From Phoronis australis (taxonomy: Eukaryota; Animalia; Phoronida): a stretch of 64,000 nucleotides of DNA. The stretch is from positions 1 through 64,000 of the forward strand of contig NMRA01000613.1 in the NCBI GenBank assembly GCA_002633005.1, written 5' to 3'. Both the position numbers and the translations under genes were made by a program. Within the stretch, counting starts at the first letter, position 1; the number at the start of each line of letters is the position of its first letter. This document shows, in pieces, positions 1 to 64,000 of this stretch. The notes below the pieces were generated by a model. That model was not told the origin of the DNA and ran no database searches. It was given only the letters and a program-made list of their open reading frames with translations.

Positions 1-1749
1 CTCCAAGTTTTGCCCCGCTGTTATTCCGAATCTAATGCACCGTGAGTGACCTATTGTCCAGCTCAGCAGAAGACTGGCTTTCAGGGAACCACTTTTTAAG
101 GTCAACAGGTCATTCACAACTGTTGCTATTATGGTGAAACAACTACACATGTAACTTGCATAGTATAAAGGGTAAAGAATTGTGATAATTTCTGGTGAAC
201 AACCTCACCACGAAGCACATGCTTTTAGTCAAATTTTCTGCAAAATTCCACAAGAAAACGTACATGTTTTCTGAAAATAGAAAGATTGTAGAATTTTCTA
301 CTTAACACAAAGAAACAATATTGCAGGAATAACAAGGCATGGACAAATTTCATTTCACATATAAATTTATAAACAGATCTCAAAATTAGTTTTCAAAATG
401 TCCTTTTTATTTCATGGGGCTTTTCGAATGAAAACAGATATTTTCATAAAAATCAATAATTACAGCCTCAAGTTTTGACGGTATCTTATTAAAAAACTAG
501 CACGTTGAGAACAACTTCGGTAGCATAGTGTCTGTTTCATTTGAGTCTAATAAGCTGTTTTTAGATACAATGTCGGCAAAATTTCTAAATTTTCATCAAA
601 CCATAAAGTAAAACATTAACTCTTAACCCCCCCTTCTTAATACCGACATAGACAAAGCAGAAAAAGCTAAATATTCGCAGGCTGTATAAGATCCGAACCT
701 GTCCAAAATGACCAGGTACCAAAATGCACAGTGGCACACTGCATAAAATTAAGATTTTTAGTAGGGCTGCTGTGCAGTTACCAACTACTGTGTATAACAC
801 TATGTACTACAGAAAGAACTTTATTCTGAAACTTGCATATCTATTTTATATCTGTAAAATATCTACAAATATACGGCAGAGCACAAGTATACGGAAGGGC
901 ATCCGCAGTCTCTCTGGTATAACAATACCGCAAAATATCATACAAAATATACAACAAGTACGCAAATCAGGTAATCAACTTGGTCTGCAAATATGATTGC
1001 CAATAAGAAGACCTGGGTCACCATCATATCCAATATTTGTTCAACGAACCTTCTATAGCTGATCAAAAAGGACAAAAAACATTGTTTACGACGTCAGGTG
1101 ACGGTGGACTCACATCTATACAATAAATGCCCAGGGGTCTTGTTTCATGAAAGTTTATGTCTAGTCCATTGTTGGCATAATGTCATCAACACTATTCACC
1201 AAGTTATGTAATTATGGAAGAGTCAAACCATAGGCTAGGCTATAACAAAGACCTATGGGCCAACAATCGACTTCACAAGAATGATCTATTATGATCCAAG
1301 CGTAATGGAATGAAATGAAAGAATCTAAGATTTTGGAATTGTAAATTAACAATCTTGTGTTGTAATAATTAGACACTATTGGTAAACTGAGATAATGTAT
1401 ACACCTAAACCTGCAGAATTATCCATGTAATACTACTGTTACACTGACACACTTTCTAAAACTTGGCGCAGTCATATTGTTTACTAATACTAATAGCCCG
1501 GGTGCGGGTTCCAGAGGCAAAACCCCTACCTATCCGGCTAATAACTGACTGGCTCAGACATCATTGCTTCAAAATGAACTTTAAATATACTAAAATGGTA
1601 AATATGAAATAAAAACAGCTTACGCCTTTCTTGCTCTTGCGTGGAAGCACTCGAACGTGGATTTCATTCGACGAAACTGAACTTGCCATCGGCACCGGGC
1701 CTGCCTGGGAAGCGTACAACGCAGCGATCAGGTGTAACTGTTGTACGTT

Positions 1750-2015
1750 AACTTGGAATCTTGAGTGGACTTGGAATAAATTTCTATTCCGAGTTCACGC
1801 AAGTGACCTTGAGATTAAGCAAGCATTTGCGACATCTAGTGTATAACTTTTGAGTAAAATTTCGCCGTGAGGCACCCACTCATCTGCTGTGGGTGAACTT
1901 GGAATCTTGCTTAAACTTGGAATAAATTTCTATTCCGAGTTCACGCAAGTAGTCTTGAGATTAAGCAAGCGCTTGCGACATCTAGTGTGCAGCTGTTAAA
2001 TAAATTTTCGCCATG
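1750..2015. repeat. Tandem direct duplication, about 146-bp period, 2 copies
   Basis: AACTTGGAATCTTG...TTGGAATAAATTTCTATTCCGAGTTCACGCAAGT...GAGATTAAGCAAGC...GCGACATCTAGTGT occurs at about 1750 and about 1896. Confidence 0.8.
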
Positions 2016-3639
2016 AATCAAATGTCGGTAATGAGTTCGTTTGTCGTGAGTTATTGTTTCTATTTTAATAATTTTTATTGCCCATTCTACATGTTATTCT
2101 GGTCTTGGTAATTGTTTCCAGTGACTGGGATGGTTGGGTGGGCGACCGAGGGGCTGAAATGACTGGCAACCTTGGACCTTTGCAATGAAAAGGATAGTAG
2201 GCAACAAAACACGTAGCCTTTGGTTGGCCTGCGGCATCCAGGGTGACGTAATTGCCCATGAAAAAGGATTAAGTCAAGAGCTAGGATATAATGAATGAGT
2301 TTCTACCGTACTATTCTAGTAGTACCTACCTACCGGGAGGGGTTTTGCATTGAGCAGTGCGTCATACCCCGTTGTACCTGCCACCTCACCCCCAGTGCTT
2401 AGAGCTCGCACTATGCTCGTAATTGGTGGCATTGTTTTCATTTTATATCTCACTTATGACATCGCCAATCGTTGCCAGCATGGCCTTGACAGGGATCTGT
2501 AATCGTTTCTTATCTGATTAAGGAAGAAGTTCAGATAACACTTGTTGAGTAAAAGTGTTATTTTTGGCAAATAAAGTGGAAATACTAATTTCATTTTTAA
2601 ACGTGCAATTTAATGAGTATTAGTTTTTCATTGGTAATGTTGTGTGATGTTATTATACTGGTTCCTAGTACAGACCCACATAACGATACGGCAATGTATG
2701 TAAAGACTTAATCATACAGACATAAGTGGTCCAGTGAAATAATAGGGTCCATACCACTTGCTTGGGCACAATATATTTCTAACCACTGCCCAGCATTCAC
2801 TGTTTGAAAAGCAACCATGACCACAACTGAGTGAGGTAACATATGGATATGCGTCTTTTGCAGGTTGTCGACATCTCTAAATACACTAATAACATTGAAC
2901 AACTGGACTGAAACATGGTGGCATACAGTAATGTTTGATACAAATGTTCCGATGGGAGTGAGGAACATACAGAGGTAATGACATATCTAAGTAATGTTAA
3001 TATTGGTTTTCCGTTATGCAAGATAGGTGATTTTCAGCTTTCTTATGCAGTTGTCATTGTCCTTGAAGGTTGTCTTCTATCAGGAACTTGTTTGTTCCAT
3101 CAATGCTTTCATTTATAGGTTGTATTTAAAGTTGTCTGTAGCTTAGGCAGATTTANTCCCCCCTTGGCTGCCACAAGCAAAGTGAAACAAAAAACAGCAC
3201 GAAGCGTGGCGAAAAAGTGAGTTCAGTAACTAGGACCAAGTCACCAGTCAAAGATTCTTTTCTTTCAAAATTTTAACCGCAAGAAATGATATGCCGCGAC
3301 GTATACACGGTGTAAATGTGAATTACATACTATTTAAAATATCAAACAGAATATACACATGTATTCTGAACCAGTGGCTATTGATTGAAATGAACAACAA
3401 GTGTTATAAACATATTCTGTCAGTGTCTAAATTATCGGAAAATTACAAAAATACAGACGCATAGTACTGCTAGATCCTAAATACCAGTTATACGGACTAT
3501 TGAACGGGTATATAGCGCAACATATAAAGCAAGTCATTGGGTAAAATTATTCATGAAAACCAAAAAAGCTTTAACAAAAGATTTATGGGTGAAAATAATA
3601 AGGTAGAGTTCAGTAGACAGTGCTAGGACCTACGTTGGG

Positions 3640-4200
3640 AGCTCGCTAAAATCTAGCCCAAATCACGTGTTCTCATCTAAGATATACGACAATGTCACGC
3701 ATATGTAACTTCTTGAAGTCTTGATTTTTAGCGAGGTCCTAGCGTTACTGAACCACAACAATCTGTGACGTGTATTTAAACTTTACTTCAAAAACTAATA
3801 TATCTGGTATAATTTTGGTCTAAAGTGGAGAGAGGGTTTAAACAATTATGCAATGTATTGTTCAACTTTAGTTGTAATCTTCTTTTCAGTGGTTTGTGTC
3901 ATGAAATGTAACTTACACTTCCGTCACAAATTTGGTCTTACGACTATTTCTGAAAAATGATTAAGTCTAAATTGAGCAAAAGTGCAAAGTCTCTGAAAAT
4001 AAACACATAACCGCTAAATTACTGAGGTATAGTTTATAAAATATCTTTACACTGTGAGCGCTGATAATTGTTAGACTAAACGTTTTTTCATTATCTTTGA
4101 AGTGTGAGCGAAAGACCAAATTCTGTCTGAGTAGTTACATGCAGGTTCGGTGTAGTTTAAATTTCTAGGCTTTGATTGGCATTTCAAACCTCCTTGGTTT
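3640..4200. repeat. Duplicated non-coding block X (paralog at about 20070-20670), including a small TIR element
   Basis: Collinear shared strings such as GCAAAAGTGCAAAG, GAAAATAAACACATAACCGCTAAATTACTGAG and CATTTCAAACCTCCTT. GGTAGAGTTCAGTA at 3602 is the inverse of TACTGAACTCTACC at about 20165. Confidence 0.75.
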
Positions 4201-4723
4201 AGTAAGGTCAAAAATCTTTTACAGTTCTGGTCCGCAGTTGTTTTCAAGAGCGATGCGGTATTTTAGCCCGGTTTTTCGAACATAAAAACACAAAATACTT
4301 TTGTTATAGTTAAAGCTATTAAATAAGTCATTTCTCCACAAAATAACCCAAAAAGCGCGTTTTGAACCAAGAACCAACTGCGTACTTTTGAAAACTAACA
4401 CGGGTCCATGTGTGAAGCTGTTGAACATGTATGAAGATGTGCTTTTTTCTTGTTTGTATTTGAGTTGTCATGCGCAGCTTCAGAAACATTCTATGGAAAT
4501 TGTGGCAATGCATCTGAAGCAATCTTTATAAAGTGAAGCCATATCAGGTCCACAAAATACAATTTTCATGCCTAAACGCCTTCGACAAGAATGTGCATCA
4601 TCGGCAAATCCATGATTTCGAAGTATTTGACCTCAGACAACTCGATGAATGTTTTCAGTCATCCAGTTGGGTCATAGTATAAGAATCAATAAATCTAATA
4701 CTGGACTTACGGCACGTGGAGAT

Positions 4724-4764
4724 GGCTACGTTGCGTCCTCCTCTCGAGGACTTCATCAGGCTAC
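4724..4764 (-). ncRNA. Degenerate minimal hammerhead ribozyme motif (Penelope-associated)
   Basis: Minus strand reads GTAGC-CTGATGA-A-GTCCTC-GAGAG-GAGGAC-GCAAC-GTA-GCC. The CUGAUGA core and a perfect 6-bp stem II are intact, but the GAAA box reads GCAA. It lies directly 3' of the GIY-YIG ORF. Confidence 0.6.
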
Positions 4765-4840
4765 TGAGTTGTGACGTGACTTGTCATGTGATCGGTCGTA
4801 CAGTTTCCGCGGGATTCTCTTCAGCGCCGTGGCCCATGTC

Positions 4841-5233
4841 CTAGGTAAGTGAAACCGCAGCCCCCCTGTCTATTGAGGCTAGGATTCTCAATTCTCTCGT
4901 AGATACCTTCTTGACCCCTCTCCGAAACCAATTCTCTTCTCTATCCAGGATCTTCACATCTTCCATGGCGAAAGAGTGGTCTGTGGAAGCCATGTGAGTA
5001 AAAACTGCAGAATCATAGCAGTCCCCATAACTGGACCTCCGATGCTGGTTGAAACGACTTTTCAGGGCTTGTTTGGTTTCCCCAATGTATGCTGCTCCAC
5101 ACCCCGGTTCCGAGCATGAAATGCCATACACCACATTTGATGTTTTCTCTTTGCTGGTTTTGTCTGTCACATTTAACAATTGACTAGTCATGGTGTTAAC
5201 AGGTTTGAATCTGGTCAGCGATCCCTGGCACAA
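4841..5233 (-). mobile_element. Penelope-like retroelement relic, GIY-YIG endonuclease domain
   Basis: SNVVYGISCSEPGCGAAYIGETKQALKSRFNQHRR...SAVFTH...DHSF...VKILDRE matches the VVY..C..C...YIGET..L..R..H pattern of Penelope endonucleases. No RT is seen, and the 3' end appears frameshifted. Confidence 0.85.
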
Positions 5234-7157
5234 AAGGCAATGTTACCCTGATGTTTCCCCTATTGTCAGGCTGCGTGTTCTGAGACCTGACTCTGTCATG
5301 GTTTAAACAATTCCACGAAAGTACCATCTCTCAACGTCTAATACAGAGCTATTCACTTTCCCCTGTGAGAGAATTTCGAGAAAAAGCACAAAATTCACGA
5401 TTTTTAAAATACTCGATTAGGGAAAACCCTATAGTCACCACAGAGTTTCTAATCTGTTCCCCACTGATAAAAGTGCGCATGCGATTACAGTCATTTGATA
5501 AACAGCTGACAGACAAGATGCCTATTTTAAACGACGTTTTATGTGCGATTGCACTCCGAATTTGAGGTAGAGACAAGGTATGAGGCAAGGCTGTGAAGCA
5601 AGCGATTTCCCAAAAACAATTCCAAGAGTATTTTAGAAAAAGCTGAATATAACTTTAAAGATTTATGAATTGTATTTACCGGACTGGATGCTACTTGAAG
5701 TCGCAAGCGTTTTTTTACATCAAAGGTCTAAGGTAATCTTTTACATAATATATGAGGAAATTAGCTACGTCTATGTTTTACCAAATAAGGTGACATTCTT
5801 TGCCTTGTGGGAGAAAATCGACGAAGTGACGAGCAGTTGACAGATCGTTCTTTTTTAAATTCGAAGCTAAATATCACCAGAAAGTCTTTTATTTTACGAA
5901 CGAACCGTAAAAATACCCGGTGAACAAGATGAATTCTGTTTCAGTGCCAGAGGACCGCTTTGAATTATATAGTTGAATTTGTGTTTTACGTTCCAGGCCT
6001 TGTTAGGGAACCTTTTAGCACTTATCCATTGATAGACCAAATAGATAATAATGTCTATTGCACAGTTTGCATATGAGCATTTTTGTTCATGCAGTTTCGC
6101 CAAGTTTATTTACTATGACGAATTTCAGATATACGGAGTTTGACACTTGCTGGTGAAATTAAAACAACGGAAAAGTGCTTGTTCAAAACAGCAGTTATGA
6201 CCCGCACCATGAGCACTGCAGGTACTTTTGAAAGACGCCCAGGCCAACATATCGGTTATTTCTGACCAGTGCAAAGGACCATGGCAAACTTGTGTTATAG
6301 TGTATATGTAAACAAGAGAAGTGTTTCATGACTGTGCTTACAAAAAACTATGTAATGCAACATAAAATTTAAAATCGTGTCCAATCCACAACTTCCCTTA
6401 ATTTACTACACTGTTTCTTGGCACTTGTTCTGCATTCATGCGTCAGTTTGCTTTCTCATCGGCATGGCAACAGATACATGAGTGAGCCCGAAAACCAGGC
6501 CGAAAGCTTGGACGAATCCCCGAATATAGTAAATGTCTCTAAACATTCTTGTATATTTCTTTAACATGGAATATCTGTTTGGAAACCTTATTTTCTACAC
6601 AGGTATGAAAAATGAGAGCAACACCCCTCGAGTTTAGAGAAAATGCTTCTGTTTTGAAAAAAAAAAATGAACGGTGTCAGTAAAGTGCAACTATTTTTGA
6701 CAATTTGTTGTAAAATTACAAAAACATAAGGGATTTTCTCGTTTTGTAGTAATTTAGAAGTCTGTTCCATTCAGTCAAGAAATGCGTTTTCTGTCATAAA
6801 ATCGATGTATCTTAAAAGTACACAGGACTATACATACATGTGAGCTATTCACTGAGAGTTAAGCGTTACTAAATTGGTGTCTACAAGAGCACAGATTACG
6901 TGGAATATGCAGCTGACTATCTGAGGTGAATGGCCAAGATGATTTCGTAGTCGGATACAGGGGAAGAGTCGCAAACTCCACATCATGATGTTGAAAATTT
7001 GAGAGGATTGAAGGACACACAATTTAGTACAGTAATCGTTCCCGCGTATTGGATGACAGTACAGAGCTGGCCAAATCTCAGTTGAATCGCAGCGCCAACG
7101 TCTTTCTTGCTTCAACACAGATACAGTAGCACTGACTGAGTTAATGAGTATCTGCTA

Positions 7158-7435
7158 TCATTTTTGAGCAGGACTCGTCATAAACTCGTACTCGCTTTCG
7201 TTATCTTCTTCACTTATACCGTCCAGTTTCTCATACTCTTCCTGTGAATACCCCTCCCCATTTTCCAGTCCTTCATAAACGGAGGCTTGTGTCACGTTGA
7301 AGTACGCCGGGTCCTCAAGTTGTAAATAGACAGGAGATTGCAATTCTGAGTAGGCTTCATTTTCTTGACCCTGCTCAGGTGGATTCACCGTCTTTATCTT
7401 TTCCAACATAATTCCGTTGTGGCCGAGAGGCACTC
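7158..7435 (-). CDS. Ig receptor copy A, terminal exon: SAM C-terminal helix plus acidic tyrosine-motif tail
   Basis: Acceptor TTTGACAG, then GVPLGHNGIMLEKIK...AYSEL..VYLQL..AYFNV..SVYEGL..EYEKL..EYEFMTSPAQK*. Homologous to 24735-25018 and 43260-43534. Confidence 0.85.
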
Positions 7436-7802
7436 CTGTCAAAGTATAGTGTTGTGTGTAGCGTATAATGGAGTATTCCAAGATTTCACAATGAAACCAA
7501 AACCAGAAATCCATTCTGTGACTATAGCTTGACTATGGTGGACGTTATACCGCTGCATTTTAGAAAGGTTGTTGTCTTAATTCAATTTTTACTTGTGTTC
7601 GGCAGTGCAAGATCTTTCGGTTACGGCACATTTGTGTTAAAGATAAAGCTATAATTAACATTTTACTGTTCGTAACGAAAGTTTGGAAAAAATTTATAGG
7701 GAGTATTCTGTATAGTAATCGAAAAGATCACGCATATGGAAGTTTTTAGCCAGGTTTCGAAAACATAACTGACATGAGAGCGGCTGTGGTGAAAACACTT
7801 AC

Positions 7803-7940
7803 CTATTAGCCTTGATGCCAAGTCGTCAATGGAAAGTTCCTCCATGGAGTTTGTTGCAAGCCTTTCTTCGCCGACTCTTGGACGAGCAGGTCTACACACT
7901 CGCAATCTCAATGACTCGAGCAAAGTAACAACGTCTTTAT
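7803..7940 (-). CDS. Ig receptor copy A, SAM-like domain exon
   Basis: ATTTTAG acceptor and GTAAG donor, phase 1-1, 138 nt. Encodes DKDVVTLLESLRLRVCRPARPRVGEERLATNSMEELSIDDLASRLI. Confidence 0.8.
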
Positions 7941-8040
7941 CTAAAATTGAGGTTTGATTTTGAATAAGGAATTAAAAGAAGCAAAAGACAATTTTTAAGG
8001 AAGAAATAAAATTGTGAAAATGAAATGTAATTTTGCTTAC

Positions 8041-8080
8041 CAGTTCTCCCGCATGCAGCACTTGCAAACTCCGTTTCAAC
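8041..8080 (-). CDS. Ig receptor copy A, cytoplasmic mini-exon
   Basis: TTTTTAG acceptor, VETEFASAACGRT, GTAAG donor. Phase 0-1, as in the paralogous mini-exons of B and C. Confidence 0.7.
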
Positions 8081-8749
8081 CTAAAAATACAAATTTCCAT
8101 ATTAATTCTCGATCCAAAGATTCAGCTTTTCACAGTCGTTGCTGCACACTGAACTTGGACGAAATTGTTTCAGTTTTGCTTCCTTTATCTTCCTCAAGCG
8201 ACGCTATAGCGACTCGGTTGCGCTTTGATATGCAACTACGTTGCAAGACCATCGCAGACGCGAGATTGAAAGTCTAGTGTGATGATTAGATAGTACAACC
8301 GTCTCAACCGGCCCCAGTAGTGACCATGGGAATCCCGCAGGGCCACCATACATGTACATGTATGTCGGCAGCGGCTTTACGAATTATGCATCACACTGAT
8401 GAAATCATCAACGACACGTTGGGGTCAGAACATTCAGTGCACAGAGAGGCACCTTAGGAATCCATTGATGTCTGTTTAAATATATCAGCGAAGTTAGATG
8501 AATTTTCAAGCTCCAAACCATGTATAGCAGGAACTCAACGACATCGCTACTTGAATATCATCTACGCTAAACAAAATGTAATTCTATCCATGGACAACTT
8601 GTAAGTTGAAAATAAAAAATTCTGCAAATAGGTGACCTTTCTACTAATGACGTATCTTGGACGCTCACATAACCCGCATCATACAATGTTATTCTCCTCC
8701 ACGATACTTACTGGACACAGTTGAGTGATTTACTGCGGAAAATTTTCCA

Positions 8750-8802
8750 NNNNNNNNNNNNNNNNNNNNNNNNNNNNNNNNNNNNNNNNNNNNNNNNNNN
8801 NN
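8750..8802. other. Assembly gap (53 N)
   Basis: Run of N. Confidence 1.
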
Positions 8803-11800
8803 GGGCTCAAATGAGCCCCCCCATTTGGCGAAGTGGGCAAAAAAGTTCCGCCCCAGAGAGACAAAAAGTCCGAGAAAATGGGACACAAGTCCATTAAATA
8901 AGCGCAAATGCGCACTTCACAGTGGTGATCCCGTTTTTTTTAGTCCGCCCGCTGTTTTGTTAGCAAAAAGGTCCATGACGTCAAGATTTCGAGCCCCCCA
9001 CATTGAAAGCTGGGTGCGTGCATGGTAGGCAACTGGACAAAGTGCTGTTCGAAAAAAGTTTGATTGCGGGAGTATTTGTTTGAGCTGGAATAGTTTATCA
9101 GTGGCCTCCTAAGATGTCCTCTAGGCCTATGCAATGCAAAAGGTTCTTATAGTAACATGACTTTGATGGTTTAACCAGTGTGAGGCATAATTCGTCGAAA
9201 ACGATCCGACATATGGCGGCCCTGTGTGGCGATCACCGTCTTTAGTGGGGCCAGGTGAAACAGCGGTACTGTGTAGTTTGATCACGTGCTTAACTTGAAA
9301 ATTACGCGGCAATATCTCACGAAAATTTGCATGAGCTTGAGTTTTCGAGTTCCTTGGGTCAACAAAACACAGCCCCGGTATCAACCACGCTCATTCGGTT
9401 CCATATTCGTAATTTTTCGTACGATGTTATATTGTGCACATATAAGCTTAGCTGACATGTAGCAATCAGTGTGTATGACAATGTCACACGGAAAGAGAAG
9501 AATTAACTTTGGCGAATGAGTATAGTATCAACTGCTATCGTATTTACATGGAACGACTTAAACCTGGAACAACTGGCGCCCAAATTCAGTGTAATGAAAT
9601 GAGACATCTTAAAATATTTTTTCAGGGTATGGGCAGGAATTGATCTCAAAATCAGCTCGACACAAAGATAAAACGGTGATAAAACGTTCCAGTGCGGAAA
9701 ATACCTTCACACTATGCAAAATTACGCTGATCTTACAATGCTATGTGCTTCCCCTCCACCGGGCCTCACCGCCCTGAAATGAGTATAGCATTCTATTTTT
9801 TTGCTTTCCATTGCCAGGGGAGGTCACTGATGCCACTTCTTTTCCTCCGGTCGCTATCGAACTCACGTTCCACCGTCCCTTAGTTGTCACCGATGTCACG
9901 CTGCCCCATCCTGTCGCCACCAATTTCTGTGCCTTGGTATCCCATATTTACTTCATACGCCAACACTGGCGTATTGATCTTACTTAGATCCGACCAGTCC
10001 CCCAAAATGAAGAATGAGAACGGATAAGGTTTGACGAAAACTTTAGGAACGAAACGGGCAATGACTGCCACGAATAGTAGTCGGTTGTTCATTGGAGTTG
10101 TTTTGAGTAGATAAAGTTCAGAAATTTAGCCTTTGCTTCTAAGAAGCCGAGGCTAAATTTCTACCTGGATACAGACGTCGCATCTTCAAAGCACTACCTT
10201 GTTAAGTGGGGAATTTTTGTCACGAATGCAAGAACCCCATAGATAAGTGGAAATGGCCAAAAATCTGTTTGGTAATGACATATTTTAACTTGAATGTCTG
10301 GAATGTGGAGTGCAGGAGCAAGTGGATTCTAGTCTCCTGTCTTGCACTGCGGCAGTCGTGAACTTGTGATTTTAGGTACATTGAAAAAGGTCAAATGTCT
10401 TGGTATTTTCTGTATCTCATCGGACATCGAAACTTAAAGAGACGCGACTTTGCTGAATTTCTTCTTCGAGAAATCCCGCTGTGTGTGCTTTATTTAAGTT
10501 GTGCCTTTTTCCAGATGTCTTGAGACAAGGTGCACACGCGGACTTTTATTGACCCAAGAGCAGTGACAACATTAAAATCATCCAGTTCCAATGTGGTCTT
10601 TGTCCTCATCTTCACAAGTAACCAGATGTGACATTTTCAGGTGAAAAAGCATTATGTTATATTGCAATATCGGTCTCAAAACCAATGCCACTCGACTATA
10701 TGCCTGCTTTTAATAACTTCTTTCTGCCTTTCCTTTTCGTAAATTGTCCATTTTTAGGACTATTTTTGAGCAGACTCACAAAATATATTCGATTTCGACG
10801 TCACGTTTGGCAGTTTTGGGTAAACGAGGCGGTCTACTGACGTAGTAGCTCTCACGCCATGGGTACAACCCATTAGCAGACCACTCACTGCACTAATTTT
10901 TGTTGCAACAAAACTTTTGTTAAAATATATTGAGCGACGCACATATACCTGGCGCACGAAAAATGGTTGTTGTGTTTACCAGCAACGCTTGGACACTTGC
11001 GAGCCATGGAACGCTTGGCCATATTGCTCACAAAAGTCACGCACCAACACTCTTGCATAGATGCCAACCACCTCTCCATCGACACCAAGTGTGGGAAAGG
11101 TCTCATGTGATTTTGTCACCCGGTCTAAACGCCGTTACTCCCTCCAAGATACACATAAGTTACTGCGTTACATCGAGTTCAAAAATTGAGTTCAGAATCG
11201 GAGGGTTAGAAATGACCAGCTTCAAAGTAAGACGACATTAGAACGAAGATGTTCATTAAGCCACAAATAACGCTTTAATTCTAATTCAGAGAAAACAAAC
11301 CGCTGTACCTACATGTATTTCACATTTTTATCGGGACCACAAAATTAAGTCACAGACTCCAACAATCGCCTTTGTGGGAACTAAATGGCTTAACTGAAGA
11401 GCTATGTTACTAAAACAATACGCAACACAACTTGGTTTAGTTTTCGGACTTTTTCCTCTTCGGCATCTGCTAAGATTTCTGAGGTTACAGAAAAAAGTTC
11501 GTGAAATAAGCTCACCGTGTTGTTTTTACCAGTGACAACGTATGCGCTGGATGCAACTTCCGATGTCTGATGTGAAGATGGCCGCTCCGGTCGTTTGGCA
11601 CATGATCGGCAAATACTAAACAAGAAAGTATGCCCTCCAGTTAAACTTTAATACAGAGAACACATATCACACTATTATTTTCAGCCATTGCAACGTTCAT
11701 CATTCATCCATGAGATCAGGAAGAGATAACCAGGAAGGGACAACTGTTTTAGCGCATTTTAACGTGATTTCAAACGTGATTTTAAAAGTAAATGTTCAAG

Positions 11801-12311
11801 TTATCTGGAATCCAAGCATTATTTTTGAAAGATTAACTCTTTAGCTATAAAATGACACCACTTTGGTACTCAAAGACTGCATATTACTGGCACTGGGATG
11901 CTTTGAACGTGACATGTTTACCCTTCCAAAAGATGCTTGTTCCCAGGCATGTACTCGGGCATGAGCCTCTTTTTTGAACCAACAGATGTCACTAACATAT
12001 GCAAATGAGGCTCGCATCGCTACGTCATACGACGTCATACGGCGCGAGCTTCCAATTTGAAACGTCAGGTGCCTATAGTGTATGACTTGAAACGCAGTAG
12101 TCTACTTGATCGGGTATATCCTAGTATGATTCCAAGAAAACTAAGAGCTCACCCAAGTCAATGTTCAAAAAACATTGAGTATGGTTTCACATGAAAATAC
12201 ATTTAATTGTATTTGGATACGCTTGCGTGTGTGTATGCGTGAACTTTGTCATTTTGCTTAAATCCAGATTTAAAAGCAGAAATTCAGTAGCGTTAGCCCT
12301 AAGCCACGGTG

Positions 12312-12860
12312 NNNNNNNNNNNNNNNNNNNNNNNNNNNNNNNNNNNNNNNNNNNNNNNNNNNNNNNNNNNNNNNNNNNNNNNNNNNNNNNNNNNNNNNNN
12401 NNNNNNNNNNNNNNNNNNNNNNNNNNNNNNNNNNNNNNNNNNNNNNNNNNNNNNNNNNNNNNNNNNNNNNNNNNNNNNNNNNNNNNNNNNNNNNNNNNNN
12501 NNNNNNNNNNNNNNNNNNNNNNNNNNNNNNNNNNNNNNNNNNNNNNNNNNNNNNNNNNNNNNNNNNNNNNNNNNNNNNNNNNNNNNNNNNNNNNNNNNNN
12601 NNNNNNNNNNNNNNNNNNNNNNNNNNNNNNNNNNNNNNNNNNNNNNNNNNNNNNNNNNNNNNNNNNNNNNNNNNNNNNNNNNNNNNNNNNNNNNNNNNNN
12701 NNNNNNNNNNNNNNNNNNNNNNNNNNNNNNNNNNNNNNNNNNNNNNNNNNNNNNNNNNNNNNNNNNNNNNNNNNNNNNNNNNNNNNNNNNNNNNNNNNNN
12801 NNNNNNNNNNNNNNNNNNNNNNNNNNNNNNNNNNNNNNNNNNNNNNNNNNNNNNNNNNNN
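12312..12860. other. Assembly gap (549 N)
   Basis: Run of N. Confidence 1.
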
Positions 12861-13969
12861 ATAAGTTCGGTCGTCGTTTGCTTTTGTTTACAAGTCAGTC
12901 AACATGCCACGCTGTTGCTGCGTGCCGGGATGTACTCATTATCATCTCACACGCGTTTTGGGTACCTTGCGTCGATTTCCGAAGGATGACACACTTCGCC
13001 GTACTTGGCTAGCTCGTTCATGTGAAGAACGCAACGCTACCCGTCCACGCAACGTACAAAGCAGTGGAGGGTTACCGAGTGTGTGGCATGTGATTTCTGC
13101 CGTCAGATTACGACAGAGATATGTACGCTGAATTGATGAAGGTCCCTGCGAAACAACGCCTGCAGAAGGGTACCATACCGTCGCTGTTGATTCCCGGCAG
13201 TGCCCCGTCGCTAACCCCGAGAAGTGCGTTTTTGAAGCGAGAAGCCTCACGAGCTGTGGCCACTATATACAGTGATTGGAAGCACTTCATCTACTGTCAC
13301 CCGTGCCTCCGAACGTACCCCATTGCGTGCAATTGCGGGAACTAGCAGTGATTCGCCCTGTGCTGTTGTCTCTAGCCCAGAGCCTGTAAGCAGCCCTGCA
13401 GCGATGTTGAGTAGAAAGAATGAATACAGGTTTAGTTCGACATCCAGTAAAGAGGACAGTTCCTCATCCAATGAACAGATCGGCAAGCCTAAGTTTGATA
13501 AGTGTATTGTGGACTTGTATTGGAGCTATTTGGAAGGTGCCAGGTGTGTGGCGAGGGAGTCACACGGCGGGATGTAAGCAGTTTGGGTGCTCAGATCACC
13601 CTCCAGTGGGAGTGTGTCGCGGGACACTCGGGCAAGTGGGACAGTTTCTCCTCTGTACGTGAGACGACAATGAGTACACCCCAGTACGCAGCAACAGCGT
13701 GGCATGTTGACTGACTCGTAAGCAAAAGCAAACGACGACCTAATTTATCACAACCGACGTAGAACAATGACTGACTCGATTGCTCTCACAGTCAGACTAT
13801 ATGAAAAGAAATTTGCGCAAAATTTTTGCCTCCCAAAACGTCACTTCCGGAGTAGACGACGAGTAATTAATTAAATTACGAAAAGCAGTAAATAAGTGAA
13901 AAATATGTCTGGGATAATCAACGAACCTTATTTTTGCTAAAAATGACATGAAAAAGGTTGCCTTCGCCT
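12861..13969 (+). mobile_element. Degenerate THAP-domain DNA transposon, probably Kolobok type
   Basis: MPRCCCVPGC...RFPKDDTLRRTWL...RVC...F...RLQKGTIPSL is a disrupted THAP C2CH finger. It is followed by LLELFGRCQVCG...ITLQWECVAGHSGKWDS. The right end reads ...CCT followed by TTAA (13970-13973). The left end falls in the gap. Confidence 0.7.
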
Positions 13970-14500
13970 TTAAGGCGGTTAAGCTGCCTGACGAATTTAT
14001 TTTATTTTCAACTATGTTACCAAGCCAGAGTTCGGAAAAATCTCACTGTCAGTAGAATATTTGATACTCAGAAATTAAAAATACTCGATAATTACTTTCG
14101 TCAAACTTTGGAAAGAAGAAAACGTTTATTGTGTAGTTAGTCTCCCCTTAGCTCCACACGTATGGAGGGTAACTACAGTAAAACAAACACTACTACATGC
14201 TCTCATAGTGCACAGGCATTCATTGCAGCAAGTTTCTTTTTCAAGACTACAGTTCTCTTTGTGTTCTCACGAGCTGGAATATTTATACTTCGTGCACAGT
14301 TCTTTGTACGCCCATTCGATACACTATTCGTCATTTTCCGAACGACGTTTATCGTCAGTGTATAAGTAGTATACGTAGCTACATACATGGTAACCTCAAA
14401 TAGACGAATGAGCATGGTTAGTTGGCGTTTTGTGGCCATAATGATCTGGATGATGTTGCAAACTCTCGAGCCGTAAAGAGAAAAATAAAACGGTACTTAC

Positions 14501-14872
14501 AGTCCATAACAAGCTGGCTAACCGAAGATTTAATGAAGCCGCCAGAAATGGACACCTCCACAATGTACTGGCCTTCATCATCAGGTGTAACTTGATACAA
14601 AGTGATGGTGAAGTTAGTTTTTCCAAACGAGTAGTCAGTAGAAGCACGAAATGCATAGTCACCGAAAAACATTCCATCAATATTAGACGTACTGGGTGGT
14701 ACAACGTAGGGAGCTTCAAACACACCAGTCACGGTTTTGACTTTCCGAAGTAAAACCTTGCGAAAGACTTCACCACTCCCCAATGCATAACGTATCCTGA
14801 ACGTAGCGTTTCCACCCTTAATACCTATGATTTCACTAGGTGTAGTCACAGTAAGGGCAGAAACAGTGATAT
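14501..14872 (-). CDS. Ig receptor copy A, V-type Ig exon (no canonical Cys pair)
   Basis: TTTTCCAG acceptor and GTAAG donor, phase 1-1, 372 nt. Encodes GGNATFRIRY...NFTITLYQVTPDDEGQYIVEV with the V-set E/F-strand D-x-G-x-Y motif. Confidence 0.9.
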
Positions 14873-14971
14873 CTGGAAAACCATGAAAATTTTATATTCA
14901 GTGGCAGAACTGAGAAGACACAGATCCAGTAAAGGATACTTTGTGAAAATGTGATCTAAAGCAACCATTGC

Positions 14972-15412
14972 ACATCCATTGTCGCGCTACTGTCACACTC
15001 ATGCACTGAGTCAACCCATTCATTACATATCCATAGTCACCCTACTGTCACACCCATACACTGAGCCAACCCATTCATTACATATCCATAGTCACCCTAT
15101 TGTCACACTCATGCACTGAGCCAACTCATTCATTACATATCCATAGTTACTCTACTGTCACACTCATACACTGAGTCAACCCATTCATTACATATCCATA
15201 GTCACCCTATTGTCACACTCATGCACTGAGTCAACTCATTCATTACACATCCATAGTCACCCTATTGTCACACTCATGCACTGAGTCAACTCATTCATTA
15301 CATATCCATAGTTACCCTACTGTCACACTCATGCACTGAATCAACCCATTCATTACATATCCATAGTTACCCTATTGTCACACTCCCGCCCTGAGTCAAC
15401 CCTTTCATTACC
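14972..15412. repeat. 55-bp minisatellite, about 8 copies, in the intron of copy A between signal-peptide and V exons
   Basis: Unit CACTGAGTCAACCCATTCATTACATATCCATAGTCACCCTACTGTCACACTCATG is repeated head to tail with no spacers. Confidence 0.95.
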
Positions 15413-16123
15413 CACTGGCAAACATGGTATTCTTGCAAACATAACACAGGTAGTTTCCTCCTTATAAGGACACACTAGTTTATATTTTGAGTTATTGTTC
15501 GTTTCGCCATCCATACATTATCTGAGTAATCTTGGGTTATTGTTGAATGGTATGGACTTTTTAAAGTAATTAAGAGCTTTGACCATAACTATAAAAGAAC
15601 AAAAGTTGTTGCGTACGTGTTAGTGAATTTGATACAAATCTCAAATTCTGGTCTGCCTCACATTTGCTGAAATCAAGGCCGGCGTTTTGGCCACTCAATT
15701 TTAAAATAGTCGGCGATATAATGAGTGAGGTTTGGCTCAGCGGCAGAGCTTTCGGTTGCTAATGTTAATACATGTAAGTTTGATTTGACTTTTGATTTAA
15801 GTCCCATATATTGTTCCCTACTCTTAACAACTGCGATATTTTCAAGTTGGAATTTTGAGCTTGGCAACCCCACAAACAGTGATCAGTGATAGTTTTAGGT
15901 TATTGTGATATGAATTGTTTGTTTCTAATATGACTGCGCCATCAAAATTATATTTAGAAGACTTCATGAGTTTATAGTTGACCGTCTGATCAATGCACTG
16001 GCAGGCAAATGGCAAACTGTGGCTTTTATACGCTGTATACGAAAGACTGTAACAGAATAGATATATCTATGGTCACAACAAAGCAGCAGAGAGTATTGTA
16101 TCTATACTCAAAATAATACTGAC

Positions 16124-16187
16124 CTTTCAAGGAGACTGTTACAACTAGGAAGAAGATGGTCAACGACAGAGTTGTCACGTGATTCAT
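16124..16187 (-). CDS. Ig receptor copy A, signal-peptide exon
   Basis: ATG at 16187 gives MNHVTTLSLTIFFLVVTVSLK, then a GTCAG donor. 64 nt, phase 1, same length as in B and C. Confidence 0.85.
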
Positions 16188-18680
16188 AGCCGTTAAACGG
16201 TGTTGTGGTCTGAGTACAATACGTTCTATTCTGTGTACGCATATGCACAGAGCCCATACATCGTGACCTGAACAGAAGAACAGTGTCGTTAACTTTGACG
16301 TCAGAATTGTTGATAATTGAAATTATTCTCTGTATTACAAACGAGTGTAGCTAGCCACGTTCTCGCCAACTCTGTAAGTCTCATTTCGGTTTTCAGTCAA
16401 TGTTCAACATCCTCCCCCGTCTGTACAAACCTCTTGCCACAGCGCCTAAGCGATGGATTCTCCGGCTCCAATCCCTCCCCTCAACCAAGGTTATCTCCAA
16501 AGTTTTATTGATTAACCAGTCGCCGTCTTACAGAATCAATAAACAGAACTGTCCCAGGTGAGACTGTCGTGCCTCAACTTCCGGTGTGCGACCACTCCAC
16601 TGCAGATGACTTTCCAGTTAGGATGATGAATTCGCATAAGTATGTCCCTTATGGTCCGACAACGACGACTAAGCAACAAAAACGCACACACACACACACT
16701 GGCACATTGTAGTATTAGAAATTTCTTATCACCGAGTCTATAGTCTGATGTTTCATAATGGACTTAATTCATTTGTTCCATGCCTTGAAACTTTGCTAAT
16801 CCAAACGATCGCAAAATTCAGTTTTTAGAAGAAATTCACTACCGGCCAAGTGAAGCAATCCACGCGAGTGAATTATTCGCACCGAATAGCCGGCATGTGA
16901 AACGGTTCATTTAATCATACAATTCGGCAGTCCACCACAAGTCCATGAAGGTTCCTGAAGTGAAAAATGGCCCCGTGACGAAAATCCCCCGAGTTACCGT
17001 GTTAGCGAGCGTAGGTCAAAATGACGAGTGGATCTGTGTGTGAAGTAGGCCTGTCATTTATACCTAATCTCAGGTAAGTTTCGTGAATCATTGAGACGAT
17101 TAAACAACGTAAAACGCTGATTAATTGTTACTCTAAGTGACCTGATACAATGTATGATTGAGCCGGCCTGTTGCAGCCATATTAGTAACTTGCATACAAT
17201 GTATACAGTGTTGTGATCAAAAGCTCGCTTACCTTCTAAACAGTTACTTGCTCACAGCACTCAAGGCGGTGCTTTCTCCCTCAAGTAGCAATGAGCACTA
17301 TCAGCGTTAGAATTAGGCTCTTCGGGACCTTTAAGCTATAACACATGAAGATTTTCTGATGACACCAGGAAAACCTCCGCACGGCCAAGGTCGACAATGC
17401 TGTTGAGAAATATAGTCAGAAATTCCGGCGCAATTGGCCACGAGAGAGTTGACGAATTGACTTCCAGCTTATCAAAGGTAAAGTATAAAGTTGAAGTAAG
17501 AACGAAATTTATATTTTTTGTAAAGTTCGAGCTTTGAAACATCTACTCGTATGTATTTTTATTGGAAAATTTACTGCCAATTTTTGCAGAAATTTTGAGT
17601 TAGTGTTTGGGCAAGCTAATTTACGAAGATCACACTGTTCGCGGTTTGAAATGCTGGGCAAGTTTTTACAAGTTAAAAGGATACTAAACTCTGTTTTGAA
17701 CAGAAACTGAACTTACATTGAGGTGTAGGCAGGGCCTTAATAAAATCTCCAAATTTGACTAATCGGATCGTCATATCTCACAAAGGGATGTTCAAATTCT
17801 TAAATCACTTTTAGGTACGTCACGCAATGCGAGGAATACTGTTTTTTTTAGCTGCTTCATTGTACAGGAGGTCCATCAAAAATAGAGCTTGTATGACTTT
17901 CATGAACGAAACTCCAAATTTGCATATAACAGAATGATAATTTAAAAAATGTTAACAACATTTATATCAAATAAAACTCAGGTATTGACACCGTTGTTTT
18001 CCTATCGATGTGCATTCCTTTTTCCCCAAATTTTACTAAAGAGACAAAGCCAGTTGATTCTAATTAACGAGCAAGTAGTAAAATGTCAAAAACCAAACTC
18101 TATGGGCTTCCTACTTTCAAAAATATATGCTCTTACTGAGTTGAAGTCTAGCTTTACGGATGATTTTTTTCTAAATACTGAGTACACAGACTTGTGATAA
18201 AACCATCGTTAACCTTAAAGAAATGACGCGGTATATAGGGTAGTTCTCATAACGATCGAGAAACCTTTCAACATCGCCGTCACCACAGTCTTCGATCGAA
18301 ACAGCCACATGAGAAAATTTTAAGACACCGAGGCAAGGCCTTGAAGGGCCCCCTCGAGACGTAACGGCTGAACTGAGCAATATTCATTTAGTCAGTTATG
18401 TCTGTCGCTCATTACATATAGCAGAGATGGACTATATGTTGATATCAAATTTCAAGGAAAAACGTAAGATAAGACTAATCAAATTTGAAGGATGATTGTG
18501 ATCCAAGATGCCCTCATCATGTGACGTGTTCTTAATATTTGTTTTGACTCAGATCGCTGTAGCGAGAGCATACCCAACATGACAACATGGCGGATAGTTT
18601 TGTCAGCCAAATGGGTAGGCTCCGAAAGTAAAACACTAGAGAGATGTGCTTTAACAGGCATTATTGGTGTTTGGACACAC

Positions 18681-20039
18681 CGTAGCCTACAAAGTTCGGC
18701 AGGGGCCAATAAGGTCCGTAGCAGGAGTTTGGGATCTGTTCGGAGATAAATTCGAAGTATTTTTCCGTGAGATACAGGCAGGAGAACATAGATCTGTTTT
18801 GTTTAGACTTGTGATTTTTTGAGTTCTAAACACACAAAACGCTTGTTATCAGGCCACTGGCTCCAGTCGGAGCCCGATCAGGCCCGTCGCGGCCGGCCGG
18901 GACTGACTCGTTATCCCGGCCAGTGGCACGAAAGCCGATCAGACATCAAGAACATAAACCATCCAAAGTTGGAAACTAAACTTCCAGTCAAGAAATACAA
19001 GTGAGAAAAAGAAGTAAAGAGCACGTGATTATGATGGTGAATTAGCCACTAAACTGCAAATCTACTTACTCGTTGGGCGGCCTCGAATTCAGGTTCCGCT
19101 TTGGCCACAGAACCGTCACGGCAGAAGATGTACATTGACAATCATTATTTGAATAATGTAAATGTAAATAAAGATTCCCCTAACGCCTGGCCGTGGGATA
19201 GAAGTCAAGGTGTTTCACAACAGTTCCTGTCAGCAAACACTGAATTAGTACGAGCTCACACGGCCTCGGTGTCCCGTCAATTAGTTTTATTGCACTGAAA
19301 GCCGGTAACGCAGTGATATATTCATTGCTGGCTTCTCAAATCATTTGCACTCACGAACACTCCAAAGGCATTACAAATTGCATCTAATAAGACAGACTTA
19401 GTTTCAGTTTTATATAAGCATTGGTAAGACTGACAACAATTCATTTTGAAACAGAACGCTCAGTAATAAACGTCAACACTGCAACTCGCAATTCCGACTT
19501 AGACGAGAGCTCCTCCCAACGAAGACTTCGCAGGTGGATCCTTAAGTTCCACAGGCTATCAGTTCGAACAGGAATACAGTGATGAAGAAATACTAGAGAA
19601 GCGCCGTGAACAAGCTCAGACAAAGTAACGTATGGATAGTTAATTAGTAAGCCGGCATTCGTCAGGCACTGTTCTGCGACGTTTGCAGGCTACAGACACG
19701 GAGATGTCTCACGGCCTCATACGTGCTATTTACGGCGTACTTCTAACTCTTCACTACCGCGAGCCACTTCCTAAGCATTTCGGACTCTCGAAGAAGTCGA
19801 AAAACGATATGTCCGCTTTCCTCGCAGCTGTATAGTTCGGACAAGCAGGAACGATGCACCGCAACATAGTGGCATTAACTCTGCAAATGAACCACTGACG
19901 TCGCTGCGTCGTTTCTCACCTTCCTCACAGGTTAACGGGACACCTCTCGGTACAGTAAGGTCGATCGTGTGCAAGGCAACGTGGATATAGACCGATTAAG
20001 ACGTCAAAAAAGACAAATTAAATCGGGTGGCATTCTCCT
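18681..20039. mobile_element. Non-autonomous Kolobok-like element, left-truncated copy
   Basis: Collinear with 58870-60171. The right terminus is GGGTGGCATTCTCCT followed by TTAA. It carries a decayed THAP fragment on the minus strand (CIVPACPNY..ARKADISFF). Confidence 0.75.
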
Positions 20040-20929
20040 TTAATGATACACGGCAACATATCGGGTAACCTAAAAATCTAGCCGAAATAACGCGTTCTCA
20101 TTTAAAATACACGACAATACGTCAAGTAACCTCGCGAAGTTTTGCTTTTTAGAGGTCCTAGTAATACTGAACTCTACCACAGAACTATTTGTAACGTATT
20201 TAGACTTTACTGCAAAAGCTTATATAACTGTTGTAACTGTTCAGAAAATATTTTTTTGGTCCAAAGTACAGGGATGGATTAAAGAATTATGCCATGTATT
20301 GCTCAACTTTATTTGCAATCTTCTTTTGTGTCTTGGTAAACTTCATGTTTACAAACAAAAACTTAATGAGTCCAGGGGTCTGCGTCCTGAACTGTAATCC
20401 AACTTCAGTCGGAAATTGGGTCTTACGATTATTTCTGAAAACTGATTAAGTCTCAATATAGCAAAAGTGCAAAGACTATGAAAATAAACACATAACCGCT
20501 AAATTACTGAGACAGTTACTTATTTCGGCACTGTGGGCGCTCATAATTGTTTGACTAAACGTAGTTTCATTAACTTTGAAGTGGGCGAGAAAGATCAAAT
20601 TCTGACTAAATAGTTAGGTTCTGTGTATTTTAAATTTCTTCTTTTTGATTGACATTTCAAACCTCCTTTATTAGTGTATCGTCTGGCAAACAACTGCTCA
20701 CGTGACCTACAAATCAATTTCTCGTTGAATATAACGATCTCTAGGGAAGTCTACGTTCGTAATTCAGGGCAACGTGAGCGAAGTCTGGGTCGTAATTACG
20801 AGCGTAATCGCGGGCGAACAATTACGGTTTTAAAACATGAACGAAATCTCGGTCTTAGCAGTGTAATTACGGGTGAACGATTACGAGCGTAATTACGGGA
20901 GACAAGAGGCCACGATACCTGCCGACCAC

Positions 20930-23620
20930 GGTTACCAGTGCATTACAAAGGCTATATAACGTGGACTAATCTTCGACATCACACTAAAGGAAAAAAGGTC
21001 TCATTATGTAATACCAGAAATATAAAACTATCGTTGTTAAGTTGCAGGCATACTAATCGTGCTGAGGTCACTGCAACTACTGAACAAGGACATATTATCG
21101 ATCACAGACTCAGTGGTATTTATTTCATTTGGAGATATCCATATTGAGGTCAAATATTCTTACAATTTTATCCTTGAGTAAAAAAGTTTGCTCCTACACT
21201 TCTGTGTTTTAAATATTCAAGGTAGAGAATCGGATCAGATGTAAGCAAACAACTCAAATTGTCCGTTTTTTCAACTTTCGACATAACACAACTTCGGCTT
21301 AATACAGATGTATGTTCATTACATATGCGTCGTAGTTTGACAGAACTTCTTATACAACCTCCCCCAGCCTCCACCATTTCAAATTAGCAGCTCTGTTTAT
21401 GGACCCGTAAAGCGACATTTCAAATCAGTGCCATAGCTGATGTTAACAATGGATTTTGCGAAAGCAGCAATTCGGTTCAATTTTGATACCATTGGCCCTC
21501 GTATCGCCAAAATACATCGCTTTTCCTAACAGGGTTGCACCGATTGCAAACAAGTGCGCGTGCGCAGCGTACTTTGAGGCAGCCTATCACAGACGAATGC
21601 TCCTCCCACTGACTCAAAAATATGCTATGATGGAGCATACATACATGTATGTAGAAGGATTTACCTGTGAAGAAAAGCCTTGAACTAAGTGGGAACGGAT
21701 CATCTAAACCATTAAAATAAGAATGACCTAGAAGGGTTGAGCAACTGGTTAAAATAAATACAAAGTTTGAAAAGAGTACCTTGTGATTGGAAAGGGGATG
21801 ATTTCTTTGATCATAAAATCCAACAGTAAAAAGAAAATGTTCTGGGATTTTTAAATTTGGTATTGATTTTCATCATTGATTTTTCAAAAATACTCGGTTT
21901 GGTAAGGTCAAAAAAGATTATCTGGTTCTTGTCTGCATAAGACTGCTTTGAAAATTGATGCGGTGATCCGAAACTTTTAAAATATTTTTTTCAAAAACAA
22001 AAAATTACATTATTTCAGGTTTCTTTGGTAATGCCTTTTCACCTGAATGCAATGCGTGTTAGTAAATCCTTACCATGTACTTTTACAGAAGGGTTTTTTG
22101 GCTATTTTTCAAAAAATGTATATCGTTTTAGCCTTTGATTCTTCACTGAAATTCAAAGTCGTAATTTGATGACCCTATAACGCTGTATAGCAAACTAGAA
22201 TGGAAGCTGACTCCAAAGAACCCAGAGTAGCCTGTAAAAGCTTTGGTCAGTTTTTACACCACTAGACAATGTTCACAATAGGCTAAGTGGCTATATTGTT
22301 TCAGCTATACTTAGGTATAATTACACAATGGTAGGTCACACAAGGTCAGTTTTTAGGAAATGACACTGTATGAAGTCTAATACAAAATAAATTTCAACCA
22401 AGTACCAGTGTTAAATTACCTCTTAATGGTATGGGATTATTGTGGGAAGGGATAGACTTTTGAAGTTATCGACTTTAACTACAACAAAAACAACAAAATC
22501 CGTTGTGTTTCAACTTAACGGGCAAAATTCTGCTCGGCAGCAAACCGATGAACCTGATGAAACGCCTATGGGCATTTATTCGGAAAATTATGTCGAATAA
22601 GCGTCCATGGGCGTTGCAACTTCTGATGTCGAGTGCTCAGATAGTGGGGCGCTTATTCGAAAAATGTCCTCTTAAAAGTCCACTTAGCGTCAACTCTTAG
22701 CCACAAATTCAGTTTTGTGGAGCATTTATCATTTATAAAAACGAACAAGGTGTTGGCGAACTATGTATTTATTAACATAAAATTAAAAAACACAGCTTAT
22801 GCATTCATGTTGTCACTGTCTTTCCGTTTACACGCCCCCTTCATTTCCGAAAAATACCCGAGCGTTTATTTGGTGTTTCTGAAATGTGTGAAAATTTTCA
22901 TTTTCCCAGTACACGCCCACGGGCTTATCTACGGAAAACCCCCGATAGGAAGCTACAGGGAAGCTGCAGAGCCTATGTTTTGTATCAATAAACGTATCGT
23001 GTTAAGGAACAAGTTCAAACAAGTGATATTTCAACACTTATCACCTCATAATTTTACAAAATTATGAATATGTACGTATTTTACGTACTTCAAAGGTACG
23101 TTGCTCATAGCATTTATCACCAGAGATCTACGAAAGAGAATAATCAAACATTTTGAATCCACGCCCATTTCGTATAGTATTGTGTACCAAGTGAGTTCCT
23201 AAACCGCTTTGAGGTGGAGCCTTTTTTAGAGTATTTCTTGCATACAGTCCTATTTTCTAGTGGCTTTCACGTTTAATCATTAATAAAAATTCACCTCATT
23301 CACAGACGGTTTGATCATTGACTTTCTTTTCCCCCATCTGATTTTGGTTTGACGTTGGTCAGTCGTGGAACCAGGGTACGCGAGGTTGGATGTACCATTT
23401 TTACTTCAATATCCAGTTATGTATGAAGGCACATACTTTTTGGATTGAACTTTCTAACGTTTCCTATCAACAACATTCACAGCATACTCATCTATTCTGA
23501 CAAGGATGGCAAATGCATCATTCTGACACACGTGTGATTTTTCAGAACACTACCGTTCATGCCAACGGCTATTCCAAGGATAACTGCAAAACTCCAGTAT
23601 TTAGTACAATATCTTTGCCG
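20930..23620. repeat. Duplicated upstream blocks Y/Z (paralogs at about 33880-36850 and 54530-57610)
   Basis: Shared strings such as GAGCAACTGGTT(A/T)AAATAAATACAAAGTTT (about 21740, 34601, 55267), GACAATGTTCACAATAGGC (about 22265, 36765, 55861) and CAAAGGTACGTTGCTCAT (about 23091, 57043). Boundaries are approximate. Confidence 0.8.
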
Positions 23621-24734
23621 ATGGGGTGGTTCGATCGAAGTTTGTTAAGTTATTAAACTAGAATGTGGTTGACTGTAAGACATACATGTAGTAGTAATGT
23701 TCAAAACTAATGGGTATTTAAAACAAATGTTCCTAACATATCAAAGATGGGAAATAAAAAATGCCACAAACATGCACGAAATGGAGACTCTAAATTATAC
23801 CACGGAGATATGGACAAAAACATTCCCAGTACAAAATACTGTGAAAAAGGAGGGTATGAGGTAGGAAAACAGGTTTTGAAACAGACCGTCTTGAAGACTA
23901 GTGAACCCTCCGAATGGAATAAATACGCAAAAGACAGCTGTGAATAAACAGATCACAGTGACGATATACACAGAAACAAGCAACTGCAGAATGATGGACG
24001 GAGGGAAATATTCCCCAGTAAATACATTTAATTGAAATTAGGGCAATATTTTCCTGATGCAGTAGTTCAAGCTACGTTTCATAAGTTAGAAAACTAGAAT
24101 GTGATTGAGATATTCATTGTAAGCCAAGGTAATAATGCACAAAGCAAACGGGATAATAACTATATAAAACTATTTTTTTCTAACATATCAAAAATTGGCG
24201 ACAAAAAACGCCACACATAGCGAAAATTAACTGTTCCTAAAAACATTTCAATAACCTTAAGGAGCCACACAGTTATTGGCTAACACTAGAGTACCCCAGG
24301 GAAACCCGGTAGCTATAGATCCATTGGGAATGATTTTTATTTGTCCATGTTTCAAGCAGCGTGTGTAGCTGTACACGACAAGCCAATTCAATAAATTATG
24401 TCGATCGTTACATGGAACATTTGAGAAAGATATGTTGTGATGCAGAGCTTCAAAAAATAAAAAGTCGCAATCTTGAACCAAATACTTTTGGTCAAACACT
24501 GTGGAAGCATGCAATATGACTTTACAATGCAATGTTAATCAAATGTCATCGAACGGTCAGCTGTGCCTTATCCACAAAACAGAACTTTGTTTCTGATACG
24601 CCTTTGGCACGAACGTCCAGCTTAATCCATAAATTATGCATGATTTCAAAATACTTGACACAACTAAACAAGTCAGTTGAAGGGATGCGTATTCTAACTC
24701 CCTCATTCGAGGTATTGCGTAAGTGCTACCTTCT

Positions 24735-25018
24735 CTAAGCAGGACTCGTCATAATCTCGTACTCGCTCGCGTTATCTTCTACACTTGCTCCATGCAGTTC
24801 GGTATACTCCCCAAGGGAATCTCCCTCCCTGTTTGCCAGTCCCTCGTAAACAGAAGCTTGTGTCACATTGATGTACGACACGTCCTCTGTTTGTTGATAG
24901 TCAGAAGCTTGTATGTCTGAGTAGGTGTCATCTTGAGTTTTATCGTCATCAACTCGCTCGTGTTCACCCGTCTTCCTGACCTTTTCCAGTATAATTCCGT
25001 TTGGTCCAAGAGGTACAC
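24735..25018 (-). CDS. Ig receptor copy B, terminal exon: SAM C-terminal helix plus tyrosine-motif tail
   Basis: TTTTGACAG acceptor, then GVPLGPNGIILEKVRK...TYSDI..VSYINV..SVYEGL..EYTEL..EYEIMTSPA*. Confidence 0.85.
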
Positions 25019-26026
25019 CTGTCAAAATGTGTTATCTAAGTATTTAGTGAAGATTGTAAAATGTGAGGCTATATGGAAGCAATCTTAACAGTTGTTGGCA
25101 TAGGGCTTGACTCACAGAAGATACCACCTGTGGGCTAACTTGAACATTTTGCTACGCTTTGTTATGTACTTCGGAAGTCCAAGCCTGTCAGTTGTTAACG
25201 TGTACAGGTTTTAAACATTCACGCGTGCAAGCTTGACGCATTGACGCGCTAATCTATTCTTCAACGTATTAAAGTGCTGCCAATGTTAGCGTTACAATGT
25301 AACGCGACCATGAACGGGTTAGACTTGTACATTATCCGTACTCAAATACGCAAATTGAACTTAAAATGTATGCGTAAATATTATTCTGACAGAGGCAGTG
25401 GAACCCGTTACTGTTGGTGCCTTGTTAACATACTGTCGTGAGTAAGCTAATATTGCCCGAGACATAATAATGCAAGAGAAATGACTCCAGAGCATAAGCT
25501 GTGACTGAGCAGAACTCTCCTGATAACGGTGTTGTGAACGGATACTTTCAGTGACTGTTTTCAACCTGTTTGGTATATATTTCATTTCTGAATTAATCTT
25601 ATCAAACTGATGCCCTTATACATATCCAACTAACAGGGATGCACTCAGTATGATAAACTCATACTTATTTGAAGTGTACATTTTAGCTAACTGTCGTAAA
25701 TTTGAGCGTTTTGAATCTATTGAATTTGGGTCTCTCCTGTTATATATAAAAACTATAAATGACAGCACGTAAAACCAATGAGCTAAAACAACAGCTCATT
25801 GGTAAAAAAATCACGCCCTCAGTCTGATAAACTTTAAAAGCAGATCATTTCAAACTACCACAACCCTAAGTGACACCCAAGTGACACCCTAGGCACTTCT
25901 ATACAACCAACTAAAGTGTTTTCCGTAACATGCAAGCTTAGATTAACGCGCTCACGTGTAAAACCTGAACGCATTATCAACTGACGAGGTTGGTATTCCA
26001 TAATGCACTTCCTGACGAATGTTTAC

Positions 26027-26155
26027 CTGCTAGCCTCGATGCCAAATCTTCAATACTGAGCTTCCGTAGAGAGTTCGTTGTACCTTGCCCTCTTTCGAGT
26101 GCTGTCGTGTACACCTTCAGTCCAAGCGATTCAAGCAGGACCGTAACATCTTCAT
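26027..26155 (-). CDS. Ig receptor copy B, SAM-like domain exon
   Basis: Phase 1-1, 129 nt, AG/GTAAAC boundaries. Encodes DEDVTVLLESLGLKVYTTALERGQGTTNSLRKLSIEDLASRLA. Confidence 0.85.
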
Positions 26156-26798
26156 CTAAAATTGAAGTTTAATTTCAATAGCACAGTGAAAACATATCAG
26201 AGTTCATGTACTTTAAGGACAATGTTTCAGCTTAATTTTGGTATGAAACTTGGCTCAGTCGAACTAGAGAGCACCACCTCCTAAAATGGCCGCCGCAGTG
26301 AGTAACAGCTCACTCGTGTATCATTGGGAACTCACTGAGATGCCGCCATATGTAATTAGCGAAAAACTTTAAAACGTAGTAATAAAATAAGTCAAACACA
26401 AAGAGGGCTGAAAATTAGGAACTATTTATGATTTAGTGAATATCTTTCACCTGACAAAACTTGTCGTGTGTTATAGACATGGGTTATCCTACATACATAG
26501 GAATACTACTGCCGTATCCTATCTCGAATTCCGTGTGCTCCGGCTTGTTGTTATATGACGTCATATGTATGCCAAATACAGTACCCAAGATAGTTAAGAG
26601 GATTTTGGGAATATTAATTCTCCAAAATCTACTCGGGCTCTAGGATACGGGAGATATCAACTTCGCTTTGCAATAATCTATGTGAATATTGAGGAAAAGT
26701 GTCCTTAAATAAACAAGCTAATAAGCACACAAACAAGTAATAACTTAACAAGTCAACATACAAACAAAAATTTCGAAAATGTATAGTGTATCTCTTAC

Positions 26799-26841
26799 CA
26801 GTTAGCTCCCTGCAACCAGTACTTTTTAACTCCATATCGAC
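26799..26841 (-). CDS. Ig receptor copy B, cytoplasmic mini-exon
   Basis: TTTTAAG acceptor, VDMELKSTGCRELT, GTAAG donor. Phase 0-1. Confidence 0.75.
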
Positions 26842-27519
26842 CTTAAAATACAAATTTTCATAATCAAACTCGATCCAACAACCGATCAAATTACTGTGCA
26901 CTCACTGAAATGAAAGCAGGTGAGCAATGTTCTTAGTGAAATGGAGCGAACCGGCGTAAAAACCAATTGCCGATTTCACGGTGATTTCGAGCAACACTTG
27001 TTTACAACGATACAGCTTGCACTTACCTGGAACAACCAGCGCTCCACCTTTGCGTATTGAAAGCGGGTAATATCTTGACAGCATAAATTTGTATCATGAA
27101 TGTTCGAGTGCTTCGTTCTGTCACACTGCACAGACTCGTTGGGCTTGCATCAACGCTACATAAACGACTGCCGCAACCGAATTTAAATACATGCCTTCTC
27201 AAAAGTGTGTTTAAGACATCGTCCTACTCTGGGTTCTCCCAAATCCTCCCGCTACCAACATCAAAATGTTTTTTTCATGAAACTTTACCGTGCTGGAGTC
27301 TTTCAGTCACATATCCCAGACAGGAAATGTACGAAAGCACCACACGAAAACAACGCTCAAATATTTCCATATGCTCCAAGAATTTTGTGGCGACATTGCC
27401 GACTTCAATTCGATGGCAATAAACGACTGGAATTTTTTTATGGAAACGAAGTCTGTCAATACAGGCACTCAAAAAAGAGTTTCGCCACTCTTTCGTCTCG
27501 GACCAGTTAGTGACCTCAC

Positions 27520-27619
27520 CGTGTCCTCTGTACTCGTCGCATCGCTAACTCTCATGGAGGTACCCCTTGTTTGGTATGAAGACAGCTGCTTTTGTCGTTT
27601 GGTACGTGGACGGCGTACT
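27520..27619 (-). CDS. Ig receptor copy B, juxtamembrane cytoplasmic exon (acceptor AG reads AA)
   Basis: VRRPRTKRQKQLSSYQTRGTSMRVSDATSTEDT with a GTGAG donor, homologous to 45291-45387. The acceptor reads CTAA|AGT where copy C has CTAG|AGT. Confidence 0.65.
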
Positions 27620-28696
27620 TTAGAAAACGAAAATGACAGTCAAATTGACCACTGGTGACGTTGTGAAGCCTCACTTTACAACATGGGGAGTATAATAAGG
27701 TTCTCCACCACAACAGAACAATGACCAAATTTAGCAAACTTCGGAAAGAACAAAAAATGGCCAATTAAATTCAAGTGGAATGTTGAGCCTTATGCACAGT
27801 TAGCCAAAAATAATGCTAATTGTTGTTTGTGAAATACTCCAGTTTTGTATAAATGACTATAAAATGTGACATTTCAAGATGGAAAGGGTTTTTTTTTAGA
27901 AAACACAGAACGGCAAAGCGTGAGAACGCAACTCACTATAGGAACAGTGGACTATAACGTCGTACCTCCTTTCTCACAACAAACGACCTTTTGTAACAGC
28001 CTGGCCATTGCCCCACTATCCCAATTCCTGGAACTAGTGTTCTTATTGAGGTCTAACATCACATTTGTAGTTTCCCCAGAAAGTTTAAGTTTAGAAAATG
28101 AGTTACGCTAGGTTTGATGTAAATACTGTGAAGTAAATGGGGAACAATTGCCACGAATGTTAGTCAGTAGGACTTTTCAGTAAAAAAACCCAGTAGTTTG
28201 TCTTCTGGTTTGTTCTACCCGGAACCGGAAGTTCCGCCATTTTCAGACCACATCGTTGTTTCTTGCTGAAGTACAGGTACCCTGCAGACAAATGAAATTT
28301 GCAAAAAGTCTGGGCGTTAATGACATATTTTAATGTAAGCATCTGGTTTCTGCAGTACAAGATCATGAGGATTATCGTCTGTGCTGTGGACCCAGACAGT
28401 CGTCAATTTTTGATTTTGCCGGAGGAGAAAAATTCCCAAATCTCATATGTTTGTTCATTTTTAGATATTCATTTTTGAGAAACCCCACCGAGTGTATGGT
28501 TTGAGTAAACAAGGACTGAACTAGACTAGTAATGTCGTCGAGGTCAACCAATCGATATGTGGTCTTTGCCCTAATTTCGTTGTCATAGAAATCGACTAAA
28601 CAGGTTCTTCGAAATACTTTTGCAGTAAGTAAATATGCCATGTGACCAAGCAGGCCTTCAAAAAGGCAACGCAACGTCCGCTTTTAGTTCACATAC

Positions 28697-28841
28697 GTGT
28701 TTCCTCTAAATCCAGGAAGCAACACCACTCTTGTCTTTCGTACAACCAGCAATAGGACAAGGAGCAGAATTACATCTGAACACAAGGAAATGACAACAGC
28801 GGTTATTTCGCCACCTGTCAAACCTTGTTGTTGACTGGGAG
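28697..28841 (-). CDS. Ig receptor copy B, transmembrane exon
   Basis: TTTCTAG acceptor, APSQQQGLTGGEITAVVISLCSDVILLLVLLLVVRKTR...RGNT, GTATG donor. 145 nt, phase 1-2, hydrophobic helix followed by a basic stop-transfer signal. Confidence 0.85.
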
Positions 28842-28953
28842 CTAGAAACACACACCACCAGAATAATATTAGGATTGATTTCCGACGTGCAAACACCAAA
28901 GACAAAGAATAAGCGACATTTACATGTACAAGCACGGACAAAATATGCTAAGA

Positions 28954-29198
28954 CATGCGCGCACCCAGCCTTCAATATGAGGGGCTCGAATTCCTGACGT
29001 TGTGGATCTTTTGGTAACAAATACGAGAGCGTACTAAAAAAACAAAAAGAAACGAAATAAAAACGGGGGCACCACTGTGAATTGCGGGTTTGCGCTTTTT
29101 TAGTGGAAATTTGTGTCATTTTTTGGTACTTGTTGTTTCTTTTTTTCGCCAAGGGGGGGCTCGAATGAGCCCCCCGAGCCCCCCTGGGTGTGCGCATA
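28954..29198. mobile_element. MITE inserted in an intron of copy B
   Basis: TIRs CATGCGCGCACCCAG and CTGGGTGTGCGCATA, with TAAGA on both flanks. The paralogous site in copy C (about 48640) is empty. Confidence 0.75.
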
Positions 29199-30103
29199 TA
29201 AGATCCAGCGAGCAGAATTATCTGAATTCTGTCTCAAACACTACAACAGTGCAGTGTTTTTATCTCCCGTATAGTCAAGTGCTCTTATGTGTTTTTCTTT
29301 TACAAAAGTCAATCATTCAGTCTCAGAACAATCACGTGGTTTTCTTATACCGCTACTGAGGAAGGGGTGGGGGTTGGTGCAGCACGAAATTGATGACGAT
29401 CGGGGTGGGGGAGTAGGCGACGTGGAATTACCGTTGGCGGCGTGAGTGACGACCACGTGAGTTGTCACATACCAAACACTGACTACATTTTACCAGAACT
29501 GTAGTATTTTCAATATTAAAATGATACTAAACACGGCGTCGCCGTCTCCTTAAACAAAACCTAGTGGCCAAATTTCATTTCTGTAGATACAGAGGCAAAC
29601 ATGAAAATTACAATCAACATTAGACTAGAGGACGCAGCTGCGTGGTCGGATCCACGAAATAGTCGTCGTCATCACGTTCATATGAGCACTGTTGCTGATT
29701 TCACCAAAATAATTATAGGAACTTAAGTCATAACTGTGGAGGCAGGACGGATCGGCAATAAGCAGCCATGTAAATGTGGGCGCAAAAATCCCCAGTGAGC
29801 ACAACGACAAGCCAGTGTCATACACTGTACATTTTACAGACTTGGAGATAAAAATATTGACCTTTGTACAGTTTATAAAAAAGTACCAGAGGACATCTAT
29901 CTGTATTGTAATTTAAATTAACCAATGGATTTTATAGAAAATCATAATCTAATCAGAGCTTTCAAATTCGAAATTTCCTTGGCTAAGTTGAAGGAAACAG
30001 GATCTGTTTGGACCGGGTCCTAAGCGTGACGTGCTCAGTGGATGACCCGACACTGCATTGTGCGTCTTCCTCAGCTATAAGACTGAGGTTATTCTGCGCT
30101 TAC

Positions 30104-30427
30104 CCGTCACTTTAATGGGTTGAGTTTTCACCGACAAACTAGCCTGCCTGTTGGACACGGTGCACCTGAACTGTACACCATCGTCAGCTTTATCCAGGTT
30201 CACCGCCAGTCTACTGGTGCCGCTAGTTGTCCCATCAGTGTTGTTGGTGGCAGTGATCATCCCATTCTCAGTCACGTTGGTGTGTGCAGCGTTACCAATC
30301 CGGCGTGACCACACTATGGCAGCCTGAGGTTTGCCCAAGTTGGCTGTACACGTGAGGACAGTCGGTCCTGCGCCACCAAGGACAGACTGTGTGGGGGCTC
30401 CTGTTATAGATGGCTTACCTGGGGGGT
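30104..30427 (-). CDS. Ig receptor copy B, C2-type Ig exon
   Basis: Phase 1-1, 324 nt. YPPGKPSITG...VLTCTANLGKPQAAIVW...SRLAVNLDKADDGVQFRCTVSN has canonical Cys-Trp-Cys in a CD80/nephrin-like C2 pattern. Confidence 0.9.
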
Positions 30428-30816
30428 CTGATAAAGAAACAGTAGCATGGGATTTGGAGCTTAGTCCCCTGCAAGCTGGATTGTTTCGTCCACGGCTGTT
30501 TTTTATCATAGCCTATACTTTAAATGTTTTTATGGAAGCTCATTCTCCTAAATTATGGGATACTACATATCAGGAGCATAAGGTTTGCCCTCGTTTGATG
30601 TTTTTTTTATTAATAAATTATTCTTGGAAAAAAATTGATAGGTACTGAATGAAGAAGGCCTTTTAAATAAAGACAGTTTTCTGAAACCGTCCGAAAATGT
30701 CACAAACTAAATGCATATACGCGGATATTTCTTTCGTTCCATAGACCTCTTTACATTCCTCAGCATTCTATTGCAAACTGCCGAGTCCTAAAGAGAATAA
30801 TAAAAACACAACTTAC

Positions 30817-31182
30817 AGTCTTCTACAAGTAGAACAAATGAAGATTTACTGGTGCCGCCAACAATGGACACATACACAGTGCACTGGCCTTCATCATCGG
30901 GTGTAACGTCTGACAAAGATATGGTAAAATTAGTTTTCCCATGAGAGTAGTCAGTAGAACCACGAGAAGCATAGACACCGTGGAACACTCCATCGTTATT
31001 AGGTGGATTGGGTGGTAAATAGTAAGCTGCTTCAAACACACTCACTTCATCTTTCTTCAGCCAAAGCCTGGTAAAAGTTTCGAAGCTCTCTAGTGCATAA
31101 CTTATCATGAACGTGGCAGTTCCACCGTTGACAGCAATGACTTTACATGGTGCAACGATGGCCAAAGCAGAGACGCAGACAT
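30817..31182 (-). CDS. Ig receptor copy B, V-type Ig exon
   Basis: TTGCAG acceptor and GTAAG donor, 366 nt, phase 1-1. Encodes GGTATFMISY...NFTISLSDVTPDDEGQCTVYV. Confidence 0.9.
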
Positions 31183-32392
31183 CTGCAATAATAATAACAC
31201 ACGCTATATACCGACCTGCTGTGAGATTGTGTTTGAATCTTACAAGCAGAGATTCACCAACTAATTCAATTTGTAGTGTTCTCAACAAATTCCCTTTAAT
31301 GTAAGACCTGTTAAACAGCACAACGACTTCTGACGATGCTAGCTTCGTCAGGGTGCTCTCGTGCACTAGGAAACAAAAAGGTTCTCTTGAATGTATGACC
31401 AAACAATGCAACAGCTGAACAATATTCCTGGCATTTATTCATGGATCTTTGAACAGGCACATCCGTCATTGCCAACTGAGAGAAATCTAAAACAAATGTC
31501 GCAAAAACGCACAGAAGAGTAAAAAGAACTGCAAATATGCAGAAACCAATGAGGCTACAACAGAGTATTATACAATGTGAGGTTTAACCCATTTTTTCTT
31601 GCATGACATACGCTATCCTTCGTACTAAATATACAGCTTTGCCCCTATATAGGCAAAGATGGCTAGTGTCACTGAAGACTATACTCTTCTTTGGGTAAGC
31701 TAAAGTATTCGGTGTTGCAAAATTGATGTGCCACCGTTATTCTCCTGCTAAATTTGTTGAGCGATCTTTTGCGCCAGCTGTCGGCGCCATGAAATATTGC
31801 GTCACCTATTGGGCCAGGCCAATTTCTGTTTTCGCCGATTCTTCAATCAACTGCTTTTCTTCCACGTGGTTGCGTACGTCACAACAAATTATCGGAACGG
31901 GTTTCATTTCATTGATGTTTTAAGTATTCTAATTTCAGCAAACAGAATTATTTCTGAACAAACTTTGCTGTACGAAACTGTCATCAACTCCCCAGAGATG
32001 TCGCAAAAATTTAGGAAATGGCGCGTGCACATGTCATGAGCGTACTGTTTTCGAAATGACGACAAACTTTTCTTTGTTGCAAAAGGCGGAGAATTATTAA
32101 TGCAAAAATGAAGTTTATAACATTGTTTTCCTCTTAAACGGACGGCTGCAACGGACAATGGGAGTGTCGCTTGACTCCTAGGTATTGCATGCACCCCTGG
32201 CGTTTGCTATCTCTACATGATACGATAACTTTCACAGCGAGTTGAGAAGCAGAAATTCAGTACTCGGGCTATGTGAAATTTGGGGACTAACAGAGCGGTA
32301 CGTAATTGTATTTTGACGATATTCGTTATACAGGTAACTGGCTGGCTATACATACGCCTGGTTAATTTTCACACTCACAAAATAATACGTAC

Positions 32393-32456
32393 CTTTCACT
32401 GAAACTGTTACTGTTAAGAGGAGGATGATTCGCGACAGTGTTGTCACGCGTGTCAT
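32393..32456 (-). CDS. Ig receptor copy B, signal-peptide exon
   Basis: MTRVTTLSRIILLLTVTVSVK with a GTACG donor. 64 nt, phase 1. Confidence 0.85.
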
Positions 32457-34863
32457 AATCGCCGCGAAACGAGATTAACCAGAAAACAAGGTACACTATG
32501 ACACATCTTGACCTGAATAACGAAAAAGCGCCGTGTGGTCACCATTTTTGATGTACTACGATACATTGCAGTTAGATCGACATGTCTGAGTGTCACTTGT
32601 CTGCTCGAGAACAAATTTCCTTCTGTTCGTCTTGAAACTGATGGCAAACTAGCATTTAAATGTAGGTACATGTATACTGCTGCTAAACTTCCGAATGGTC
32701 TGCCTAACGAGATACGCACTCATTTTCTTTTTCCACAGTTCAGGAGATAAATAAATAGGTGGTGTGGATCACAATGTCAGCTTCACTTTTATAATTACTT
32801 TTATATTGATATGTTTTAAATTTTTACTTATGCTTGTAAGAAAATATCTTTTTAGAGCTAATGATGATTGTATATAAAATCTGACTAGATTTCCTTGATT
32901 TGTTATAGAATCAAAAACAAATGATTTTTTTCTTTTATAATCGTAATCACAATAATAACTTCAAGACGTCTATCCCATCCAAAAGGCGATTTTGGCCGCA
33001 ACATTGGTGATGCCAATTTAAGACTAAAATCAGAGGCAATGCAACTACTTGAGAACAAAGAATAATGAAGCATGCCAATAGAGTAAAGAGCAATAAATAT
33101 TTAATACAAGAACCAATTGGAAAATAAACAAACAAAATAGTTAATTTAAATGATCATAGTTAAAAACAGATTTATTCATCAAAATCAGCTATTTTCAAAA
33201 TTAATTCTTTATCTTCCACCAGAAGGACGGGAAATTTGAATCCTGGATGTCACACTGCTGTTGAGTCCAAAGGAAGGGCCCGGAAGAGGAAAACTCCTCT
33301 CAGCTGATTGTGACACGACAGTGAAAAATAACCTAATGTTTGTGGTTGAAAAACATTCAAATAATCCGGGTCAGTGGCGTGTACAAGTGCACATTCTTAT
33401 CGTTCAGCATTGAACTACAACCCTGTGCTAGAATTTTATGGTATCAGACAGAGGATTTTGAATCCTAAACGAATTCGTAGCCAGTCCGCTATAGAAATTG
33501 TTTTTAGTATTCTGTAAGACGGCCATATTCCCTATAGCAGCCATAAGCTGTAATTTATGTAGCATAGCGTCAGTATTCCAAAAAGTGAGCTAATGCCATA
33601 TTCCGGATACGAGGTGACCCCTGAATTTAGTTACAGTGTAACTGAGACCGACATGTCGACTGAGTGAGATACTTTCGAATTCGGCAGACGTATATTTGTT
33701 CACCAAGCTGACAGTACTTTTCCAACTTATTGGTTACTAATAGTTGTACCACTCAAAACTATTCCCGTATTTTCAGCAATGTCGAACCTAATACCAGTGC
33801 TGTAGAGACATGGGCTGAGTTTCGGTATTACAACTAAAGGAAAAACAAAAAGATCTATTGGAAGGCTATAACTAGCCTTACTAGACAGCATACCAAACGT
33901 ACCTCAAAAAGCAACCCAGACACTGAGGTCACTGCAACGCCTTGAACCAACAAACATGTCGAACACAAACAAGTTTCATGCTTTGTATGTTTTATTTAAA
34001 AAAAAATCTATATTGAGGTCAAATACTTTTAGAGGGTGAGTTTGTTCATTGAATCAATCAACGTGACAATGAAAGTTTGCTCCTGCGCTTTTGTGTTCGA
34101 CATGTTCAAGGTAGAGACTAAATCGAATCAGATCACGTGTAAACATAAGTAATCGTCGTTCTTTCCAAATTTCGGCATAACCCAACTTAGGCCCAACATA
34201 TCCGTAAACCAAACAACAGTTTGTCAGGACAGGTGAAAAACTTATACAACTTCCCCAAAGCTGCCACCATTTCAACATGGTCGTTCATCAACCATAAAAC
34301 GACATTTCAAACCTAGCATAGCTCGCGGTGATAATGCATTTTGCAAAAGGAGCAATTCCAAGCAATTTTAAAACCACTGCCCTTCGTATCGCGAAAAATG
34401 CACCACTTTCTCTTACAGGTTTGCTCCAATTGCACCCAAGTGTGTGTGTGCACAGCGTACCCTAACACACAAAATCACAGAAAAATGCTCCACTGACTTA
34501 ATAAAATGGATGATAGAATAGTATTCCTGTGAACAAAGGCCTTGAACTAAGTGAGAAGGGATGGTCTAATATATTAAGATAACAATGAGCTAGAAGGGTT
34601 GAGCAACTGGTTAAAATAAATACAAAGTTTAAAAAGAGTACCTTGTGATTGGAACAGCGATGATTTAGTTTATCAAAAAATCCAACAGTAAAAGGAGAAT
34701 GTTATGGGCTTTTTAAATTTGGTATTTATCATTTGATTTTTCGAAAATCCTTGGTTTGGTGATGTCAAAAAGCATATTTGGATCAGGTCTGCATGATTTT
34801 GTTTTGAAAATTGATGTGGTGATAAGAAATTTATTTGTTGTATATTACTGCTTTTCAAAAACA

Positions 34864-36442
34864 AACAAGAGCAACGCAGAGCGTTGAAATGCGCCCACAA
34901 TTGCACCGCATACGGTATTCTTCTAGGGTTGTTTATTGGTACCATAAAGTGGCCAGTAGAGGGCATATATGTAGTATGTTGTACTTTGCAAAATGGAAAG
35001 GCATGGTCATTGTCTCCTCAATAGGCTAGGGGCAAAATGTGAGTGATCTTCATAATACAAGCACATCCTATACACCAGTTGCTTAAAGCACCACAGAAAC
35101 ATAGAATTAAAAACAAATTTACCAACATACGAGATTAGCACAGCATTAGAATGCCAGAAACAAATTTCTACTTGGAACTTTTCCTTCACAGTCACGAAGT
35201 AACACAAAGTATACACCTGAAGACCTATGAAAATACAGAGGTCAATGTAAAATACTAAAATTGCCACTAGAGGCATATACTAAAATTGCCACTAGAGGCA
35301 TACCGGTAATCAGAATCATCCTAAAGTCGTCATCGTCCGTTGTCAACATCACATAAATACACTTGCTAAATTTAGTAAAGATCCTGCAAACGGTTTGGGA
35401 GATACAGCCATGAGCGTAAAAAAAAACTGCCACTAGGAGGCGCCACAGTAATCAAAGTCATGGGAAATTCAGCGTCGACCGTCCTCTTCATAGTAAGAAC
35501 ATACATGCCAATTTTCACAATCATACTTATAGCGGTTTGGTTGATAGAGGGGTGGACGCCAAAAAACAGACTCAAAAACAGTGTGGGTGTCGCAAACTAG
35601 GTCGAATCCATCCGAAAACGGGAGGATAGCGTCATCGCACTAATAGGTGCCTACATACCAAATTTCATGAAAATCCGTTAAGGACTTGTGAAGATACAGA
35701 GGTACACGTAAAAAAATAAAATTGCCACTAGGGGGCACACTGGTAGGCGGATCCGTCCAAAAGTCGTCATCGTCTGTTGTTAACATATTATAAATACACT
35801 TATTAAATTTCGTAAAGATCCTGCGAACGGTTTAGGAGATACAGCCATAGGCTCAAAAAAAAACAAAAAAAAAACTGCCACTAGGAGGCGCCACAGTAGT
35901 GCAAATCGTCTGAAAATCATCGTCAACCGTCCTCTACATAGTAAGCATATACATGCCAATTTTCACAATCATCCTTCGAGCGGTTTGGTTGATAGAGGGG
36001 TGGACGCAAAAAAAAACAGACTCGAAACACACTAAAAATGGCCACTAGATGGCGCAAACTATGTCGAATCCATCTGAAAACGGCAGGATAGCGTCACCTC
36101 ACTAATAAGTGCCTACATACCAAATTTCATGAAAATCCGTTCAGGACTTTTGAAGATACAAAGGTAAGCGTAAAAAACTAAAATTGCCACTAGGGGGCAC
36201 AACGGTAGTCGGATCCGTCCGAAAGTTCGCACATTCCGTCCCATTCATGAATGGAACATATGTGCCAAATTTCATGAACATATGTCAAAGGGTTTTGGAG
36301 ATAGAGCAGCGGACGCCGGACGCCGGACGGACGCCGCCCGTACGGACGGACGGACGGACGGACGGACGGACGGACGGACGGACGGACGGACGGACGGAGA
36401 TGACGGCATAATGCGTCCACATATAAATATGTGGGCGCATAA
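34864..36442 (+). mobile_element. Non-autonomous Helentron-type element (HINE/DINE-1-like) with internal tandem repeats and (GACG)n
   Basis: Starts AACAAGAG with subterminal AATGCGCCCACA. Internal repeated units contain TGCCACTAG and CCAAATTTCATGAA, and a (GACG)n tract lies at about 36343-36397. It ends in the hairpin ATGCGTCCACATATAAATATGTGGGCGCAT plus an A-run, and it interrupts block Y relative to the other two copies. Confidence 0.75.
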
Positions 36443-36850
36443 AAATTACTTCACATCATCTCAGGTTGTGTACCGTGGTATGCCTATTCACCTTCTTTGC
36501 CTAGTTGTTATACTCAGCTCAAAATCAACTTCATTGACGCGATTGGCTGGATGCGTGTCGGTAGATCCTATCTACCTTGGCATGTACTTAAACAGAACGG
36601 TCTTTGGCTATTTTTTTAAAAAAATAATTGCATTGTCTTAGCATTTGACTATTCATTGATATGCAAAGTCGTAATTTGATTAACCTGTACCACTGTGTCG
36701 CAAACTAGAAAGGAAACTGTCCCCAAAGAACCCAGGTTAGCCCTTTTTAAAGTAGAGTTGGTCAGACAATGTTCACAATAGGCCATAGTGGCTATTGCTT
36801 CAGCTATACACACACAATTCGAGACAGTGTAGCTATGCATAAACTAACAC

Positions 36851-37167
36851 TTAGGTTATCATGCACACAGTAGCAGTTAGGTTACCATGCACACAGTAAC
36901 AGTTAGGTCATCATGCACACAGTAGCAGTTAGGTTATCATGCACACAGTAACAGTTAGGTTATCACGTACACAGTAACAGTTAGGTTATCATGCACACAG
37001 TAACAGTTAATTTATCATGCACACAGTAACAGTTAATTTATCATGCACACAGTAACAGTTAGGTTATCATGCACACAGTAACAATTAATTTATCATGCAC
37101 ACAGTAACAGTTATGTGATCATGCACACAGTAACAGTTAGGTTATCATGCACACAGTAACAGTTAGG
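36851..37167. repeat. 26-bp minisatellite, about 12 copies
   Basis: Unit TCATGCACACAGTAACAGTTAGGTTA repeated head to tail. Confidence 0.95.
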
Positions 37168-38590
37168 TATTTTCCGCACTGACTGCGGAATATTCCACAA
37201 AATTTGCGGAATATTCCGCAGATTTTGCGGAATATTACGCACCTGCAGAATACTGCGTTAGTTTTGTGGAATACTGGGAGTTGAGAAATATTATGTTTAT
37301 TTTGTATATTTTGTGGAATAATAATCAAAATAATAATTTTTAAAAATCAATGTGACAGTTGTAGAAGCGTTCCACCAACAGGAAAGTTTAACACAGGATT
37401 TTTAATTTTCTCCTGTCCAAATAAACATGCATTACATTCAATTGTCAATAACACTTGAAATTATTTGCCCACTCTCAATAATTAATCAATGTGACATTTG
37501 CAGAATAGTTCTTCATGCGGAACGGTTCCACAAACAGAATAGTTTTTTGGAGCACTCATTTTTTTTAATTCTCATGCCCAATAGAGTTAAAATGCATTCC
37601 ATAATCGATACCACTTGAAAGTATCAAAATGTGACAATCTTAATAATAATTAGTTGATCAATGTGCGGAACCGTTCCGCATGCGGAACATTTCCGCATGG
37701 GGAGGGGTTTCCCAAACAGAATGGTTTTGCGGGGTATTTGTTTTGTACAATAAACTTAAAATGCATTCCATTATCAATGCCACTTAAAAGTATCAATGTG
37801 ACAATCCTAACAATAATTAGTTGATCAATGTGACAGTTGCGGAACCGTTCCGCATGCGGAACCGTTCCGCAAACAATAGTTTTGTGGAGCTCACAATTTT
37901 AAAAAAATTTCTTGCACATTTAAGTAGAAATATATTCTATTCTCAATAACACGTGAAAATATCAATGTGTCAACATGAACAATGATTAATCAGTGGGGAA
38001 CTTGGTGAATGATTTGTAATACAGAAACCTACCTGAAGCAGACTAGGGAAAAACTGACATCTTGTCTAACCCATTTTATAACTTTTAGTAAAACCTTCAC
38101 ACAAGCCACAAAATATTCAAATCTTAACATGCAGCAAGCATTAAACATCAAAGTATCAGAATTTGTAGCCTAACAATAATTAAATAATAAAAGTGACAGT
38201 TACAGAACCGTTCTGCATGCGGAAGCGTTCCGCATGTGGAACCATTCTGCATGGGGGCGATTTCCCAAACAGAATGGTTTTTGAGGGGTATCTGTTTTGT
38301 CCAATCAACTTAAAAAGCATTCCATTATCAATGCCACTTGAAAGTATCAATGTGACAATCCTAACTATAATGAGTTGATCTATGTGACAGTTGCGGAACC
38401 GTTCCGCATGCGGAACCGTTTAGCAAACAATAGTTTTATGGACTTCACAATTTTTCAAAATTTTCTCTTGCACATTTAAGTTGAAATATGTTCTATTCCT
38501 AATAACACATAAAAATATCAATGTGTCAACATGAACAATGATTAATCAGTGAAGAACTTGCTGAATGATTTGTGATGCAGAAACCTACCT
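37168..38590. repeat. Complex repeat with palindromic GCGGAACCGTTCCGC motifs and a duplicated unit of about 540-bp period
   Basis: About 37660-38035 is repeated at about 38200-38590. GCGGAACCGTTCCGCATGCGGAAC and TCAATGTGACA recur throughout. Confidence 0.75.
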
Positions 38591-41500
38591 CAAGCAAACT
38601 CCATCTTCAAAGGAAACAGCATGTCCGACCTTGGAACGCTCCTCTTCAGGAACTGATCTCATAACTCCGGCACTATTACTAAGGAACTTCGTGAGCCGAA
38701 ATCCACCCCAATGCAGCGTAACACCATTCTCCACAGTGCCAACAGATTTTAGGCAATCGTCAACGTAAAAGTTCCGTAATATTGTCTCGCCGACGACATT
38801 TGAAACGTCGAAATCTGCAAGGATACGCTTCAGCGCATAGTTGCACACGCTCGGCGACGACACTGCTCCAAAAATATGCACGATCATCTGATATTCTTCA
38901 AGCTGTCGTGAAAGGTCACCGTCTGGCCACCAAATAAATCCATGTGGTCTTCAGGAATGTTAACTTGGTGAAACATCGCCTCCACGTCACCCACGAAAGC
39001 TGCTGGTTCCTGACGGAAACGAGTCAAAACACCCACCCACGAGTTGATGAAATTTGGGCCACGCAGCAAACTATCGTTGATAGACACACCTTCAAATCTT
39101 GCGCTACAATCAAACACTACACGTATCTTCTCCGGCTTCTTGGGATGATAGACTCTATGGTGTGGCAAGTACCAAACACTTCCAATCTGAGTCGAGAGCC
39201 GATCCGAAGGGACTTTCCTGGCATGACCCTTATCAAATAGAACATTCATAAATTTAGCGTAATCACTCCGGTAAGAATCTGAACTCAACATCTTTTTCCT
39301 CTGCCACAACGCCCGCTGTAAAGCCTGGACCCGGTTGTTCGGCATGTGGGGACGTTCTTCACGAAATGGTAGCGGTATTTCGTAGTGTCAGCACTGAACC
39401 TGTGCGCCGTCATCTAAAATCTCCATAAATCGACGATCTTGCGCAGACATACCATTTTCGTCGGAGTGATGACTCTCCGTATCACAGAAATCTCGTTCCA
39501 GCACCTGGCGAATATCATCAATACTCTGGTCCACAGCTATTCTCCTGTTCACCGCAACATCCTGAACACACACCATGTGGCACGACATCTCGCGTACATC
39601 ACTTTCGGCCACGTTCACAGGGCCATTGACAGTCCACCCATGCCGTAGCCTCACGCCAAATGGTCCGTTCATTGAGGACGGAAACACCTCCAAAGGCTCC
39701 AGGGCAATCGGACAATTGCTGCCAATCAACAACCCAATATCAAGATGCGGTACAAAATCTGCAACACAGTCAGCTAACGCTTCAAGATTCGATGATTTAC
39801 GAAGAACCTCTGGCCTGGGAATGCGACAATGCTGAACAGGTATTTCGTGACGAGAGTAAGTCTTGGGAAGACGCACGGCATTCTCCCCCTGCAGGTCCGT
39901 GACTACAAGTCCTGAAACGACGTTAGAATCAACATACGTAGATCCATGCATGGTATTAAGATGCAGCATAGCAGGTACGGAATCAACACCAATCTGGTCT
40001 AGCAGAGCCTCCGAAATAAAGCATGCAGTGCTACCCAGATCATAGAATGCGTACGTGTTAATAAAGGAATCTGATGATTCATGATCAATTCTAACCAGAA
40101 GTATGGATTGCAAAATCTCGCAACTATCAATGGCATCATCAACCACCAGACAAGAATGCTGATTAGGTCCCTCGGTCTGAGTTCCAGGCTCAATACGGTT
40201 CTTACGTGACGTATATCCATCGTTGTGAAGACATGTCGGGTGAGGCTTTGGAATATTTGGCACAAACTTTCTTTTTAGCACAACCCTTCACCAAATGGTT
40301 ACCTCGAAGACACCCGAAACACAGCTGCTTCTTTGCAATGAAGGCTCTTCTTTCTTCATACGGCTTTTCCATAAAATTGGAACTATTGATATCGTGAGCT
40401 CGGCTACAAAATAAACATTCCATAACAGTCTTTCCACTTCTACCAACCTCGGCAGAGAAGGAATAAGCACTCTTAATGGTACGGGTTTTCTCGGAATGTG
40501 CAGGACCCGAACTAAACAATGCATCTTTACCAAACACTGGATAACTTGCGACCTGAGAAGCGTGTGAAACAAAGTCAACTAAATCAGTGAAGCATGCCCG
40601 AAACCTTGCATTTCTATAAGATGCAGCTTTGTCCCTCCATTTATTTTGCAAGTACAAGGGTAAATTACGTACAGTCGTCTGGAGGTTAGATGGATGATTT
40701 AAGACTCCAAGTGATGAAATACCAATCATCGCATGCCGACATCTTTCTAGACAATGAGCATACCGACGCAAAGCAGAAGCATCCTCACTCTTGACGCTGG
40801 CCCACTTGTTAAGTCTGGCCACATAAGAATTCGCTTTCTTGAAGTGGTCGCCGTATTCCATGTCCAACAGTTCCCTTTCTTCCATATAACCACGTTCAGG
40901 ATCCATATACAAGCATCATCCAATCAAATTCTTTGGTTCTCCCACCAGGTGTTGATCTAAATAGTACAGTAAGTCTGATGGGTTAGATACTCTCGCAGAC
41001 ACTCTAGCACCAAACGCCATAAGGAAAGACGAGTAACTTAAAACATCTCCATTAACCTTGGGAACCTCAATAACCGGCAGCGATACCGAACTGGCTAAAC
41101 TTTGATAAGCTGCAAGAACTGCGTTTGTTGAGGTGTCGTTTGGTGTAAAGACACGAGCTGTAGGATCTAACAGTTCTCTGTGACATACGTGTACCTCAGG
41201 ATATCTGTACTGCTTACCACTTCCCTCAAACAGAGTGGTAGGAGGCGAAGATGAGAGACTCACTGGTAGTACAACTGCATCGATCTCTGTAGGTGTAGGT
41301 ATATACGCTGTACTCTTGACGTCATTCCTCGCAGCAGAGATCCGAACGGCTGGGCTATCACCTGCAGCTAGACTGAAAAGAGGCATAGAGCAACAACTAG
41401 ACACAATATGACCATTATCAGTAGACACTTGAATGTTTTGCTAACGTAGGATTACTATAAACCAAACTATTATGAGATAAACTACTTTGAGTCCCATGTT

Positions 41501-42300
41501 CATTAACAATCTGTGGCACAACGTCTACATGTGTAGCTTTGTCCAATGATTCGACGGCAACCTTTGACGATCCACAAAATGATACTGATGACGTCACTTG
41601 TTTACACACGATCGGCGTAGGTTCGTCAACCGGTGGCGTTGAAGTCGCTGATGCACTAACCGTCACGGGCACGTCAAATGATAGCAGCTTTGACGTCACT
41701 GGTGTACTGACGACGACGGATGGTTCACGCAAAAGCGGCACTGAAGACGCTGGCCAACTAATAGACGCCGGCTCCTGTCCATGGGAAATACTCTCGTGTG
41801 CATTGGCGATTGCGAGTTCTGTGTCTATCTGCAGTGCTTTCGCACGTCTTTCTAATGACAACTGTTCTTCTTTAACCTGCGACTCTAACATCATAAATTC
41901 TTCTTCTTCATAAGCTTTTGCCTCAGCCTCGCGTTCTCTGGCTCTTATCTCACGCATTTTTGCTCTTGTTTCACGCTCCTACTGCTGCTGCTTGATCCGC
42001 GACTCCAGTTTTGCCTGCTGTTCCTTGATCAGCATCTCCGCTTCCAAGCCTTGTTTACGCGCCAGCAACTTGGCCTTCTTCAACCTGACGCTAGCCACTG
42101 AAGACTGCGACCTTGCACTCAAAGCAGTGTTTGCGGTGTGAGCAATACAGAGCTAAAGGCGTCCTTACCATATACACTAGACGAAGCAACGACAACTTGT
42201 TGTACCTCACGCTCCTCCGCCTCACCTGGTAATTCGTCAGAATGTCAGACGGTCTCATGGTCGGTTGGTGGAACTTCCATTCGCACGACTGTCAATAGTG
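38591..42300 (-). mobile_element. BEL/Pao LTR retrotransposon, degenerate gag-protease-RT, 3' truncated
   Basis: Coiled-coil then Pao gag (LPVIEVPKVNGDVLSYSSF...LLYYLDQHLVGEPK), Zn knuckles (CLFCSRAH, CFGCLRGNH), aspartic protease (YAFYDLGSTACFIS) and RT (WYLPHHRVYHPKKPEKIRVVFDCSA, GDVEAMFHQV, FGAVSSP, NFYVDDCL). Multiple stops and frameshifts, no RNase H or integrase, LTR not delimited. Confidence 0.93.
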
Positions 42301-43259
42301 CTAAGACAGCACTGTTATTACTAATGTAGCCGCGTCTGGCTACAAGGATAAGTTAAAAGCCGTTTGCATAAAACACTTTATTATTCAGTTGCAAGCGATG
42401 AAAAGTGTCCGAACAAACGTTGAAAAGGAGAAACCGAAAAAGCGGTTATCTGTAATGAAGAAAAACCACACAGTCTGAGTACTCGGCAAGCAAGCGTAAT
42501 TACCAAGCACTATATATCAAGAGCGTTAGAAAGGCTCGCGCCAATGACTCTATGACAGGCAAATACTACATGTACCTCGCTAACAATACACAATTAACTG
42601 GAACCCATACTATCTATTCTACTACTGGAAACCATTACCATGCATAAACAACTGCCTAACTGCGACCGTAACTATTTATTCTATGAACCGGGTACCGCGC
42701 AACATATACGCCAAACAAGCAGCTGAATGAAACTATACGTTAAACAACAACTATACACGCTCTGAACTTAGCTAGTAGATACGCACGAGTACAACATGCT
42801 ATGCCATAATACTCAGTACTTACAACAGTTTGGCCAACAGTCTGTGTTAAATATACATGTAAAAGGTCCAGCATCCGAGGAAAACAGATAATTCGCGTTA
42901 CAAATCTTGTCAACGAATGCCGCTATACACGAGCAACGCTAGTCACCAAAACCCGAGTAACATTCAGAGGCTATTACGTAATTATAGCCCGCCGATCAAG
43001 CTACAATTAGACTTTGCAAATGCTATTATAGCCACTGGAAAGAACCGGATTACTAAAAGAAGCCCAATCACAGCGGCGAAAGATGTACTGCTATCTACAT
43101 GTATAAAGAAAATAAACAGCGTGATATGTAAACAAAACACAATAACCAATGACAAAAATGATGCACGGCATCAACAATTTGACTACAGAAAAGTCGGCTG
43201 AAAGAATGCGAGTTGTAACACGCTCTCCTTCAATGTATTATGTAAGTTTTATCAGTTGG

Positions 43260-43534
43260 CTACGTCATAATCTCGTACTCGCTCGTGTTATCTTCTACAC
43301 TTGGACCATGTAGTTCGGAATACTCTTCATGTGAATCTTCCGCGCTATTTGCCAGTTCTTCATAAACGGAAGGTTGTGTCACATTGACGTACGGCACGTC
43401 CTCTGTTTGTTGAGATGCGGAAGCTTGTATGTCTGAGTAGGTGTCATCTTCAGTTTGATCGTCGTAAATTTGCTCATGTTCACCTGTCTTCCTAACCTTT
43501 TCCAGTATAATTCTGCTTGACCCAAGAGGCACAC
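43260..43534 (-). CDS. Ig receptor copy C, terminal exon: SAM C-terminal helix plus tyrosine-motif tail
   Basis: TTTACAG acceptor, then GVPLGSSRIILEKVRK...IYDD..TYSDI..VPYVNV..SVYEEL..EYSEL..EYEIMT*. Confidence 0.88.
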
Positions 43535-43833
43535 CTGTAAAGATGGATGTAGATTCAAAGGGACATTTGAACAGCCAAAGGCGGGTTTAACGCCGCTTAA
43601 CTTGTTGAGTGTGAAATTATGTAAATTTTTAACAAAAAAAAATTGTAAGCGACCTCAAAGGTATCTACCATTAGAAAATTAGAAAATGTCAGGGTCTGAA
43701 AACGCTTTTAGTGAAAAAATCGTTTATCAAAAAGGCGATTTGAATCACCTGAAGAAACACAGGCACACCCCCGTGAAGTTTAACACGAACATTTCGCATT
43801 TTTAAAGATGTGTACTTCCTAACCAATGTTTAC

Positions 43834-43962
43834 CTACTAGCCTCGATGCCAAATCTTCAATAGAAAGTTTCCGTAGACAGTTCGTTGTTACTTGTCCTGT
43901 TTCGACAGCTGGAGAGTGGACATGCAGTCCAAGTGATTCAACCAGAGTCTCAACATTGACGT
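43834..43962 (-). CDS. Ig receptor copy C, SAM-like domain exon
   Basis: Phase 1-1, 129 nt. Encodes DVNVETLVESLGLHVHSPAVETGQVTTNCLRKLSIEDLASRLV. Confidence 0.85.
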
Positions 43963-44497
43963 CTAAAATTGAGGATAGTTTCAATAACAAGCTGAAAAAT
44001 ACTTCAGAGCAAGTGTACTTTAAAAATACTCTTTCAGCTATAATTGTGTGAAAAAGTTTATAAAACGTTATTTAACGCTTAGTTCAATCGAAGCTAATGC
44101 ACATTCAACCCAACTCCAAATTTCAAACTTAACTGAATTCAAAATGATCTTTTGGTTTAAATGTACTACTATCTAATATGGCCGCTATAGCAACAGCTGA
44201 CTCATGCATTATGGGTACTCACTCAAGTGCCGCTATGGGCAATAAAAATCTTTGTAAAACTAATAATAAAATACGGCAAACACAAACAGTTTTGAAAGTT
44301 ACGAGCTGTTTTTATTTTAGTGATACCAGTCTTTGGAATGACGAAATTCATCCTGTGCTATAAATTGCTGAATATAGAGGACATAGTATCTCTAAAGCAG
44401 ATTAGTAACAAGCACTCAAACAAGCAAAAAATTAACAAATCAGCAAACAAACAAGCTTTGTCAAAAATAAAATTACCGAAAATGGAATATCTCTTAC

Positions 44498-44546
44498 CAG
44501 TTAGTTTCCTGCAACTGGTACATGTATTTGTTAACTCCATATTAAC
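44498..44546 (-). CDS. Ig receptor copy C, cytoplasmic mini-exon
   Basis: TTTTTAAG acceptor, VNMELTNTCTSCRKLT, GTAAG donor. Phase 0-1. Confidence 0.78.
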
Positions 44547-44647
44547 CTTAAAAATACAAGTTCTTATATTCAAGATGGATCCAACAAACAAACTTTTTAA
44601 TTTGCCATTTGCAAATTATTGTAAACGCACTGAAATGGACACGGGTT

Positions 44648-44718
44648 CATGGACGGCGCAGCACTGAAATAAGTGGGGGGGTGCTATAGCCCTCAGCCCC
44701 TGTGGTGCGCCGTCCATG
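44648..44718. mobile_element. Tiny MITE (71 bp)
   Basis: Perfect 13-bp TIRs CATGGACGGCGCA and TGCGCCGTCCATG. Confidence 0.65.
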
Positions 44719-45290
44719 AGGTTTATGTTGTCACTCGGGCTAGAAAAATGTTGATGAAAACTGAAAAATGCTCAGCCTGATGTGTCTTCAAAAATAGAGC
44801 GAAACGATGATTCCGCGCAACACACGTTTAAACAAAGCAGCATTCACCTGAAACAAGCTGCGTGACCCATCTGCTTACACCAACGTTACACAAACGTGCT
44901 GCAAACGATCTCAGATATCTAACTTCTCGAAAGTGTTTTTCAGACGCCGCCCTATTTTGGGATCTCCCTTATTCTACTGTAACCAATATCATTATTTTTT
45001 GTTGGAAATTTATCCATGTTGTAGTCTTTTCACGAACTGTGAACACCTTAGTCATAATATCCCAGACATCGAATGAATGAAAGCACAAAACGCTAAATCG
45101 TTATCACCTACTCCGTGAATTCCGTTGCGACATTGCCGACTTCAGTTCTGATATTACTATGATCGCGATAAAAGTTGTGGAAATTTTCAAAAAAAATAAA
45201 ATAATAATCTGCCGATACAAGGCAATCAAACTCATTTGTTACAGTATTTATTACATGTAACTCTTTTGTCTCGATCCATTGTAACCTCAC

Positions 45291-45387
45291 CAAGTCATCT
45301 GTATACGTCACATCGCCAGCTCTCATGGAGGTACCTCTTGTTTGGTATGAAGACTGCGTTTGTCGGTTGGCACTTGGACGGCTTACT
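45291..45387 (-). CDS. Ig receptor copy C, juxtamembrane cytoplasmic exon
   Basis: TTTACTAG acceptor, (K)VSRPSANRQTQSSYQTRGTSMRAGDVTYTDDL, GTGAG donor. Phase 2-0. Confidence 0.82.
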
Positions 45388-46559
45388 CTAGTAAATGAAA
45401 ATGAATGTCAAATTGACTGCTTCTGACGTTGAGAATCCTCATTTCGCAGCATCGGGAATATTAAAGACTCTTAATCTTAGAACAATGACCAAATTTATCA
45501 TCAAACTTGGGATAGGAAAAAAAATGGCCAATCAAATTGAAACGAAACGTCGAGCTACTTTAAATGATGCATTATTAGCCAAACATATGGATTGTTCTAA
45601 AAATCCCTCAACCCCCATAGCCCTCGATCCCCGCGACCCCTCGACCCCCGACCTACGGCAATAGAAGTATTTTTGCGCTTTTTACACATTTGACTATAAA
45701 ATGTTACTGTGGGCGACATTGTATAACGTCATAGCTCTTTTCTCGAATGACCTTAAGTACAGTAGGAGCTTGGCCATTGCGTCACTTTCACGGTTTCAGA
45801 GATTATTGTTGGTGGGGGGACTGTAGCCCTCAGGCCCCTATGGTTCTACGCTTATGCAAGATTGTTTTTCAGTCCCATACATGCCACTGAATAATTACAA
45901 TAAAGAGTCAGAATCGATGACAATGAAGTATGAATCCTGATCAAATGCCCACGGCTAAATCAAAATCGACGTCCATAATCGAGAGTTGAGAGCGTTACGG
46001 TCTAAAATAAATTTTTTGGTCACTTACCAAATGCCAACTGAATCTCATTATGCAAAGAGTTATTTAGTTGTGCAAACTAAAAAAAGAATCTTCAAAATAT
46101 TAATTCGGACAATGTTTGAGAAACTTATGTAATACTAGGTTTTTGTCTATGAATTTCATACATTTTTAGCGTTACGAGTGGTCATTTTAAAAAATTACAA
46201 TTTTCAACTGTCAAGAGTATAAAAGAAATTGATTTTATCCAGTAAACAATTTGCTTAGATATGACTGGGAATAACTTGAGTCACTTTCAGAATCACTTAG
46301 ATGAAGTTGTGTTAAACCATTGAGAAATGGTAGGGTTAACCATAAAACGGGCACTCGTTACGAAATTTGTAAATTCTGTGATTCTAACCCTCACCTTCTG
46401 TAAAGAAGGTTAAAAACTAAAGTCCACACTCTGTAATAAAACGAACTGTAGAATATGTTAGCCTAGGCAACACAGGAAATTATTCAATATCTAAACAAAC
46501 CAAAAGTTTGGATATTGACTGGGTTCTGCTATGTTGAAAATGGGCCAAAAAGGTTAACA

Positions 46560-47825
46560 AAATGTAGTGTACGTACCCCCATGTGGAATTCAGTAACACA
46601 AATGAAATTATTGCCTTTTAAATAACAGCATGGTGCTTATCATCATCAAAGAAAAATAAATGGCCATACAACATTATCTTACCATGTGATGCAGAAACAG
46701 TGATGTAGTGTACGTACCCCATTTTGTAGTGTACGTACCCCAATGTTTACAAATGTCATGAAATTTAAATATCACATGGTAAGTGAGCAACATTGGGCAT
46801 AGACAATTTCCTTCCTTAATCATGTTACCATATGATGCAGAAACAGTGATGTAGTGTACGTACCCCCATGTTTACAAATGTCATGAAATTTAAATATCAC
46901 TTCGGAAGTGAGCAACATTTGTCATAGACAATTTCCTTCCTGGGTTTATTGCAAATACATTTGTTTTGAGTGAAATATTAGCATTTGTGTAGTGTACATG
47001 TACGTATCCCAATAATTTAATTTGTGCCTATTTTCAAAGTATGGCAAATATGCAAATGAATGCTATGATTTTTATTTTTTTTCTCTGAATTGATTTAGTG
47101 GATTCTTAGTATTGAGTTACAAACCTGACATGTCATTGATATGTAGTGTACATAGCCCGATGTGAACAAATTCCATGAAACAAAAATGCTACACGGTAAG
47201 TTAGCAACATTTTTCACAGACAGTTTCCTCCAATAAAATGCTAGGTTAAAAGGGTGTTAATTACGAATACATTTGTTTTGAATGAAATATTAGCATTTGT
47301 GTAGTGTACGTGCCCCTATATTTGAACATGTGCCTGTTTTCAAAGAATGACATACAGATATGCACATGACTGTATGCTGTACTTTTTAATTGTTCTCTTT
47401 GAATAGATTTGGTAAATGAACTCTCAATAGATTCTAAGTATTTTTTTATAAACGTGACAAGTCATTGAAATGTAGTGGACGTACCTTCAACCTCTGTGCT
47501 ATAAATTATTGCCCTAAAGAATTTTACATACTGCTGTTCTCATGAACAATACTGATATTTCCAAAATGAATGCAGTCTGCCAAAAAATGGACATTATCAA
47601 ATTTGTGGACAATAAAATGCCACACAGGACTTGACTAGTAGTTAACATCCCAGAAGACACGTCATGTGACAACTGATGTTGCAGAGGCAGGCTCTCTATC
47701 TTTCAAGACCACTTGTAACAAACCAACAAGTAGAGGCAGCACAAAACTCGATACCATCCCATGCATTTGTAACTTAGTCAAAATTTGACGTTGATTGACT
47801 GTGCGTAGTGTACGTACCCCCCAAA
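46560..47825. repeat. Irregular array anchored by TGTAGTGTACGTACCCC in an intron of copy C
   Basis: The motif or close variants occur at about 46563, 46703, 46725, 46850, 46988, 47142, 47299, 47471 and 47805, with longer diverged shared flanks. Absent from the paralogous intron of copy B. Confidence 0.7.
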
Positions 47826-48027
47826 CAGTACCATTTTACTGTTTACAAGTTGAACCCTTTGGCTAGCATTTCTTCAACAATTCTAGCCAACTGGTGAATG
47901 TTTTGAAACCTAGGCAAATAGCACCAATAAAGTTTTTGCAAAAAGTAGTTACTAGTCATTTTCTTTTTGTAAGAATCATATTGCAAGAAAAGAAGTTTTC
48001 ATTATACTGTGTTAAAATACACAATTG

Positions 48028-48145
48028 AGGAGGCAGTGTGGCCTGGTTGATAAGTGCCCGCTTTCTTTACTCGAGATCGTGGGTTCGAGTCCCACCGGGT
48101 CACACTGCTAAACCCTTGAGTCAGGTTTCTAGCTCCTCAGCTCGG
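48028..48145 (+). mobile_element. tRNA-derived SINE head
   Basis: Pol III A-box-like TGGCCTGGTTG and B-box GGTTCGAGTCC, followed by a CCCTTGAG..AGG SINE-like body. No complete cloverleaf. Confidence 0.6.
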
Positions 48146-48403
48146 TTTTAACCATATATTAATAAAGCATAAAAATATTTACAGGTGATCAGTGCAATGG
48201 GCCCACATGCAAGGCCTGCGCACGTCTGGTACAACGTGTATCAGACCGCCTGGAATTATTTAATTATTTTTTATATTAAGATACGGAATGTTTTTTGTCA
48301 TCGAAATTGACTAGACAAGTTCAAAATACTTGTTTGCAGTAAGTAACTATGTTAATTAACAAAAACGACTTCAAAAGGCAACGTTCCACTTTAATGCGCA
48401 TAC

Positions 48404-48548
48404 TTGTTTCCTCTAAATCCAATCACTGACATCACTCTTCTCTTTCGTATAACCAGAAATAAGACAAGGAGCACAATTGCCACTGCACACACGGAGACGA
48501 CAACCCCGGCTATTTCGCCATCTGCCAAGCCTTGTTCTTGGCTAGGAA
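48404..48548 (-). CDS. Ig receptor copy C, transmembrane exon
   Basis: TTTTTAG acceptor, VPSQEQGLADGEIAGVVVSVCAVAIVLLVLFLVIRKRRVMSVIGFRGN, GTATG donor. 145 nt, phase 1-2. Not present in the ORF track. Confidence 0.88.
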
Positions 48549-49470
48549 CTAAAAACATAGACCACCTGCATCAGGATTGATTTCTGATTTGCAAACACCA
48601 GAGACGCAGAATAAGGAAAAGAGAAGCATGGATATAATGTGCTATGATCCAGAGAACAGAGTTATCAGAATGCTGTTCCAGATAATACAACATTTCGTTT
48701 TTTTCATGTCGAAATAAGTCGTGTTTTCTCATGTGTATGATGAAGCACGTAGCCTTCATGTACCACCACTGAGTAGAGAGAGGGGGGTCTACCCAACACG
48801 AAATTGATGATGAACGTGGTGTAGGTGGGGCCACGAGGAATTACATTTCGGGGTGTGGGTAACGACCACGTGGGTTGTTACACATCAAACACTGAATGCA
48901 TTTCACCATAGTAACATGAAAGTACCCTTGATACGTACGTTTATATAGCTCTTGTAATTGGCATTTTAGTATTTAAATGATTCCCAAGTAGTTGTTATTC
49001 GACCAAAACAGTTTTTTCAACATCCGTGATCTGCACATGTGAGACGAAGAAGTATATTGCCCCAGTATTTGTCAACAACCGCACGTTTAATAAAAACAAC
49101 TCAGAGTGTTGATAGGAGCCCACCATGTGCATTGTAAAGTTAGTTTTAAAATATTTCCGCGATCAACGCATTCGAAATTCAACATCAGCTGTGCTTTCCT
49201 CATTAAAAAATTAGTCAAATTTTGGAATTTTTTGGGGGAAATGCATTGCTTCACTGGCATGCCTCATACTGTGCTGTAGACCTCAGATTCGGAGTGTTAT
49301 CACACATGGTAATCTGCCTTCGTTAATATCCATCTTGTCTGTCAGCTGTCTATGTTGGAATACAATATTTCTTGACTATGACTAATAATCGTTTATGACT
49401 ATGGAGTCGCCAAGAGAAAGTGCGAATATCTTGTAGTCAGTTGCATCGTCAACTATACTTGAACACCCAC

Positions 49471-49767
49471 CTGTAACCTTTATAGTGACTTGTTTGGACG
49501 CTGTGTAGGTCACACCCCGTACAATGTTGGACGCGTTACATATGTAGACAATTACATCTTCAAGGACCTTCTTGGAGAGAATGGCACCATTGATATCTGT
49601 GAACTGGTACCACACGTACGCGTGAGGTGCAGGGATAGGCGGCGACGAGGGGTTGACACCACAACTTAGGCTGATTTGATCACCGACGAAGTAGTCAAAT
49701 TGCAAAGCACACAGAGTGGTGGACGTCTTACAAACTCGAATGTTGACGTCGGCAACAGGCTCAGGGG
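49471..49767 (-). CDS. Ig receptor copy C, third Ig-like domain exon
   Basis: Phase 1-1, 297 nt. GDQISLSCGV...PAPHAYVWY...YICNASNIVRG...VTIKVT has the Cys-Trp-YxC pattern. Confidence 0.85.
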
Positions 49768-50234
49768 CTGGTTGGTGAATAAAAATGTAAGAAACCATGA
49801 CACATTCACACTGGAGATACGTGTAAGCTTTCAAACATTCATTCATCAAATTTAAAAGGAAATTCAATTGCCGGTAATTATAATTGTGCTGGCCAATTTC
49901 AGGTATGAGCTTAAAACTTCATAGACATGAGTTCAGTCAACCATTATGTCATTTTAAGAAGTGAAGAAACAAACATCCATAACAACAATACCGTGTCACT
50001 GTAGTACCGGTATTACAGGCCCGTAGGAAGGCAAAATTATTGTGGGGCACAAACCAATTCGGCTTTAATTGTCAAGCCACCCCTACCCTATTGCCACCAC
50101 CTGCGCCAACCAACCGTTCCCTGTGTTCCTGATGTCGTCATATTTGTATCGAATCTCTCTCGTCCGCCATAGACCTAATTCACACCGAGAGGAAGCGCGT
50201 TCCAAAACGAGGCTCGCTACAATAGCTCTGTTAA

Positions 50235-50390
50235 CTTATCGGCATTGTTGCATTTCGACTCGCACGAACGGCTGGAAAAAATACGGACACTCAACTGTCT
50301 GCTTTACAATCCCTAAGGCCGTCGAGATTCGGAAGCGTTGGGTCGTTGCTATACGCCGCGACGAAGGAAAATATGTCCGTGTAAAATTTA
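50235..50390 (+). mobile_element. THAP-domain fragment (transposon relic) in an intron of copy C
   Basis: RHCCISTRTNGWKK...FTIPKAVEIRKRWVVAIRRDEG resembles the N-terminal half of a THAP finger (F..P....R..W...I.R). Confidence 0.55.
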
Positions 50391-50684
50391 TAAAAGTTTT
50401 CGAAAATTGCCTGCTTCCCTGCATTAGAGTTCCTCCCAATTTGAACATTCCTCGGTCATTGCAATTCCTTCAACTTCCGATCGCTACAATTTCAAGCTTC
50501 TTCCTTGTCGGCAAATGTTCACCCCACCCTCCTCGGTAGACACTACTTTCGAAGAGCCCCTTTAGCGAGGGACAGGGACCTTTCAGTGCTATCTTCAAAG
50601 CTGTGGCATACTTAGTGGATAACCCGGCCCTATAATGTGAGTCATCTTCAGTCACATATCTGAAGTTTTTTTTGAGCAGCTTAC

Positions 50685-51008
50685 CCGTCACTTTAATGAT
50701 TTGAGTATTGCCCGACAAACTAGCCTGCCTGTTGGACACGTGACACCTAAATTGCACACCATCATCAGCTGTATCGAGGCTGACTGTCAGTGTACTGGTG
50801 CCGTTAGTTGTCCCATCAGTGTTGTTGGTGGAAGTGAAAGTAGCATTCTCAGTTACGTTGATGTATGCAGCGTTACCAGTCCGAAGCCACCACGCCATGG
50901 AAGCCTGTGGTTTGCCCAAGTTGGCTGTACACGTGAGGACAGTCGGTCCTGCTCCACCAACGACAGGTTGTGAGGGAACGCCAGTTAGAGATGGTGTACC
51001 TGGGAGGA
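50685..51008 (-). CDS. Ig receptor copy C, C2-type Ig exon
   Basis: TTTATCAG acceptor and GTAAG donor, 324 nt, phase 1-1. Encodes VLTCTANLGKPQASMAWW...STLTVSLDTADDGVQFRCHVSN with several N-glycosylation sequons (NVT, NAT, NNT, NGT). Confidence 0.9.
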
Positions 51009-51660
51009 CTGATAAATAAACAGTGGAATGAGATACGGAGCCTGGTCTCTTGCAGCCTGGCTCGCCTCGTCCAAGTCTGTTTTTGGCGTAGTTTGTACTT
51101 AATAAATTTCTTAAAGAGGCGTGGATCGCGAGAGCTCGTCAAAATGTCTTTAAAACAATTCCTGACGAAAGTACCAAAGTGTCTGCTAGTAACCTACAGT
51201 ACATAGTGTCTAGTGTATTGTAACAGATTACCATACAGAATGCTCTTAATTTGTGTGGAAAATGCAAATTAATCAGCTCGAGTAGTGCGTTTGTGCGGCC
51301 TTTTTTCAAATAAAAAACCCGATACCTCGGTTGAACGTGATGAAGGCGGATCCGCTTTTTTCTTTTTTTTGTTTTAGTTAGCGAGTGCAGGCCTCGAAGT
51401 GAGTCGGGCAGAACCAGCACTTTTTGGCCCAATTTCCAGTTTACGCTAATTGAAGTATAATTTTACTGAAAAGTAATGTCGATGCACCCCTGTTTTGTAG
51501 TTGTTTAAACTCATGTAAATCTAGGCCTAAATTTTTCTGACTGAAACATACAGTCCAAATACACCCGCGGCCTCTGACCATACACCTCTATGCATTCTTC
51601 AGCACTCTGTCAGTTACAAACTGCTTAGTCTTAGAGAGAATAGCCAAAAACACAACTTAC

Positions 51661-52026
51661 GGTCTACTACAAGTAGAACAACTGAAGATTTAGTGACGCC
51701 GCCAATAATGGCCACCTCCACAATGTAGTGGCCTTCATCGTCAGGTTTAACTTGTGACAAAGATATGGTAAAATTAGTTTTTCCATGCGAGTAGTCAGTA
51801 GAACCACGAGAGGCATAGACACCGTAAAACCCTCCGTCGCCATAAGGTGGATCAGGTGGTAAATAGAAAGGTGCTTCAAACACACTAGTTCCGTCTTTCT
51901 TCAGCCGCAGCCTGGTGAAAATTTCGAAGCTCCCTAGCACGTAACTTATCTTGAACGTAGCTACTCCACCGTTGATGGCAATGACTTTATGTGGCGCAAC
52001 TATGGCCAAAGCAGAAACAGTGACAT
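51661..52026 (-). CDS. Ig receptor copy C, V-type Ig exon (no cysteines)
   Basis: TTGCAG acceptor and GTAAG donor, 366 nt, phase 1-1. Encodes GGVATFKISY...NFTISLSQVKPDDEGHYIVEV. Confidence 0.9.
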
Positions 52027-52030
52027 CTGC

Positions 52031-52100
<70 letters not shown>
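52031..52100. repeat. (AAT)23 microsatellite abutting the V-exon acceptor
   Basis: Perfect AAT run of 70 nt. Confidence 0.98.
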
Positions 52101-52101
<1 letters not shown>

Positions 52102-52541
52102 ACGTTTTGTACCTACATGCAGGGATATTGTGTTGGAATTTTACAAGCAGACGTTCACCAATGGATGCCATTTGTTGTGTTTGCAGCAAATTCTCCTTAG
52201 TGCAAGACATGTAACACCACAATGACATGTGCCGAGGCTAACTTCCTCAAGGTACCTTCGTCCACTCGGAAACACACATGCTCTCATCAATAGCCACATA
52301 ATGCAATGGCTGCACAATATTCATTACACTTATGTCTGGATCTTGGAACAGACACATTCGTCATCGTCAGAGAGAAATCTAAAAGAAATGTCGCAAAAAC
52401 GCAAAGAATAGTCTAAAAACTGCAAACGTGCAGATACCCCTGTCGGCTACTACAGGGTGTTACACAATTTGAGATTTTATTCCATTTTTTATTGCATGAC
52501 ATAGACCTGGTAAATTTTCACACTCACAAAATAAAACTTAC

Positions 52542-52605
52542 CTTTCACTGAAACTCTAACAATTAAGAGGAGGAGGAATCGCGACAGAGTTGTCGCAGGA
52601 GTCAT
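52542..52605 (-). CDS. Ig receptor copy C, signal-peptide exon
   Basis: MTPATTLSRFLLLLIVRVSVK with a GTAAG donor. 64 nt, phase 1. Confidence 0.85.
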
Positions 52606-55600
52606 AGTTGCCGTGAGACGAGATTTACAACCAGAAGATAACGTACTTATAATAACACATCTTGACCTGAATAACGAAAAAAAGCGCCGTGTGAACTAAG
52701 TGGTCACCATTATGATTTACGATACACTGTAGCTAGATCGACATTTCTGAGTGTCACTTGCAGGCCCAAGAACTCTGTAAACATTCCTTCTTTTCGTACT
52801 GAAACTTATGCCTAACACCCATCTATAGGTATGCTACTGCTAAACTGCGGAAGCGGAATAGTCTTCCAAAAGATATCCGCGCTGCTTTTCCTTTTCCACA
52901 GTTCAGCAGACAAAAAGCAGGCGTTGTGGATTACAATATAATGGCAACTTATGTAAATCTCAATTAAAGCTCTTTATTTGCTTTATCAGTATAGGGTAGT
53001 CCCGGATTACACAGGGACCCTCGCACATCGCTGTATTTACCCACATTGGAGTAAACATCTGTCATGCACATTTTCTGCCTCGTTTCGTAGCACTGGAGTT
53101 TCACATGTTATTTTTTGTCTGATTTTTTACAAAGTTTTCTCTGTAGCATTCCTGTATTCGTTCTTTCAATGCCAACGAAGTATTGGTGCTGTGCTCTGGG
53201 CTGCAACTCAAGCGTGAGAAAGTTTGATAAAGTGAACAAAAATCCGTAGATACGTGGTCTGAAATTCTTCGCCTTACCTACATCAATGAGAGACGCGAAA
53301 ATGTGCCTGGTTTTCAAAACGATTTCACGGGCTTTTTCATCTCCGGGACAAAGAAGAGTCCTATTGCCATGTAAACCGAGACTACCATGTTGATTTTGTA
53401 TATTTGTATGTTATTAGATTTTTACTTATGTTTGTAAGAAAAGAGCTTTTTAGGGCTAATGTTGATTGTGTATGAAGTCAGTGGCAAAGAAAAAGCAATT
53501 TTAGAGATTAGCTGTAACGACAGAAAACGGCAAGAATTTCCTGATTTGTTATAAAATCAAAACAAACAGCAAAGGATTTTGTTCTTTTATTATTCTAATC
53601 AAAGTAATAACTTCAAGAAATCTATCTTATCCAACGGGCGACTTTTGTCCGCAACATCAGTGATGTCCACTTAAGAATAAAACCAGAGGCAATACAATTA
53701 CTTGAGAATAAATAATAATTAAATATGCAAATAGAAATAAAAATATGAACATACTTAGGGAAGGCTTAAGAATACCTAAATGATAAAAGTTAAGAGCATT
53801 TTAATCCATCAAAATAAGCTTTTTTTAAAAAGAGATTTTATCTTCCACCAGAACGATAGGTAATTCAAATCCTGTACGTGACACTGCTGTCGAGTCCAAA
53901 AGAAAGGACAGGAAGACGAAAAGACGAAAAAGCCCTTTCACCCGACTCCTTTTTGCCCGTTGCACAGTAGTGTAAAATGACTTAATGTTTGGAGTTGAAA
54001 AATTAATATAAACCAGGTCATTAGCGTGTACAACTTCACACTTGTGTATCAGCATAGAACTCCAGCTCAGGTTTAGATATCTATGGTATCAGGTAGAGAA
54101 TATTGAATCCTAAAAGATTCCGTAGCCAGTCCGCTAGAGAATTTTTACGGTATTCTGTAAGACGGCCATATTCCCCGATCTTTGTAACGGAAATTTAGAT
54201 AGCATAGCGTAGGTTCTGTTAATCCAAAAAGTAAGCTATATAATCCAGATGCGAATTGATCCCTGAAGTCAATAAAGACCGACACGTCGACTGAGTGACA
54301 TACTTTCGAATTGGACTGATGTACATGCATAGCTGTTCACCAAGCTGACAGTAGTTCCCAACTTATTGGTTACTAATATCTGTATCACTCAAAACAACTC
54401 CCGTGTTTTCAGCACAGTTGAGCATAATGCCAGTGTACTACAAAGGCTGTAGAGGCATGGGCTAGGTTTCGGTATCACAACTGAAAGAAAAGCAAGAAAG
54501 ATCTCATTGGAAGGAAAAATAGCCTTGAATGACGGCATACTGAACGTACCTAAAAGAGCAACCCAGACATTAAGGTCACTGCAACGTCTTCATCCAGGAA
54601 ACTTGTTGATTACAAACAGGTTTCATGCATTGTTGTATGTTTTATTTGAAAATATCGATATTGAGGTCAAATACTCTTACAAAGTGACTGTTCATTGAAT
54701 ACAGTCAACGTGACAAGGAAAGTTTGCTCCTACGCTACTGTGTTCGACATGCTGAAGGTAGAGAATGAACCGAATCAGAGCAACTTAAGTCGTCGTTTTT
54801 TCAACTTTCGATATTATTCGACACTACCCAACTTAGGGTATATATATTCGTAAACCAGACATAACAGATTAGCAGGACCGTCGACAAACGTCTTATACGG
54901 TTCCCCACCCCCTACCATTTCAAGATGGCCGCTCTTCTCATGGAACCGAAAAACTGCAGGATCTTGCGTTAACTGAAAATGCATTTTGCAAAAGAAGCAA
55001 TTCCGTTCAGTTTTAAAATCTCGGACCCTCATAGCAACACAAAGCCATCACTTTCCCTTACAGGGGTGCAACAAATGCACCCACTATGAGCGTGCACAGC
55101 ATACTTTGAGACAGAACATCACAGAAAATGCTCCACTGGCTCAAAAACATGCTCGACATTGAGCTATGATACATGAAATGAGCATATAATATTTTGCTTT
55201 CGAAGAAGGCCTTGAAATAAATGGGAAGGGGCGATCTAAAACGTTAAGGTAAGAATGACCTATAATGAGCAACTGGTTTAAATAAATACAAAGTTTGAAA
55301 AATCACCTTGAAATTGGATAGGCGATAATGTAGTTGACCATAAAATCCGTCCGTAAAACAGAAAATGTCCTGGGCTTTTTAAACTTGTCATTTATCATTG
55401 ATTTTTCAAAATACCTTGGTTTGGTAAGGTCATAAAAGTTTATTTGGTTCTGATCTGCATGAGATTGCTTTGAAAATATTGTTTTTCAAAAACAGAAATT
55501 TCCTTTACATCATCTCAGGTTTCGTCGTAACGCCTTTCACCTTTTTACAAACACTCACCTGATATAAGATAAAGCAATGCCTTGTTGTTTTACTCAGCTC

Positions 55601-57929
55601 AAGATCAACTTCAGTGATGCATTGAGAAGCGATTGTTTGGATTCGTTAGTAGATCCTATCTACCTTAGCATGTACTTAAACAGAAGAGTTTTTCACTATT
55701 TTTCAAAAGCAATCATACAGTCTTAGCCTTTGACTCTTCATTGATTTTCAAAGTCGCAATTTTGATTACCGTATAGCACTGCTTAGCAAACTGGAATGGA
55801 AGCTAACCTTAAAGACCCCAGGGTAGCCTGTAAAAGCTTTGGCCGGATATTACGCCACTAGACAATGTTCACAATAGGCCAAGTGGCTGTATTGCCTCAG
55901 CTATACTAAGGCAATTTGAGAATGTGTAGCTATACATATATTAACAGTAAGGTCATCTTAAATAGCGCGTGCTTTTTGCTGCTATCTTTTTACTTCAAGT
56001 GTGTTCAGTAAAAATGCAGTTGAACAAAAGTAGATGTAGTAGGTGACGACTGCAAATCTCAACAAAGTTTATCTAGGGCTCAGGCATAATTTCAAAGTGG
56101 TAAGGACAAGAAAGGTAATTTTTTTACGAAATGACCCTGTTTGAAGTCTAATGCAAACTTCAAATCCGTGCCAGATTTTGTAAACCAGTTAATGGCGAGT
56201 CTTGTGAAAATTAAATCATGACTGAATTTTGCGTCCTTGCAAAAATTCCCCAAACAAAGTACAAAAACGGTAACCTAGTAATGGCCGTGTCCTTGTAATT
56301 ATTTATGAAAGTACACCAGTGTGAGTTTTAAAGAAAAAAGACTTTTTGAAAAACAAGAAACTATTTTATAACAAATAAACGACTTAACGATTTTCTAACG
56401 CTTGATACTCTGTATATTGATAACTGATTGCCGCTTTTACTGCCAAAAACATATTTTTGGACTGTCGTGGGAGGGGATAGACTTTTTGAAGTTATCAGCT
56501 TTTACCAAAACAAAAACAACAAAAGCTGTTGTGTTTTGTGATCTTGTTATAAATTTCCACTTGTTACTGTCTGCCAGACATTCGCTGAAACCAAGGCCGG
56601 TGACCCTTTCCAGTTAAATATGCTTACACTACTCTGCCACTTAGCGAGTGAGATTTAGCTCAGCGGCAAACCGATTACCTTCGTCCGCGAGTGTTCCAGG
56701 TTCGAAGCAGCACTAGAACTATGGACAATAAATCGTTGTTATCTTGTATAATATCAAATTAATTGATACATAGAAAGCTATGGGGAAGCTGTAGACATTA
56801 TGCTTTGTATCACTAAACGTACATGTATGGTGTATACATTCATACGATTCCATATCGGTCTTAATGATAAGGCTTAATCCAATGCGACTCAAAAACGTCA
56901 TGTAGAAAATTCACCAAAACGAAGTTAGCAAACAAGTTCAAACAAGTTCAAACAAGTTCAGACAAGTTCAAACAAGTGATATTTCGACACCCATTGCCTC
57001 ATAATTTTCAAAATTGTGAATATGTACCTATTCTACATACTCCAAAGGTACGTTGCTCATGGAATTTAACCTCAGATCTTTGACGAAAAAGAAAAATCAA
57101 ACACAGAAAGTTAAGTATCATGCACGTGTCTCTACCACGTGACTTCCTAAACCGCTTCGAGGTGGGTCCTTTTGTGCATCATTTCTCTTATACATCAATT
57201 CTAGTTTCCATTGGCTTTCAAGTTTAATCGCTGATTGAGATCTATCTCATTCACAGAGGATGTGATAGATGACTTTCTTTTCCTTCGTCTGTTTTTGTTT
57301 TAAAGTTGGCCAGTCGTCGAACCAGGACACGGATACACCACTCTTGTTTTGAAATCTTTGTTTAGCTTATGCATCCTAGTTTTTCAGATTCCAGGTATGT
57401 ATGGAAGACACATACTTTTTGGATAGAGTCTTCTTTTACCGCTTGCATTCAATAACATTCCCTGCACATTCCATTCATCTGTTCTACGTAGCATAGCGAA
57501 GGCATTATCCTGTATAGCTGACCACTCTGTGATACATGTACTTCGTAACACTACCATTCATGTCAACGGCTATTCGAAGGAGAACAGCAAAACCCGTTTA
57601 CAATAGTTTGCAAAAAAGTAACTGCTTAGAAATAATATATCAATTGCCTGAAACATGTCCACACAGTTATTGGCTAATTTTGCCAAAAAAGCTTACACTT
57701 AAGTACCACAGAAAAATCCGGTTTCAAATCAGTGAGTATAGCTGAGATGACAAGCCTTATACATCAAGTTATACAAATAGACAATGACGAGGTACCTTTG
57801 AAAAGGATATTTTTGCAAAAAAATGATGTGGCTTCCATGACTCACCAGGAGATGCTACCTGTAGGCTGACGCGAATTTTTCGCTACGTTTTGAAGTTGAC
57901 GTACTATGGAATTCCAAGCATGTCAGTTG

Positions 57930-58390
57930 TTAATGCCAACAGGTTTTACAGATTAACGGGTGTAAGCTTGATTAAATAACGCGCTAATCTATTTTTAACT
58001 GATTAATGTGCTGAGAAGACGAATATTAACGTCACAATGTAACGCAGCCAAAGTTGGTAGGTCAGGGAGTCCAAGAACGGATTAGACTTGTACATATCTG
58101 TAGTTAAAAACGGCAAATTCAATCTTCAATTGATGGGTAAATATTCAGAAACTGACAGAAGCAGTGGAATCTGTTACTGTTGCTGTCTTGTTGACATGCT
58201 GTCGTGACGACATTGACATTGTCCGAGGCGATGCCAAATCTTCAATAATAAGCTTCCGTTGATAGTTCGTTTTTACCTGTCCTCTTTCGACTGCTGATGG
58301 TTTGAAGTACAATTTATGAAAACGGAATTTTTCTTACCAGTTTGTTTTCAGGAGCCAGTAGGTCTACTTGTTGACGTCGTGTCGACCTTA
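57930..58390 (-). pseudogene. Decayed fourth receptor copy D (partial SAM exon plus mini-exon with stop)
   Basis: 57930-58225 matches the last intron of copy B (about 25185-25460). 58229-58296 (CGATGCCAAATCTTCAATA..AGCTTCCGT..TAGTTCGTT) is a SAM-exon fragment. 58338-58386 is the 49-nt mini-exon with an in-frame TGA at 58348-58350. Confidence 0.75.
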
Positions 58391-58550
58391 AATCTTCAAA
58401 CAAGTCTGAGGAATATAGACCTCGTTAGTGAAATGAAAACCGGCTTAAACGAAGTCTAAACTGGAGTTAAACCAGGTGTTACTAGACCAACAGTATAAAA
58501 ATTAAACCACATTTAGGAAATGCAGATTGCCTTTAAAGTAACCTATTTAA

Positions 58551-60171
58551 AGAAGAATGCCACCCAAAAACAACCTATTTTGTATCAATTAAGATGGAGT
58601 AATTCCACTCGATAACAGCAAGTTCAGTTGTTTTACCTGACATCTGATGGTAGATGGAGGTGTTGAAATTAACCAATGACGTAATTGGTTCGAACGCAGT
58701 CTGTTCACAGCCGTTCATAACACCCTTACTGGTGTCAACTTATCGCTTGAATGCATCGTTTTACACCAATAAATCATCAAATTTCGATGTAAAACCCTTT
58801 AAATACATCGATTTCTTGAACAAACGTGTTGTTTTATTTCACTGTTACGAATTTATAGGTATTTGAACGTACGGTAGCCTACAGAGTTCGATCTAGGTTC
58901 GGTAGGCCAACTTATCATGGTCGATAGCGGGAGTTTCGGTCTGTTTGGTGATAAATTCGAATCATTCTTCCGTGAAATACAGACAAGAAAGGTAGCTGTG
59001 TGTTGCACTTTTAGGCTTGGGATTTTTTCAGTTCTAAACACACAAAACGCTTGTTATCCCAGCCAGTGCCTCGATCGGAACCGGGGGCGATAAAGCACGT
59101 CGCTGCCGCCGGGACTGGACATCACGAACATAAACAAGCTTAAATTGGAAACTATACCCCCAGTCACGAAAAAACTAACTAGTGAACTAGCCACGAAACT
59201 GCAAATCTACTTACTTATCGGGGCCCGCAAAGTCAACTTGAGTTACCCTTTTACAGAACCGCCAAGGCAAAAGTTGCACAGTAACAATGATGTGAATAAT
59301 GTATTTGTATATGTAAATAAAGATCTACCTAACTTGTGACCACAGCATATAAAATCGAGTAATAGTTTGACAAGAGCTTTCTGTCAGCAAACACTGAATT
59401 AGCATGCGCTCACACGACCTCGGTGCCAAGTCAAATTACCTTTATTACATCTGAAGCCGGTAACGCAGTGGTTTATTCATTGGTGGTTTCTTAAAACATT
59501 TGCATATTACAAATTGTATCTAATGAGACAGACTTTGTTTCAGATTTATATAAGCATCGGGGTAAGAATAATTCATTTTGAAACAAAACGCAGAGTAATA
59601 AACGTCAACATGGGAACTCGAAATCCCGACTCAGACGAGAGCTCATCCGACGAAGACTTCGCAGGTGGGTCGTTAAATTTCACAGGCTATCAGTTCGAGC
59701 CGGAATACAGTGATCAAGAAATACTAAAGAGGCGCCGCGAACATACCCAGGCAACGGAACGTATGGATAGTTCTTTGGTGAGCCGGCATTCGTCGGACTC
59801 AATGTCGACGACTGCCGGCCACAAACACGGAGATGTTTCACGACCTTTTACTTGCGATTAACAGCGTACTTTTCATTCTTTACTAGCGCGAACCACTTTC
59901 TACGCATTTCGGACTCTCGAGGAAGTCGAAAAAACGATATACCCGCTTTCCTCGCAGCTATATAGTTCGGACAAGCGGTAACGATGCACCACAACATATA
60001 GCGGTATTCACTCTGTAAATGAACCACTGACGTCGCTGCGTCGTTTATCACCTTCCTCACAGGTTAACGCGACAATTCTCGGCAAGGTAAGGTGGACCGT
60101 ATGCGAGGCGATGTGGATATAGACCTATTAAGACGGTAAAAAAGACTAATTAAACCGAGTGACATTCTCCT
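58551..60171. mobile_element. Non-autonomous Kolobok-like DNA transposon with both termini
   Basis: TTAA at 58547-58550 and 60172-60175, with imperfect TIRs AGAAGAATGCCACCC and GAGTGACATTCTCCT. A THAP N-terminus lies on the minus strand (WCIVTACPNY..GISFFRLPRESEMRRKW) and a convergent acidic ORF start with YQFEPEY lies on the plus strand. Confidence 0.8.
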
Positions 60172-62677
60172 TTAACCTTAAACCGCTCTCATATTTAAAC
60201 GGTTGTCTAGTTTGACGGTAGACCTATTGCACGCAAAGTTTGTCCTATATGCGACGTCGTGCATTTGACACGAGTAAATGTAGCTCGAGTCTTGCTCTTG
60301 GAAGGCAAGCCACAGATAACGTTATTAAAGTACGTATAACGTGCTGGGTACTTCCATAGAAGAGGTACCGTGGAATTTCCGCAAACTGATCCCCCACAAA
60401 TAATGACCCGTGGGTCTGCATTCGAAGATTTTTTCGGCGAATAGTAATATGCACATGGGTCTACTTTCGGAATATCAAATTTTTCTGCCAAATAAAAGCA
60501 GCGCTTCATGAGAAACGGGACACAGTCTATAATTTCAGCTCGTTTTTGGCTTATGGACAAAATAAACTGAACTAACCATGCATTGGTACTTCCATGTCAC
60601 TGGATCGTATTCCGTTCATAGGCTCCCTGTTTGAGAAAGTCGGTTACGACCGAGGCATTAGAAAAATGGCCATTTTCCAAAATATTTGCATATGAACCTA
60701 TTGATAATATCCCATACTTGCCACTCAGATGGCTGATTTTTTATGTCTCGGCAGTTTTCTTACAACAGGGTAATACCTTTTCCGACTAATTTCCATACAA
60801 AAGAGTATCAGCTCCGATTTTATGTCCTGGAATAGGGATCATTTTAGGAGTTCGAACTTCTACAAAAGGTCCTTTTCCCAAGTACAATTCTACAAAAGTG
60901 TTTTAATATTATTCACGTCCATACGGTAAACGTTCCATTTTAAAATTAAGGTGTCATTTTTAGCAGCATGGCATCCCTTCCTGTGTTGTTTCAGCAAAAT
61001 GGGTCCCTTTTACTGACATGTCAATCAAACCAAAACTTCTAGCGGGAAAATGTGACGTAAACAAATAATGATAACCTGCTACCTTTCTTGCGAACGAAAT
61101 AGGTGAAAGGTTTATCTGCGATGCGCTTAGGGCACTTGCAATGTAGATCATCGATAGAGAGAAGTGACAACATACGACAACGACAGGTTCGACGAACGCT
61201 GTGTCCCCCGGTGGCAATTTCACTTTTTCCGTTTTCCTCTGTCTCTCTGAAGTTCCTTGACGTTTTTAATAGCTTTCTATTAAAGAAACGATGACATGTT
61301 TCCGTTTTCGGATGAATTCTACGTATTTTGCGCCGTCAAGCGGCCATTTATGTGACAAAAATAAACATCCCTAGAAGCACACCGTTTGCGGTGCAATCGT
61401 AGGCGCATTTAAACGCTCCGCGTTACTCTTGTTCACTAATAGGATGTGTTTCACATTTTTTTCATCATCTTTGATATCCTGTATTCAATGGTTGGTAAAT
61501 ATCACAAAATAGCTTATTCAAGCGGATGTAGTTTTTATTATTTGCTCCATATACAAGACAACAGCCTTCCTTAGTTTGATAATTGCACTACACAATGAAC
61601 TTATGTTCGATACTGACAGTATCACCCTTGAAAAGTTTGCTTTTTCTGATATTGGCGTTGAACTTTTACAGAAGCATATTTGCAGTTGCAAACCTGATAA
61701 AAATAGCAGAATGCCTATTTGTGCTATGTACAGGCTCAAACTGTCACAATGTCTCAAGTTGTTGAAACTTGAAACCTGTGGCAATTTGTGTCTGCACGGT
61801 TGCCCCAAGCTGTCAAAAAAATGAAGTTGTAACATTTTGGGACATTGCGAAAATTTGGACCTGCACAGTGCTTCACAATATGTACAGCTTTTCCAATGAT
61901 TACACAACCTATTGGTTTTCACCCCAAATTTTCCGTCGTCGCCGCCAATTTTTACTGACTTTGTTCGTATAAAACAAAAATTTTCCCGCTAAAGCGACCT
62001 GAACTCCTGAGGTCGGTTGCTGGTTCGAACCTTTTATGCCGATGGTGGTATTTGCACCTTTTGCACGCCCTTGTCTACATAAATGATACAGGGTAGGTAC
62101 ACACATGCTAACAATACATCGAAATTTCTTTTTGCTGCGATTTCACTAATCGCCAGATGGTGCTACGCAGCCTTACCACTATAACTAATGAGTACCAGAG
62201 ATGCATGAGTAAAGGCCCAGGGTGTATATTTCGAAGAAGTCGGGTTAGGGGTCAACAATACCGGAACATTTTCTTCATGAATCGAAACAACATTGCCACT
62301 TTTACATCACAGTCTCTGATTGTCAATTCAGGTGGAAATTTATTGCACGAACGGTTTTTATTGTCCATTTCCTATTCAACATGCAATTGTTTCCAAACGC
62401 CCCTGACGTAGTATCTGCGCAATACACTGTATGTACCCTGGCTTAGGACGGGCCTTTATGCAGAAAAATACGATAGTGTATTTGATGGGAGAGTAGCGTT
62501 AGAGTGAAGTTGTGTGGTTGAAGCAAATAAGTGCACGAACTGAAGCCTTAGCACAAGGACATCCTTGAAACGTGCAACTGCGCACAATTCTGTTTTGATT
62601 GAAGCAAGTACATTGTAACTGCGTAAGGAACGGGTGTCCAAAGAATCTGGACTCACGCGTCACAAAATTAAAGTTAC

Positions 62678-63694
62678 TGGGATCTGGCCAACGGCATGTT
62701 TTCTCAGAAACTCGTGATAGGCAGCTTCGTCAAACGGCTCATAACAACTGCTACTGTCTGAGTCCGAGCTGCTTTCGCATTCATCGCCGTCGTCACTTCG
62801 TCTGGAAAAAAACTGACTGCCATCAAATCGATTGTCCGTATCTTCGTTTACTTGAAATATGGTAGCGACCGGTGGAATCGGTCGTCGAGCTCGCCAGGTA
62901 CCTGACAAGTTCATCGATTTCAACAAGGTGCCGACTCGAAACCTTGGCCACGTCAAAGTTGATTCTCCTTCATCATGTCGGCCATCTTGCAACGTGTCTT
63001 TCAAGTTTTTGGGTAGCTCCTCATTGTTGTTATGAGAAGTATTTTCTCCAGCCAAGTCACTAAGTTCATCTCCTTTTTTTAAGTCGAGGTCTCCAAAAGT
63101 TTTGCCCAATATCCGTTCATCACGTATTCCGTAAATCAAATTTGTGTACTGTTTTGGGACTTCTGGCTCGCGTTTAGGCCTCGAGGCGCATTTCCCTGCA
63201 TATCCCAAATGAAACTGAACACGGGAACTGCTGCTACGACGAAGAGACACTCCTATTTTACTCAAATCTTCAACTGGTTGAGGTCTATTAACTCTGCCCT
63301 CAACGGGTAAGATTGAGTTCTTACCGTAAGTAAAATACTGTTTCGCGGCATATCTCGCCGAAGAAGGCAGAGATGCGGTTTTCATCCGGGCGCTTAGCTT
63401 CTCGTCGTCACTTTTGGTCGAAAATCCCATTATTTGATCAAAATGAGCGACGTCAAGCGAAGAAAACGATCTTGGTATGTAGGTGCTTATCGTATTTGGC
63501 CTTTGCATTGAGAAATTGGGCGGTAAAGCGTCATTCGTTGGCTGTACGGTATAACATCCTCGTCTCCGCGATCGTTTTCTTTTCTTTTTGAAGTCATTTT
63601 CATTGCAACAGGGCAGACCGCACGTGTGACCGGGAGGGTCGTGTGCAAAGGCGCACGATCTGTCACATATTGTGAACAGTACTCGCTTCTTTAT
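62678..63694 (-). CDS. Large internal exon of an unidentified host gene
   Basis: Lies within a 366-codon ORF in AT-rich DNA. A strong acceptor TTCCATTTTGTTTCAG|ATA and a donor CCA|GTAAC give 1017 nt, phase 0-0. The product has a Cys/His-rich start, a KKKRKRSRRR basic patch and an acidic Ser-rich end, with no recognised domain. Confidence 0.6.
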
Positions 63695-64000
63695 CTGAAA
63701 CAAAATGGAATATACTAACATAGATTTCCTTCTAATTTTTGATAACATGTTTCTTTTCAAAACAGATGTCTATGACAAGAATTAATTTAAGCCGTCCCAC
63801 ACCTCTGCACATGACTGGGATGTAAGTGTTCTCGTCTCAGCCGCCATTACGGATCTGATGGCAAAAGGCGTTAGCGATAGCCCTTATACATTATGCGGTA
63901 GTCGCATTTGGCGGGAGACGTCCACCTTGGTACCCCTAATTGAGCACCAAAGCAGCCTTGAAAATTTAACTACATATATTGTCAAAAATCTCAGGTTCAT

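Follow-up and report, generated by a model that had tools for sequence, protein, structure and literature searches.

Several invertebrates are known to have gene clusters for Ig receptors with tyrosine motifs, and the CD2/SLAM (2B4) and CEACAM families join a disulfide-less N-terminal V domain to a C2 domain and a tyrosine-bearing tail, with genes arranged in tandem. Eph receptors are single-pass proteins that combine ligand-binding, Cys-rich, Fn3 and kinase domains with a cytoplasmic SAM. Among invertebrate systems, Hydractinia Alr combines extreme polymorphism among alleles with allele-specific homophilic binding. Huene et al. 2022 (10.1101/2022.03.04.482883) describe its N-terminal V domain as having an aromatic residue in place of the B-strand Cys, hydrophobic residues in place of the Trp and the F-strand Cys, and a salt bridge. 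The FcoR genes of Botryllus, by the account in the main text of their report, lie in clusters and encode type I receptors that each bear several tyrosine motifs, with genotype-specific repertoires (PMC12582321). The cytosolic adaptor SLP-76 carries a SAM followed by an acidic tyrosine stretch, and this SAM is reported to self-associate for microclusters (PMC3795252; see also PMC5391757, PMC5431462).

Here, we describe a locus from Phoronis australis, contained in a window of 64,000 nucleotides that is the whole stretch of DNA analyzed (GCA_002633005.1, contig NMRA01000613.1, positions 1 to 64,000). We read it as a tandem set of fast-changing single-pass Ig receptors with a likely degenerate SAM and a five-tyrosine tail, likely serving in immune or self/non-self recognition, and give this reading a probability of roughly 55%. 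The window has 40% GC, a CpG observed/expected ratio of 0.89 and three N gaps, and its comparison with itself reveals repeated units, all on the minus strand. The gene cluster is real: the three same-strand paralogs and the relic proposed in an earlier note on this sequence are all seen (Table 1), with exon identities of 77-86% between copies B and C and of 63-78% between copy A and the other two. Copy C splices into a single 1746-nt ORF of 581 aa, as the earlier note had it, with GT-AG at 8 of 8 introns, a rule that fails in copy B, where one acceptor is AA in the assembly. The exon sizes claimed as common to the family agree for the leader (64 nt in A, B and C), the V exon (372, 366 and 366 nt) and the SAM-like exon (138, 129 and 129 nt), while the 324-nt C2 and 145-nt TM exons are common to B and C but not detectable in A. 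A weak third Ig domain is present in C alone, as an optional feature of the family; copy B otherwise keeps the exon order of C, for a would-be product of 484 aa.

Table 1. Exons of the receptor copies in transcript order, with the assembly gap and the relic; copy C spans 52605-43260 and copy B 32456-24735, both on the minus strand
Copy	Feature	Position	Strand	Length (nt)	Basis or remark
C	Leader exon	52542..52605	-	64	Spliced model
C	V-type Ig exon	51661..52026	-	366	Pfam V-set, E 0.0016; Atlas V-set neighbors
C	C2-type Ig exon	50685..51008	-	324	Canonical Cys-Trp-Cys; Pfam C2-set_2, E 5.5e-11 (above cut-off)
C	Third, degenerate Ig-like exon	49471..49767	-	297	Open, phase-1, C-W-C pattern; absent from B
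C	Transmembrane (TM) exon	48404..48548	-	145	Hydrophobic run, then basic residues
C	Juxtamembrane exon	45291..45387	-	97	Spliced model; TM joint in 4 B-like reads
C	Small linker exon	44498..44546	-	49	Spliced model
C	SAM-like exon	43834..43962	-	129	First ~40 of ~60 SAM positions
C	Last exon	43260..43534	-	275	End of SAM-like domain, acidic tyrosine tail, stop
B	Leader exon	32393..32456	-	64	RNA joint to V
B	V exon	30817..31182	-	366	Pfam V-set, E 0.00037
B	C2 exon	30104..30427	-	324	Pfam C2-set_2, E 1.7e-8 (above cut-off)
B	TM exon	28697..28841	-	145	RNA joint to next exon
B	Juxtamembrane exon	27520..27619	-	100	Acceptor AA instead of AG in this assembly
B	Small linker exon	26799..26841	-	43	RNA joints on both sides
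B	SAM-like exon	26027..26155	-	129	Pfam SAM_1, E 0.025; RNA joints
B	Last exon with tyrosine tail	24735..25018	-		RNA joint
A	Leader exon	16124..16187	-	64	
A	V exon	14501..14872	-	372	Pfam V-set, E 9e-5
A	Assembly gap	12312..12860		549 N	Expected place of TM exon, perhaps C2
A	Juxtamembrane exon	11516..11615	-	100	AG/GT, in phase
A	Small linker exon	8041..8080	-	40	
A	SAM-like exon	7803..7940	-	138	Most diverged; 52-57% aa identity to B and C
A	Last exon with tyrosine tail	7158..7435	-		
Relic	Linker exon and partial SAM exon	58229..58386	-		In-frame stop in linker exon; deleted intron end

In copy A the leader, V, juxtamembrane, linker, SAM-like and last exons can be seen, each of them open and in phase. 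Between 8100 and 14500 there is no detectable exon for C2, a third Ig or TM; local alignment scores there do not exceed those of 30 shuffles. Since the juxtamembrane exon lies at 11615-11516, the spacing of copy B would put the TM exon of A at or near the 549-N gap, which likely holds this exon and perhaps C2.

Three RNA runs of the same species label (X1, X2 and X3; about 18-19% of each read) were aligned to copy B at 85% likeness and to copy C at 90%, with joints listed from a threshold of 3 reads. Copy B has RNA joints at 5 of its 7 modelled junctions: leader to V (3, 1 and 2 reads in X1, X2 and X3, respectively), TM to juxtamembrane (0, 3 and 8), juxtamembrane to linker (0, 0 and 8), linker to SAM-like exon (4, 5 and 13) and SAM-like to last exon (5, 5 and 11). 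Four of the five agree exactly with the model; the TM joint is off by one base, and because this shift reproduces the TM exon end of copy C, its reads appear to come from another allele or paralog. Depth over the copy B exons stems almost entirely from first mates on the plus strand, as expected of minus-strand RNA. The earlier note had held that transcripts leaving the TM exon unjoined to the SAM-like and tyrosine exons would speak against its architecture; the RNA joins TM to both. Of the junctions it wished to see confirmed in RNA, leader to V and those from TM through the SAM-like to the tyrosine exon are borne out, but V to C2 and C2 to TM are absent among the joints listed at 3 reads or more, and the joining of ectodomain to TM is predicted from sequence alone.

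The RNA also bears on the damaged acceptor of copy B. The introns flanking its juxtamembrane exon are covered in X1 and X2 (bins 1.5-7.4), where the exon is seldom spliced, and nearly empty in X3 (0-1.2), where it is spliced, a difference between runs that fits an acceptor broken in some individuals. With the AA acceptor, use of the next AG, exon skipping and intron retention each lead to a stop at 303-323 aa, and all three outcomes lose the SAM-like segment and the tyrosine tail. At 90% likeness, two family joints appear at copy C coordinates among those listed, TM to juxtamembrane (4 reads) and SAM-like to last exon (3 reads), both in X3 and both with B-like letters, and the third Ig bin of copy C has a depth of 3.6 in X3 versus 0.3-0.6 in the other runs; both the depth and the joints would be explained if one transcript joined an ectodomain like that of C to a tail like that of B. 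Divergent reads raise the depth over the V and C2 bins of copy B to as much as 100-118x. Loose read ends at position 30883 (185, 140 and 272 reads) differ between X1/X2 and X3 and, read by hand, encode other V strands F-G, likewise without Cys; the family therefore has two or more additional V types of higher abundance, which may be alleles or paralogs, the two being alike to RNA reads. Because abundant paralog reads fall on V and C2 and not on the tail, a SAM may be missing from some members. Some X3 tail reads carry deletions, of 14 nt in 7 of 16 and of 4 nt in 3 of 17, and are frameshifted.

With Ig domains, a leader exon and one TM exon, the genes have the makeup of Ig superfamily receptors. 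The C2 exon of B and C retains both Cys and the Trp, its best family being the CD80-like C2-set_2, above cut-off, while the V domains of A, B and C match V-set weakly (E 9e-5 to 0.0016, below the Pfam cut-off). In the V alignment a Phe occupies the B-strand Cys site and a Val the F-strand Cys site, and an Arg-Asp pair is kept; copy C accordingly lacks both cysteines, the C-strand Trp is absent in A and C, and in B a Trp lies one position away from where the pin residue is presumed to sit. Searched against PDB sequences, V gives no significant match (best E 0.22), and the third Ig of copy C has no Pfam match and a best PDB E of 1.4. Two AlphaFold models of V are of low confidence (pLDDT 46 and 38), and a V homodimer prediction scored 0.02 and is not counted as evidence. 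In the Atlas, V is nearest two eukaryote clusters that are largely without annotation and have few recorded members, these being cnidarian (3 and 2 members of known phylum), followed by chordate V-set clusters, with a Nectin-2 cluster at rank 3.

A pin-less V with a salt bridge and tails of ITIM/ITAM type are shared with Alr as Huene et al. 2022 describe it in their main text, as are the tandem cluster, pseudogenes, exon gain and loss, and one exon per Ig domain. By the same description, however, Alr domains 2-3 are of the I-set type and lack paired cysteines, whereas the C2 here is a canonical Cys-Trp-Cys domain, and Alr has an Fn3-like spacer before TM, whereas copy B runs directly from C2 to TM and the Ig-like exon that copy C inserts there contains Cys and does not match Fn3. 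Because of the canonical C2 and the missing Fn3, we do not place the window genes in Alr, which was compared by description; the Alr paper (10.1101/2022.03.04.482883) uses neither "SAM" nor "sterile alpha" in its main text. FcoR, also compared by description, is alike in its clustered receptors with tyrosine motifs and in having intron-retaining forms that cut the tail, but the FcoR genes, as their report's main text presents them, are paired with Fester genes (PMC12582321). The window shows no partner family: no second gene family was found among the 58 window and other proteins scanned, and the word "SAM" is absent from the FcoR main text. The disulfide-less V with C2 recalls CD2/SLAM, as do weak Receptor_2B4 matches (E 0.002-0.014), but A and C lack the C-strand Trp, a SAM-like segment is present, and ITSM (TxYxxV/I) occurs in none of the 3 tails; for want of an ITSM, SLAM membership was rejected.

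The tails are acidic, and five tyrosines are invariant in all three copies. The ITIM pattern [ILVS]xYxx[ILV] occurs twice in C, twice in B and once in A, YxN and YxxM sites are found in all three tails, and the two halves of an ITAM-like pair stand 10 residues apart in each copy, outside the YxxL/I-x6-9-YxxL/I applied to Alr and within the pattern only if a 6-12 spacer is allowed. ITIMs bind SHP/SHIP and ITAMs bind Syk/Shark, while YxN recruits Grb2 and YxxM recruits PI3K. A kinase domain has no Pfam match and no room in the cytoplasmic tail of copy C, about 182 aa in total; the family is thus like Eph in being single-pass with a cytoplasmic SAM-like segment, but with no kinase, no Pfam match to an ephrin-binding domain and neither a Cys-rich nor an Fn3 domain it is not an Eph receptor.

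Across the coding sequence, dN/dS is 0.48 (A-B), 0.57 (A-C) and 0.61 (B-C), with bootstrap intervals of 0.34-0.83, below 1, and selection is purifying but relaxed. No single domain has a robust dN/dS above 1; a B-C juxtamembrane value of 5 was discarded (32 codons, 197 of 300 bootstraps defined). Differences between the B and C V domains cluster in the BC-C'' and F-G parts, and under strand labels set after viewing the alignment, without a confident model, the presumed binding side has 42 of 65 columns identical between B and C (two shared gaps) versus 51 of 58 elsewhere (Fisher p 0.003), and 27 of 65 versus 35 of 58 identical in all three copies (p 0.047). In a full HMMER search of 1.84 billion representative proteins, the V profile had 238 matches at E<=0.001. 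Among the best 150 of these, a single protein (P0017) matches near the whole domain in one stretch, with 38% identity to the B V and a score above the V-set cut-off, and it is a single exon-like ORF on a 1139-base contig; the SAM and tail profiles match none of these 150. Seven other V-profile matches were inspected and set aside as repeat-type Ig proteins or junk. Word-indexed searches of longer proteins, run with V, with C2 and with the SAM-exon alignment (0 of 798, 0 of 1125 and 0 of 1259 candidates; weak evidence), and a scan of metagenome contigs (0 of 412 stretches) found no relatives. No one-to-one ortholog of a known receptor, which the earlier note had said would count against a new family, came to light in these homolog searches, and the family is best read as lineage-restricted with fast turnover. 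Birth-and-death evolution, also proposed there, is supported by the relic, the damaged allele, exon gain and loss, the frameshifted transcripts and the extra V types in RNA.

This turnover weighs against the view that the same proteins are adhesion or wiring receptors of a nectin/nephrin/Kirre-like V-C2 type, whose tyrosines recruit cytoskeletal adaptors and whose expansion is non-immune. C2-set_2 is typical also of nephrin/Kirre and nectin-type proteins, and the Nectin-2 cluster among the V neighbors and a weak Bravo_FIGEY match of the B tyrosine exon (E 0.058) point the same way, but conserved receptors are a poor fit with a relic, a damaged allele, frameshifted reads and run-specific V types, or with dN/dS of 0.5-0.6 and no ortholog among the 1.84 billion representatives, and we regard this view as unlikely.

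The recognition reading that we prefer includes a SAM, which the earlier note had called as a domain outright; what stands is a degenerate match, split over two exons and below the Pfam cut-off, with moderate independent support. Among 24,736 families the best Pfam match of the B exon is SAM_1 (positions 6-43 of 64, E 0.025; 15.4 bits vs a cut-off of 23), and it is the only one of the three SAM-like exons to match Pfam. Against a profile built from 63 of 67 bacterial SAM loci, the B and C tails score above 1000 of 1000 shuffles, while 126 of 1000 shuffles do as well as the copy A tail. The basic motif of the last helix is poorly conserved, and the exon has no usable Atlas match, its profile returning no match in a search of PDB sequences. 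These last points, with the single Pfam match below cut-off and the score of copy A, speak for a rival view, in which these are ordinary invertebrate receptors with Ig domains and tyrosine motifs and the "SAM" is a helical segment that arose by chance or a vestige without function. A profile of the three tails, however, pairs with the SAM profile at 56 of 61 columns, in one register that runs through the splice junction (score 28.6 versus 18.8 for the best of 100 column-shuffled controls; P 1.2e-4; hhalign probability 54%), and 19 of 46 columns of the exon are invariant among copies. Its dN/dS versus A is 0.15 and 0.36, with dS near saturation, beside a juxtamembrane exon of only 27-31% identity. 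We therefore think it quite improbable that the likeness is due to chance or marks a dead remnant, and the tail segment is probably of SAM origin, though degenerate. That the locus holds only decaying duplicates of functional members elsewhere in the genome is very unlikely, for although the B acceptor is broken, A is incomplete as assembled, a relic is present, window-like tail joints have about 5-13 reads versus 140-272 reads of other V types at one site, and few reads are 99% alike to the C region (45-52 per run), copy C holds a 581-aa frame over 9 exons, overall dN/dS is below 1, and the exons visible in A have stayed open and in phase at a dS of about 0.6-0.7 from B and C.

We infer the immune or allorecognition role of these receptors from their architecture, which would suit the following mechanism. 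The variable face of the disulfide-less V may bind a surface ligand on another cell or a microbe, and the SAM may help the receptors to cluster, by analogy with that of SLP-76, a cytosolic protein with an SH2 domain whose similar module would here sit on an Ig ectodomain, the likeness being at the level of the SAM fold. A Src-type kinase, not encoded in the receptor, would phosphorylate the tail, and its ITIM-like, ITAM-like, YxN and YxxM sites would then be bound by SH2 proteins. A copy or allele that has lost its tail, such as copy B in the assembly, may act as a non-signalling decoy or be null. A more specific proposal, which we offer tentatively and consider rather unlikely, is that an Alr-like pin-less V has been fused to an SLP-76-like module, a self-associating SAM with a phosphotyrosine scaffold, in an undescribed invertebrate family of allorecognition or immune receptors whose V repertoires differ between individuals and whose alleles alternate between full-length and tail-less forms.

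The earlier note's statement that it recognized no characterized receptor joining Ig domains to a kinase-less SAM and tyrosine scaffold largely survives, with the SAM itself at below-cut-off strength: a literature search, mostly at the level of titles and abstracts, found no Ig-TM-SAM receptor or anything alike, and automatic annotations of such proteins may exist. Our searches thus turned up no kinase-less receptor described as having its own SAM and tyrosine scaffold. If the SAM is functional, receptor and clustering adaptor would here be united in one chain. A second pin-less V family, here with a canonical C2, would also bear on whether the Alr-type V is an old lineage or has originated repeatedly, and the locus offers concrete candidate recognition genes for an animal that may have none described so far.

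The three tandem minus-strand Ig receptor paralogs (copies A to C) are accompanied by simple repeats, a two-copy repeat and remains of mobile elements (table). The degraded LTR retrotransposon, its reading split across several frames, is one that we take to be BEL/Pao from its motif pattern, and the GIY-YIG fragment is presumably a relic of a Penelope-type element. Within copy A, the ~890-bp element is flanked by 90-bp inverted repeats that share 90% identity when the window is compared with itself. Heavy RNA-read coverage was observed on both strands of the second copy of the 1.4-kb repeat, and a Pfam scan of the 369-aa open frame returned no match.

Features of the receptor cluster and its surroundings
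Feature	Window position	Strand	Remarks
GIY-YIG endonuclease fragment	4841-5242	-	E 0.00022
~890-bp element	12861-13748		inside copy A, adjoining assembly gap
Minisatellites, 55-bp and 26-bp	14966-15411, 36845-37168		
1.4-kb repeat, two copies	18661-20043, 58853-60175		75% identical (self-comparison)
Intergenic stretches	21123-23592, 32799-36860, 53396-57593		
Copy B V domain	30817-31182	-	
LTR retrotransposon, degraded	37400-42900	-	between copies B and C; RVT_1 E 0.03
AAT microsatellite	52031-52100		directly at V acceptor of copy C
369-aa open frame	62660-63769	-	end acidic, serine-rich

In alignment, the copy B V domain carries three cysteines at non-canonical sites, one of which replaces the tyrosine-corner Tyr. 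Beyond the genes themselves, self-comparison of the window shows the intergenic stretches to be homologous between units (70-85%), and therefore duplication took in whole gene-plus-spacer blocks.
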